Shown here: positions 1-64,000 of the stretch, in pieces | How the letters are laid out: each line of letters begins with the position of its first letter | Position numbering within the stretch: position 1 is the first letter of the stretch | Assembly: GCA_964016885.1 (NCBI GenBank) | Contig: OZ024743.1 | Location: 377,766,001-377,830,000, forward strand | Length of the DNA stretch: 64,000 nucleotides | Direction: 5' to 3' | DNA from: Eledone cirrhosa | Taxonomy: Eukaryota | Position numbers and translations under genes: made by a program | The notes under the pieces: model-generated | Database searches by the model: none | What the model saw: the letters and a program-made list of their open reading frames with translations, nothing else | What the model was told of the DNA's origin: nothing

Positions 1-740
1 TGCATGCTTCGTTCCTTTCCAGTCTGCATGCAATGCCCATGTCTCACTGCCATGTAACATTGCTGTTCGTATACAGGCATCATACAATTTGCCTTTCATT
101 TTTAGAGAGAAACCTTTTGTGGCCAACAGTGTTATAAGCTCTATAGACTTTTTCCATCCCGTTCTGACTCTGGCTACTGTACTTTCAGAACACCCTCCAC
201 CACTGCTGATTTCGTCACCCAGGAAGGTGTCCACTATTTCTATAGAACCATCTGGGCAATAGAAGGAGCTAGTATCCTGTGGGCACTTGCTACTTATTGC
301 ACCTGAACATCAGCCACATATAAAGTCTACGTTCTTAGATAGTTTGCCTGTGATCCCACTACATCTTTTATGTACCCATAATTTGCATTTGGGACGTAAA
401 ATGGAATTTCTGTCTACTCCTTTCCTACACACTGAGCAAGGCCATTTCCCTGAGGGCACCTGTGCCCTATTTTCCTTTCTACAAACTAGAACTTTAGTCT
501 TAAACAAGTTAACTTTAAGGTCTTTTGATTCTAGGCCATGCTTCCATGTTTGGAATTTCTTCTCTAGTTCAGCCATAGATTCAGCTATGAGAGTTAGATC
601 ATCTGCGTATAGGAGTTCCCATGTGCAGCCGGTCTTGAACTCCTCTGTTATAGCCTGAAGGGCAATAATAAATAGGAAGGGGCTAAGGACGGAGCCTTCT
701 TCACAATATTCATTGTTAATTCTAACCTTACTGACCTTAC
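1..740 (-). mobile_element. RTE-clade LINE fragment (RT with YADD plus PHD-like finger), internally deleted; same family as 53515-55850
   Basis: Minus-strand ORF 310-576 (ELEKKFQTWKHGLESK...KWPCSVCRKGV...WVHKRCSGI) is near-identical to the ORF at 54520-54798; runs off the window edge. Confidence 0.9.
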
Positions 741-912
741 TGATAGTATATATTATATTATTTATTATATATCAATTAATGATGATATTTATATATTATT
801 TACAATTTGCGTGTAGGCAGGTCTCTCTGGAAATAGGGTTGGAGGGCACTGAGGGTATTACATGGCCATGAGGGGGTGGTGGCCCAAAAAGTTTGAGAAC
901 TTCTGTTTTATA

Positions 913-1138
913 TTAACCCTTTAACATTTAAACCAGTGATATCTGGCCAGAATTCTCTCATCTCTTTCTGTTCAAACAAGCCCCAACAGGCCCCTTATAC
1001 CAATATTAAGGTATTGTTCTCAAAATAAATATCAAAATCTCGTAGATTCAATATTATGTGAGTTAATTATGTAAGATAAAACCTTTACTATGAAAATACA
1101 ATACTTTATATAGAGTAATGTAAATGCTAAAGGGTTAA
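913..1138. mobile_element. TTAA-flanked MITE (piggyBac-like), family 1; other copies near 19165-19335, 29779-29990, 39421-39500, 44447-44665, 59006-59220
   Basis: Termini TTAA|CCCTTTAACATTTA ... TAAATGCTAAAGGG|TTAA; internal sequence recurs in the window. Confidence 0.7.
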
Positions 1139-1744
1139 TACGAAAAAGAAAAATGAAATCCCTTTGCTTGATAAGAAATAAATGTTTTCTCAGGTACAAG
1201 ATTTTAAACAGTAAATGTTTTCACTTTCCTATATAAACAGAACAAAAAAACATTCATTTCATTCTATTATGAAAAACATTAAAGTGTTGTTTTTTTTAAA
1301 GAAGGTGCTTCGATAAGCTTGTATGATGTATAGGGAAAATAGTTTCGGTTTACGAACATTTTGAGTAAGGAAAAGCCTTCAGGAACAAATTAAGTTTGTG
1401 AACCGGTTCCACTGTGTTTTAAACCCACTAATTGCTTACAAAAAAAATAAAATATATAGATATAGATAATTATATATAAATGTGTGTATGTGTGTGTGTA
1501 AACCAGCGATCAAATCCACAAAGACGCTGGTCAGGAAACATGAACATCGCTGACAACGCAGGGAGAATCCCTTATGGTTATCTCCCAATCTGCTAGAAAT
1601 AGCAGTCAGATAGGTTAGCATACCTGGGATGTTTTTCTTCTCCTTTGATTTCATAAAACGAGTATCAATGAATCTTATTCTATTGCTGTACTTACTATTC
1701 CATTGTCAATTTTCGGTTTTGTATGATGCGAACATCTCTCTTAA

Positions 1745-2010
1745 GGCGCGTGGCCTAATGGTTATGATGCTTGCGGTACAATCATGTCATCAGTACAACT
1801 CCTGGACCGGCTGCTGTGTTGTGTTCTTGAGCAAAACACTTTATTTCACATCGCTCCAGTACACTCAGCTGAGAGTGAGTACCAGCAATAGCTGGGGAGT
1901 TAATCCTACGATAGACTGACGTCCTATCCAGGGAGAGTCTTGTACTCTCAGTCACTTAACACCAAGGAAGCCGGTGATAAACACTGGCCTGATGAGCCAT
2001 CGGTTTAGAA
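1745..2010 (+). mobile_element. tRNA-derived CORE-type SINE, diverged; related minus-strand copy at about 9665-9925
   Basis: Head GGCGCGTGGCCTAATGGTTA followed by the core TTGAGCAAAACACTTTATTTCACATCGCTCCAG. Confidence 0.7.
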
Positions 2011-2059
2011 CAGATTTTAACTTAACTTCACTAACCATAAGTCTAGCCGAAATCTTATA

Positions 2060-2435
2060 TATATTATTAACCATCTTGCCAACAACCCTGAGCACCTTTT
2101 TGAATTCCATGTCTAATACCCGTGAACACACTTACAAAATCAGAAAACAGTACAGCTCCCATGACTTTCAGAAACTTTTTCACACTCTGAGTTGCTGAAG
2201 CATGGAACAAACTACCTACTTCAGTTGTTAGCTGTCGGGACACTGCATCCTTCAAAACTTCCATGCTCCCCAAAATTCCCCAACACTAAACCTGATATTC
2301 CCCCTCCATACACACGCACGCATGTATGTGTGTGTCTGTGTGTCATGACATTTGTACATTATTCTATGTATTATACATGCACATTTGATGAGTTGCAGTG
2401 CACCTGAGCACTGTACATAATAATTTTCATAATTA
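2060..2435 (+). mobile_element. CR1-like LINE 3' end; other copies at about 45700-46026, 46300-46440 and 10575-10650
   Basis: Degenerate terminal peptide ...AEAWNKLPTSVVSCRDTASFKTS and shared 3' end GTGCACCTGAGCACTGTACACAATAA-(ATT)n. Confidence 0.65.
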
Positions 2436-2437
2436 TT

Positions 2438-2652
2438 GGATTGGCAGTATCGGTAGAGGGTCTGACGACATGCTTTGCAGCAAAGAGTTACGGCCCTTTA
2501 TAGTCCGAGTTCAAATCCCGCCGAGGTTAACTTTAACTTTCATCCTTACGAAGTCGATAAAATAAAGTACCAGTCACGCACTGGGGTCGATTTAATCGAC
2601 TTTACCCTCCCCTCAAATTACTGGCCTTGTGCCTATATAAGAAACAATTATT
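2438..2652 (+). mobile_element. tRNA-derived SINE family 2; other copies at about 4220-4350, 20100-20285(-), 26620-26808(-), 46525-46715(-), 60035-60225
   Basis: A box TGGCAGTATCGG, B box GAGTTCAAATC, conserved body TTTCATCCTTACG..GTCGATAAAATAAAGTACCAG, (ATT)n tail. Confidence 0.75.
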
Positions 2653-3279
2653 ATATGCTGTATTCTAGCATGAATATTTTTATTTATCAGTAGTAGAGGA
2701 AGACTGAGAAAAACCTCGACAGAGGCGGAGATAGTCTGTCCCAAAACGAAGGAACGCTACGAGTAGATGGGGGTCTGTGTTGGAAAAGACACGTCTAACC
2801 CATGCAGACATGGAAAAGAGAACGTTAAAATGAGCAGATAGGAAGGAGAAGGGGGAGGTTACGTCACCATACATATCATAAATTAGACAAATCAGGTGTT
2901 GAAAGAGAGAAAGAGAGTGAGCGTGTGATTATGTGAGTGTGTATGTAGTGTGTGCGTATGTGCGTGATTTATGAAATATTTGGCGGCTATTTGCAGCAAC
3001 TCCAATGAAAACTTTGAGATTGTCTCCCTTGTATATTTACGCATACTGTAGTTTTAGAAACCATTATGCTTTTAATGCGTTGCAAAATTTTCCCAGGGAG
3101 GATTCTACGTGAAGAGCATATAGTTAAGTGGGTGGAGAACTAATATTCTTAATGCAGTAAGTCAAATAGAAGGTTTAATCAATTAAATTAGTGCCGTAAT
3201 GAAAAAGGAAATTATCGATAATTTTGCTTCTTGATGGTGACAAGGGGAACAACTCCAAGGTTTAAGCGAATATAAATGC

Positions 3280-3560
3280 AATGTAGAGGAATCACAGAAG
3301 ACAGAGAAATGGAGAGCGACCATAAAAACAGCTGCAGCCAGTTTTGTGGAAGGCTGGAAGGTGGCAGCTGAAGACAATCATCAAAGAAGAAAGCTGTCCG
3401 TTACCCAAACACCAACTACCCAAGTACACACTTGCCCCAAGTGTACCAGAGCCTGTGAGTCCAGGATTGGCCTATTCAGCCACCTCAGGGTGTGCCACCG
3501 CTCAGAACAGGACAACAAATCTTCCCACTGATCTTCGCAAGCGAAGAATTCACCATTCGA
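3280..3560 (+). mobile_element. 3' end of a second RTE-type LINE with terminal C2H2 motif
   Basis: Peptide HTCPKCTRACESRIGLFSHLRVCH in ORF 3346-3531 matches the C-terminal CxxC-SRIGL-SH motif typical of RTE ORFs. Confidence 0.65.
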
Positions 3561-6431
3561 AAAGGGAAATTACAGCACAGTTGAATGTTTAAGTTCTCTT
3601 CTCAAACCGTGATTACCGTGATCGATCTCACGGAGTGGCATCATTGTCATTTTTTTTTTTTTTTTTTTTAGTTGTGTTTCTGTTACTAGTGAAATTGGGT
3701 ATATTGAAATTCAAATGTCTGTCCTTGTCACACTCTGTCACGCTGATTCGACGGCATGAGGATCACGTGAAGAGTACACACGTATCTGCGGAGTACTCAG
3801 CTACTATTTTCTTCTTCACCGTCTTATTCCTGAGAGGTTCGTGGGGGCAGAGTCCTCAAACACTCTTTCCAGCAGGTCATCTCAGAAGCAACCGTCTCCA
3901 ACTGATCCAGCTGGATCAGCTAAGCGAGACCAGCTAAGCTCATGGATGTTATTCAACCATCTTACTCAGGGTCAAACCCTGGGTCTCCTGCCAGCTGGTT
4001 TTTGTCCGTAATATCTGTCCATATATTTATTTATTATTTTTATATATTTTTTTTATTTATATATCTACACATTTTTTTATTTACCCACTATTAACCACGG
4101 TGGCAAAAGTATGCGTCCACAATCACCCATTACAGGTAACAATTTAGTCTTTAAATAGACATTTTATACTCTCTACCACCGTCATGAGACCCTTCTTAGT
4201 TTTTCATCGATCCCGGGTGGTGGATTGGCAGAATCGTTACAGATTCTGAAAAAAAATGCTTTGTGACATTTCTTTCGGCTCTTTACGCTCTACTTTCAAA
4301 TCCTGTTTAGGTCAACTTTGCTTCCTTCTTCCAGGGTCGATAAAATATATATTTTCCTTTCCTCTTTTTATTTTTTTTATTTATTACTTGTCTCACTAGC
4401 TCTTTTTGATTACCAACTGTAAGAAATACTCGATACTTCCCCTAGTCTGTCATGGTTTATTAACTCTATACGGACCTTTTTTTATTAAATAAATATAGTA
4501 CCAGTCAGTATTGAGGTTCATTTAATATACTTTTCCCTTCCCCCGACCCTCACCCTTAATTTGCTGCTCTTGTGCCTAAATTAGAAACCTCGAGGTCAAC
4601 TTTACCTTTCATCTTTCCTGGGTCAATAAAATAAAGTACCAGTCAACTTGCCCAAATTTCCTGGCCTTATGTCTGATTTAGAAATTAATTTTTCCTCAAT
4701 TCGAAGTTGTCTCCCTTGTTGTGAACGTAATGGTTCCTCCGTCGTTTTTGTTTTTTTTTTAGTGATAAGCCTCCAGTTGTTCGATCAATTACACTACTTA
4801 TTCAAGTGAGAAAAGTTTCGGCGTTCAAGAGTAACGGAAAACATAAGTTATACATTGTTACGTTTTATACTTTTTGTTTTAAACTTATTTAAAACATTTT
4901 TGGTATTTTCCGAGATATTTTCCTGTGTTGCTATATGACATGTGTTACTAAGGCCAAGCTGTCTTGTTTAGACACACAGTAAGTTGTAATACAGTTGACG
5001 TTACTTATAAATAACCTGTAGCTATTGAGTTTATCTTGCCGTTTAGTCACCATATAAACCTTATTTATATAAGTTTTATTTACAATTGTATAAATAACAT
5101 TACTAATGGGGAGGGGTTAAAGAAGGGCAGATCTGGCTGTAGGGGAAAGGATTATAAAAGCCAGAAATTAGAGGGAAAACAAGGACACTACGGCCACAAA
5201 AGAAAAGGAGGGAGAGGGTAATGGGCTCTGAGCTTAGGATGCAGCGGTGTTGGGACTGTGCCCCGCGGACAAAACAGCCAAAGTATTTCCGCGGACAATG
5301 GCCAGCGACACCCGCTGCAACAGCTACCCCCACTTTGCGAGGCTCCTTCCTTAGACGGGCTGCTGACGTTACTTATTATAGTCACAAATAATGTTATCAC
5401 CAGTTATTATTATAGTCACAAATAATGTTATCACCAGTTATTGTAATCAAAATGTGTTGGCCCTACATTCTTTATTTGCTTAATATAAAATTAGTGCCCA
5501 GACATATTTAACTAACGTTTTTATTTGAGGGATAGAGAGGGGAGAGAGGTAACAGACAAATAGATAAACAAACATGTTAGAAGTAGTAGCCAAATCTCCC
5601 TTAAATCGCACAACACTGTAAAAGACGGCGGAACACATTTAGCTAATGTAGTCTCCGAAAAGGCTCCATAAAAGTGGTTGATGGCTTTTGCTACCTAAAT
5701 AATCTGATTAGCCGTAGGGCTGGTTGCTCTAAAAACATAGTAGCTAGAATCGAACGAAAGGTTAGTTGTATGATGACTGCTAGCGAAGTTCGGTGTTGCG
5801 TGGAATTGAAATAGAGGCAGTTAATATAGAAGGTATGCGAAATAAAGTGAACATGCTTCGGTGGACGTGTGATGTTAATGTGCATGAAGGACAAAGAATG
5901 GATGAGCTGAAAGTGAAACAGAGTTTAAGGGCAACGGAGAAGACTGCACTGGTATGGCCATGTGCTGTGCATAGAGGGTAAATGATGAGTGAAGAAGTAC
6001 CAGAAGCACCCAGTGATGGAAAGTTGAAATAGAGGAAGGCCAAGCAAAATCTGCACAGAAGTGGTGATAGCAGATTTCAAAACGTTGGCCCTCACAGAGG
6101 AGACGACGAAAGAACAGACATAAAAAGGAGGTCGTTGATGTTGGTGATGATGATGACGATGACGATGATGATGACTATGACGATGACGACGATGGTGATG
6201 ATGACGGTGATGATGACGACGATGGTGATGATGATTCTACGATATACAATGTCTTAAAGGAAAGTGGAATGGGGTAGTTACGGATGGAATACCTTTTAGC
6301 ATATGTCTGCTTGGTCATGGCACACATAGGGCTAAACAACAACAATTATAGCAACAGCAAGGGAGTCGCTATGTATACCTCCATAACTATGACACCTGTA
6401 ATGTGAGTCCTTTACTCCGTTGCTTCATTTG

Positions 6432-6500
<69 letters not shown>

Positions 6501-6573
6501 TAAAAGTGGTGTAAAGTTCAAAAACAAAACAAAGGTTAGAGTAAATATTTTTTTTTTTCATATATGTATGTGC

Positions 6574-6622
<49 letters not shown>

Positions 6623-6623
<1 letters not shown>

Positions 6624-7210
6624 TAGCCGAATTACCCGCGTCTTGCTGCGTTTCACACATTTTTTTTTTTTTTTGTAAGAAAATGATGATTGATTTTAAA
6701 TAAGTGATATAATCTATGGAGAAAAACTCTGCATATCAATATATTTCAATGTAAAATGTAATGCATGAAAAATTGGAAAACATTATTTTTTGTAATATAT
6801 CAAATCAAAATTACGTTCTTATTCTTATTTCGCTTCTTGTAAATAATTTTTTTCAAAATATCAATTCAAAACTTTTGTGAATAAGCATCATGTCTTGTCA
6901 TTTACCTATGGTTTAAATTTCATATAAATCGAAGGAAAAAATTTTCAGCGGGAGTTTGTGCCGCCGGTGAACCCTTTGTTTAAAATGAAATATACTTATC
7001 CAAGTACCCTGGGCAATGTTGTTTCAGAATATATATGGTTATGGGGTCTATCTCCAAAACCATAGGAGGAATTCGTGAAATCTTGTTCCATTTATTGGCC
7101 AAAATATTCACTATAGGTGGTTTAATTAGGGTGTCTTAATAAAAACCATAGGAGGTGTTCGTGAACAAACAAACAAACAGACAGGAACTACAAGTTTATA
7201 TATATATAGA
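6623..7210 (-). mobile_element. Non-autonomous Helitron-like element; partial inverted copy at about 26820-27020
   Basis: On the minus strand reads A|TCTATATATA ... CGCGGGTAATTCGGCTAG|T (TC start, CTAG end, A/T insertion site); internal (AAAC)n. Confidence 0.6.
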
Positions 7211-7299
7211 TATAGAAACAATTATTATTGCTATTGTTATTCTTGTTCATATAGTTAATTATTTTTACATATATTTCATTACTGCACTAGGGCTTGATG

Positions 7300-8432
7300 A
7301 ACACAAGCACGAGGATATGGTCCGAACGTGGAAGAGCCGAACTCCCCCTGTCATCGCTTCCATCTCTCTCGCCCTCCCTATCTCTCCGTATAGTGAGCAA
7401 ATGGGGTCCCACATGCTGGCCTCCCCACAGCCCCGGCGGACAATGGTAAGAGAGATGCGCTGGAAGAGCCATTCCAACTCGCGAGGCTCACACCTGCGGC
7501 TGGCCAGCTCAGCGCCTATGATGGTGAGTAGTGAGGTAGCCCTAGGGCCAAGGGCACGACCACGAACCTGTCGGAGAGCGACCTATACTTGGAGAGTTTG
7601 GCCTTCTCGGCCCGACGTACAGCAAAACCCCGGTTAGTCGCAGACTGCACCAGGTTGCGGCTGGAGAAAGTGTCGCTGCAAGTGGCATCCCAAACGAGGG
7701 GTTTTCCACCGCGGAACGGGAAGATGGTCATGCCGTCTGACCTTTTGCCGTCTCCTCTCGGTCCAGCCCCACCGGCTCGAGCTGGGAGGGGAAGCCTGCA
7801 GCGTCCAAGCCATGCTTTTTGACCTCGTTGAGGGCAGCATGACGTGGAAGGCGGTCGGCACTGTGGCGACAAGAAAGCGGATGGAGGCAGAAAGAGTGCA
7901 CGGTTGATCCACAGCGACATTTGTGTGGCTCGCAGATCCCGAGGCCAAGCCTCAAGGAAAAGGCGATGCGCAGGCTATCGTTATCCAGCTGCGTGCCAGT
8001 GGAGAAGGAGGGCAAGCCACGGAGACAGGCACCACTGTGGCCAGGCTGCACTGGATGGCATCCCAAATGCTTTGGAGGGACTTGACGTCAGCAGGAGGAG
8101 GAGGAGAGATGTCTAATGGGCTAAGTCCCAGCCGGTCCCACGTCTCACAGGCGGCCTGACGCTCCCCAATCACAGAGGGTTCTATTGCGTTTTGGAGAAC
8201 CCTGCTGACGAGGGCGCGGCATGAGGTTACCGACGAAAGAAACGCTGGCAAAGCCAACGAGATCGGGGACCGGAGGCCAAGGCCACCATATCTGACAGGG
8301 AAAGTGGCCTGTTGCCATCCAATGTAGTTAAACCTGACGTTGCATATCTCCTCGGCTGTCGCCCGGATACAAGTATCGAGGTCAGCTAGGAGAGATGCGT
8401 GGCTGTAGCACGGAGCGCTGCGAAGGGTTGGC
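7300..8432 (-). mobile_element. CRE-clade (restriction-like endonuclease) non-LTR retrotransposon, 3' part, frameshifted
   Basis: WQQATFPVRYGGLGLRS, zinc knuckle HKCRCGSTVHSFCLHPLSC, RH..LNEV, and PD-D endonuclease KRSDGMTIFPFRGGKPLVWDAT...AEKAKLSKY. Further fragments at 17450-17630(-), 18270-18550(+), 19440-19680(-), 39555-40290(-), 56405-56740(+). Confidence 0.85.
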
Positions 8433-11400
8433 AAATCTTCTTCAAATCAATCCGTACTTCCTTCATAACAAAATGATTCTTTATGTAATGGCAGCAAATT
8501 GTCGAATTCATTAGAACGTCGGATAGAATGATTTGCAGTGTTCGTTCCGGCTCTCTGTACTCGCACAGATTAACTCTACCTTTCATCCTTTCAAGGTCGT
8601 TAAATATAATACCAGTTCTATAGTGGATGAGGGGGTCTTCCCTCTTTTTCTCCCCCTCCCTCAAGAAGAAGAACTGTGCTCAGTCCTGGACAGAGATCGA
8701 CTCCACCAGGTTTAAATTACCCAAATCAGACCGTATATCACGAGGGCATAATTACGACTCCATCAAAAGTTTAAAGTTTATGGATGGAGTTCTAGATATA
8801 ATTTTTTTTTAAAACTGGATAGTTATGTCTGGGAACGCCTTTGGTTATAGGAATCGATCCTTAGAATTTGACTGCTGCTTTATTTTATCGATCCACGGAA
8901 GTATTCAAAAGTAAAATCGACCTCTTCGATCTCTTGGCGTTAAATTACCTTAAATTATCTACTAGTTGTTGGATCGTTCAGCATGATAGAAATAGCAGTC
9001 AAATCTTCCTCAAACAACACCTTAATGTCTAATAAACGATAGGGCACAATAGCTAATGTTTTTATTAGAAAGAGAGGGAGAGATTCGTTAGAACTAAGGC
9101 TAATTTTGATACTAAGTTAAAAACTAAGACTATGTTCAATAGTTTAATACTAGGATAAAGTTTAATACTAAAACTTAGTTTAATACTGAGACAAAGTTGA
9201 ATAATAAGACTAAGTTTAATACTAGGACAAAGTTTAATACTAAAACTTAATTTAATACTAGGACTAAAATGAGTTTACTCAGATAGGTTTTTAATGAAGA
9301 AATAGAACTAAGGGAAACAACTCCTTGTAAATAAATGTATGACGTTGAATTCAATTTTTTGTTGTTGTTGTTTTTTTTCCTTATCAATCTTTGGTTAGCA
9401 ACAATAAGATTCAGTCTCGAAAAACATCTCATTTTGCAGTGACATCAAATGAATCAATGTTTTATATTAATGCAAAAAGGAAACGTGAAATCCCTTCGCT
9501 TGGTAAAAAAAAAATTACTCAGGTACGAGATTTTAAACAATAAATGTTTCACTTTATTAAGTGAATAGGGAAAACAAATTAATTTCATTCTATGTTAAAT
9601 GCTTATACAAGCTTGTATGATCGGCGGAATTTGAACTCATAGCGTAAAGTCTAAAAAAAAAAGTCTGTCTCGAGCTCGGAGGTTCAACAGGCAAGTGCTT
9701 ATCCCGGTTTCCGTGGCATGAAGCGACAGAGTACAAGACTCCCCACTGGACAGGACGCCAGTCCATCGCAGGGTTAAACCACCAGCTATTGCTGGTACTC
9801 ATTTTCAGCCGAGTATACTGGGGCAACGTGAAATGAAGTGTTTTGCTCAAGAACACAACACGCAACTCAATCCAGGAATTGAACCTACAACATTATGATC
9901 ATAAGTCCAACACCCTTACCACTAGCCGTGGCTAAATACCGCATGTCGTTTTGTCCAACCTTCTATCTCAATAATCAACGAACTACGTCCTGCGGGCCAA
10001 TGTATTCTGCAGGTTCTTTCCATGCGGAGTGCGGATTTCATTGAACATGTGATGTTGCATACAAAACTTCTTTCCCTTATCAATCTTTGCTTAGCAATAA
10101 TAAAATGTCAATATCGTACAAGAGGAAGGGTCCTTCGCTTAGTGGTAAATGAATTGCTGCTTACGTGCGAAATTTTAAACTGTAAACGTTTTCAATTTAT
10201 TAAATAAATGTGTATTATATTTTGTGTATGGTGAATGGTCGTTTTTGTTTTCACTTTCCTTTTTTGTGAATTATATTTTATATATTTTTGTGTAATCATA
10301 ATATTATTTATAAAACTGTGAATAAAATCTATCTAAATTATATATTTAAATGAATGTGGTGACAGACTAGTAATATAGTTATATGAATCATTGATTATCA
10401 GAAAGAAGGGAGTGACAAAAAAACATTTACATGTTTCATTCCCTATTGCAATATAATAGTTTCCATGAATTTACGATTCTCAGAAAGGAGTCACCATAAA
10501 ATGTTTACCTGACATAAATAGTTTTTTTTTTTTTGCTTTGTCACTACAAGATGTGCATTATTCTATGTACTATACATACACCTTTGACGAGTAGTAGTGC
10601 ACCTGAGCACTTTACACAATAATTTCATTATTATTATTATTATTATTATAAGATTTGCAGAGTCGTTAGAACTTAGGGTAGAATGCTTTGCGATATTCGT
10701 TCCGACTCTGCGTTTAAACAGCGCCGCGGTCAACTTGCCTTTCAATCCATTCGTTCGAGGTCGATAAAAAAAAGTACCAGTCCAGTACTGGAGTATCGAT
10801 TCTTCCTCTATATCAATCTCTCACTTCATCTCTCTCTCTCTCTTTCTTTTCGAAAAATAAATCGGCTGTGATCAGACCTGGAAAGAGGATGGGCTCCGCC
10901 AAGTTTTTAAAATGCCCAAAACACTCCATATGTCGCTGCGGTGCCCCTACGACTGTATCAGAAGTTACGGGTTTATATATACATATGTGTGTGTGTGTGT
11001 GGAGGGGGGGGGTAGATAGATTGACAGACAGACAGGCGGACATACAACAAGATATCGATCCGCTCTATTTACCAGCCTCTGACTTAACTAAATGTTGATT
11101 GCATTGAAGGGAGATAAGTGAGAACGCGAATGTTGAAAAACTCTCCTGTGTTATTAGAAATAATTGTTAAAATGTCTGAACCGCATTAGATATATTTTTT
11201 CTCTTCTCGTCTAAACAAAAAAAAAATACAACGGAACATTCTACAATACTAAAACATTTATCACTCTGTGCAGAAACATTTTTTTATCTACTCTGAATAT
11301 ATATATATATATATTTTATTATTCCTAAAAAGACTCTAAATGTAAGTAAGAACTACAAATTAAGCCTTACATCATGTTCATGAATCTGTTAATTGTTTGA

Positions 11401-11783
11401 ATTAACTTATTTTTACGCCAAATATCAATATATTCTCTCTCTATTTTACTTTATATAAATCAATATTTTAACATTTTCAGTTATCAAATTAATTTCCTCA
11501 TAAACTTTTTTTAATCTCTCTATTAATTAATCTTACTTGTTCTATGTGACTAAAATTATTGTTTGTTAAAGATAAATGTTTAACAATTTCACTAACTACT
11601 TGATTATATTTAAATTATAATTATTAATTGACTAGTTTAGCTATTATAGTTTGGTTTTTATTGTTTTCTAATATCTGAAATAGATGAGGCAGTTTCGTTT
11701 TGTTCGGCTTGAAAAATAGTTTGTAACAGCAATGTGAATATAGATTCAGAATGGTCTAGATTAGAAGATAATGGCCTAGTTCC

Positions 11784-11822
<39 letters not shown>

Positions 11823-11861
11823 AGTGTGTGTGTGTATGTATGTATATAGACATATATTGAC

Positions 11862-11909
<48 letters not shown>

Positions 11910-11929
11910 ATGTATATAGACATATTGAC

Positions 11930-11965
<36 letters not shown>

Positions 11966-12220
11966 GTGTATGTACATATACATACATATTGACATGTATA
12001 TATACATATACATATTTATATATGCTTTATTAACAAAAGAAAATTGCTCTGATTACCATAACCCAAATCTTCTCTCTGGCTAAATTAACCGTGTGTGGTA
12101 TTTACGATAATTCTACTTTTAATATATGTAAGATACATGCCTAATCTTAAGAATATTTGTAAACATTTTTGGCTATATTAAATCGCTGTTTTCAAGTCGT
12201 ATTGTTTAAATCAATGATCA

Positions 12221-12309
<89 letters not shown>

Positions 12310-12310
<1 letters not shown>

Positions 12311-12518
12311 TATAAAGAGTTGGGCCCCGACGACTGAGCTCTTGCCGTTTCAATAGCTAGTTCCAGACAGAGTTCCACTTTGGAACTAGCTGTTGAAACG
12401 GGAAGAGCTCAGCCGTCGGGGTCCCGACTCTTTACAATATAACCATACTCTACTACCCCAAGTATCGAATACTCTGTTGAGTAATGGTCTAACCAGTTTC
12501 AAACTGATTCCATCCTGA
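12310..12518 (+). mobile_element. Short fold-back element A in (TA)n: about 55-bp inverted arms, 3' half hammerhead and tail; probable Penelope-like derivative
   Basis: 12310-12365 is the reverse complement of 12381-12436; right arm contains GAAAC-GG-gaaGAGCTCag-CC-GTC-GGGG. Confidence 0.6.
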
Positions 12519-13804
12519 TATATATATTTAGTCCAGAAATAGCCGTCGAAACGGCTTGAGCTCTGCCGTCGGGGTTAAACATTTTCCTATATATATATAG
12601 AGAGAGAGAGACGTTAAATCTCAACTGTGGAACAGAGAATCTTTATAGAGAAAGAGGGAGAAATGTAACTACTAAAACATGTATGCGATACTTTAAAACT
12701 AATATAGATGTCCATTACATGTGTTCTTGGCCGTTGGGCTTCCTTGTAGTGAAATATGTATATGTATATATTCTTTTATATTGAAAAATCTTTCATTTTC
12801 GAAGTCGAAATAATAGTTTATTGTGTGTATGATTTTTTAATCCCTTCTACCCAGTTAACATTAAACGAGTCAATTTTCTCGTCAAATTATTTAACATGTT
12901 TCTTCGATCTTTAATCGAATTGTTTGAATCATTTCCTTCTCGGAATATGAAAATGAAAATATCTGGTCTGATTCATCTCGTATATTCCGATCATATATAC
13001 ACACACACGTGTGTGTGTGTGTGTGTTTTTTTTACGTCGACTTTTTCATGTCATGAGTTTTTACACCAAACCGCTGATGATCCGCAGAGATACAGTGTGC
13101 CTATTCTAAAGCAATACTGTGTATAATTTTCGTTTAGTTTTTTTATTTGGACTACCTTTTATTTTATTTCTATCCTTTGTGACCCTGTCTCTATTTTTGT
13201 ACTCCTGAAGAAGGGCTAAAGCCCGATACGTCGAACTTTCTTTCCTCTTTTCCATTTAAAGAGTGATTGTACCTCTGTTATGTCGTCTCCTTGAACTATA
13301 ACATATATATATATACTCACGACACGGCTGAGTCACACTAAACATGACTCCAGCAAGTCGAACGAGATAGTTTCAACTTCTTATTTTTGTGATTGATTGG
13401 CATAGATCCTCTATCTTTCTAAACCACTACAAATTATCCTTTTACACACTAATATTTTTCAGTACATGGTACATTAAATCGATGACGGTGGAGCAGAGGG
13501 TTGAGTAAAGTGATATATAGATTCCCAAATATTTTCTTAACCCTACAAATAATTGATTAATCATCGATCATTTATTTTCCAATCCATAACCGTAGTTCAC
13601 CGCGTTCTAATAGACCTGTCTTTCACACACAACCCTAGTTAACTACTGGTTGCACCTTTTTTTATATAGGTATACGTGTGTATGTATAAATATACCGTGT
13701 ATACTTGTGTACACGTCGCAATTTGAAAATACAATGTACGACTTATCAACTGGACCTACAAAACCTCAATTCAAACTGATGTACCTTATACACGTGTGTG
13801 TGTG

Positions 13805-13835
<31 letters not shown>

Positions 13836-14206
13836 CTTCTGAGATGTACTGCCGTAACCTTTTTGTTTAGCTTCTGGTCAGGCGTGTGATCAAAGACCTT
13901 CCAGCCATGACTGTTAAAGTTATTTAGGAACGATTAAGGATTATATGGCTAAAACTACGTTATCAAACGTATCCTTCGCCTTTTTTTTAAAAGACTATGT
14001 GATATTATTTGGGGGAGATTTGGCTGCTTTTTCTAACATGTCGAGTATCTTGTTAGCTCGTAATTCCATAATTGTATTGCTCAATTCTCGACATAAGCAA
14101 AACACGTGACCCTCTATCTAATTCTCTGTTGTAAACCGGTGTTACGTGTTTGGGTTGCTAATGACTTTATTAACATTTATTAAATGTTTGTTTTATAAGT
14201 TTGTGT

Positions 14207-14247
<41 letters not shown>

Positions 14248-14728
14248 TAAACATTACACTGGTTCTCAAAACAGTTTTGAGAAGCCGGTAATTCAGCGGA
14301 ACTTCAAAGTAAACAGGCGGGACCACGTGAAATAAAGAACACAACAGCTATGTCAAAAAATCAAAACCACGCCCTTGTAATCTGTGTATATATATATATA
14401 TATATATATCATCATCATCGTCCTTTTAACGTCCACTTTCCTGTTAGCAAAGTTTGGACGGGTCTACATACACCAGGTCATTACTGAAACGTGGCTACTG
14501 ATATCCCAGACAAACCAGGGGTCTGTGTCCTGCTTATGTACAGACTCATGTTTTACTGAGTGCAGGAATGGTTCGTGTCTTAGACACAGCCGAGAGTCCT
14601 CTTCTTTGACAATTTTTCTCCGGTTGGATGCCCTTCCTATCACCAGCCACTTTACAGCGTGTACTGGGTATGTTATATATACACACGCACACGCATAAAT
14701 GATTAAATATATATATAAGTAGAAGGGG

Positions 14729-14792
14729 TATTTTATCTGATGAAAGCGTACCAATGTTGTCTTGTTACCCTTGAAACACATATAATAAAATA
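14729..14792 (+). ncRNA. Minimal type I hammerhead ribozyme, slightly degenerate
   Basis: TATTTTAT-CTGATGA-stem II (AAGCGTACCAA/TTGTTACCCTT)-GAAA-CACATA-TA-ATAAAATA. Confidence 0.6.
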
Positions 14793-15063
14793 AATATGGT
14801 TTTATAAATATAGTTTCCATTTATTTAATATCATTGTATATATATATACATAAGTATTGAAGTTTCCGTTGAAAATTGAAAAAGTCATAGGAGTGAAGAG
14901 TGCTCTATATTGTATTGTTTATTATACATTATATATATATATATAGAGGAGGAAGTTATAGTTCACTTGAAGCATTGTGTAATGAGGTATAAACGTTTGT
15001 ATATGTATAATAAAGCCATGACTTGGCAAGCTATTTAGAACATTGGTTTAACTGCTTTACTTC

Positions 15064-15098
15064 CCTCTGAAGAAGAGATATTATCTCGAAAATTAAGG
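15064..15098 (+). ncRNA. Minimal hammerhead ribozyme inside a 30-bp inverted-repeat element (14989-15208)
   Basis: CCT-CTGAAGA-A-GAGAT/ATCTC-GAAA-AT-TA-AGG. Confidence 0.6.
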
Positions 15099-15200
15099 AC
15101 ATTTAAATAAATCTAAGGTAAAAGACTAATCTTTTGCATTTGCATTCTTTATTCTATGTCCATACCTGCATTGTTTTGGCTTTATTATACATATACCAAC

Positions 15201-15257
<57 letters not shown>

Positions 15258-15428
15258 AAAGTTTTATTTAAGATTGTTGGGTTACAACGAGTAAATATTT
15301 TATAACTGATATAAAAGCACTCGACAGTTTCTGGAGTAGGTTTACGATATTCAAATCAACTTTTTTAAAAGGAAGTTGCATTCTCAAAAGGTATGTCACT
15401 AATTATTTATAAAACAGCTTATGTATTG

Positions 15429-15494
15429 TATTTTGTCTGAGGAAGGCATAACATATTTTTAATATGATATCCCAGAAATATATATAACGAAATA
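15429..15494 (+). ncRNA. Minimal type I hammerhead ribozyme, same family as 14729
   Basis: TATTTTGT-CTGAGGA-stem II (CATATT/AATATG)-GAAA-TATATA-TA-ACGAAATA; downstream ATATGGTTTTATAAATATAGTTTCCATTT shared with the 14729 copy. Confidence 0.6.
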
Positions 15495-15526
15495 TATATG
15501 GTTTTATAAATATAGTTTCCATTTGT

Positions 15527-15582
<56 letters not shown>

Positions 15583-18500
15583 ATACACACACATACATAT
15601 ACCAACGTTTATATATATATATATGTATACACACACACACACACACACATACATAAATGATTATATATATAACTAGTTTTTCACATAACTTTGTGAGGCA
15701 GAACAGCACTGTTCTTCGCACATCGGCTGGTGAGCCAGGGTGGGGGTTATAGCACTTAAAGGTCACCGACTATAAAACAAACACACACAGGATCATGATA
15801 ACTGGCTACTCGTCATGCTAGCAAAGACCAGTACAGGCATGGCGAAGCTACCTAAATATATATGGTGTGGGGAATCAAAGACTCATGGAATTGAGAGGTT
15901 CCCTTTTAGCCTGCAATGGATAGGACTGAGTGACGAATGAACTAAGTCAAAAGAAGGTCAACCTAACAATCTCTACTGCTGCTGCTGCTGCTGCCATGAT
16001 AAAATGCACCCTGTTTACTTGGTTGGTGTTAAGACATCCAGTTATAGAAACCATGCCAAAATATGGAACTATTGTCATACTAGTTTTGAGCAAACCCTCA
16101 CAAATGGATGAGGCTTTGGAGGTGATGCAGTTCATAAGAATGATTGGATAATGAGTGTAGTACTAAGGTCGATGCAGCGTTGGGGTAGGCAGGTTGCTAG
16201 TTTAGCCTTATGTTAATGTATTTCTAAAGATTCTGCCTATAATTTTCAAATCATTTTGAAAATAAACAAGAATTTGTTATTATTAAGCTGTTGTTTGGAG
16301 CATAAATTAACAAAGGTTCTTATATAAAAATATGTTGAAAGGATTTCATATAGATACATACTTTAAAGGTGAGGAGTTGGCAAAGTCTTTAAATTTAAGT
16401 ATGTATTGTATAGTATGCTTTACAGGGTTTACGCCGGCTCTCTGAGTTCAAATCCTGCTACGGTCAACTTTGCCTTATCCTTTCAAAGTTGATTAAAAAA
16501 AGTACCAGTCAATTGTTCCTCTGTGGTTTTTTTTCCCCCCTCTCAATGACTTTTTCTTTCCTTCATTGTCATCATCATCAGTTTTACGTCCACTTTTCCA
16601 TGCTTGCATGAGTTGGACAGGTCCTTCTGAACACAGCATCTCTACAATTGTCACGTACCTTCATCATCTCCTCTACCAGTCTTAGCGATTTGAGGTCAGC
16701 TCTCACAACCTCTGCTCAGGTCTTTCTTGGTCATCCTCTATTGCGGCTTCTTTCCTGTGATTTCCTGGCATTTCTTCACCCATCAGTCATTATCCATTTA
16801 CCAAATTATGTAAAGCATAACCTTTCCTTCTCTGAGAGAAATCAGCTATATTCAGACCTGGAGATGGAATGGGCTCCACCAGGTTTAAAAAGATGTCCAA
16901 GAAATGCTCTGTCATTATGGTGCCCCTACAACTCCAAAATATTCTTTAAAATATACACTTTTATATCATAGAACCAGGTGTGATATCAGGTGGTTTGGTA
17001 TCAAAAGAGGGGTAACTACAACAAAGATTGTAGCATACTCTTTTACTCTTTTACCTGTTTCAGCCATCCGGCTGAGGCCATGCTGGGGCACCGCCATGTT
17101 GATGAATAAATCTTTAGTTGGATAAGCTGGAGTGGAGGTGAAAGGGGTATGATTTGAAATATGTAACAGCAGCAGCACTGTCCTACATAAGTAAACTGTG
17201 TTTTATTGTATTCCTGTTTGTAGTGGTGGGTGTAGATCAGTAATTGTCCAAGTCATATGAACTGTGTTTTATTGAAGATTGGGCTCTCCTTTAATAATAG
17301 CAATTAGGTGAGGCTAGATCAGTAATTACATTGATAGTGATAGTTGCGAATAATAGTAGTTGTAATTAATGACTTGATTTATCTCTGACCATATGCAATA
17401 ATTTAAAAGATAGTGGCAAGGACTCATTCTTTCTTATATACACATATATGCACTAGGTCCGAACATAGAACCAAACTCCCACAGCCTCGGTTTCTCCCAC
17501 TCTCCCTATTGTGAGCAAATGGGGTCCACATGCTGGCAGCCTTGGAGGACAGAATAGAGAAGGCATTTCCCCCAGAGGATGGTGAGACGAGCTGAGCTGA
17601 AAGAGCCATTCCAGCTCACGGGGTTCACACTGCCACTAACCACAGTTCTAGACATATGAACTGTGTTTTATTGTAGGTGAGGCACTCCTTTGAGTAATAG
17701 CAAGTAGGTAAGGTGTAGATCAGTAATGTGATGAAGTTTATTTTCAAAAGATAAATAAATATGAAAAAGAAAGATAAAAGCAAAATTAACTAATGGGGAA
17801 GAGGTAAAGAAGGGCAGATCTAGCTGTAGAGGAAAGGACTATGTAAGCCATAGTGGGGAAAAGCAAGGACTCTAGGGCCACACAAGAAACAACAACCAGC
17901 CCGCTCCAATTACTAGTATGTTGGTGACATACATCACTGAGCTTCAGCCGTTGTATTACATAGTTTCTTTATTACTATATGTGTTTGTGTGTGTGTATAC
18001 ATATCTGTGTTTACATTTATTGTTTATATCCTATAACTTAGCAGTTCAACAAAAAGAAATTGATAAAATAAGTACTCGAGTTGATATGTATGATTGACTA
18101 AATCTCTTCAAAACAGTAGCCCAGGATGACCCAAATCTAATGACTGAAGTCAGTAGAAGAATATGTGTGTACAAATAAGCCCACTTCTGTAGATCTTAAG
18201 TCAGTAAATTATGGTCAAATTCTTTGTTTTCATGATCTATAGGCTCTGCTGTACTTCAGGCACTATCCAAATACTGGTCGCTCTTTGACAGCTTTGCAGT
18301 CGAACCCGGAACAATAGAGACTTCTGGTGTTCTTGGCCCTAGGACCACCTCCCTACTCACCACCATCGACAAGGAGTTGGCAACCCACAGGTGTGAGCCT
18401 CACGAGCTGGAATGGCTCTTCCAACACATCTCTCTCACCATCCTCTGGGGAAACACCTTCTCTATTCTCTCCACCGGGACTGCGGGGTGGCCAGTGCGTG

Positions 18501-19820
18501 GGCTCCCATTTGCATATAATAGTGAGAGATGGGGAGAGCGAGAGAGGCGGTGAGTGAAAGAGAGAACATCAACACCCACACAACTTACACAACATATACT
18601 CTACAAGACCCAATAAAACAACATAACTCACTTATCTTTGTGTTATTGTCACTGGTCTAATTTGTGTAGATTATTCTGATGAATTTCTGAGCCTACAGGG
18701 ATTTAACAAAAGAAGTATTTTTATTAATGTAAGTAAATGATGTTATGGCCTTAAGAAATGTTTTCTCTTATAGTTATTCTCTATACCACTGGAGAAAACA
18801 TTTATTTAATCTACATTAAATGCTTATAGCAGATGCAGCCTGGTCAAATGGTTAAGATGTTTGCTTTGCATTCATTAGGTCCATTCATTATTATAGCCTT
18901 GGGTCAACCCAGGTCTTGTGCGTGAAATTGGTTATCAGAAACAGTTTGGAAGCCTGTCAGATGGAATGTACCTATAATTAAAAAACTGGCCTTCTCACAC
19001 TATCAGGCAGAATCTCCCTGAGAATTACATTAAATGTACATGTCTGTTGAATGCTCAGGCATTTGCATGTTAATTTCATAAGCAGACTTTTGTTGATCTA
19101 ACAACTGGAATATTCATCATCAAAACTGATTGAGGTTCATTTGAAATTCCTATTATAAATACATTAACCCTTTAGCATTTACATTACTCTATGCTATTAT
19201 ATTTTCACGGTAAAGGTTTTACCTCACATAATATAAAATCTATGTGATTTTGATATTTATTTTGAGAACAATACGTTAACATCAGTATGTGTGGCCGGTT
19301 ATGGCAGGTTTGAACACAAAGAGGTGAGAGAATTCTGTTTCCATAACTTTATATGATTAGATGTCAACTTCGTTAGTAGCAATAACAATAGGTTTCCGTA
19401 ATCAAAGTCTTATCAAGTGTATGTGTATGCATTGGCGCTCTCTCTCTCTCACTCTCCCTATCTTGCCCTATTATATGCAAATGGGTGCCCACAAGATGGC
19501 CATCCCACGGCCCCAGCTGACAGAATAGATAAGGCGTTTCCCAGCTAGAGGGGGAGGGAGACATGTGGGAAGAGACATTCCAGCTCACAAGGCTCACACC
19601 TGTAGGTAGCCAACATGCCGATGGTGGTGAGTAGGGAGGTGGTCCTAAGGCCAGGAGACTTCTGGTATCTTTGGCCCTAGGACCACCTTATATGATTAGA
19701 GATTCACATTTTATTTGCCTTGGCCCAAAAGACATTAAAATATTTCCATTTCAGCCAACCTCTAGCCTTGATCATACTCTGACATGTTTTTATTGTTTTC
19801 CTCCAGAAACTAGTGCAAAG

Positions 19821-19895
19821 ATGGCTGATGAACAAACTTCCACCAATAGTGGTAATGGTGACAGTAATAGCACAGGAAACAGAAGCACTGTATTG
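19821..19895 (+). CDS. TMEM33: TMEM33 coding exon 1 (MADEQTSTNSGNGDSNSTGNRSTVL)
   Basis: Acceptor TTTTCCTCCAG ends 19806, AAGATGG start context, donor GTAACT at 19896 in phase 0 matching the next exon. The N-terminus is not conserved, so this exon is less certain. Confidence 0.7.
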
Positions 19896-20700
19896 GTAAC
19901 TAATCCAGTTTTTTTTATATCATTTATTTCTGAAGTTTGTAAATTCATATTAACTCATTAACTTTTTTTAACCCAACCCACTGAAGCAAGCCTTAAGTTC
20001 TAATACAAAACCTACCATTTTAAAATGTCCATATTTAAATTAAAACTACCCATCATAATTCTAGGTTAGACTTTTTTTTTCCAGTCACCTGCTTAATAAT
20101 TGTTTCTATTTTAGGCACAAGGCCAGCAATTATGCAGTACATTACTGGTACTTTATTTTATCGACCCCATAAGGATAAAAGGCAAAGTTAACCTCGGCGG
20201 GATTTGAACTCAGATCATAAAGGGATGTAACTATGCTTCAAAGCATGGTGTCCGACTCTCTCCCGATACTGCCAATCCACCGCCCTTAATAATGATTTCT
20301 AATTTAGACACAAAGCCAACATACACATCACATGTCCATGTCAGCGCATTCTCCTCTCCTGCACAATGCATCTGATCTCTGTCTATATATCTTTTAATTA
20401 AACATAACACTTTACTTTACTGTCTGTAACATGTGTGCACTTCTTGTAGATATTGCATAATTATAACCATGTAATTAAGGAGTATACTTCACACCGTGGT
20501 TTTGAGTTCATTTCCACAGTGTTAATAGCAAGTGTCTTTTACTATAACCTCAGGTTGTGATTGAAATTTACTAGACAGAAAGTGTAGAGGCCTGCAATGT
20601 ATGTGTATGTATATATATTATAAAGAGTCAGAACCTGACAGCTGAACTCTTGCCATTTCAAAAGCTAGTTCCTCCAGCGTTTGTCTAGTCTATTACTAAG

Positions 20701-20760
20701 AAATGGTAGAGCACTTGCTTAGCATGCAAGAGGTACTGGGATCGATGCCCAGATTCTCCA
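20701..20760 (+). pseudogene. 5'-truncated tRNA-Ala(AGC)-derived sequence
   Basis: AAATGGTAGAGCACTTGCTTAGCATGCAAGAGGTACTGGGATCGATGCCCAGATTCTCCA has the D-loop, anticodon stem CTTGC/GCAAG with AGC and T-arm, but lacks the 5' acceptor strand. Confidence 0.8.
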
Positions 20761-20770
20761 GCGTTTGTCT

Positions 20771-21567
20771 TGTAGAAGATCACGCCACCTAGCTTTGACT
20801 TTGGAGGCAGTCGATTAACTGCCCTTAGTTCTGACGTCAGTAGCTGAATAAACTCTCTCTTCGACTTTTGTCTCTAGAGGCGAACAGACATGTTTCACGG
20901 TGGCGAAATAGTAATATCACGTCGGGGTCACCACTTTACAGCTTGTACAGGAAACACTTTATAGTGACTCCAGTACTTTATTAACCATATTTCTAATGAA
21001 GTACACTGCCTAAATTTTCAATTAATTTCTAAAATAATCAAGAATTACTATTGAACTATGAAAATAACTTCAAAAGAGAATATAAAGAGAAACCAGAATA
21101 ACACAATATAAACACAAGCATAGTTAATGTTTAGGAAGATGGTCACCATTTTAGAAGGCTTCATTGTTTTTACGATTTAGAGGAGAGTTCGTTTCCCTAG
21201 CTTGGCTGGTAGAACATCTCTACTATTTGTTGTTAGGTGTAGGTACACAATTAAGCAAATAAAAAACATACCTCGAGATTATATGTACATGAGCATTTTA
21301 ATCAGAGCAATTAACAAAACGGGTTATCATATCAGTTGTTCCTAGGTTGGTAATTCGTAATTACCATTAATTGGCGGTCTTCAATTATCCCGTGACCGCA
21401 TGGTGTGCTATCGCTGTTTCACCACTGTGAAACGCGTCTGTTCACCTCTAGAGACAAAAGTCAAAGAGAGAGTTTATTCAGCTACTGATGTCAGAACGTG
21501 ACATCAGAACTAAGGGCAGTTAATCGACTGCCTCCAAAGTCAAAGCTAGGAGGCGTGATCTTCTACA
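20771..21567. mobile_element. Non-autonomous DNA transposon with about 150-bp TIRs (Ginger-like termini)
   Basis: TGTAGAAGATCACGCC ... GGCGTGATCTTCTACA; 4-bp TSD GTCT at 20767-20770 and 21568-21571. Confidence 0.75.
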
Positions 21568-21717
21568 GTCTCTCTCTCTCTGTATATATATATATGTATA
21601 TGTGAGGTGTCTACAGAAGACCACAAATTAGAGTAGTACTCAATGCATGATGAGATGCAGAGTGGGTACAGTGAAGACGTCTTCATTATATCATTAACAT
21701 GTGTATATGTGTGTGTC

Positions 21718-22058
21718 ATCATCATCATCATCATTTCATTTTACGTCCACTTTTCCCTGCTTGCAAGGGTGGGACGAGAACTGATTCTGGCTTGATTTCT
21801 ACAGCTGGATGCCCTTCCTAACACCAACCTCATTTTACAGTGAGTGCTGGGTACTTTTTTGCCGTGGCACCTCCATGACCACTTTGCAGTGGAATGATAG
21901 GGACCGCAGTCCCTATCATCTCATTTCTACAGCTGAGTAAACTGGAGCAATGTGAAATAAAGTGTCTTGCTCAAGGAAACAACACATCACCCGGTCTGAG
22001 GATTGAACTCACAACCTTTCGATTGCAAGGCTCTAACCACTAAGCCATGTGCCTCCAT
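21718..22058 (-). mobile_element. CORE-type SINE with (ATG)n tail; same family as 30543-30886 and 48672-49057
   Basis: Reverse complement of the 30543 copy, with near-identical head, core and 3' end. Confidence 0.85.
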
Positions 22059-22530
22059 GTGTGTTTATATATCCATTTGTCTCTGTGTTGGTGTCCTGTA
22101 ATTTAGCAGTTTGACAAACAAAAATCAATGAAATAAGTACCTGACTTGGAAAAAACTAATTAAGTACTGGGAATCAATATGATTGACTAGACACCTTTAA
22201 TTTGGTACCCCAGCATGGCTGCAATCTAATGACTGAAACCAATAAAAGAGAATAGTGTAACTTTTTTTTATTATTTTCTATATATATATTTCCCAAGAGA
22301 TGGCAACATGAATAGACCTGTTATTTTTCTCTAAAAAAATGTTTCCGTCCTCCCTGTCTCCTCAATCTTTTTATTTCTTCTTTAATTTCTCACTCTATTT
22401 TCTGATGAAGGACTAACGTCCGATATGTTAAGACACTTTTCCTACGATATCAAGTGTGAAACTAATATATTTCTTCCTTGTACTGTTTCGTTTTCATATA
22501 TATATATATAACTGAACTATTCTTTTCTAG

Positions 22531-22625
22531 AATTACATGATGTATAATAAGGTGGCTGCTAGTCTGTGGATTACTCGTCTAATGACTGTTTCGTTTACTA
22601 TCCTATTTATTTTACCAATATTTGG
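22531..22625 (+). CDS. TMEM33: TMEM33 coding exon 2 (NYMMYNKVAASLWITRLMTVSFTILFILPIFG)
   Basis: TTCTTTTCTAG acceptor, GG|GTAAG donor; matches the TMEM33 first TM region (W..RL.TV...LF.LP..G). Confidence 0.9.
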
Positions 22626-23200
22626 GTAAGTTTACTTTATTTTTCTGCTGCTAATTTTAACTCTTATAACTACTCAATTATCAATATCCAGTGCAAAAAA
22701 AATTATTTATTGTTTTTTTTTCAACTTAGTTAAGAATAAATGTTTGATATATAAAATTGTTTTCTTATATATACATATGGTGGCTGCCAACTCGTTTTCG
22801 AGTACGGCCACTACTTTATATCCATGTAGGAGAACCCCTACCGATGCGCTGAACGAGTGTGACTTTTTAGTCCAGCCAGTGACTTGAAAACTCTGGTACA
22901 AACACTACACTTGTGACAATTATTGACACATAGTGCTGGGCCCATGGTACCATGTGATGACATATACATACATACATACAAATATATATATTTATATATA
23001 TATCATCATCACCATTTAGTGACTATTTTCCACGCTAGCATGGGTTAGACGGGTTATCCTACTTGAGGCAAGGCGAGGTCAAATGACCATGTCTTGCTTA
23101 TACAGAATTAATTTTGGCTTGGTTTCTATGACTGGATGCCCTTTCTAACACCAATATATATATATATATATATATACATATGTTTATATATATGTATATT

Positions 23201-23658
23201 ATATATTTGATTTGCAAAGTCTTTGATATGAAATCGTGTGTTGAAACAAATATTGTTATACTTGGAGAGGGTCATATTGTTGTAATAATATTGAGAAATA
23301 ATAACAGAACACATTGTTTGGTTGGTTTTCGCTTCTGTATCTTTTATATCTCCATAGTTAATTTATTTGTCAATCAATGTTTATCATTGATTGACCAACG
23401 GTTAAAAATACAGATATAAATATATATATATATATATATTTATATCTGTATTTTTAACCGTTGGTCAATCAATGATAAACATTGATTGACAAATAAATTA
23501 ACTATGGAGATATAAAAGATACAGAAGCGAAAACCAACCAAACAATGTGTTCTGTTATTATTTCTCAATATTATTACAACAATATGACCCTCTCCAAGTA
23601 TAACAATATTTGTTTCAACACACAATTTCATATCAAAGACCTTGCAAAACAAATATAT
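23201..23658. repeat. Near-perfect long palindrome (about 218-bp arms) centred on a (TA)n tract
   Basis: 23201-23418 and 23440-23658 are reverse complements with about 3 substitutions; the ORF track gives nearly the same peptide on both strands. Confidence 0.95.
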
Positions 23659-23661
23659 ATA

Positions 23662-26070
23662 TCAACGTCAGTATGGATTTATACGAACTGGATTACTCCC
23701 TGAAGAACATTCCAACTCCCTCCAACCATGTTTACCAAAAGCTCCTCCTACAAAAAGCGGAAGATGTCGTCAGACGCTTAAGATGGCAAGCCCTAGCTTT
23801 TGACTGCAAAATTACAGGCACCAACAAAACCTTCAACCTGAAATCGAGAGGTAACTGAACTTGGCAACCTCCTAAGGTAACTGAACTTGCTCCTTTCAAG
23901 ACGGACCTTCTTGACTTAGTCGCTAACATTTCCTTTCGCAAACACACTAACAAACGAAACTCAGAAATGATATTAAGAAATTTAGGTCTTCTAATAACAC
24001 CTTCGTTCATTCCGACAAAACTAATAATATTTACGAAGTCGACAACACCACTTTCCGCCACCTGGCCCATAACGTTATTACTTCTAAATATAAGAAAGCT
24101 AACCCTATGGCCTACCACGACATTAATACAGAAGCCAAGGAACTTGCCGCCGACCTTAAGGTAAATAAGAAGCTACAATCTCTAGCTAAGCGTGAGGCGT
24201 TCCTCACCCTGAAAGATCACAAAGTAGACTTTACTTCTAACCCTACATGTAGACTAATAAACCCGACACGCACAGATATGGGACTAGTCAGTAAGACCAT
24301 ACTTAGAAACATAGTTAAGACCATTAGGACCAAGTCCAACCCGTCCCAGTGGGAGAACAGCGACTCCATAATTAAGTGGTTTAACCCCTTAAAATCCAAA
24401 AAGGCGAAGTTCACACAGTTTGACATTGTCGATTTTTACCCGTCGATCTCAGAGACCCTGTTAAACAAAGTGTTGAACTTCGCTACCACCTATACCACCG
24501 TCGATGGTTTAGATAGGGAAATCATCGCTCACTGCCAGAAAACTCTCCTCTTCAACGACGGAGTAGCTTGGGCAAAGAAGTCTATAACTTCAGACCTGTT
24601 CGACGTCTCCATGGGATCGTTTGACAGTGCTGACGTATGCGACTTGGTTGGCCTATTTATCTTAGACATATTACGTGTTAGATTCCCGGACTTCCACACG
24701 AGAATATACCGTGACGATGGATTGACTTTATCGAGCCATAAAAGTGGTCACGACCTCGACCGGTTTAAAAAAGACTTAGCTTCTACCTTCAATGAGTTAG
24801 GATAACAATAGCTACCAACCTCTCTAGCGTAGATTTCTTAGACATTAATTTAGACCTTCGTACACACACCCACAGACCCTTCCATAAGCTAAACGAGAAA
24901 CTCAATTACATTCACAAGGACTCATGCCACCCTCCCACTGTTTTTAGAAACTTTGTTAAGAATATCAGTACTAGAATCTCAAACCTCTCCTCAAATAAAG
25001 CTATCTTTGACGGCGGCACCCTACTATAACACGGCATTGGCTAACAGCGGCTTCTCACAACCTATCACTTACTCTCCCACTAGCAAGAACACCATTAAGA
25101 AAAGTAAGCGCAACGATAGACAAACCATCTGGTTCTCTCCTCCCCTCTAACTCAACGTTAAAACCAATGTAGGAAAAAAATTTCTAGCCCACTCAGATAG
25201 ACACTTTCCTATATGTCATAAATAGCGCTCCATCTTTAACCGACACAAAGTTAAACTAGGATACTCCTGCGCTAAGAACATGAAGGCCCACATCACCAGC
25301 CCTAGGAGCAACACCCCACCAGGGTGCTCTTGCCGTAGGCCCGAAGCTTGCCCCCTTCAACAGCAATGCAACACACCAGCTGTAATTTATGAAACTGTGG
25401 TCACTTCCAACCGACCAAACGAACCACAGGAGGTCAAATCCTATGTGGGCATGGCGGAGGGCCGATTTAAGGAACATTTCCTGAACCACCAGTCTACCTT
25501 CAGGTACCCGGACAGACGTTCATCCACGAAACTCGCGAGCCACGTATGGTCCCTCAAGGACTCAAGTATAGACTGCTCCATTCAATGGAAAGCCATCACT
25601 AAGTCCAAGCCATACGCAAGGGGAAATCCGACGTGTGGCTTATGTATTGACGAACGAATAACTATTCTAAAGAGATTTCGCAATAGTGATTGCCTAAACA
25701 CGAGAAGTGAATTTTTCACACGTTGTCCACACGTTACCAAACATCTATTGCATAACTACAAGGCTCCGGACTGATTCCTTGTAATTTTATTTTCAACTAA
25801 AAACTTTTCGGACTTTCACAGTTATCTCCCTTACACCTCTCGCACACATTCTAGTATTGCCTGTGTGAAGTGACCGGGTTTCTGTGCATGCGCGTTCATA
25901 CGGTTGTCCTTCCTGTTCCGTATAACCATGCCCATTACGAGCTGAGGATCCGCTAAGGTGAAACAATTGTTCTCGGTATGGTGAACTAACTGTTGTGTAA
26001 CCACTTCTACCTAACTTGTCCCATGGACTGAGTGCTTTACCACTACAGATATTACCTTCCAGTGTTCCAC

Positions 26071-26077
<7 letters not shown>
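23662..26077 (+). mobile_element. Penelope-like retroelement (RT + C-terminal GIY-YIG; Naiad-like), near full length, inactivated by frameshifts and stops
   Basis: ATG 23673 YSLKNIPTP; K.HK...PTCRLINP; FDIVDFYPSI; FDVSMGSFD; IYRDDGL; CSC-x5-CPL-x3-C; VIY...YVGMAE..FK.HF.NH; CGLC..E; RSE....CPH; flanked by (TA)n. Confidence 0.92.
25932..25981 (+). ncRNA. Minimal hammerhead ribozyme in the 3' UTR of the Penelope-like element
   Basis: CCAT..CGAG-CTGAGGA-TCCGCTAAGGT-GAAA-CAATTG-TT-CTCG..ATGG; palindromic stem III CAATTG. Confidence 0.7.
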
Positions 26078-26103
<26 letters not shown>

Positions 26104-27015
26104 GGTGTTAGAAAGGGCATCCAGCCATAGAAACCAAGCCAAAATTAGTTCTGTATAAGCAACACATGGTCATGATAAACATTGATTGCCAAATAAATTA
26201 ACTATGGAGATATAAAAGATACAGAAGCGAAAACCAACCAAACAGTGAGTGTGTTCTGTTATTATTTCTGGCAATATTATTACATAATATGACCTTAGGA
26301 TTTGCATCTACAAAGTTCTCCTCTGAGGTACAAATCTGGGTACAAGGTTGTTTGTGGAAGACCAGCAGACGCCGGTGTATACCAGTCTCCCCTCTCCACA
26401 CCACCGATGTTGTCCAAGGGAAAGGCAATGGCCGATACAGCTTGGCTCCAGTGACATTGCAACTGATTTCTACAGCTGAGTGAACTGGCGCAATGTGAAA
26501 ATATTGTCTTGCTCAAGGACACAACGCATCACCCAGTCTGAGAATCAAACTCACAACCTCATGATTACAAGCCCAACGCTCTAACCACTCTCTCTAAAAT
26601 ATATGTGTATATATATAATTGTTCCTACTTTTGGCACAAGGCCAGCAATTATCTCAGTGCATTACTGGTGCTTTATTTTATCAACCCAGTAAGGATAAAA
26701 GGCAAAGTTAACCTCAACAGGATTTGAAATCAAACAGTAAAGGGCCGTAACTTTATGCTGCAAAGCATGGCGTTCAACCCTCTACCAATACTTCCAATCC
26801 ACTGCCCTTATATGTATATATATAAAGTTGTAGTTCCTGTCTATGGTTTTGGAGATTGACCCCCCATAACCATATATATTCTGAAACTACATTGCCCAGG
26901 GTACTTGGATAAGTATATTTCATTTTAATCAAAAGGTTCCCCGGGGGGCACAAACCCTGCTGAAAATGTTTTCCGTTCGATTTATATGAAATTTAAACCA
27001 TAGGTAAATGACAAG

Positions 27016-27060
<45 letters not shown>

Positions 27061-27539
27061 ATGGACGAATAGCCAAGATGAAAAGGTTGAGATCAATTTT
27101 ATTCTTATAACGTGTTTCTTCATGGATGAGTAGAAGAAAATAGTGAAAAACCTTGTTCAATCTCCATTGTTAATATATAAATGTGTCTATACATTATAAT
27201 CTGAACATTAACTCGAGGAATTTGGTATCAAATATTAATCCCACTCATTCAGAGAGTTCAGAAAATATACAAATATCTAGCCAGTGCTCTCCCTTATGAA
27301 AGAAACAAAAGCAACCAATGAAAAATAAGCTTGAAATGCTATGAAATAGTAACAGATATCCTGTGAATTCTTTCATTATTTCCATAGCAACAGCTATAAC
27401 TGGAAGCCTTTTATGATAGCTTGAAGTGACTTGAGAAGTCCATTAGAAGAAAATATAATTGGTGTAAAACCCACACACACACGGAAAAGATGGAATTTAA
27501 ATCTTCACCACATGTCTCAATTCAACTGAAGAAGGCCCT

Positions 27540-27910
27540 CTTCTTCACCCACATATTCCTGAGAGGGTCATGAGGTTAGAGTCCTCAAACACTCCTTCCA
27601 GCAGCTCCTGTCAGAAGCAACTGATCCGGCTGGATCTCCAAGTGTGACCTGCCAAGCTCATGGATGTTATCCAACCATGTTGCTCGAGGTGTCCTGCTGG
27701 TTGGTTTTGCCCGTAAAATTTGTCCAGTGATTCTTTCCTGAGACATTCTAACCACATGCCCATAGTATCGAAGCTGTGATCTCTCAATTAGGAGAAGTAG
27801 TGGCTCTAGCTGGAGTGACTCTCTGATCTCCGAGCTATGTATTTTATCAAGTAACATTACTCTTCAGAGTAACTCCATTTCAGCTGCTTGTATTCGCAAT
27901 CGTATTCTTT
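27540..27910 (-). mobile_element. RTE-like LINE 3' fragment; related piece at about 3810-4020
   Basis: ORF 27585-27857 IERSQLRYYGHVVRMSQERIT...PRATWLD. Confidence 0.7.
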
Positions 27911-28297
27911 TGGTCTTTACCCAATATTCATAGAGACATGAGGAAGGATTCTAAAATATATTCAACAGGTGGTGATACTGAAAAATATATATCTAAAAAC
28001 TTTGTTAGATTAAATTTACTGAAATTTACTGTCTTTTTTATCTGTCTTCCTAATAGGAAACAAACAACAGAATTAACTTATCAAATACAATTTTAGTATT
28101 CACAGTTGTATAAATAACATTACATATTGTTTATAATTCTTAAAGAATGAAAATATAAACAGATATAATTCATACAATTAATTATTGCTAGGAACCTTAT
28201 AAGTGTAATGCACAAAAATAGATGATCAATATGTGTGTATGTAATTATATATATATATATATGTATGTTTGTGTGTGTGTATGTAGTTATATATATA

Positions 28298-28328
<31 letters not shown>

Positions 28329-28391
28329 GTGTGTATATGTAGTTATATATATATAATATATATGATGATGGGGATATTATTTTCTTTTCAG

Positions 28392-28576
28392 TGGTAATTC
28401 ATATAGTTTTTATCAGAGAGCATTGCTGAGTAATGCTGCTACAAGTGCATTACGACTTTATCAGCGGTTGCCCAACTTTCAGTTGAACAGACAATATTTT
28501 GGTCAACTTATCATGGAAGATAGCTGTCATTATCTGCTGTATTCATTGATTTTCATCAATTCTTATCCAATCACAA
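28392..28576 (+). CDS. TMEM33: TMEM33 coding exon 3 (GNSYSFYQRALLSNAATSALRLYQRLP...EDSCHYLLYSLIFINSYPIT)
   Basis: Diagnostic TMEM33 motifs FYQRALL.NA.TSALRL.QRLP and EDSCHYLLYSLIF; AG acceptor at 28390-28391, GTAAGT donor at 28577. Confidence 0.96.
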
Positions 28577-30368
28577 GTAAGTCTTATTTTCTCTGTCAGA
28601 TATTTCTTAGCGCACTGTAAAGTGATCATGATGGCGACATGACAAAAAGCATGCAGGCCACATTGTAAAGTAGTTGTGTAGGTGTCACAACAGAAAGCAC
28701 CCAGTAGTCTCTGTAAATGTGGTTGGTGTTAGGAAGGGCATCCAGCCATAGAAACCAAGTCAAAATAGTTCTGTATGAGCAAGACATGGTCATTTGATCT
28801 TGACTTGCCTCAAATAAGACAACCCATCTAACCTATTCTTACATGGAAAATGGACATTAAATGGTGATGATGATGATGATTGAACAAAATATCTTGCAGT
28901 ATTTGTTTTGACTCTTTACATTCTGAGTTCAAATCTCACCAAGATCAACTCTGCTTACAGTGGAGCTGATAAAATACAGTAACAGTTCAAGGTTGTGATT
29001 TGACAGAATCATTAGAGCTTTGGACAAAATGCCATTACACTATTTGTTCTGATTCTTTACAGTCTAAGTTCAATTCTTGCCAAGGTCAATACATCATCAT
29101 CATCATTCTTTGTGGTGTTTGTTCTGGCTCTGTTTATATTATGAGTTCAAATTTTGTCATGGTCAATAATGGGGGTAGATAAAATAAAGTTCCTATTTAA
29201 ACCAGTAAATTAATGAAATTGATAGGGCATTGGTCAAAATGCCTTGCATAATTTGTTCTGGCTTTTTACATTCTAAATTCAAATCTCGCCCAGGTCCACT
29301 TTGTTTTACATACTTATGGGATGGTGGGAGGGGTCTAAAATACAGTGACAGTTCAAGGGATTGAATTTACAGAATTGATAGAACATTGGATGAAATGCCT
29401 TGCAGAATTTGTTCTAGTTCTTTACATTCTGAATTCAAATCTCACCGAGGTCAACTTGTGGGGTGGAGGGTGATAAAATAAAGTAACAATATAAAGTGTT
29501 GAATTGACAGAGTTGTTAGAGCTTTGGACAAAATACTTTGTGATATTTGTTCCTACTCTTTAGATTCTGAGTCCAGATTATGCCACGATCTTCTTACAAG
29601 TTGTGGAGTGTCAGAATAAAGTGAGAGTTCCAGATGGTGAATTGGCAGACGTGTTAGAGTGTTGGACAGAATGCTATACAGTATTTCTTCCTATCCTTTA
29701 CATTTTGAGTGCCCAGGCAGGTGTGGCAAACTTGTTTATAACTAGCTGACAACATGGTGTCTTGTATAATAATATACTTAACTCTTTAGCATTTAAACCA
29801 GTTGTATCCAGCCAGAATTCTCTCACCTCTTTTTGTTCAAACTAGCCATAGCTGGCCATTCATACTGATGTTAAGGTATTGTTCTCAAAATAAGTAACAT
29901 CAAAATCTCATAGATTCAATATTACATGAGGTAAAGCCTTTACTGTGAAAATATAATAGTATATATAGAGTAATGTAAATGCTAAAGGAAAATTCCATGA
30001 CATTCACACATAGTACTTGTTAGGGGTCATTTGTTGACCTGATGGCATAAACAAGGAAGAATTCTTTATTAAATTTCACATTATAGCTATTTTCATATTT
30101 TGGTAGAGGGGTTGGCATTTGAACAGAGACACTGTAAGGTTAAGAAGATGACCCTCCCCAAATATAACAATATCTGTTTCAACACATGATTTCATATCAA
30201 AAACCTTGCAAAACAAATACATCGACAATAAAATATTATTTTGATGAAAATGTGTTCAATAGAAAGTCTTTCAATATATCTTAATTTAACATAATTCTTA
30301 TTAATTTGTATATTTTCAATATTGTGATATGTTTACCAATAATGTTTTCTGTTATTCTTACTTTCCAG

Positions 30369-30436
30369 TGGTACTAGCACCATTATTTCTGTTTGCACTG
30401 CTTCATGCCTGTGAATATACCAAAACCGTACTTGGT
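30369..30436 (+). CDS. TMEM33: TMEM33 coding exon 4 (MVLAPLFLFALLHACEYTKTVLG)
   Basis: CTTTCCAG acceptor, GTAAGT donor, phases 1/0 fit; LF.LLHA..YTK.VL motif. Confidence 0.93.
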
Positions 30437-30492
30437 GTAAGTTGATTCTTTGATTAAATAATTCTTACTTTTTTTCTCTCTTTATTTTATTG

Positions 30493-30542
<50 letters not shown>

Positions 30543-30544
<2 letters not shown>

Positions 30545-30886
30545 AGGCACATGGCTTAGTGGTTAGAGCATTGGCCTTGCAATCGAAAGGTTGTGAGTTC
30601 AATTCTCAGACCGGATGATGTGTTGTTTCCTTGAGCAAGACACTTTATTTCACATTGCTCCAGTTTACTCAGCTGTAGAAATGAGATGATAGGGACTGGG
30701 GTCCCTATCATTCCACTGCAAAGTGGTCGTGGAGGTGCCATGGCAAAAAAGCACCCAGCACTCACTGTAAATGAGGTTGGTGTTAGGAAGGGCATCCAGC
30801 TGTAGAAATCAAGCCAGAATCAATTCCCGTCCCACCCTTGCAAGCAGGGAAAAAGCGGACGTAAAATGAAATGATGATGATGATGA
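30543..30886 (+). mobile_element. Full-length CORE-type tRNA-derived SINE with RTE-shared 3' end
   Basis: GGAGGCACATGGCTTAGTGGTTAGAGC head, GAGTTCAATTC B box, core, GTTGGTGTTAGGAAGGGCATCCAGC segment also present in the RTE 3' UTR, (ATG)n tail. Confidence 0.85.
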
Positions 30887-30949
30887 TATATATATATATA
30901 TATATAATCATTTAACATCCATTTTCCACGCTAGCATGGGTAAGACGTA

Positions 30950-31960
30950 GTCCTGTCCTGTTGTGAGACAAGTTAACTTTAAGACCTTTTGATTCCAGGT
31001 TGTACTTCTGGGTCAGGAATTTTTTCTCTAGTTCTATCAAAGATTCAGCTATAAGAGTTAGATCATCAGCATACAGGAGTTCCCAAGAGCATCCTGTTTT
31101 AAACTCTTCTGTTATAGCCTGGAGGACAATAATAAACAGCTAAAATCCTCACTATAGTCATTATTAATTTTAACTTTGCTGACAGTATCTTTGTACATGT
31201 CTCGTACCACCCTCACAAGCCACTCTTCTACGCCTAGTTTCCTAAGTGCTTACCAGATTACAGAACCGAGGACCTTGTCAAAAGCTTTCTCTAGGTCAAC
31301 GAATGCCAAGTAGAGGGTTTTGCTAGGCACTTCTCCTGCAGTTGCCTCACAAATACAAACAGTATCTCATCTAGGTTAATTCAATCTCTTATCAGTTGTA
31401 CAATGACTTTCTGTAACTTTTATGACCTGGTTCATCAGTTTGTCTAGACTCTAGGGCAACATGTTTACCATTGTAGCAATTGACGATGCTGATATGCCAG
31501 TCATTTGGCATGGCGCCATTTTGTATTACTTAGTTTACTATGTGGGTGGTTATGGTGTTTCGTACCATCGCAGATGCTTTCAGCATCTCGGCGATTATTC
31601 CTATTCCCGATAGCCCTGCTGCATTGCCTGTCTTCATGTCCTTAATTGCCTTAGTTACTAAACTGCTGCTAACTTGCATTGCTGGTCTCTCTGTTGGGTC
31701 TACTTGGGGCAGGCTATCTTCCTCCCATGCATTCTCCTCATTCATCATTCTCTCATAATGACACTTGCATGCTGCCTTCTTTTCAGTTTCAGTGAGGACA
31801 AATGCACCATTGTCATCACAGACACACTTCTTCCCCTACAACATCACTATTTTACCTGACACACTGCCTCGCGATCTTGAATACCTTATGTCTTTGGTCC
31901 TCATGTCACATCACATGCATAAACCTTTTACTTTCTGCTTCCCTCCTTGCAAAGTGTGTG
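30950..31960 (-). mobile_element. RTE LINE fragment (RT region), older copy
   Basis: NEENAWEEDSLPQVDPTE...KAIKDMKTG homologous to 53575-54066; downstream AFVDLEKAFD and LLYADD remnants. Confidence 0.85.
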
Positions 31961-32420
31961 TTTGTTGGTGATCCACATGATCTAAATACACCCAGTACAC
32001 TCTGTAAAGGAGTTTGTGACAGAAAGCATTCTGCGATAGAAAGCTTACCAAAGGGTCTGAAGGACTCTTCAGCTGTGTCAAAGAGATGACAACCTCCATA
32101 ATACTGGTGCCACAATAAAATGTAAAATTTACTCAGTAGAACATGGGATTTAAGCCCTTGGCCCCTCTTAGAGTTCTGTAGCACCACTTGATTACTGACT
32201 TGGTCTGTGAAGACCTCTCCAACTCTTACTTGCAAGGAAGATAGACATTAAATGATGATGATATCAGGAATAAGATGAGGGGTAGTAATGGAAAATGTGA
32301 TTCTTGTACTTGCCTTATATCACAATGGAACTTATTAAATCTCTCTAAATCTAACAGATGTAATAAACTAAGATCTTTTAAACCTTTCGTATCTGCATTT
32401 CTTATGAAATGCAGTTTATT

Positions 32421-32656
32421 TTAACCCTTTCATGACTGCATTTTTAAAGAAATACTCTCTATTTTAATTAATTAATGAAGAATTTTGAGGGATTTACTAA
32501 AATTATTACTTCATTACTAAGATAGTATCTTAAAGTAAGGTTCTTATATAAAATTATGTTGGAAGATTTTAATTTAAATTGGAAACCTTTAAAATGGGTG
32601 ATTTTATTTCATAGAACCAGAGCCGGTTTTGGTCAAGTTGGTAACTAAAGGGTTAA
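32421..32656. mobile_element. TTAA-flanked MITE family 2; inverted copy 41865-42103, others near 43151-43360 and 58130-58352
   Basis: TTAA|CCCTTTCATGAC ... GTAACTAAAGGG|TTAA termini and repeated internal sequence. Confidence 0.7.
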
Positions 32657-33956
32657 AGTTACATAGATATTAGACCCTAATTATAATTTAGCCTTTCATT
32701 ACCATATTTCTACATATCAAATTATTCCGTTTTCTAAATATTTATACTCATGTACTCAGAGTAGATAATATTCACAGATGGGTTCATTTCATTTGCATGA
32801 CATTAACTTCAATTCTCTTCCTCTTTAATATTTATTTACCTGTCTTACTATTATCTATCCTTATCTGTCTGGGCAATTGACTGAATTATTGGGGTGTCCC
32901 ACAAAGTGCCTTTTGGAGAAGTGGAAGGAGAAAGAGACAATGAAACCAAAAGAAGAATAAGACTGAAATAAAATTAGAACAATGAAGGGGGTCGATAAAT
33001 GCTATGATAAGGCAGTTATATATCTTGTGAAGTTAAAAGTTATCTTTATGAAAGGAAGGTGGGGGGGTGGTTCTGGCTGGTCACTCATAAAGTTATAAAG
33101 TAAGTCCCAACCTTATGAACAACCTACTTACAAACTTCCACAGATACAAACAGTCTCATGAAGAAAAAAAAAATTTGTTTGAGTTTGAAATTTGATTCTT
33201 TCCGTCCCTGGGTTCCTTTTTTTGCAGCATAAAAACAAACCAAAATCTTACCTACAGTATGGGATATTCTGTTTTCACAGAATTGAAAAAATACTTTATT
33301 TCTTTAACAATGTATTGTCGTTAGCTTTACAGTATTTAAATTCATTATTACATGTTATATATTCCTGTATATACTGTGTATATATCACTCATAGGGAAAC
33401 CTGCTGTATCGATGTAACATATATATGGGTTTACTGATGGGTACTGTGTTAGACGTATTTTTTAAATATGCTGGAATTTAGGGGGAGGGGGAATCTAAGT
33501 AGATATAAACCCATTAAAATGGATGGTATTGTTTCATAAAATCAGAGAGGATTTGGAGCAGATTGGTATTAAAAAGGTTGTATGTATGGACCCTTAACTT
33601 GATACATTTTTTTATCCACCTCAAAAAGATGAAATGTAAAAAGTTAACATTAGCAGGATTTAAACTCAGGATGCAGAGAGCTGGAACAAATACCACAAAG
33701 TATTCTATTTGCCTAACTACTCTGCCAATTTGATCAAAGAGTAAAGTCAATTAAAAAACAAGCTGCTTCCATAACTCTGTATAATCGTGGTTTCAGTTTT
33801 TTATTTGCCTTGATTCACCAGATATAAAAGCATTTCCAATTGCCTGACCCCTGAAATAGACTACACACTCTCCCCTCAACTTTCTGACCTTGTACCATTT
33901 AGTGTTGGCAGCCCTTATTGTCATTACTATATTACCTTTACCAATTCTTATTCCAG

Positions 33957-34090
33957 ATTTTAAGGAGCGCCTCTTTGCAGTTTATACTGAATCTAATTAC
34001 AAAACTAGAAGTTCAACAAGCAAATATTCTCAGATTTATTGCTTGTAATGAAATATTTCTCATGCCTGGCATTGTACTGATGATCTTTTC
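33957..34090 (+). CDS. TMEM33: TMEM33 coding exon 5 (ILRSASLQFILNLITKLEVQQANILRFIACNEIFLMPGIVLMIFS)
   Basis: NIL.FIACNEIFLMP motif; TTCCAG acceptor and GTAAGT donor; phases fit. Confidence 0.95.
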
Positions 34091-34124
34091 GTAAGTATTT
34101 ACTCTTGATTTATATTTAACTCTA

Positions 34125-35780
34125 AGATATTTAACTATATTACATACGAGGTACTTAAATATATTACATACAAGGTATTTAACTATATTATATACAAGGT
34201 ATTTAACTATATTACATACAAGGTACTTAACTATATTACATACAGGGTACTTAACTATATTACATACGAGGTACTTAAATATATTACATACAAGGTATTT
34301 AACTATATTACATACAAGGTACTTAACTATATTACATACAAGGTACTTAACTATATTACATACAAGGTACTTAACAATATTACATACAGGGTACTTAACT
34401 ATATTACATACAAGGTACTTAACTATATTACATACAGGGTACTTAACTATATTACATACAAGGTACTTAACTATATTACATACAGGGTACTTAACTATAT
34501 TACATACAAGGTATTTAACTATATTACATACAGGGTACTTAACTATATTACATACAAGGTACTTAACTATATTACATACAGGGTACTTAACTATATTACA
34601 TACAAGGTATTTAACTATATTACATACAGGGTACTTAACTATATTACATACAAGGTACTTAACTATATTACATACAGGGTACTTAACTATATTACATACA
34701 AGGTACTTAACTATATTACATACAGGGTACTTAACTATATTACATACAAGGTATTTAACTATATTATATACAAGGTACTTAACTATATTACATACAGGGT
34801 ACTTAACTATATTACATACAGGGTACTTAACTATATTACATACAGGGTACTTAACTATATTACATACAAGGTACTTAACTATATTACATACAGGGTACTT
34901 AACTATATTACATACAGGGTACTTAACTATATTACATACAAGGTACTTAACTATATTACATACAAGGTACTTAACTATATTACATACAAGGTACTTAACT
35001 ATATTGCATACAAGGTACTTAACTATATTACATACAAGGTACTTAACTATATTACATACAGGGTACTTAACTATATTTCATACAAGGTACTTAACTATAT
35101 TACATACAGGGTACTTAACTATATTACATACAGGGTACTTAACTATATTACATACAAGGTACTTAACTATATTACATACAGGGTACTTAACTATATTACA
35201 TACAAGGTATTTAACTATATTTCATACAGGGTACTTAACTATATTACATACAGGGTACTTAACTATATTACATACAGGGTACTTAACTATATTACATACA
35301 AGGTACTTAACTATATTACATACAAGGTACTTAACTATATTACATACAGGGTACTTAACTATATTACATACAAGGTATTTAACTATATTTCATACAGGGT
35401 ACTTAACTATATTACATACAGGGTACTTAACTATATTACATACAGGGTACTTAACTATATTACATACAAGGTACTTAACTATATTACATTTAAGGTACTT
35501 AACTATATTACATACAAGGTACTTAACTATATTACATACAAGGTACTTAACTATATTACATACAAGGTACTTAACTATATTACATACAAGGTACTTAACT
35601 ATATTACATACAAGGTATTTAACTATATTTCATACAGGGTACTTAACTATATTACATACAGGGTACTTAACTATATTACATACAGGGTACTTAACTATAT
35701 TACATACAGGGTACTTAACTATATTACATACAAGGTACTTAACTATATTACATACAGGGTACTTAACTATATTTCATAGG
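34125..35780. repeat. 24-bp minisatellite (GGTACTTAACTATATTACATACAR), about 69 copies, filling TMEM33 intron 5
   Basis: Direct inspection; highly homogeneous tandem units. Confidence 0.97.
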
Positions 35781-35894
35781 GAAACGTGTATAAATCATTT
35801 AAAATAAATCTGACACCATTTTACCCAAATATTACCTTTTAATTTCTTATATTTCCAAAATGTTGCAGCTAATTCTTCCTATTTGTTATTTCAG

Positions 35895-35978
35895 AGGAAA
35901 AACATCTTTGCTTTTACCATTTATTTACTACCGTTTCATTACCATGAGGTATTCTTCCAGAAGAAACCCATACTGCAG
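35895..35978 (+). CDS. TMEM33: TMEM33 coding exon 6 (GKTSLLLPFIYYRFITMRYSSRRNPYCR)
   Basis: PFIYYRF...RYSSRRNPYCR signature; TTTCAG acceptor, GTGAGT donor. Confidence 0.96.
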
Positions 35979-36959
35979 GTGAGTTAGAGAATTTTGAGTT
36001 TCAGATTTGATATTTGAGAGTTTTTGTTTAAAGTGGGAAGAAACTGAGGAGAGTTGACAGCCATCTGATACTGTGTAAAAAAAAAAAATGGGTAAACAAA
36101 GCTCTTTAGCCTTGGTTGTCAGTCATTCTGTTTTCAAACGTAGGGTAAATGGGACTCCTTCGTCACCTTGGTGACAGCAGGTTTCATCCTTGTGATGAAA
36201 GCAGATGAGCTGTGGCTCAGTAGCCAGCTTCAGAGTAATGGTCAAAAAAGGATTCGGGGCCCACTGACGTCTCTTTTTTCCCCCCCAATGTAAATCATGG
36301 ACACAGCATTATATAGTGTTGAAGCAAATATTGATGGTTCTCAAATCCTCAGTAATGAGGATGGGAAGAGACCTGATCATTGTTCAACTGCAGTCAGCCA
36401 CAATCTTCATCCTCCACCTATTGCAGCTTTCATATTCAGATGATTTGCTTTGTATCAGTGGCGTTGTTGCCATGGGATGTTTTTTTATATATATATATTT
36501 GACTTCCAGAAAGGTGAAAGTCAAACTTGGCCTTGGTAAGATTTGAACTCAAAGCACAGAAAGCCAGAAGTAATATTCCAAATAATGCCAATTACTGCAC
36601 AGTGTACTATGTCCATTTTATCGTGTCACGAGATCTTAGAGAAATCGTCATGTCCTCAGCAGGACTAAGGTGTCCTCAGCTTTTCCTTGTTTCTATTCGA
36701 TTACTGCAATTTTACAATGTGTACTAGGTGCAAGTTATTGTGGCAGAGATCATTTTGTCTTCACTGGGTGCATTTTATTGTGGCACCAGCACTACCAGTT
36801 TATAGAGTGTACTAGGTGCATTTTATTGTGGCACCAGCACTACCACTTTACAGAGTGTACTGGGTGTAAGTTATTGTGACTCAAACACTAGAGAGTTTGC
36901 TTAATATAACCTAACGCAGTTTATATACACAACTATACCAATTCTTCTTCTATTTACAG

Positions 36960-37092
36960 GACTTTGTTTCATGAGATGCGTGTCACCGTGGAAACATTGT
37001 GTTCAAAGCCTCAGTGTCCTGTGTTCCTGAGGAATTTCTGCAATAAAGGAATTGTTATCATCTCCCGACTTGCTCCACAGACTAATTCTTAG
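36960..37092 (+). CDS. TMEM33: TMEM33 last coding exon (TLFHEMRVTVETLCSKPQCPVFLRNFCNKGIVIISRLAPQTNS*)
   Basis: TLF.E.R...KP.CP.F.R..C.....ISRLAP; TAG at 37090-37092; spliced CDS totals 774 nt = 257 aa plus stop. Confidence 0.95.
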
Positions 37093-37621
37093 CTCTGTCT
37101 CTCCAAAAAATAAAAAATATATATATATAGACTATTGCTACCCCCCAAACAACTTAACTAATAATACATTGAACAATACTACTACCGCCAGTTAATTACT
37201 GTGTTTAACAAAGGGAGAGCTGATAATGATGATAAAGTTGAACTTTGTCGTCTATAAATCTACATCTAGGTATTTATTTTAGCCATCATTGATAAGAACA
37301 TTTCTTCGATGTTTTTGTGTTTAACTAACAGCTGGATTTTTTAAGGAGAAAACAAAAAACAAAAAAAAATTTCTCCTAAATGGATCAATAACAATAAACT
37401 ATTGATTGTTTACCCCCCTCTTTTTTTTTTTTGCTTTATATATTTATTTAATTATTTTTCCCATGATTTCCATTGCTGTCATTTTTTACTCAAAATAAGA
37501 CATTAATATTAATGAAAATAATATCATGTTGAGAAACTTTTTCATTTTGTTTTTTGTTTTGTTTTTTATATTTATTTTTATTGAAATGAAGAACCTACCT
37601 ATCATGTTTTATATATGTCTG

Positions 37622-37657
<36 letters not shown>

Positions 37658-37660
<3 letters not shown>

Positions 37661-38100
37661 AAACATGTCTATAGAATCACAAGACAAAATATAGACTATT
37701 TCCTCTCCCAACCAGCACAATCAACCATACAAAAAATCGAACAGACCAGGCTATAAGAACGAGGCATCTATGAAGAAATCTCCGACAAACAACCGAAACC
37801 AGCGGTTCGCGTCGGCCGTAGCGGAACATTTATCGAACACCTCGACATTTATCGACACCTGTTCCGCTACGGGCGACGCGAACCGCTGGTTTCGGTTGTT
37901 TGTTGGAGATTTCTTCATAGATGCCTCGTTCTTATAGCCTGGTCTGTTCGATTTTTTTGTATGGTTGATTGTGCTGGTTGGGAGAGGAAATAGTCTATAT
38001 TTTGTCTTGTGATTCTATAGACATGTTTTATGATATATAGCTCTGATTGTTTAATTTATTAACTTTTCATTGAGCCACAAAGTGACCAGTTGCAAAACAC
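37658..38100 (+). mobile_element. Fold-back element B in (TA)n: about 170-bp inverted arms plus one-sided tail
   Basis: 37658-37828 is the reverse complement of 37861-38031 with very few differences; 32-bp spacer. Confidence 0.8.
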
Positions 38101-38133
38101 GTATATGTATATGTATGTATATATATATGTAAA

Positions 38134-38194
<61 letters not shown>

Positions 38195-38419
38195 TTGACA
38201 ATTTATATCATCAATTCTAAATTTTGGAGACTTAACATTTTTGACAAAACTATTTATGATATTTTTCTGCTTTTCAATGAATACCATCACAATTATACTA
38301 AGTATTCTGTTTTCAATATCATTGATTATATTTAAGAAATAAAGAATAACGTTCCTCTGACATGGAAATAACATCTAGTTACGTTGATTCCGGTTAAAGC
38401 TTCATCTCTGCAACAGATG

Positions 38420-39060
38420 AAATTTGTTTTTCATACACCCAGTACACTCTGTAAAGTGATAGTGCTGGTTCCACGATGAAATGCACCCAGTACACTCTGT
38501 AAAGTACTGGTGCCATGATAAAATACACCCAGTACACTCTAGTACTGGTTCCATGATGAAATGCACCCAGTACACTCTGAAAAGTGTTAGTGTTGGTGCC
38601 ATGATAAAATGCACCCAATATACTATGACAAATAAAATTTGTTTTTCATACACCAATTACACTCTCTAAAATGGTAGTGCTGGTTCTATTATGAAATGAA
38701 CCGAGTACACTCTGTAAAGTGATAGTGCTGGTGTCATGACAAAAAGCACTCTGTACTCTCTGTAAATAGTATTGCTGTTCCTACAATAAAATATACTATA
38801 CACTCTGTATGTGGTAGTGCTGATGTCATGATAAAAAGTACCCAGTACATATGTATTGCTAGTTCCACATTAAAATGCACCCATTACACTCTTTAAGTGG
38901 TAGTGCTAGTGTTACAATAAAATACACTAGCTATACTCTGTGAATGGTAGTGTTGATATCATAATAAAATGCACCCAGTGCACTCTGTAAGGTTGCATTG
39001 CTACTATCACAATAAAATACACACTGTAATCTGCAAAAGAGTTGGCATTAGGAAGAGCAT
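38420..39060 (+). repeat. Degenerate tandem array of an about 40-47-bp SINE-internal unit; inverted short array at 36715-36885
   Basis: Repeating AAATGCACCCAGTACACTCTGTAAAGTGRTAGTGCTGGT units ending in the SINE segment GTTGGCATTAGGAAGAGCATCCAGCC. Confidence 0.8.
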
Positions 39061-39554
39061 CCAGCCATCAGAACCATGCCAAAAATGAAATGTATGAGCA
39101 AGACATGATTATTTAACATTAGGAAGAGCATCCAGCCATCAAAACCATGGTGAAAATTAAATGTATAAGCAAGACATGATTATTTAACCTGTCTAGTCTC
39201 AAATCATGGCCTAAAATTCAGCTTATTCCTGAGACACTGTAGACATATCTGTGTGCTCAAGGAGCTCCCTTTGCAACCACATCTTCAAATTCAATCCCAC
39301 TGTGTGGCACACTGAGCAAGTCTCTTAATATATCCACAAGTTGACCAAGGTTTTGTAAGTGGAACTTGAAACTGTAGAAACCAGTCATGCATATGTACTT
39401 GTGTGTATGTATCCCAGTGTTTAACTCTTTAGCATTTACATTACTCTATATTTTCTATTGTATTTTCAGAGTAAACACTTTATCTCACATAATATTGAGT
39501 CTACAAATGTGGTAGTTCTGAAATTTTGCGTCTAGAAATCTAGACTAAATACAT

Positions 39555-40290
39555 CTACTGATGAGGGAGGTAGCCCTAGGGCCGAGGACACCAGAAGTCT
39601 CCACTGCCAAGGGTACGACCGCCAACCTGTCGGAGAGTGACCGATATTTGGAGAGTTTGGCCTCCTCAGCCCGACTTGCAGCAGAACCTGGGTTGGTCGC
39701 AGACTGCACCAGGTTGCGGCTGGAGAAAGTGTCGGTGCAAGTGGCATCCCAGACGAGGTGTTTGCCACTGCAGAACGGGAAGATGGTCATACCATCTGGC
39801 CTTTTGCTGTCCCTTCCGTCCAGCCCCACCGACTCGAGCTGGGAAGGGAAGCCTGCAGCATCCAAGCCATGCTTTATGACCTCGCTGAGGGCAGCATGGT
39901 GTGGAAGGCGGCCGGCACCATGACGACAGGAAAGCGGGTGGAGGCCGAAAGAGTCCACGGTGGATCCATAGCAACTTTGGTGTGGCTTGCAGATCCGGAG
40001 GCCAAGCTGCAAGGAAATGCCGATACGCAGGCTATTGTTATCCAGCTGCGTGCCAGTGGAGAAGGAGGGCAAGGCATGGAGCCAGGCACTACTGTGGGGT
40101 TTGGAGGCCACATGAAAACAGGCAAGGCGATGCTGGCGTGTGAGCCACGCTGCACTGGATGGCATCCAAAATGCTTTGGGGGGACTTGACGTCTACTGGG
40201 CTAAGTCCCAGCCGGACCCACGTCTCACAGGCAACCTTACATTCCCTGATCACAGGGTTTTATTGTGTTTTGGAGAACCCTGCTGACAAG
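39555..40290 (-). mobile_element. CRE-clade retrotransposon 3' fragment (zinc knuckle + REL endonuclease)
   Basis: ORF 39545-40165 SAWLHALP...KRPDGMTIFPF...WDATCTDT...AEEAKLSKY...VPLAVETSGVLG. Confidence 0.88.
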
Positions 40291-40317
40291 GACGTGGCAT
40301 GAGGTTATCGATAGATA

Positions 40318-40756
40318 GTCTAGATATCTGTTCTGAAATATTTGGTCTAGATATCTGTTAGTTCTAAATATTTGGTCTAGATATCTGTTAGTTCTAAATA
40401 TTTGGTCTAGATATCTGTTAGTTCTGAAAGATTTAGTCCAGATATCTGTTAGTTCTAAATATTCAGTTTAGATATCTGTCTGTTCTAAACATTTAGTCTA
40501 GATATCTGTTCTAAATATTGTCTAGATATCTGGTTCTAAATATTTAGTCCAGATATATGGTAGTTCTAAATATTTAGATAGATATCTGGTAGTTCTAAAT
40601 ATTCAGTCCAGATATCTGTTCTAAATATTCAGTCCAGATATCTGTTCTAAATATTTAGTCCAGATATCTGTTCTAAATATTTAGTCCAGATATCTGTTCT
40701 AAATATTCAGTCCAGATATCTGTTCTAAATATTCAGTCCAGATATCTGTTCTAAAC
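40318..40756. repeat. 26-30-bp minisatellite (AGATATCTGTT[AGTT]CTAAATATTYAGTCY)
   Basis: About 15 tandem units starting where the CRE fragment breaks off. Confidence 0.9.
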
Positions 40757-41384
40757 TGTATCTTGTTAACAGGTAATCTGTCTACAAACATTAATTACTC
40801 TAAAAAACACAGACTGAGTTATTTGAATTGCAGTAACTTTTATTTTGTGTGGGTGGCATTTCAAATTTCTGTTTGCTCAAGTGTGGAATATTATTTCGTG
40901 ATTTAGGAGGTACAAAATGAGGCTAATTGGCTGTAATAAGTCTGTAGTCATACATACGTAATTTATTCATGTAAAATGGTTTATTTCCTGCACTATTCTA
41001 GTATTCATGTAATTTTCTTTGATCTTTCATACTTGTCTTTTTGACGTATTCTATTTGTTGTTGTTCAGTTCCAGGTCAACCCTGATTACGTAGGCCTATA
41101 AGCAAAGGCATTTCCGTTAGGAATATTCCACCTTTTTTCTTTTTTGCAGGGAACTAAAGATCACATTATTCAACATTTTTTTTTTTTTAAAGAGGTAGCA
41201 TGTTATTAGTGATATTTGGCTGTTCTTCCTAGCGATTCAAATGACAATGTAAGGCTCCCACTCACTCGTTGGTTTGAATGTGAGTTGTGAGAGTTACTGG
41301 TGTTATAACACCAGTGGTATTATGTAAGTTAGAATATAAAACAGAGTCCAAAAGAACTGATTTTCTTGATAAGAAGCTGTAAAA

Positions 41385-42175
41385 GATACAAAAACCACCA
41401 TACTGCTGTGGTATCTGTAAAAAACATTCTCTCAAAATTATAAACTACTTGCGAATGTATTCGTGAATGAATGAATGGTGAATTCTTCGCTTGGGAAGAA
41501 TTGATGTCCTGAGGTGGCTGTAGTGGTCAATCCTGGACCCTCAGGCTCTGGTACAGTTGATGCAAGTGTGAACTTGTTCAGTTAGTGGTTGGGTGGTGGA
41601 CAGCTTTCTTCTTTCATGTTTGTCTTCAGCTGGCTGCAGCTATTTTGATGGTTGCTCTCCATTTCTCTCTGTCTTCTGCCAGGTGTTCCCATTCCATGTG
41701 ATCAATATTGCCTTGGACCACCTGGCGCTTGAGTTGGTACTTGAAGCATTTTTGGAGAGGGGTCCTTGGTTTCATTTGCCTTGGCATCCGAGTATATTTA
41801 TACCATGGTAATAACCCACCACTGTGATATGTGGTAAACCATTCTCAAAATGATAGAGTAACTCAACCCTTTAGTTACCAACCCTATGAAAACCGGCTCT
41901 GGTTCTATGAAATAGAACCACCCATTTTAAAGGTTTCCAATTTAAATTTAAATCTTCCAACATAATTTTATATAAGAACCTTGCATTAAGTTACTATCTT
42001 AGTAATGAAATAATTGATAATTTTAGTAAATCCCTCAAAATTTCTCATTAACTAATTAAAATAGTGAGTATTTCATTAGAAATGCAGCCGAGAAAAGGTT
42101 TAACTGCTAACAAATATATTCATACTGGAGAAAACCTCTTCCACTGTGGTATCTGTGGTAAATCATTCTCTCAAA
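41385..42175 (+). pseudogene. Relics of a C2H2 zinc-finger array gene, interrupted by insertions
   Basis: 42121-42174 translates HTGENLFHCGICGKSFSQ; frameshifted CACTGTGATATGTGGTAAACCATTCTC at 41820 and TGTGGTATCTGTAAAAAACATTCTCTCAA at 41407. Confidence 0.65.
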
Positions 42176-42404
42176 TATATATATATATATATAAGGTTCT
42201 AAATATATATTTTTTATTCAATTGAAGAAAGTTGGTTGATTGAAAATCTGCCTACTTTTTCTTAACAGATGTAAAGCACGCCACGGTTTTTGTTCATCGG
42301 GAGTTTTATTATAATAAAAAAGAAAGACGGTTTCATTTGTACATCCCTATTTATTGATGTACAAGTGAAACTGTCTTTCTTGTTTATTATTATATAAATA
42401 TATC

Positions 42405-42980
42405 ATCATCATCATCATCGTTTAACGTCTATCTTCCAAGCTAGCATGGGTTTAGACAGGAATTGTCCAACTTGAGGCAAGATTGGTTGTCTCGCTCGTA
42501 TGGGACTGTCTGGCAGGTTTTCTACAGCTGGATGCCCTTCCTAACACCAACTACGTTTACAGTGTGGACTGGGAGGTTTTTACCGTGTTACCTACACGGC
42601 CACATTACAGCGTGGACTGTGTTTTTTTTTTGTCGTGACACCTACACGACCTCATTTATTTAGGACTTTGTGGTACCAACAACTTTACAGAGAAAGGGTG
42701 GGGGAGTTGGGGTAGTGGGAGGGGTGGTGTATATTTGATTAAGAGGTGCCTACTGACTGTAAGTTTCACTTTGTACTTAGGCAAGGCGGGTTTTCTGTAT
42801 TACTGCGTGATGCCAGAGATCTCGGGCCAGTGACATTGTCTTAGAGAGCTGTAAGTGTGTAAGGTCGGAATTTATCAGATCGTCCCAGGTTTTTTCTGGG
42901 TCTGCCTACTCTGTAACTTCCAACAATTTTGATCGCCCTGTACTTTTTTATACAGCTGTCGTCTTTCATGCGCATCACAT
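42405..42980 (-). mobile_element. RTE LINE 3' end; same family as 53515-55850
   Basis: Reverse complement of about 55240-55850 including the (GAT)n tail. Confidence 0.88.
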
Positions 42981-43961
42981 ATATATATAACTATTACCAC
43001 ATTCTATGTGTTCTTTTCTTTTATGTCAGCAGTGTGCTTTGAGAGAAATTTAGCTACTATTTCTAATAGGTTAAGTGACTATGTTAGTACTCCCTCATAG
43101 GCATGTGTTAGTTATATAATATCTCCCGTTATACAATGATTTTCTATTTATTAACCCTTTCATTATCATATTTCTAATCAAATATACTCTATTTCATTTA
43201 ATCAATGAAGAGTTTTGAGGAGTTTACTAAAATTATTATTTCATTACTTAACATATGTTTTTTTTATATAATATAATATTAGGAGGTTTTAATTGAAATC
43301 GGAACCCTTTAAAATGGGTGGTTTTGTTTCAAAGAAACTGAGACAGTTTTAGATGGGTTGAGATCAAAAGTCAACCACATGAATGAGTTTGCAAGACACT
43401 TAACTAGAATAAGTCAAGAATTATATAACACTGTAAAACCTCTGTGTTTCATAATGCTTCTGTATAATACACATTTAACCCTTCTGTCACCATAGTTTCT
43501 TCTCATTTAAGCTTTTGTTTAGTCATTCCACTTCAAATCAAACTTTTGAGTGTATTGCCTTGAAATAGCAGAGATGACAACGAATGGAGAGGAATCTTTT
43601 GCTTCTTGGTGTTATAATAACATGCACCCAGTACACACTGTAAACAGAAATAAAGGATAGGAAGAGCTCTTTAGTCTTGTGAAGGACATGACAACTTCTC
43701 TAGCACTAGAGGCATGATAAAACATCCAGTACACTCTGTAAAGTAAGTGATTGGTGACAGGCATCCAGCCATAGAATCCATGTTATATATGAAGCATGTG
43801 TTGTGAGACTCTGAATATGCATCACAGGCAACTTATCTAGGAGGGCAGTAACTTCAAATGTGTCTGGGGTTCTACTGCATGTTGAATAACATTCTCTTTC
43901 AATAAGGTGACTCACTAGAGTGATACGGTAAAATAACATAGTAATGTAACTCAGTGATGAG

Positions 43962-44270
43962 CAGGGTTGGATTTAGACCCTAGGGGGCCCTGGACACTTC
44001 AGTGTGTGTGGGGGGGTCATCATACACAAACATTAGAATACACAGCAACCCCCTCCCCCCCCCCCCCCCCAATTTTACATACCAAAGTTAGCTTGGCGCA
44101 AGTAATTGGAATTGAAAAGTTATACATATAGATATTAAATTCAAAAACTCTAACCTTCCTAAAACTAAAAAGCCCAGCTGAGGGCACAAATAAATTGCTA
44201 TGGCCATTGCTGATGGAGTCCCCTATTGCAGGGGGTCCAGTGCAATTGCCCCCCATTAAATCCAACCTTG
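43962..44270. mobile_element. hAT-like MITE; inverted related copy at about 48037-48322
   Basis: TIR CAGGGTTGGATTTA / TAAATCCAACCTTG and perfect 8-bp TSD GTGATGAG (43954-43961, 44271-44278). Confidence 0.85.
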
Positions 44271-47257
44271 GTGATGAGACACACAATAGTGTGACATAGT
44301 GAGATAACACACTTGACTGACTCTAGTGAGATGACATACTAATCTGACTCAAATGAGATGATAAAGTAATAGGAAACAACAGTGTAACACAATTATGTGA
44401 CATAGTGAGTGACACACTCAGCCTTGTGTCATCATGAAAATATTCTTTAACCCTTTAGCATTTAAACCAGCTATATCCAACCAGAATTCTCTCACCTCTT
44501 TCTCTTTAAACTGGCCATAACTGGCCGCTTATACCAACGTTAAGATATTCTTCTCAAAATAAATAATATCATCAAAATCTCATAGATTCGATATTATGTG
44601 AAATAAAGCCTGTACGGCAAAAATACAATAGTAAATATAGAGTAATGTAAATGCTAAATTGTTAATCTAAATTCTCAACAAAGATAAACTTGATGCATTT
44701 CAATAGAACAAAATATTTTTTCCTTATAATGAAGATTGTCTCAAAGTGGTGGTCACAGTGGATTGATTGTTTAGATACCAGTGACTATTGTTGTATCCTG
44801 GACATTCAGTTTCATTTCCTGGTTGTAACTATGTCAATATATCCAAGTCACTCTCTTGCGAAAATCCATGAGCATCCAAAAAGCCGCATTTCACACTTCC
44901 TTCTAAGAAGCTCAATATCAAATCATCTGAAACTGCCCATGGTTCTAGACTTTATTTTAAAGTGTTTATAATTTATCTAAAAAATTTCCATCATAATTTA
45001 TGCAAGAACAATATTAGAATTTGTTTTTTTTGCTCTAACATAGTGGATACATAATAGTTTAATAAGGTTGTTTGCTTGCAAATGAATCAAATATTATTAT
45101 TTGATATAAAACTCACAAATACATTTTAAGAAGTTATGCTCCAAATGCCTAAGGAATAATGAGTAAGTTATATTACTAAACCCCTACCAAATTTTTTATT
45201 ATTTTCAAATTATTTGGAAATCATGTGGTTGGTGTTAGAAAAAGGTACCCAGTCATAGAAAATTTGCCAAACAAAGAGTAGAGTGGACTCTTCAATTGTT
45301 CCAAAAGACATGACGACCACCCCGGTGCTGAGCCCACACTAAAATGCACTCAGTCAAGTGTGATTATCATCAGCTCAATTACGTACTGACTTGGTTTGTG
45401 ATAAGTCATACAGCCCTTCCTAGCAGGGAAAACAGACATTAAATTATATATATATATATTTTATATATACACATATATATTGTTTGAGTTCCTTGGACAA
45501 TGTACAGTATTTCTTTGAGACATGGTAGTGACTATGGATGCATGCCTCTACCTCTATTGCCACCACTGACAGACACTGAATAACTATTGGTAGCTTGGCC
45601 TGTCACCTGGAGACCCGCATAATAGAGAGTAGAATCTTCCAAATACATGGCATGACATGTAAAATGTTGCATTCGACAACAGACCCAGGCTTCGTTGCCC
45701 GACATGCTTACAAAATCCGAAAACAGTACAGCTCCCCTGACTTTCGGAAACATTTTTCATGCTCATAGTTACTGAAGCATGGAACAAACTACCTGCATCA
45801 GTTGTTAGCTGTTGGGACACTGCATCCTTTAAAACCTCCATGCTTCCTGAAATTCGCCAATACTACACCTGATATCCCCCCTCCATACACATGCACACAT
45901 GTATATCATGACTCGTACACTGTTTACTTTCCTGACATTTGTACATTATTCTATGTACTATACATGCACCTTTGACGAGTTGCAGTGCACCTAAGCACTG
46001 TACACAATAATTTCATTATTATTATTAAAATATATTTATTAATTTATTAACCAGCTTGAGGCTATTGTTGACAATGTAAGAAAACAAAGCTTAAGTTAAT
46101 TGGTGCCATACCTATCATTTGGTTTATAGCTCATAAAATGGTTTGATCACCTAATACAAATGCCAATTGGCTATCTAGCTATGTGTGGCTATAACACTAA
46201 GTGCTCAGACTTCAAAGCCAGAGGTGGACCACACTAGTAGTGGATAGACAGAGTCACAGACATGCCCCATACCCACAACATTACACTACTACAAGCCAAC
46301 CTTACACTTTGTGTGTGTGTGTATATCATGACTCATACACTGTTCATTTTCCTGACATTTGTACATTATTCTATGTATTATACATGCACCTTTGATGAGT
46401 TGTAGTGCACCTGAGCACTGTACACAATAATTTTTATTAAGATTATTTGCTGCAGCTCACCAACTTCACTCCAGGCCTTCCTGGTAGAAGTGCCTGAATC
46501 AAAAACTAAACAATAATAATAATAATTGTTTCTAATTTAGGCACAAGGCCAGCAATTTGAAAGGAAAGGGAAAGTTGATTAAATCGACCCAGTGCATTAC
46601 TGGTACTTTATTTTATCGACCCCCGTAAGGATGAAAGCAAAGTTAACCTCGGCGTGATTTGAACTCAGACCGTAAAGGGCCGTAACTCCATGCTTCAAAG
46701 CATTGTGTCCGACCCTGATTTCTTTATAAGCTACAAAGGATTGATATTAAGGATATCACAGGATGATGCAGTGTGCGAGTTTTTTGTAAAGAGTATAGCA
46801 ACAGAAACAACAACAAACATGTAAACATTCAAACAAAAATAAAATTACCCAATAAGGAGGAAGACTTTCAAGGGTCATTCACAAAGAAAGCCCACAAAGC
46901 CTCATGGACACGCTGACCGCTAGTGCAAATGCCCCCTCCCAGCTGTCCTCCTCAAATGTACAGACATAGTTTAAAAGAAGACGGAAAATAACTTCAACTT
47001 AAAATATAAACTTGATGATAGTGTCTGCCCACGAAACATTTTTTTTTTTTTTTTTTTTACCAAGCTGTTTACTATAAGAATGATACTAGCGTAGGTTATT
47101 TATTCACAACCAGCCAATTAATACTAATTATATATTTTTTTTTTTTTTATTTTTAAATTGCTTCTGTGTTTGTAATTGCATGTTATTTTTGTGAAGTGTT
47201 TTTTTAATAAATAGTAAAAGAAAATATTATTAATTGAGCAAAATAATATGTATATAG

Positions 47258-47305
<48 letters not shown>

Positions 47306-47306
47306 T

Positions 47307-47359
<53 letters not shown>

Positions 47360-47504
47360 TTCAAGAAACAAGTGAATTGGCCTCATATTCTAAACAAAGG
47401 GAAGGTGTATATTTGTAAGACAAACCATACGCTCCCATTGAAAACATAAAGGAAATGGTAAGTGGTACTTCATGTAATTAAAAACCACCCATCCTTTGGG
47501 AATG

Positions 47505-47530
47505 TGACGTCAGTATCGGGGCTATATTGG
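47505..47530 (+). promoter_or_regulatory. Candidate CRE palindrome TGACGTCA with overlapping TCAGT Inr-like motif and reverse CCAAT, upstream of the PLPP ATG
   Basis: TGACGTCA at 47505-47512, about 90 nt 5' of ATG 47599; motif match only. Confidence 0.3.
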
Positions 47531-47598
47531 CTGTGTTGTGAATAAAACATCAATGATTGAAGAATATAGAATCATTGTAAAGAAAAGACATTGACAAG

Positions 47599-47707
47599 AT
47601 GACAGCAACCAATAAGTGTGCAGCTTACTCTAACTTGTGCAATCCGAAGGACATCTTGGGATTGACTCCACTCAATCTGATAATCGATGGACTTATATGG
47701 ATTTTTG
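47599..47707 (+). CDS. Phospholipid phosphatase (PAP2/PLPP, wunen-like) probable coding exon 1 (MTATNKC...LNLIIDGLIWIF)
   Basis: AAGATGA start; ends G|GTAAGT in phase 1, joining the exon at 58729 in frame; a hydrophobic ..ID.. segment opens TM1 as in PLPPs. Confidence 0.7.
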
Positions 47708-48369
47708 GTAAGTATTTACAATGTAAATTTCATTTATATATATATAGTAAAATACCCAGCAAATCTACAGTCCTTGCCGGAACAGGTGTGACACATGGCC
47801 AACCCTGGCCAGATCTTCCCCCCATCATGGGCGACCTGTCTAACCCATGCAAACGTGGGAAAATGAACAGTAAACAGTGATGATGATGATATGTGCGTTT
47901 GTATGTATAATCAGTTCTGTGTGAGTGAAACACTGTCCTCTGACCTGATCTCACACAATGGGACAGCCTGTCCTACTCATGCTAGCATGGAAAATGGATG
48001 TTAAACGATGATGATGATGATGATGATGATGATGCACAGGGCCAGATTAAACGGGTTTGGTAAAGAGGATGATTGCCCCAGATTCCCTGCAATAGGGGAA
48101 CCCACCAGTGACAGCCATAGCAATCTATTTGTGTCCTCAGCTGAGCTTTTTAGTTTTAGGATGGTTAGAAATTTTGAATTTAATATCTGTATAACTTTTC
48201 AATTCCGATAACTTGTGCCAAGCTAATTTTGATATGTAAAATTGCAGGGATGCTGTGTATTTTTTGTGTATGAGGGGCTCCCTAGAGTGCCCCGGGCTTG
48301 CTCAAGATCTAAATCCAACCACATGTATGCATGTTCTAGTTTATTATTTTTTCTTTTAATCTCTCACTG

Positions 48370-48400
<31 letters not shown>

Positions 48401-48671
48401 ACCAGTTTGTAACATTAAAAACAAGACTCTTTCGTTGAAATCTAGACATCAACTAGACAATTATGTCTGACTGTCTGTATTTGTGTGTACATGTATGGAC
48501 GCCATGCCATTGCATATGTGGATCTGTCTGCTCATATACAGTCACAAGTCAAATATATTGATGCATTATTATAAGTAAATGGGGGCCCAGCCCAACCCCC
48601 TACCCCACCCCGTGGCCCCAGCAGACTAAAACAGGGAAGGCAACTCATATCGTTGTTTATTTATATGTTGT

Positions 48672-49057
48672 GAAGGCACATGGCTTAGTGGTTAGAGCAT
48701 TGGGCTTGCAATCAAAAGGTTGTGGGTTCAATACTCAGACCGGGTGATGTGTTGTTTCCTTGAGCAAGACACTTTATTTCACATTGCTCCAGCTTACTCA
48801 GCTGTAGAAATGAGATGATAGGACTGGGACCCCTATCATTCCACTGCAAAGTGGTCGTAGAGGTGCCACGGCAAAAATGCATCCAGCCTATACTATAGAG
48901 TGGATGTGTAGGCGCCACGGAAAAAAAGCACCCAGCACTCACTGTAAATGAGGTTGGTGTTAGGAAGGGCATCCAGCTGTAGAAATCAAGCCAGAATCAG
49001 TTCCCGTCCCACCCTTGCAAGCAGGGAAAAGCAGACATAAAATGATGATGATGATGA
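48672..49057 (+). mobile_element. CORE-type SINE flanked by an about 196-bp direct duplication
   Basis: Same family as 30543; flanks 48472-48668 and 49058-49253 are near-identical. Confidence 0.88.
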
Positions 49058-50039
49058 TGTCTGTATTTGTGTGTGCAGGTATGGACGCCATGCCATTGCA
49101 TATGTGGATCTGTCTGCTCATATACAGTCACAAATCAAATATATTGATGCATTATTATAAGTAAATGGGGGCCCAGCCCAACCCCCTACCCCACCCCGTG
49201 GCCCCAGCAGACAAAACAGGGAAGGCAACTCATATAGTTGTTTATTTATATGTGTGTATATGCAGTTATTACATTCTAAATTTCTCATATTTTATAAACA
49301 TTTTTACAGTTCCATTAATCGACTGTATTTGTAATTTCCTAATTACCTAATTAGCTGCACTCTTTATAGTTTTGACATCCCAGCTTTTAAAGATTTGTAC
49401 TGAGGCAGTTAGAAACATATCCAAGTATCCCAATGACAATAGGTACAGATCAAATAAAAATAGTCAAGGTGAAATATTTGCAGGTTCCTTATTAATTCAG
49501 CACATATATTCTCCTTTTCGTTAATTTTTAACACTATATTAACATCTGTATGTATGTATATACATATGTACATACATATGTACACATGCATGCTTGCATA
49601 TATATATGCATGCATACACATATGTATATATATAGATATGTATGTGTGTCCCAGGTTCAATTAGGGGTAACCACAGTAAGTAAGGTACTCAATGCATAGT
49701 AGAGTATATTAAACATAATATATATATATTTATGAATGTGTATGCATGTGTGTATGTATATATGTCTGATCTAGTCTCTTCCCACCATCATTGCGAAGTA
49801 TGTGAGGGATCATGGACAAAAGCAGTAATGCTAATCTATAGGATGGCCTTGCTCAGTATGTAGGAAAGGTGTAGGTAGGAATTCCATCTTCTGCCCCAAA
49901 TGCAAACTATTGGTACACAAGAGATGTAGTGGGATCTCAGGAAGCTTAGTTAAGAATGTAGGCTTTACATGTAGCAGCTACACTGGGACAGTAAGCAGCA
50001 AACAGTCACAGGAAACAAGCACTACCAAACTCTGGTAAG

Positions 50040-50857
50040 GCTCTGTAGAAACAATAGACAGCTTCTGTTACCTAGGTAACCGAATTAGTTCAGGGAGCTA
50101 CTACCACTGCTAGCTGCAAAAGGCTTTTCCCTCAAAATGAAAGGCAGACTGTATGATGCATGCATACGAACAGCAATGTTACATGGTAGTGAGACCTGGA
50201 CGCTGTGTGTAGAAGACATGCATAGACTAGAAAGAAACAAAGCTTGCATGCTCCGATGGATGTGTAATAGTAATATACACGAACAGCAAAGCATAAACGA
50301 ATTGAGAGAGAGACTGAGCATAAGAGGAATCAAATGCTGTGTGCATGAGAGGAGGTTGCGTTGGTATGGACATGTGATACATATGAAGGATGATAGCTGC
50401 ATAAAAAGGTGCAGAGCACTAAAAGTCATTGGAAGCCTTGGAGTGGGGAGACCCAAGAAGACCTGGGATGAGGTGATAAAAGCTGACCTTACCCAATTGC
50501 ATCTTTCAAAGGCGATGACACACGACTCGACTTCCCACGGGTACAAACCGAAGCTAAAATATATAGACAATATGACCCCACCCCCTCCCACTGCAAAGTG
50601 GTCATGAACGTGTCATGATAAAAAAGCACCCAGCCCACATTGTAAAGTGGACATGTAGGCGCCACAGTAAAAAAGCACCCAGTACTCACTGTAAATGAGG
50701 TTGGTGTTAGGAAGGGCATCCAGCTGTAGAAATCAAGCCAGATCAGTTCCTGTATGAGCAAGACAAGGTCACCCGACTTGACATTACCCACAACAGGACA
50801 ACCCATCTAACCCATGCTACCGTGGATGAATGTACGTAAAACGGTGATGATGATGAT
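50040..50857 (+). mobile_element. RTE LINE 3' fragment (related subfamily) with (GAT)n tail
   Basis: ORF 50137-50607 KGRLYDACIRTAMLHGSETW...RLRWYGHV...GRPKKTW. Confidence 0.88.
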
Positions 50858-50861
50858 ATAT

Positions 50862-51040
50862 ATAATATTGAAATGGCTTCTATAGGACTAGAACCGTTTC
50901 ATTCGAAGGAAATCATGTGGATGATTTCCTTCAAATGAAACAGTTCTAGTCATATAGAAGCCATTTCTATATTAAATATTTATAATCTTCTATGTATTGA
51001 GTACCTTACCTACTGTGATTACCCCCCGATTGAACCCGAC
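50862..51040 (+). mobile_element. Fold-back element E (hairpin with 4-nt loop plus tail); shorter relative at 53318-53463, tail-only copy at 49650-49715(-)
   Basis: AATATTGAAATGGCTTCTATAGGACTAGAACCGTTTCATTCGAAGGAAATCAT-gtgg-ATGATTTCCTTCAAATGAAACAGTTCTAGTCATATAGAAGCCATTTCTATATT. Confidence 0.7.
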
Positions 51041-51370
51041 ACACACACACATATATATATAAATAAGAAAGATCCCAGACATCATTCACATACCAAGTGG
51101 TGTTGAACTATTCATATTGATCTAAGGAAACTATGTTTCCATTGGTATTTCCTTTGGAGATACTATCTATTGGTGAAAACTCCTAGCAGAAAGAGTAGGA
51201 TGAGATAAAGGAATGTATATTGTGTATAAATATGGGAATTTGGTGGGAATTTAGTGATATATGTTGTATAGACATAAAATGTTTAATTTCCAATCAAGAA
51301 CAGCTGTAACACTAACACAAAAAATATGAGAGAAATAACCATACAGACATCAACATATATATATATATAT

Positions 51371-51691
51371 ATATTATAGATAACGAGGAATAAGTGATGC
51401 ATCAAAACGCAATTTATTAACATATTATATATGTTTCTCCAACGATCAGCTCAAGGCAGGATCTATTATAGATCGAACCTGACTCTGCATTCACAAGTTC
51501 CTCAGATATGTTTAGCGTTTTCAAACCATTTCATCTGAACTGATCGTCAGAGAAACATATGTTATATATTAATAAATTGTGTTTTGATGCATCACTGATT
51601 CCTCGTTATCTATAATAATATACTCTGCTCTGCACGAGCATCGAGTGCTCAAATGGCATACCGCCTATGGTCGAATTTATTGCAACCATAC
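51371..51691 (+). mobile_element. Fold-back element D (about 82-bp arms, 3' half hammerhead GAAAC-ATAT-GTT, tail)
   Basis: 51371-51452 is the reverse complement of about 51536-51618; flanked by (TA)n. Confidence 0.7.
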
Positions 51692-51708
51692 TATATATAT
51701 ATATATAT

Positions 51709-52095
51709 AATGTAGGAGGTGAGTTTTATTGTAGCACAATAAAGCTATGCAAATATCGGATAAGTAGCACTCAACAGTTTATTGGACTGGAGTATATATA
51801 AGAAGAAATTAAAAGATGGTTAAAAAAGTTCCATGTATTTTATTATGCGCATTTCAAAAACAAATATCATCCTGGGACGATATTTGCGTTCTCATCAGAT
51901 GAAGGTAGTGTCTAATCAACGTTGATTAGACACTACCTTGCTCACAAGTGTTTTTTTTTTTAAGCTTCATATCATCTCTCCCTATTTTATCTGATGAGAA
52001 CACAAATATCGTCCCAGGATGATATTTGTTTTTGAAATGCGCATAATAAAATACATGGAACTTTTTTAACCATCTTTTAATTTCTTCTTATACAT
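51709..52095. mobile_element. Fold-back element H (about 105-bp arms; tail on the left; intact hammerhead overlapping the right arm)
   Basis: 51794-51900 is the reverse complement of 51989-52095; internal perfect 38-bp palindrome at 51902-51939. Confidence 0.8.
51983..52053 (+). ncRNA. Type I hammerhead ribozyme with intact core; predicted cleavage after AUA at 52045
   Basis: Stem I TATTTTAT/ATAAAATA; CTGATGA; long stem II ACAAATATCGTCC/GGATGATATTTGT; GAAA; palindromic stem III TGCGCA; TA. Confidence 0.8.
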
Positions 52096-52110
52096 ATATA
52101 TATATATATG

Positions 52111-52473
52111 TGTTGTGTAGAGAGAAGGAGAGCAATAGGTTATAATGGTTGACGAGCTTTTGGTTGTTATGCTGGTGTAGTCTGTGGCCAGAGAAGGTGA
52201 GTAGTCTGCAGACCAGGAGAGAGAGAAAAAGATCTATAGAAATATGTAGACCTCTGTAGACCCCAAGGGGTCTGTAGAAAGTGAATGTTTCACATAGTTA
52301 CTTTCTCGTGTACTGCTCCGAGGTGTTTTTGATTGGTCTGATACAGGCTATTTATATCTGTCGCCTCGAGGAATCATCGCCCATGCATAGACTTGTTTAT
52401 CCGAAAAGGAGGTGACCCAGAATTTTACCTTTCTGTGTCACCCAGGGTTCAAGGTGTGGACAGATTTCGCTAC

Positions 52474-52474
<1 letters not shown>
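52111..52474 (-). mobile_element. Probable solo LTR inserted in (TA)n
   Basis: Minus strand begins TGTAGCGAAA and ends CACAACA (TG...CA), with internal TATAAATA. Confidence 0.45.
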
Positions 52475-52508
<34 letters not shown>

Positions 52509-52554
52509 TAAACAGGTATATAGATAAATGCATGTATATATATATATATATATA

Positions 52555-53160
52555 CTAGTAGTGGTACCCGGCGTTGCATGGGATAAGGTATTTTGGAACG
52601 CGGGCTGCCAACAGACCTAATCATGGAAAAACTGCATGCCTGGACAATATGTAAAGAAAATAAACCGAATACTCTGATGGCTGGATAATCTTTAAGATTT
52701 TCCTCGATGAAGCAGGAAAAATGCAGGTTTTCACCTAATGCAGGCCTTAGGGGATCAAGAAAATGAATTTTTTTTAAGTGCATAATATGCCTTCAAATTT
52801 TTGGAAAATCGGCTAGACGTAACGCCTCAAAAAAGCCCTAAAAGCTGAAAAAATGAAGTTTTTCGCCTAATGCGGGACCTAGGCCATAAAAAAGTTGGAT
52901 TTTCTTTGCTCACGGTATGAAGAAGAGACTAACTAATACATAGTTACAATTTCAAGGAAATCGGTCTGACGTGACACCTCAAAAAACCCTATAAAACTGA
53001 AAAAACGCAGTTTCACCTAATGCGAGCCCATATTACTTATGTTTCACTCCCTGAAACATAAGTAATACACATGTAAAGTTTGAAAGAAATCGGTTGGGCA
53101 CTTCTCGAGTTTTAGGGATTCAAACTCACACACACACATCCTCAGTTTTATATATATAGA
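52555..53160 (-). mobile_element. Non-autonomous Helitron-like element (second family)
   Basis: Minus strand A|TCTATATATATAAAAC ... GCCGGGTACCACTACTAG|T; internal subrepeats. Confidence 0.6.
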
Positions 53161-53514
53161 TATGTGTGTGTAAATATGAATAACTGTGAGTCTAGTTTTG
53201 TGGTGGCCTATAAGTACTTTGTCTACACACATACACAGACATATATTTATAACTATATATATAGATATAGATAGCTATAGATATAATATGTGTATGTGTT
53301 TAATATTATTGTTTAATAAATGAGTTCTACAAGGCTAGAACTTTTTTATAAAGAACAGTTCTAACCCTGTAGAAGCCATTTCTATATTTTAAAATGTTTA
53401 CACTCTACTAATGTTTTGAGTACCATTTTTAATTGTGTTTACCCCCCGATTTTACTCGTGATCTATACACACACACGCACGCACACATAAATAAATAAAT
53501 AAATATATATATAT

Positions 53515-55850
53515 AAAAGGGAAGCAGAGGATAGAAAGTTCAAGCATGTTCTACAACGTGAGGACCAAAAACGCGTGGTGTTCAGGATTGCTAGACAATG
53601 TGTCAAGGAAAACCGTGATATTGTCGGGGAGAAGTGTGTCTGTAATGATAACGGTGTACTTGCCCTCACAGATACTGATAAGAAGATAGCCTGGAAGTGT
53701 CACTACGAGAGACTATTAAATGAGGAGAATAAGTGGGAAAAAGATAGTCTGCCCCAAATCGATCCAATAGAAGGACCAGCACTGCAAGTTAAAGGTAGTA
53801 TAATAAGTAAGGCAATCAAAGATATGAAGACAGGCAAAGCAGCTGGGCCTTCGGAGATAGTTGCTGAGATGTTGAAGGCATCTGGAATGGTGGGACATAC
53901 TATGGTCACCCGTATAGTTAATCAAGTAATACAGAATGGGGTCATACCAAAAGACTGGCGTAGCAGCATCATCATTAACTGTTACAAGGGTAAAGGAGAT
54001 GCTCTAGATAGAGGAAACTATGGAGGCATTAAGTTAGTTGACCAGGTCATGAAGGTCACAGAATGAGTTATAGCGCAACTAATCAGAGAGTGAATTGATC
54101 TAGATGAAATGCAGTTTGGGTTTGTGTCAGGTAAAAGTACCACAGACGCTCTTTTCCTTGTACAACAACTACAAGAGAAATACCTAGCTAAAAGTAAACC
54201 CCTCTACTTAGCTTTTGTAGACCTGGAAAAAGCCTTTGACAGAGTCCCCCGCTCCATTATCTGGTGGGCTCTTAGAAAACTAGGTGGAGATGAATGGCTT
54301 GTGAGAGCTATACAAGCTATGTATAATGAAACAGTCAGTAAGGTTAGAATTAACAATGAATATTGTGAAGAATTTAGTGTAAAAGTTGGTGTTCACCAAG
54401 GCTTTGTCCTTAGCCCCCTCCTATTTATTATTGCCCTTCAGGCTATAACAGAGGAGTTCAAGACCGGCTGCCCATGAGAACTCCTATACGCAGATGATCT
54501 AACGCTCATAGCTGAATCAATGCCTGAACTCGAAAAGAAATTCCAAACATGGAAGCATGGCCTAGAATCAAAAGGCCTTAAAGTTAACTTGTCTAAGACT
54601 AAAGTTCTAGTTTGTAGGAAGGAAAATAGGGCACCGGTCCCATCAGGGAAATGGCCTTGCTCAGTGTGTAGCAAAGGAGTAGGCAAAAATTCAATTTTAT
54701 GTCCCAAAAGCAAAGTATGGATACATAAAAGATGTAGTGGGATCACAGGTAAACTATCTAAGAACGTAGACTTTATATGTGGCCGATGCTCAGGTTAAAT
54801 AGGTAGCAAGTGTCCACAGGATACTAGCTCCTTCTATTGCCCAGATGGTTCTATAGAAATAGTAGACACTTTCCGTTACCTGGGTGACGAAATCAGCAGT
54901 GGTGGAGGGTGTTCTGAAAGTACAGTAGCCAGAGTCAGAACGGGATGGAAAAAGTTCAGAGAGCTTATAACACTGTTGACCACAAAAGGTTTCTCTCTAA
55001 AAATGAAAGGCAGATTGTATGATGCCTGTATACGAACAGCAATGCTACATGGCAGTGAGATATGGGCATTGCATGCAGAGGACCTGCGTAGACTGGAAAG
55101 GAACGAAGCATGCATGCTCCGTTGGATGTGTAATAGTAATATACGTGAACGGCAAAGCATAAATGAACTAAGTGAGAAATTAGGAATAAGAGGGATCAGA
55201 TGCTGTTTACTCGAGAGAAGACTACGTTGGTATGGCCACGTGATGCGCATGAAAGACGACAGCTGTATAAAAAAGTGCAGGGCAATCAAAATTGATGGTA
55301 GTTACAGAGTAGGTAGACCCAGAAAAACCTGGGACGATCTGATAAATTCCGACCTTACACACTTGCACCTCTCTAAGACAATGTCACTGGACCGAGATCT
55401 TTGGTGCTACGCAGTAATACAGAAGACCCGCCTTGCCTATGTACAAAGCGAAACCTAGAGTCAGTAGGCACCTCTTAACCAAATATACACCCCAATCCAC
55501 TACCGCTATCCTATCCTCCCACTCCCACCAACACCACCCTCTCTTTATAAAGTTGGTACCACAACATCCAGTCCAAATAAATGAGATGGAGATCGTGTAG
55601 GTGTCACGAGAAAAAAAACACACAGTCCACGCTGTAATGTGGCCATGTAGGTAACACGGTAAAAAGTTCCCAGTTCCACACTGTAAATGTGGTTGGTATT
55701 AGGAAGGGCATCCAACTGTAGAAAACCTGCCAGATAGTCCTATATGAGCGAGACACGGTCACCCGACCAACCTTGCCTCAAGTGCCACAACTCCCATCTA
55801 ACTCATGCTAGCGTGGAAAATGGATGTTAAACGAAGATGATGATGATGAT
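53515..55850 (+). mobile_element. 5'-truncated RTE LINE: RT, PHD-like finger, C-terminus, 3' UTR and (GAT)n tail
   Basis: KAAGP, YKGKGD, QFGF, AFVDLEKAFD, GVHQG.VLSPLLF, LLYADD, FRYLG, RLRWYGHV, GRPRKTW all in one reading frame, broken only by stops at 54064, 54091, 54475 and 54796. Confidence 0.95.
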
Positions 55851-55980
55851 ATATATACACATATACATAGATTCCTGCTGTTTGAATACTGGCACTTTAG
55901 GTCGGATCTAGCTTTCGAAACGGCTGGAGCCGTTATATATGTATATATGAATCTTTTCATATATACATATTTATATACAC

Positions 55981-56175
55981 ACAAGAGTCAGCTGAAAGGT
56001 TCATAGGCTGACCAAGATACTCTCCTGAATGACCAAATGAGGTTTATTTTTCGACATAGTCCCTAGAAAGAAACAATGCAGTTATTAAATTGAAGAGTTG
56101 AAAGTAATGTATGGAAGATTCCTCAGCTCCAGCATCAAACCTTATGGTCAGCCTATGAACTTTTCAGCCTCCACA

Positions 56176-56176
<1 letters not shown>
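55981..56176. mobile_element. Mariner-like MITE
   Basis: Inverted repeats GCTGAAAGGTTCATAGGCTGACCA / TGGTCAGCCTATGAACTTTTCAGC. Confidence 0.6.
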
Positions 56177-56223
<47 letters not shown>

Positions 56224-58728
56224 TCCATCCATCCATCGTGACAGAGAATATAAAGTAAGACCAGAAAGTAGTAGGGGCACAGAGAAGAAAAAGAAATAGT
56301 CATTGAGGATGTCGCAGTAGTCATGACGAACTGACTAATAATGGTTAATAAAGCTGAAATGAAACTCAAGTTGTGTTTATTGGTAAAGTTGGCAATATGA
56401 CCTTCCCCAGTCGGGCTGAGAAGGCTAAACTCTCCAAGTACCGGTCGCTCTCTGACAGGTTCGCAGTCGTGCCCTTGACAGTGGAGACTTCTGGTGTCCT
56501 TAGCTCTAGGGCTACCTCCCTACTCACCACCATAGGTGCTGAACTGGCCAGCCGCAGGTGTGAGTCTCGCAAGCTGGAATGACTCTTCCAGCACATCTCC
56601 CTTCCCATCCTCCGGGGAAACGCCTTCTCCAGTCTGTCCACTAGGGCTGTGGGGAGGCCAGCACCAGGACCCCATTTGCTCACCGTACGGAGAGATGGGG
56701 AGAGAGAGAGAGATGGAGGCGATGACAGTTCGGCTGTTCTTTCATGTTTACTTAGGATACTATTTTATACCATGTTTTTTAAAGCAAGCGTAAAGCTAAA
56801 AGCTGGATTGGCAATATCAGTAGAGACTGCTGAGATGCTGGTTGGGGGTTCAATCTTAGCCCAGTTCTTATCTCACAGACATGCTCACACACACAGACAC
56901 ACCATGTTCAAACACAGACATGCTCATGCAGACATCCACACACTGGGGGTTAGCTCTCAGCCTGGTTCTTAGCTCATACTTCCTCTCTCACAAACATGCT
57001 CATGCACACAGATACATGCACATTCACAGACAATCTCACACAGACTCACTTGCACTCACACACACAGTCTCATGGACAGACACACTCACGCATGCATGCA
57101 CGGACACACATGCATGCATGCATGCACGGACACACATGCACAGACATGCACTCATGCACACACAGGCACATGTACATGGCCTGGATCTAAAGAGGTGGGG
57201 TTTGACTAAACTTTTTCACTTTTTTGCGTGTGACAATGCATGTCTGCTTGTGAGTGTGCATGTGTGAGCGTCTCTGTCTGTGTGTCAGTGTGTGTGAGCA
57301 TGTGTGTGTCTGTTTTCCTTATATATATATATGTATGTATGTTTATATGCATGCAAGTATGTATGTACATACATGCGTATGTATGTACATGCATATGTAT
57401 TTATATATGTATGTTTGTATGTAACTTTGTATATATATATGCTCTATCAGTGCTGTGTATTTTTTGTTGCTCTCAAAACCTTAACCCTTTCGTTACCATA
57501 TTTCTAATGAAAGACACTGCCTTTGATTTTCAAATAACTTTACAAACAATCGAGAACCCTGAAGGATTTAGTTATAATTTATTTGTCCATTTTTCCATGC
57601 TTGCACTGGTTTGAAGTGCAGAACTCATTCTGGTTTCATAGATGTTAAGCAACTGAGAGTACTGACACTTTACATGACAGACAATGCCGGATTTAGGACA
57701 AATGAGGCCCTGTGCTAGTTCAGTTATGAGGCCCGTTACTTGGGCCCTGAAGAAGGTAAAAATGTTTTTGGCAGGAAGATGGGTCCATCCCTGGCGAACG
57801 GAGCCCTGTGCTTAAGCACACCCAGGCACAATGGTAAATCCAGCACTGAAAACAGAACACCATTTCATCACCAGGCTAACATCCAGTCGCCACCAGTATT
57901 CATTTTCAGCTAAGTGAACTGGAATAATGTGAAAAGAAGTGCCTTGCTCAAGGGCACAATGTGCCATCTGTTCTGGAGATTGAACCCATGACCTTAGTCA
58001 CTAGGTCACATGCTATCACTGGGATTTAGTGAAATAACTAAATATCTCATCATTAATCTAATATTTGAGACATAATTTAACAAAGATTCTTACATAAATG
58101 ATGATGCAATTTTTTTTTTTTTTCTTTATAAACAACCCAGTCAAAACTGGCGCTGGTCCTATGACCCCCCCCCCCCCATTTCAAACAATTCCTACATTAA
58201 TCTGTACCTTCCAGCCTGATATTATACAAGAACCATATTTTAAGTTATTATATTAGGAATTAATTAATCATTTGAGTAAATTCTTCAAAATTCTGCACTA
58301 ATTAATTGAAATAGAGTATATTTCATTATAAATACGGTACTGAAAGGGTTAAAATAAACACTTTTGTATCATAGATATAAACACTGTTGTATCATATATA
58401 CAAACAGTGTTGTATCATAGATATAGGTTGGTATATCAAAAATGAGATTCAACATGGCACAGAGTTATAATTTATTATAAGGGTGGTTATTTGAATAACT
58501 AGAATAAATTCACTGGGCTTCCAAATAGTTTTCATTTATCCAACTTCATTCATGAGGTTTTGATCAACCTGGGTTGTTTAGATAGATATAAACACTTTGA
58601 AATAAACAATGTTGTATTGTAGAAGCAAGGATGGTTTCAGGCAGGCTGATATCAAAAGGATTATGCTTCCATTTATGAATTATTTGAATGTACTAAATCT
58701 ATTATCTCAATTCTACTTAACTTTTTAG

Positions 58729-58880
58729 TGGCATTACCACTTCCGTTGATGTATCTTTACATTGAGCCAACTAAGAAAGGATTCTTTTGCAACGACCAAT
58801 CCTTACGTTATCCATACAAGCCAGATACAATATCAACAAATTTCCTCTACTTGGCTGCTTGTCTAATTCCATTGGTGCTG
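58729..58880 (+). CDS. PAP2/PLPP coding exon 2 (ALPLPLMYLYIEPTKKGFFCNDQSLRYPYKPDTISTNFLYLAACLIPLVL); gene continues beyond the window
   Basis: P...GFFCND.SL.YPYK.DTI is the PLPP1-3/wunen signature; CTTTTTAG acceptor, GTGAGT donor; 152 nt. Confidence 0.92.
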
Positions 58881-60034
58881 GTGAGTTTGTTTGTTTTTTT
58901 ATTTCCTGATAATTCATCTCAAATCATATTTCCTACTTCTAAATAATTCTATCTGTTTTAAAATTTACAATGAAATCTGAACTGTCATTAAAATGAAATT
59001 GTATTTAACCCTTTTGCATTTAAACCGGCGATATTCGGCCAGAATTCTCTCACTTCTTTCTGTTCAAACAGGCCATAACCGGCCACTTATACCAATGTTA
59101 AGATATTGTTTTCAAAATAAATAACATCATCAAAATTTCGTAGATTCGATATTATGTGAGATAATTGTGTGAGCTAAAGCCTTTACCACAAAGATTAAAT
59201 AGTAATGTAAATGCTCAAGGACTAATCATTAAAAATTTTTCTTTTCTTTTTGTTTTAGTTTTCAACATCAACACTATTACCATCATCATTCTCATCATCA
59301 ACATCCTCACCATCATCACCACTACCATCATCATCAGCATCATCACTCTCATTATTTTATATCTACTCCTCCATGCTGGCATGGGTTAGATGGGACGTTT
59401 TGAGGCAATGCTTTACAGCTACATGTCCTTCCTGATTCTAACCCTTTTAATTACTTCATAAGACACACAAGAATATATTATACATATTCTAAAAACTATG
59501 ATATACATGATAAGCCGGGATATTTATGATATCATATAGAAGTTCCATCATGAGCACATTTACAACTGTAAAAAATTAATGGTTCTCTTGAGTGAAAACA
59601 ATAGAAGCTGAGATAGCTTTATGGAATATTGTTGTACTTTATCAAATTTATTTACTTTAATCATTTCATTACCATATTTCTCATGAAACACATTGCTTAT
59701 GATTTTCAAATAAGTTTGAAAATAATCAAGAATTTTGAGAGATTTATTAATATAATTAGCTTTCTCATTATTAAGCTGGTAGGTCTTCTTTTTCTTCTTC
59801 CTTGGAATATAGGAGTCTACTGCTGGATATATCCCTCTTCAAGTTTCTTCCATTCCTTCCTAGCCATTGCCATTCTTGTCCAAACTGCTAAACTGGTTTT
59901 GTACCTCTCCTGATAGCCTTCATTTATTTTTTAATTTCATCCCTCCATCTTCTACTCTCTCTCTCTCATTCATCATAAACTATATTAATGTTAACTGTAA
60001 ACTGTATTAACATTCATTATCATTCTGATCGATC

Positions 60035-60225
60035 GGTGGATTGGTAGTATCGGTTGAGGGTCGGGCGCCATGCTTTGACGCATAGAGTTACGGCACTTGC
60101 CATTCTGAGTTCAAATCTCGCCGAGGTTAACTTTGCCTTTCATCCTTACGGGGGTCGATAAAATAAAGTACCAGTAATGCACTGGGTAATTGCTGGCCTT
60201 GTGCCAAAAAGTAGAAACAATTATT
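60035..60225 (+). mobile_element. SINE family 2 copy with 13-bp TSD
   Basis: TSD ATTCTGATCGATC at 60022-60034 and 60226-60238; A and B boxes present. Confidence 0.85.
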
Positions 60226-60509
60226 ATTCTGATCGATCAACAAGTTCCAAGACCTCATTCACTTGCCGAGTGGGGTGGACTTCATCAAATCGGACCAAGG
60301 AATAAATGCTTCCATTGGTTTTGCTATTTCTGATACTATCTACTAGTCGCAGCTCCTGGCAGAAGGAGCAACATGAAATAAAGTGTCTTGCTCAAGGACA
60401 CAAAACATCACCTGGTCCAAGAATTGAATTCACAACCTTAAGTTTGCAAATCCAACTCTCTAACCACAAAGCCACGTGCCTTCACAACATTCATTATAAA
60501 CTGTAGTAG

Positions 60510-63500
60510 CAATGTTCACTCTAAACTGTGTTAATGTTCAATGTAAACTGTGTTAATGTTAACTGTAAACTGTGTTAATGTTAACTGTAAACTGTGTCAA
60601 TGTTAACTGTGAACTGTGTTAGTGTTAACTGTAAATTGTGTCGATGTTAACTGTAAACTGTGTCAATGTTAACTCTAAACTGTGTCAACGTTAACTGTAA
60701 ACTGTGTCAATGTTAACTCTAAACTCTGTCAATGTTAACTGTAAACTGTGTCAATGTTAACTCTAAACTGTGTCAATGTTAACTGTAACCTGTGTCAATG
60801 TTAACTGTATACTGTGTCAATGTTAACTGTAAACTGTGTCAATGTTAACTGTAAACTGTGTCAATGTTAACTCTAAACTGTGTCAATGTTAACTGTAAAC
60901 TGTGTCAATGTTAAATGTAAACTGTGTCAATGTTAACTGTAAACTGTGTTAATGTTAACTCTAAACTGTGTCAATGTTAACTCTAAACTGTGTCAATGTT
61001 AACTCTAAACTGTGTCAATGTTAACTGTAAACTGTGTCAATGTTAACTCTAAACTGTGTCAATGTTAACTCTAAACTGTGTCAATGTTAACTGTAAACTG
61101 TGTCAATGTTAACTGTAAACTGTGTCAATGTTAACTGTAATCTGTGTCAATGTTAACTCTAAACTGTGTCAATGTTAACTGTAAACTGGGTTAATGTTAA
61201 CTGTAAACTGTGTCAATGTTAACTGTAAACTGGGTCAATGTTAACTGTAAACTGTGTCAATGTTAACTCTAAACTGTGTTAATGTTAACTGTAAACTGTG
61301 TTAATGTTAACTGTAAACTGTGTCAATGTTAACTGTAAAGTGTGTCAATGTTAACTGTAAACTGTGTCAATGTTAACTGTAAATTGTGTCAATGTTAACT
61401 GTAAACTGTGTCAATGTTAACTGTAAACTGTGTTAATGTTAACTGTAAGATGTGTCAATGTTAACTGTAAACTGTGTCAATGTTGACTGTAAACTGCGTT
61501 AATGTTAACTCTAAAATGTGTTAATGTTAACTGTAAACTGTGTCAATGTTAACTGTAAACTGGGTCAATGTTGACTGTAAACTGTGTTAATGTTAACTCT
61601 AAACGGTGTTAATGTTAACTGTAAACTATGTTAATGTTAACTGTAAACTGTGTTAATGTTAACTGTAAACTGTGTCAATGTTAACTGTAAACTGTGTCAA
61701 TGTTAACTGTAAACTGGGTCAATGTTAACTGTAAACTGTGTCAATGTTGACTGTAAACTGCGTTAATGTTAACTCTAAACTGTGTTAATGTTAACTGTAA
61801 ACTGTGTCAATGTTAACTGTAAACTGTGTCAATGTTAACTGTAAACTGGGTCAATGTTAACTGTAAACTGTGTTAATGTTAACTCTAAACGGTGTTAATG
61901 TTAACTGTAAACTATGTTAATGTTAACTGTAAACTGTGTTAATGTTAACTGTAAACTGTGTCAATGTTAACTGTAAACTGGGTCAATGTTAACTGTAAAC
62001 TGTGTTAATGTTAACTCTAAACGGTGTTAATGTTAACTGTAAACTATGTTAATGTTAACTGTAAACGGTGACAATGTTAACTGTAAACTGTGTCAATGTT
62101 AACTGTAAACTGTGTTAATGTTAACTGTAAACTGTGTTAATGTTAACTCTAAACTGTGTTAATGTTAACTCTAAACTGTGTTAATGTTAACTGTAAACTG
62201 TGTCAATGTTAACTCTAAATTGTGTCAATGTTAACTGTTAACTGTGTCAATGTTAACTGTAAATTGTGTCAATGTTAACTTAAACTGTGTCAATGTTAAC
62301 TGTAAACTGTGTTAATGTTAACTGTAAGCTGTGTCAATGTTAACTGTAAACTGTGTCAATGTTGACTGTAAACTGTGTTAATGTTAACTCTAAACTGTGT
62401 TAATGTTAACTGTAAACTGTGTCAATGTTAACTGTAAACTGTGTCAATGTTAACTTAAACTGGGTCAATGTTAACTGTAAACTGTGTTAATGTTAACTCT
62501 AAACGGTGTTAATGTTAACTGTAAACTATGTTAATGTTAACTGTAAACTGTGACAATGTTAACTGTAAAATGTGTCAATGTTAACTCTAAACTGTGTTAA
62601 TGTTAACTGTAAACTGTGTTAATGTTAACTATAAACTGTGTTAATGTTAACTGTAAACTGTGTCAATGTTAACTGTAAACTGTGTTAATGTTAACTCTAA
62701 ACTGTGTCAATGTTAACTGTAAACTGTGTTAATGTTAACTGTAAACTGTGTCAATGTTAACTGTAAACTGTGTTAATGTTAACTGTAAACTGTGTCAATG
62801 TTAACTGTAAACTGTGTCGATGTTAACTGTGAACTGGGTCAATGTTAACTGTAAACTGTGTCAATATTAACTCTAAACTGTGTCAATGTTAACTGTTAAC
62901 TGTGTCAATGTTAACTGTAAACTGTGTTAATGTTAACTGTAAACTGTGTCAATGTTAACTGTAAAGTGTGTCAATGTTAACTGTAAACTGTGTCGATGTT
63001 AACTGTAAATTGTGTCAATGTTAACTGTAAACTGTGTCAATGTTAACTGTAAACTATGTTGATGTTAACTGTAAACTGTGTCAATGTTAACTCTAAACTG
63101 TGTCAATGTTAACTGTAAACTGTGTTAATGTTAACTCTAAACTGTGTTAATGTTAACTGTAAACTGTGTTAATGTTAACTGTAAACTGTGACAATGTTAA
63201 CTGTAAACTGGGTCAATGTTAACTCTAAACTGTGTCAATGTTAACTGTAAACTGTGTTAATGTTAACTGCAAACTATGTCGATGTTAACTGTAAACTGTG
63301 TTGATGTTAACTGTAAACTGTGTCAATGTTAACTGTAAACTGTGTCAATGTTAACTATAAACTGTGTCAATGTTAACTGTAAACTGTGTTAATGTTAACT
63401 GTAAACTGTGTCAATGTTAACTGTAAACTGCGTCAATGTTAACTGTAAACTGTGTCAATGTTAACTGTAAACTGTGTCAATGTTAACTGTAAACTGTCAA

Positions 63501-64000
63501 TGTTAACTGTAAACTGTGTCAATGTTAACTCTAAACTGTCTCAATGTTAACTGTAAACTGTGTTAATGTTAACTGTAAACTGTGTCAATGTTAACTGTAA
63601 ACTGTGTTGTTAATGTTAACTGTAAACTGTGTCAATGTTAACTCTAAACTGTGTCAATGTTAACTGTAAACTGTGTTAATGTTAACTGTAAACTGTGTCA
63701 ATGTTAACTCTAAACTGTGTCAATGTTAACTGTAAACTGTGTTAATGTTAACTCTAAACTGTGTTAATGTTAACTGTAAACTGTGTCAATGTTAACTGTA
63801 AACTGTGTCAATGTTAACTGTAAACTGTGTCAATGTTAACTCTAAACTGTGTCAATGTTAACTGTAAACTGTGTTAATGTTAACTCTAAACTGTGTTAAT
63901 GTTAACTCTAAACTGTGTTAATGTTAACTCTAAACTGTGTTAATGTTAACTGTAAACTGTGTCAATGTTAACTCTAAATTGTGTCAATGTTAACTGTTAA
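60510..64000. repeat. 22-bp satellite (AATGTTAACTGTAAACTGTGTY), more than 155 copies, in the PLPP intron; runs off the window
   Basis: Direct inspection. Confidence 0.98.

What the first reader, a model, noticed from the sequence alone, without database searches (positions are those of the whole stretch)
12310..53463. Class of short (TA)n-inserted fold-back elements combining inverted arms, hammerhead ribozyme and one-sided tail
Seen: at least seven short non-coding elements with largely unrelated sequences (12310-12518, 14946-15208, 37658-38100, 50862-51040, 51371-51691, 51709-52095, 53318-53463). Each sits in or next to (TA)n and has two head-to-head arms, only one of which continues into a 40-85 nt tail. 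Several contain a whole or 3'-half hammerhead core. Known: Penelope-like elements carry minimal hammerheads in their pLTRs and can insert with an inverted pLTR. Inference: these are many distinct Penelope-driven, ribozyme-bearing mini-elements, either retrozyme-like non-autonomous families or extreme truncations. They seed long dsRNA hairpins at roughly one per 10 kb, in a lineage known for heavy A-to-I editing.
Basis: partly seen in the sequence, partly recalled or inferred. Interest (0 to 1): 0.8.

Follow-up and report, generated by a model that had tools for sequence, protein, structure and literature searches.

The report
Penelope tail-end hairpins, one RNA-edited
The seven hairpin-shaped insertions are real stubs of hammerhead-bearing repeat families, of the kind Penelope-like jumping genes are known to leave, but one carries a cluster of A-to-G changes in both arms that likely records an edited RNA being copied twice into the genome.

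Summary
All seven elements exist (six families): head-to-head arms, one tail, at (TA)n. They are not a new class.

Longer relatives of elements 2 and 6 run 5' into RT plus endonuclease ORFs, as does the sister family of element 1. Element 3 belongs to a non-coding ~657-bp hammerhead tandem unit (retrozyme-like). Parents of elements 4/7 and 5 were not found. Junctions differ from copy to copy, so each hairpin forms at insertion. 'Inverted pLTR plus tail' and opposite-strand hammerhead pairs are published, and this scan reported the pattern in other genomes.

Two results add something. (1) 52 of 58 two-armed copies carry exactly one tail (29 expected); in 31 of them the untailed arm is the longer, which simple snap-back of one cDNA cannot give. 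(2) Element 3 has 15 sense-strand A>G changes at 52 arm adenosines, against 1 T>C of 79. None follows a G, none is in the tail, and both arms share them. This likely marks an ADAR-hyperedited RNA copied from two priming sites.

Expression, cleavage, present-day editing and the host lineage were not shown.

The parts
12306..12365 (-). Element 1, untailed arm
   Evidence: 93% to natural copy L092, ends at the arm/tail boundary
12381..12519 (+). Element 1, tailed arm (tail about 12442-12519); 3' half of a hammerhead at about 12395-12421
   Evidence: the sister family has a whole U3-A8 core in 26 of 30 loci and runs into RT plus EN
14948..15018 (-). Element 2, short tailed arm (40-nt tail plus 31-nt arm)
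   Evidence: 94% to L134
15020..15207 (+). Element 2, long untailed arm with minimal hammerhead at 15064-15098
   Evidence: parent has RVT_1 and GIY-YIG above Pfam cut-offs
37650..37847 (-). Element 3, untailed arm, 15 sense-strand A>G changes
   Evidence: exact match in public contigs at single-copy depth
37852..38138 (+). Element 3, tailed arm (tail from 38040; matches the family's next-unit start to about 38138); shares the A>G changes in the arm, none in the tail
   Evidence: family is a 657-660 bp tandem unit with a whole hammerhead
50858..50916 (-). Element 4, untailed arm
50920..51037 (+). Element 4, tailed arm; hammerhead cut inside its core
   Evidence: whole motif in relatives
51366..51538 (-). 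Element 5, long untailed arm with a whole hammerhead-like motif (core 51505-51499)
   Evidence: read by eye; the hammerhead fold is not the lowest-energy fold
51536..51691 (+). Element 5, short tailed arm (tail about 51623-51691)
51710..51903 (-). Element 6, tailed arm (tail about 51710-51796)
   Evidence: 96% to L035
51922..52096 (+). Element 6, untailed arm with whole hammerhead at 51983-52056
   Evidence: parent has RT plus Zn-finger-like/EN ORF about 1.1 kb upstream
53318..53349 (-). Element 7, untailed arm (decayed, same family as element 4)
   Evidence: 78% to L284
53354..53463 (+). Element 7, tailed arm; only stem III and cleavage region of the hammerhead
   Evidence: 80% to L284

Best explanation
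These hairpins are 5'-truncated 3' ends of several hammerhead-bearing repeat families (Penelope-like retrotransposons and at least one non-coding retrozyme-like tandem unit), each likely built at insertion by two priming events on the element RNA. Shown: shared 3' ends at two fixed sites per family, variable 5' ends and centres, one tail per pair, coding parents for three families counting the sister of element 1. Inferred: the element's GIY-YIG/RT protein nicks both strands of a (TA)n target. One nick primes at the far end of the tail, the other at a TATA-like site just before the tail. The two cDNAs grow towards each other over the same RNA stretch, stall early (often at hammerhead stems or palindromes) and join head to head. 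In element 3 the template was likely an ADAR-hyperedited RNA, read by both cDNAs. The stubs would be dead on arrival.
For: Colinear 5' extension into EN/RT ORFs: element 6 in 6 of 30 loci, element 2 in 6 of 30 (>=600 nt shared), element-1 sister in 3 of 30; Pfam RVT_1 and GIY-YIG for the element-2 parent. The same head-to-head layout occurs at kb scale in L246. 3' ends pile up at two sites per family. 52 of 58 two-armed copies have exactly one tail (29 expected, P 1.6e-10), and in 31 of the 52 the untailed arm is >=20 nt longer, so each arm holds sequence the other lacks. Arms of one element-6 copy are closer to each other than to other copies (0.036 vs 0.079, 27 copies). Element 3: 15 of 52 A>G vs 1 of 79 T>C (P 3e-6), 19 of 2357 in 49 other arms, 0 of 18 in the tail (P 0.008), 0 of 17 after G, 10 of 11 overlapping sites shared by both arms. 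PMC11167929 reports in vitro two RT start sites bracketing the tail, nicks on both strands and a predicted dimer.
Against: No ORF was reached for elements 4/7 and 5; their 5' ends fade into TG/TA-rich repeats. Element 1 itself was not linked to an ORF or a whole core (pattern search empty). 6 of 58 pairs break the one-tail rule, and 88 of 159 loci have one arm only. Copies were top-scoring hits, not random, and the central arm had to hold the query, which biases arm lengths. Own-arm similarity was absent in the families of elements 1, 4 and 5. The A>G signature was seen in 1 insertion (2 of 779 aligned pieces), and an edited parent locus that has since been lost cannot be excluded. No activity data.
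Confidence: 0.72

Rival explanations
1. Same Penelope origin, but the hairpin comes from self-priming (snap-back), possibly on an antisense template and off the chromosome. The endonuclease then resolves the intermediate with staggered cuts that leave a tail on one end, as proposed in PMC3846280 and PMC8557442.
For: Palindromes and hairpin stems at many junctions. One template would also explain the shared A>G changes and the arm similarity. It is the published model.
Against: In 31 of 52 one-tail pairs, and in window elements 2, 3, 5 and 6, the tailed arm is the shorter. Snap-back then needs the tail removed from the long strand afterwards. In vitro work finds target-primed internal starts.
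Confidence: 0.2
2. A distinct class of non-autonomous fold-back mini-elements that transpose as whole hairpin units (MITE-like, or via hairpin RNA).
For: Whole-element query for element 6 returned many full-length look-alikes; no coding parent found for two families.
Against: 27 of 27 centres differ. Arm lengths vary widely. Coding parents exist for three families. In element 3 the changes are mirrored (T>C left, A>G right on the + strand), so they predate the fold; an edited whole-hairpin RNA would give one direction only.
Confidence: 0.04
3. The hairpins arise after insertion, from independent copies landing in the same (TA)n run in opposite orientation, or from DNA repair at (TA)n cruciforms.
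For: Unrelated elements do stack in the same (TA)n runs.
Against: Arms join directly without (TA)n between them, are of the same family, are coupled for tail presence (52 of 58) and share private changes.
Confidence: 0.04

Closest known systems
Insertion units of endonuclease-positive Penelope-like elements: inverted 5'-truncated copy plus tail (PMC8557442, PMC3846280, PMC11167929)
   Same: Head-to-head inverted truncated copy, tail on one end, palindromes at the junction, AT-rich or (TA)n targets, RT followed by a C-terminal endonuclease.
   Different: Tails here are 40-87 nt (30-40 in the papers). Many copies are reduced to hairpins of 150-450 nt. One-tail coupling is counted here; the passages read describe it only as 'often' or 'optionally'.
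Minimal type-I hammerheads in PLE pLTRs (PMC4209133)
   Same: Palindromic short stem III, U3-A8 core variant, opposite-strand pairs 100-700 bp apart read as truncated PLEs.
   Different: Several families here have long stems II (35-61 nt) or a full stem III; cleavage not tested.
Animal non-LTR retrozymes as non-autonomous PLE derivatives (bioRxiv 10.64898/2026.07.22.740005)
   Same: Element 3 family: non-coding tandem unit with a type-I hammerhead in consecutive units, length inside the reported 51-972 bp range.
   Different: Here it shows the PLE inverted-arm-plus-tail signature at (TA)n, and one copy is A>G hypermutated. The parts read (1-2 of 5) mention neither.
L1 twin priming (recalled, not from a call)
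   Same: Two target nicks prime on one RNA and give a 5' inversion.
   Different: Here the second site is fixed and the two cDNAs overlap, giving inverted repeats.
Hyper-edited Penelope transcripts in lizard; high dsRNA potential in octopus (PMC5625713)
   Same: Penelope repeats are known ADAR targets at RNA level.
   Different: Here the edits are fixed in genomic DNA. That paper left octopus out of its repeat analysis.

Membership tests
EN+ Penelope-like elements | 3' end continues into an ORF with RT and C-terminal GIY-YIG endonuclease | tested here: met
   Element 2 (Pfam RVT_1 and GIY-YIG). Element 6 and the sister of element 1 by ORF motifs and tblastn to the window's own RT/EN copy; Pfam gave no hit for the element-6 pieces.
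EN+ Penelope-like elements | Same ORF link for elements 1 (proper), 4/7 and 5 | tested here: inconclusive
   No ORF reached in 30-60 loci per family
EN+ Penelope-like elements | Variable 5' truncation with fixed 3' ends | tested here: met
EN+ Penelope-like elements | Inverted truncated copy and optional tail on one end | tested here: met
   52 of 58 pairs
EN+ Penelope-like elements | Type-I hammerhead motif near the 3' end | tested here: met
   Whole motif in copies of five families and in the sister of element 1
EN+ Penelope-like elements | Clade (Neptune, Nematis, Penelope/Poseidon) by RT phylogeny | not tested
   No reference sequences at hand. A Cys cluster before the EN fits Neptune/Nematis as described in PMC8557442; 'Neptune-type' is otherwise recalled.
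Non-LTR retrozyme (element 3 family) | Non-coding tandem repeat with a type-I hammerhead in consecutive units | tested here: met
   Spacing 657-660 bp in L248, L249, L253; two cores 657 bp apart in L249; no PLE ORF seen in six 7-8 kb stretches
Non-LTR retrozyme (element 3 family) | Self-cleavage and circular RNA | not testable with these tools
   No RNA holder listed
MITE (Tc1/mariner type) | Symmetric terminal inverted repeats and a fixed internal sequence | tested here: not met
   Asymmetric ends; 27 of 27 centres differ
MITE (Tc1/mariner type) | TA target-site duplication | tested here: inconclusive
   Cannot be read inside (TA)n runs
ADAR hyper-editing signature (element 3) | Strand-specific A>G cluster, depleted after 5' G | tested here: met
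   15 of 52 vs 1 of 79; 0 of 17 after G, P 0.015; 5' G depletion as in PMC2873906

The most novel reading that the evidence does not exclude
Element 3 is a fossil of an ADAR-hyperedited retrozyme RNA that Penelope machinery copied twice, from two fixed priming sites, into opposite strands of one (TA)n target. With the 52-of-58 one-tail rule, it is in vivo evidence that Penelope inverted ends form by twin priming on one RNA. It also suggests that fold-back copies feed edited RNA back into the germline genome, the paired arm being edited and the unpaired tail not.
Probability: 0.5. Interest if true: 0.62.

Novelty: new member of a known kind. Interest (0 to 1): 0.42.

Why it matters
The architecture is published, so the 'new class' claim falls. 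How Penelope-like elements make inverted ends and tails is still open (PMC8557442 and PMC11167929 say so), and this genome offers a very large natural sample. The tail coupling and the edited copy favour two primings on one RNA and give a direct in vitro test. About 1% of a 400-kb sample lies in close inverted arms, mostly of this kind by eye. If the host is an octopod, these stubs are a candidate source of the unusually high dsRNA potential reported for octopus (PMC5625713), testable with existing editing maps.

Tried and rejected
Rfam scan of the window: no hammerhead model hit, only weak hairpin-type matches below gathering scores. The strict hammerhead scan missed element 5 and all partial cores. 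The whole-element query first suggested a fixed unit; this was rejected after reading the centres. Parents of elements 4/7 and 5: two rounds of genome search plus seven longer stretches found no colinear ORF; the endonuclease end upstream in L326/L350 is a single case with its own hammerhead, read as a neighbour. Pattern search for a whole hammerhead upstream of element 1: 0 matches. RNA runs: no RNA holder listed, which is no evidence either way. A family-wide A>G excess was not seen; the excess in the element-3 family came from the window copy alone. Folding one unit as a circle paired 8 of 15 edited and 35 of 52 total adenosines, so the unit's own fold does not explain the edits. PDB search with the element-2 RT piece gave only weak RT hits (E>=0.13). 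The atlas search on the exon-like ORF at 58650 was inconclusive. Literature searches for twin priming in PLEs and for edited retroelement RNA fixed in genomes listed no paper on the point by title or abstract start; the library is incomplete, and genomic G>A (APOBEC) editing of retroelements is in print (PMC2873906).
Full report
OBSERVATION. The seven stretches are present, lie at (TA)n runs and have head-to-head arms with a tail on one arm. Mapping each on a natural relative gave exact arm and tail limits. Elements 4 and 7 are one family. A strict descriptor found whole type-I hammerhead motifs at 15067 and 51991, against 0.1 per shuffle. Element 5 has one on its - strand, read by eye. Elements 1, 4 and 7 hold 3' parts; element 3 holds none. 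Rfam found no hammerhead.

FAMILIES. The window lies in a 3.0-Gb genome. First-look candidates were 2434, 2089, 467, 912, 3211 and 1179 for elements 6, 1, 2, 3, 4 and 5; only 40 per search were scored and 30 loci kept. These are lower bounds, not copy numbers.

Element 6: 6 of 30 loci run about 1.1 kb upstream into a Cys-cluster plus endonuclease-like ORF end, and longer stretches hold the RT. Element 2: 6 of 30 share >=600 nt upstream, with RVT_1 and GIY-YIG above Pfam cut-offs; L246 shows the same head-to-head layout at kb scale. Element 1: its own 5' side was not recovered. A sister family about 80% alike, also present in the window, has a U3-A8 core in 26 of 30 loci and runs into EN and RT in 3 of 30. 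Element 3: a non-coding 657-660 bp tandem unit with a whole hammerhead, whose tail is the start of the next unit. Elements 4/7 and 5: whole motifs in relatives, but 5' ends fade into TG/TA-rich repeats and no ORF was reached.

HAIRPINS FORM AT INSERTION. All 27 distinct element-6 copies from the whole-element search (30 loci less 3 overlapping) have different centres. In every family 3' ends pile up at two sites, the end of the tail and a TA-rich site before it. For tail counts I used the six searches whose query held no tail: 180 loci, less 21 that were duplicates, second arms or the window's own, leaving 159. Of these, 88 had one arm, 13 had an arm that could not be classed, and 58 had two classed arms: 52 with one tail, 3 with two, 3 with none (29 mixed expected, P 1.6e-10). 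In the two tail-biased sets, 27 of 29 partners of a tailed arm were untailed. Among the 52, the untailed arm was >=20 nt longer in 31, the tailed in 12, and they were equal in 9. These proportions are biased, because the central arm had to hold the query and the element-5 query spanned a junction. Arms of one copy were closer than arms of different copies for element 6 (0.036 vs 0.079, n=27) and element 2 (0.013 vs 0.023, n=7), but not for elements 1, 4 and 5. In those three families the arms have drifted as far apart as unrelated copies, which gives no sign of selection to keep pairing.

AN EDITED COPY. Against each column's commonest letter in 49 other arms, window element 3 has 15 A>G at 52 conserved adenosines of the arm in RNA-sense orientation, 1 T>C of 79, no G>A or C>T, and 6 transversion calls; other arms show 19 of 2357. 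By 5' neighbour the changes are 11 of 28 after T, 3 of 17 after A, 1 of 8 after C and 0 of 17 after G, matching the 5' G depletion described for ADAR (PMC2873906, passages). Ten of 11 sites covered by both arms are shared. The tail has 0 of 18 (P 0.008). On the + strand the changes are T>C in the left arm and A>G in the right, so they predate the fold. Public contigs of one sample match the edited arms and the junction exactly at depth 6-12, against summed depths in the thousands for the family; that sample may be the one assembled. The best other genomic hits were <=93% alike. No other case was found among 779 aligned pieces of ten references, a sample biased against divergent copies.

MECHANISM. 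Shown: two fixed 3' sites, one tail per pair, variable centres, shared private changes. Inferred: both strands of (TA)n are nicked, one primes at the tail end and one at the internal TATA-like site, and the cDNAs overlap on one RNA and join head to head. This fits the in vitro findings of two start sites bracketing the tail, cleavage of both strands and a predicted dimer (PMC11167929, parts 1-2 of 4), and resembles L1 twin priming (recalled). The rival is self-priming with endonuclease resolution (PMC3846280 and PMC8557442, passages); it needs an extra trimming step wherever the tailed arm is the shorter. An unedited tail beside an edited arm is what a transcript of an older fold-back copy would give; this is inference.

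ABUNDANCE. In 40 evenly placed 10-kb stretches, 26 of 45 close inverted repeats were TA-adjacent and about 19-20 look like arm plus tail by eye. A relaxed scan found 37 hammerhead-like motifs against 0-3 in five shuffles, 11 of them in one 310-bp tandem array. 7327 of 400000 bases lie in close inverted arms >=90% alike, about 2600 of them from one satellite inversion.

WHAT IS KNOWN. Inverted truncated copy, tail at one end and (TA)n bias: PMC8557442 (passages), PMC3846280 (passages), PMC8969392 (passages). Minimal hammerheads, the U3-A8 variant and opposite-strand pairs 100-700 bp apart: PMC4209133 (parts 1-2 of 4). Retrozymes as non-autonomous PLE derivatives: bioRxiv 10.64898/2026.07.22.740005 (parts 1-2 of 5; supplements not seen). 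Penelope as a heavily edited repeat in lizard, and high dsRNA potential in octopus: PMC5625713 (passages). Earlier notes of this scan reached the same 'truncated Penelope ends' verdict in other genomes. Searches listed no paper on twin priming in PLEs or on an A>G-edited PLE or retrozyme copy fixed in a genome; I saw listings only.

LIMITS. No RNA data; no cleavage test; clade names not tested by a tree; host lineage only consistent with a cephalopod.

VERDICT. Real, of a known kind, with two useful mechanistic observations. Interest 0.42.

Noticed in passing
window 23700-26076 (+): Decayed Penelope-like element with RT, Cys cluster, endonuclease-like end and its own hammerhead-like motif at 25942; 150 of 150 scored matches are 89-100% alike, 58271 first-look candidates.
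   Followed up: partly
window 23200-23659: Near-perfect 460-nt palindrome (99%) centred on a short (TA)n run; a relative in L363 (1535-2038) shows arms plus one tail, while this copy looks symmetric.
   Followed up: no
window 15254-15533: Another hammerhead-bearing stub (core 15437) with an inverted tail, right behind element 2; the family is common in the random sample.
   Followed up: partly
window 12527-12590, 20614-20672, 49654-49708, 55860-55930, 42304-42397: Further single arms, tails or small fold-backs of the same or similar families.
   Followed up: partly
L365 (- strand), about 280-3380: Eleven tandem 310-bp units, each with a minimal type-I hammerhead: a second retrozyme-like family.
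   Followed up: partly
L254-L283: Abundant family (950 first-look candidates) with the U3-A8 hammerhead core in 26 of 30 loci.
   Followed up: yes
tails of elements 1, 2, 4, 5, 6, 7: By eye, several unrelated tails begin after a TATA-like site and most hold a small ACTC...GAGT-type hairpin; a possible protein-binding or priming signal.
   Followed up: no
window 58650-58943 (+): Exon-like ORF resembling a lipid phosphate phosphatase (motif recalled; atlas lead PAP2 at 0.86 only). If real, elements 4-7 may lie in an intron.
   Followed up: partly
window 50089-50604, 53503-55455 (+), 1-771 (-): Fragments of a LINE-type RT element (RVT_1 at 54094-54474).
   Followed up: no
window 34124-35778 and 60510-64000: Long tandem arrays of 24-bp and 22-bp units.
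   Followed up: no

Follow-up and report, generated by a model that had tools for sequence, protein, structure and literature searches.

A 64,000-nucleotide stretch of the Eledone cirrhosa genome (contig OZ024743.1, positions 377,766,001 to 377,830,000; here called the window) contains a coding Penelope-like element (PLE) and several short repeats that share one small motif, YGAGTRCY, in tails running up to microsatellites. What kind of signal would be common to a coding element and to short elements around it, and what might it do for them?

The tail motif and its predicted RNA fold

A preliminary description of this DNA listed eight octamer sites and a variant at 12466, all of which we verified; the minus-strand coordinates 15316, 21635, 49684 and 51766 are the low ends of their sites. 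The distance to the microsatellite, given there as about 34-60 nt, measures 33-61 nt for the nine sites. The tails were also called otherwise unrelated, which holds except for those at 49684, 50998 and 53417; these are 74-84% alike and form one family, leaving seven distinct tail types in the window, not nine. By itself the octamer is unspecific, since nine of its 17 matches in the window lie away from tails, mostly inside other repeats. The other eight fall within the pre-microsatellite zone, which takes up 6.4% of window positions and would be expected to hold ~1.1. This comparison was post hoc and was therefore repeated out of sample, with the pattern RCTC-N10-24-GAGYRCY and a reversed control, on 40 evenly spaced 10-kb stretches of the genome (400 kb). 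There, 29 of 47 matches lay 25-90 nt ahead of a microsatellite, against one of 13 for the reversed control. In the same 400 kb, an inner helix of at least 3 bp accompanied 23 of the 29 pre-microsatellite matches and 3 of the 18 others, with none in the reversed control. Genome-wide, the pattern has 299,507 matches, a count that takes in unrelated repeats, and its reversed control 76,600. The motif is thus real and enriched.

Most octamers had been described as preceded by a hexamer resembling CTCTAC, CTCTGC or CTCCAG. A partner half does exist, but it is better written as RCTC plus the first helix bases, and the true 5' partner of the 26029 octamer lies at 26014, not at a CTTCTAC-like word upstream. 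An RNA hairpin with a bulge is predicted, and the motif makes up its 3' strand; in this fold RCTC is followed by a helix of 2-5 bp, a variable apex ranging from 3 to over 100 nt, a bulge of 1-2 nt on the 3' side, GAGY and usually RCY.

We examined the helix in 235 distinct matches taken with no stem filter and clustered on downstream sequence only, giving 32 groups whose 23 distinct left/right combinations were used for the pairing test. Pairing was found in 55 of 69 cells, compared with 37.9 ± 3.0 after shuffling (0 of 20,000), and all three pairs were present in 15 combinations compared with 4.2, although the families share descent, so that these shuffle values are not probabilities and relatedness inflates the controls. 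Among clusters with at least two members, 37 of 39 cells were paired; alternative bulge lengths paired 27/66, 18/63, 22/84 and 36/84 cells. The bulge itself reads TT in 18, TC in 5 and TA in 4 of the 32 clusters. A second alignment of 21 sequences, made of 19 of the 32 clusters hand-picked for short loops plus two sequences from locus L261, had 94% of cells paired against 76% in the control; five of eight pairs change on both sides, the base pair alternates between A-U (12) and G-C (9), and RNAalifold returned the same fold. On the sense strand, G-U cells outnumber A-C cells by 10 to 2, an excess that points to sense RNA. Across 51 coding-family copies, only one position is strongly split, and it lies in the loop. 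A model built from the 21-sequence alignment, whose training set included two window copies, returned the nine noted sites as its top nine matches in the window and nothing else at E<1. Covariation of the two halves as a helix, together with sense-strand G-U pairs, speaks against a linear DNA motif or promoter.

Elements and families that carry the hairpin

The coding element and its parts are as follows.

23663-26076, plus strand: Hydra-clade PLE, 5'-truncated within its 5' UTR, between (TA)n runs
23673 (ATG) to 25774 (stop), plus strand: its ORF, broken by stops and frameshifts
25937-25976, plus strand: minimal type I hammerhead, with its core at 25942, a cut predicted after 25971 and a palindromic stem III
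26008-26076, plus strand: optional tail, bounded by the short end (~26007) and the long end (26076)
26014-26036, plus strand: predicted tail hairpin 1 of the coding family, with a 1-nt bulge, containing the 26029 octamer

Its single ORF (broken in the window copy) encodes an RT and, C-terminal to it, an endonuclease of the GIY-YIG type. The DKG motif is modified to DKT, a form found in 19 of 20 further loci examined and not found in the remaining one; a CxCX5C linker is present, with CxxC and CxH near the C-terminus (ORF 25226-25774), and the N-terminal RWK motif reads RWR in the coding family and RWK in two other families. Also found are two further Hydra-clade features, insertion into (TA)n targets and a hammerhead close to the 3' end, and the family is ~2.6 kb long in a clade generally below 3 kb, with other families here longer through their 3' UTRs. 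By these motifs, and by eye against reference proteins, we assign the element to the Hydra clade. The Naiad assignment made earlier falls, the endonuclease being C-terminal and the motifs of Hydra type; an N-terminal GIY-YIG, DKA and lack of a canonical hammerhead, which mark Naiad, are not what this element has. Read by eye, the element resembles Hydra-1_Obim. The family's endonuclease has 55,262 candidates in the genome, of which 150 were scored. An Rfam scan gave no match at gathering score and none at the motif sites, missing the hammerhead at 25937-25976, and a Pfam search gave nothing relevant.

In the accessible text of Craig et al. 2021 (PMC8557442), Hydra-clade PLEs, including Hydra-1_Obim, share with the elements here the RT-GIY-YIG order, DKT, CxCX5C and CxxC/CxH, as well as the hammerhead, (TA)n insertion, inverted 5'-truncated copies and a one-sided tail. 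That text describes no tail hairpin. The tails here are ~60-90 nt, against 30-40 in that description, and several families have 3' UTRs of 1-1.7 kb, exceeding the usual Hydra-clade length of <3 kb (PMC8557442).

Eight further elements in the window carry the hairpin.

12306-12517, plus strand: truncated inverted pair with tail (palindrome 12306-12441; hairpin 12447-12473), with a sister family linked to a Hydra endonuclease
15255-15530, minus strand: inverted arm with hammerhead (plus strand, 15437-15486) and tail (hairpin 15337-15316)
21596-21670, minus strand: solo tail of an old family, parent untraced (hairpin 21663-21635)
49650-49713, minus strand: solo tail of the same family as 50998 (hairpin 49705-49684)
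50858-51038, plus strand: truncated inverted pair (50858-50979) with tail (hairpin ~50985-51005), the end of an autonomous Hydra family
51366-51691, plus strand: inverted pair (51366-51622) with tail (hairpin 51622-51649), parent untraced
51710-52096, minus strand: inverted pair (51793-52096) with hammerhead (plus strand, 51991-52045) and tail (hairpin 51793-51766), the end of a Hydra family whose 3' UTR measures ~1.1 kb
53354-53466, plus strand: tail related to 50998 (hairpin 53402-53424)

Each of these mini-elements represents a dispersed family with 565-3,927 candidates, 40 of which were scored per family; 5' ends are variable, and inverted arms halt just before the motif. For the family of the minus-strand site at 51766 (reference 51773), the tail follows a divergent Hydra endonuclease by 1.0-1.2 kb, and two loci are 90% alike over 1.3 kb. 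Hammerheads of the type at site 15316 (reference 15323) follow one endonuclease family at three loci, with TA runs between; the 50998 tail lies directly ahead of an ORF start in 10 of 30 loci and after the ORF in L321; and the sister family of 12466 lies 1,070 nt after an endonuclease at one locus. The 51642 tail could be tied to no RT or endonuclease and to no junction copy, its seven matches all running into the microsatellite, while for site 21635 (reference 21642) locus L126 has a Hydra-like endonuclease 1.1 kb upstream, a single locus without a confirming second copy. These last two families could be non-coding. Most of the mini-elements, we conclude, are inverted ends that belong to other families and have lost 5' sequence by truncation; four of six are tied to Hydra ORFs, one of them via its sister. 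These ties run against the earlier treatment of the mini-elements as a separate non-autonomous class, while its idea of a conserved cis signal common to coding and short elements is supported.

Non-LTR retrozymes, as presented in the available text of PMC7229834 and bioRxiv 10.64898/2026.07.22.740005, are likewise short hammerhead-bearing repeats tied to PLEs. Retrozymes form tandem arrays, whereas the units here form inverted pairs with variable 5' ends and in four of six cases are tied to coding families; we therefore reject a reading as non-coding tandem units of fixed length, except for the 51642 and 21642 families, which may yet be of that kind. Hammerheads, variable 5' ends and ORF links likewise led us to reject a MITE or Helentron reading, and readings as an snRNA-type promoter or a SECIS element were rejected as well.

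The hairpin extends beyond this genome. Contigs with Hydra ORFs occur within prokaryote assemblies, probably as host contamination, and the hairpin model, run on 27 of 31 non-host loci, gave 23 matches at E<0.05: seven training sequences, three near-copies of training sequences and 13 independent matches. Locus L260 adds a further compensated pair. By eye, the hairpin is clear in three of six published Hydra consensi (coral Hydra-2_Amil and sea cucumber Hydra-1 and -2_Ajap) and imperfect in that of a copepod; in the remaining two, whose sequences seem to finish at the short end, none is visible. Nor is one visible by eye at three 3' ends of octopus Naiad elements. Several hammerhead families in the Eledone cirrhosa genome are without it, and in three the helix is present but its flanks differ; RCY is therefore not found everywhere. 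No relatives were found in viral contigs, and metagenome contigs gave 13 loci, most without a 3' end, and one hairpin (L257). Proteins are only 36-46% identical between families and flanks are unalignable; the predicted hairpin is kept by many Hydra-type Penelope families in distant marine animals.

Element ends and their distance from the hairpins

Among 35 ends of the coding family sampled at 30 loci, 17 are short (~26007), 17 are long (26076) and one is earlier. At four inverted-pair loci (L012, L015, L024 and L029), one arm is long and the other short. The motif lies wholly inside the stretch between the two ends, which is the known optional tail of PLEs, and the 17 ends that lack the hairpin stop just ahead of it, which argues against the view that the motif is a 3'-end feature needed by every copy. 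Of 25 near-full-length copies, 15 extend past the tail through ~150 nt of 5' UTR to the ATG; where units stand in tandem, the tail thus forms the first part of the 5' UTR. Hammerhead-anchored clustering finds two-peaked ends in larger families also.

We counted offsets from the first RCTC base to the microsatellite start of short-ended copies, positions that TA-rich flanks make less sharp. The short ends have their peak at -6/-8 in the coding family (25 of 35), -7 in the 51773 family (37), -8 in the 12466 sister family (24), -8/-6 in the 50998 family (12) and -7 in the 51642 family (4 of 9), lying mostly 6-8 nt 5' of hairpin 1 in these five families. In one 50998 subfamily they scatter from -19 to -2, the 12466 reference itself is uninformative, and no short ends were caught in this survey for the 15323 and 21642 references.

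A second GAGYRCY is present in 5' UTRs. Read by eye, distances included, it appears to belong to a second hairpin that follows the long end about as closely as hairpin 1 follows the short one; such a hairpin is visible in other-animal loci L260, L261, L262, L268 and L270 and in six further families of the Eledone cirrhosa genome, among them the 12466 sister family, where a junction copy met by chance (L324) has it complete and ~6 nt after the long end. In some families hairpin 2 is degenerate: in the coding family of the window it is interrupted by a long insertion and has a mismatch, and in the 50998 family the bulge and upper helix are missing.

A proposed docking site for the reverse transcriptase

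In the PLE Poseidon PAc, according to the accessible text of Frangieh 2024 (PMC11167929), the RT starts at two internal sites that bound the tail, and each target strand undergoes nicking and extension by a protein predicted to be a dimer; the RT start sits in an AC-rich stem-loop, and the protein-binding motif was not mapped. Shared with the elements here are a tail between two start sites, downstream of the hammerhead and in the 5' part of the next unit, and the involvement of a stem-loop.

We propose, with a probability of about 0.6, that the hairpin docks the element's RT and thereby sets the start of copying 6-8 nt to its 5' side. The preliminary description had offered RT recognition, 3'-end formation or an internal promoter; RT recognition is the best reading, and the promoter loses ground to helix covariation and sense-strand G-U pairs. 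More tentatively, and with slightly less than even confidence, we suggest that two copies of one hairpin each dock one RT of a dimer, with the start fixed 6-8 nt upstream. RNA spanning one unit and reaching into the 5' UTR of the next would bind two RT molecules, one per hairpin; for priming, each would use one of the nicked strands in a (TA)n target, and a TA where copying starts would assist. Starting at hairpin 1 would yield the short, tail-less arm, whereas starting at hairpin 2 would copy hairpin 1 and yield the tailed arm; the two cDNAs would then join at their truncated 5' ends, and heavy truncation would leave the palindrome-plus-tail mini-elements.

LINE 3' stem-loops, hepadnavirus epsilon and the telomerase template boundary are structured RNA elements that position an RT. 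The likeness is one of role only, implying no homology of sequence or structure, and, unlike them, the hairpin here would lie 3' of the first copied base and be left uncopied.

Of the alternatives, the one that survives best, though we consider it unlikely, is that the hairpins bind protein for RNP assembly or control translation while adjacent internal TA microhomology sets the ends. Both coding-family ends do map to internal TA dinucleotides, but the UTRs are rich in TA steps, and yet the 6-8 nt offset is kept in five families with different flanks; similarly, hairpin 2 lies near the start codon (~15-50 nt before it), but hairpin 1 lies 50-200 nt from the ATG. Less probable again is that the hairpins direct an RNA cut or processing stop 5' of their base, with the resulting 3' ends copied by ordinary 3'-end priming. 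This would give the same offsets, and the accessible text of Frangieh 2024 (PMC11167929) reports RNA-seq read ends at tail boundaries; the same text, however, reports internal initiation on unprocessed RNA in a related clade, and ends here do not fall at the hammerhead cut, which lies 35-55 nt upstream of the short end. We give little credence to a signal acting in DNA, either as an internal promoter serving the tandem copy or as a site that the endonuclease recognizes: CTC and GAG are invariant, RCY is frequent, the motif sits at the start of the 5' UTR and a D. virilis endonuclease needed the tail (cited in the accessible text of PMC11167929), but duplex DNA would leave compensatory pairs, an apex of 3 to >100 nt and the sense-strand G-U bias unexplained. 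Least probable is that the hairpin is a functionless residue of common descent among recently split families, since, related as the families are and with three window sites in one family, conservation across phyla with compensation, between families of such divergent proteins and unalignable flanks, largely refutes it.

Compared with these alternatives, docking of the RT by the hairpin remains our preferred reading. Our search of openly accessible article text found no description of the hairpin, and the accessible PAc supplementary text (Frangieh 2024) gave no matches; the hairpin appears not to have been published before and adds a cis element to a clade already known. Descriptions of the PLE tail go back two decades, and work in 2024 linked it to two internal RT starts; what sets those starts is the gap addressed here. 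With ~25 nt, covarying pairs and a fixed offset, the hairpin makes the start-site question directly testable. It also serves as a marker by which many short palindromic repeats in such genomes can be classified as PLE ends, and it is a possible portable tag for target-primed insertion tools. If the proposal is correct, a single two-hairpin rule would account for the tail being one-sided, for insertions being inverted and for a partial tandem being needed, and among the retroelements closest to telomerase the hairpin would be the first template-positioning element to be defined.

Insertion target and other repeats

The insertion target of the coding Hydra-clade Penelope-like element appears to be rearranged, as suggested by the recurrence, in inverted orientation past the element's 3' end, of parts of its left flank and of a 99% perfect palindrome (230-nt arms, (TA)n centre) that adjoins its 5' end. 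Other repeats in the window include minisatellites and degraded reverse transcriptase fragments.

23200-23659, palindrome
26102-26294, inverted repeats of palindrome and left-flank parts
34124-35778 and 60510-64000, long minisatellite arrays (24-nt and 22-nt units)
7152-8446, 39545-40192 and 53503-55458, degraded RT fragments from non-LTR elements that belong to other clades, RTE-like ones among them

The motif ends ACTC...GAGTACC also occur, with the inner helix absent, in a tRNA-SINE-like repeat (1876 and 9801) whose central domain is reminiscent of Meta/V-type SINE cores; this sharing is probably coincidental.

Distribution beyond the window

Animal Hydra-type retroelement contigs were found within GTDB prokaryote assemblies (L259-L276), and these are apparently host contamination. 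The bulged helix of the tail hairpin recurs, with altered base pairs or flanks, in hammerhead families 19, 20 and 5 (loci L186, L193, L223), where it is directly preceded by short ends. Genome-wide, the hammerhead-core pattern gave 458,151 matches versus 162,736 in the control, an excess of ~100 per Mb over background. One locus (L202, G000:C1:1241766-1244278) is a retrozyme-like tandem array of a 311-nt unit, with one hammerhead core per unit.
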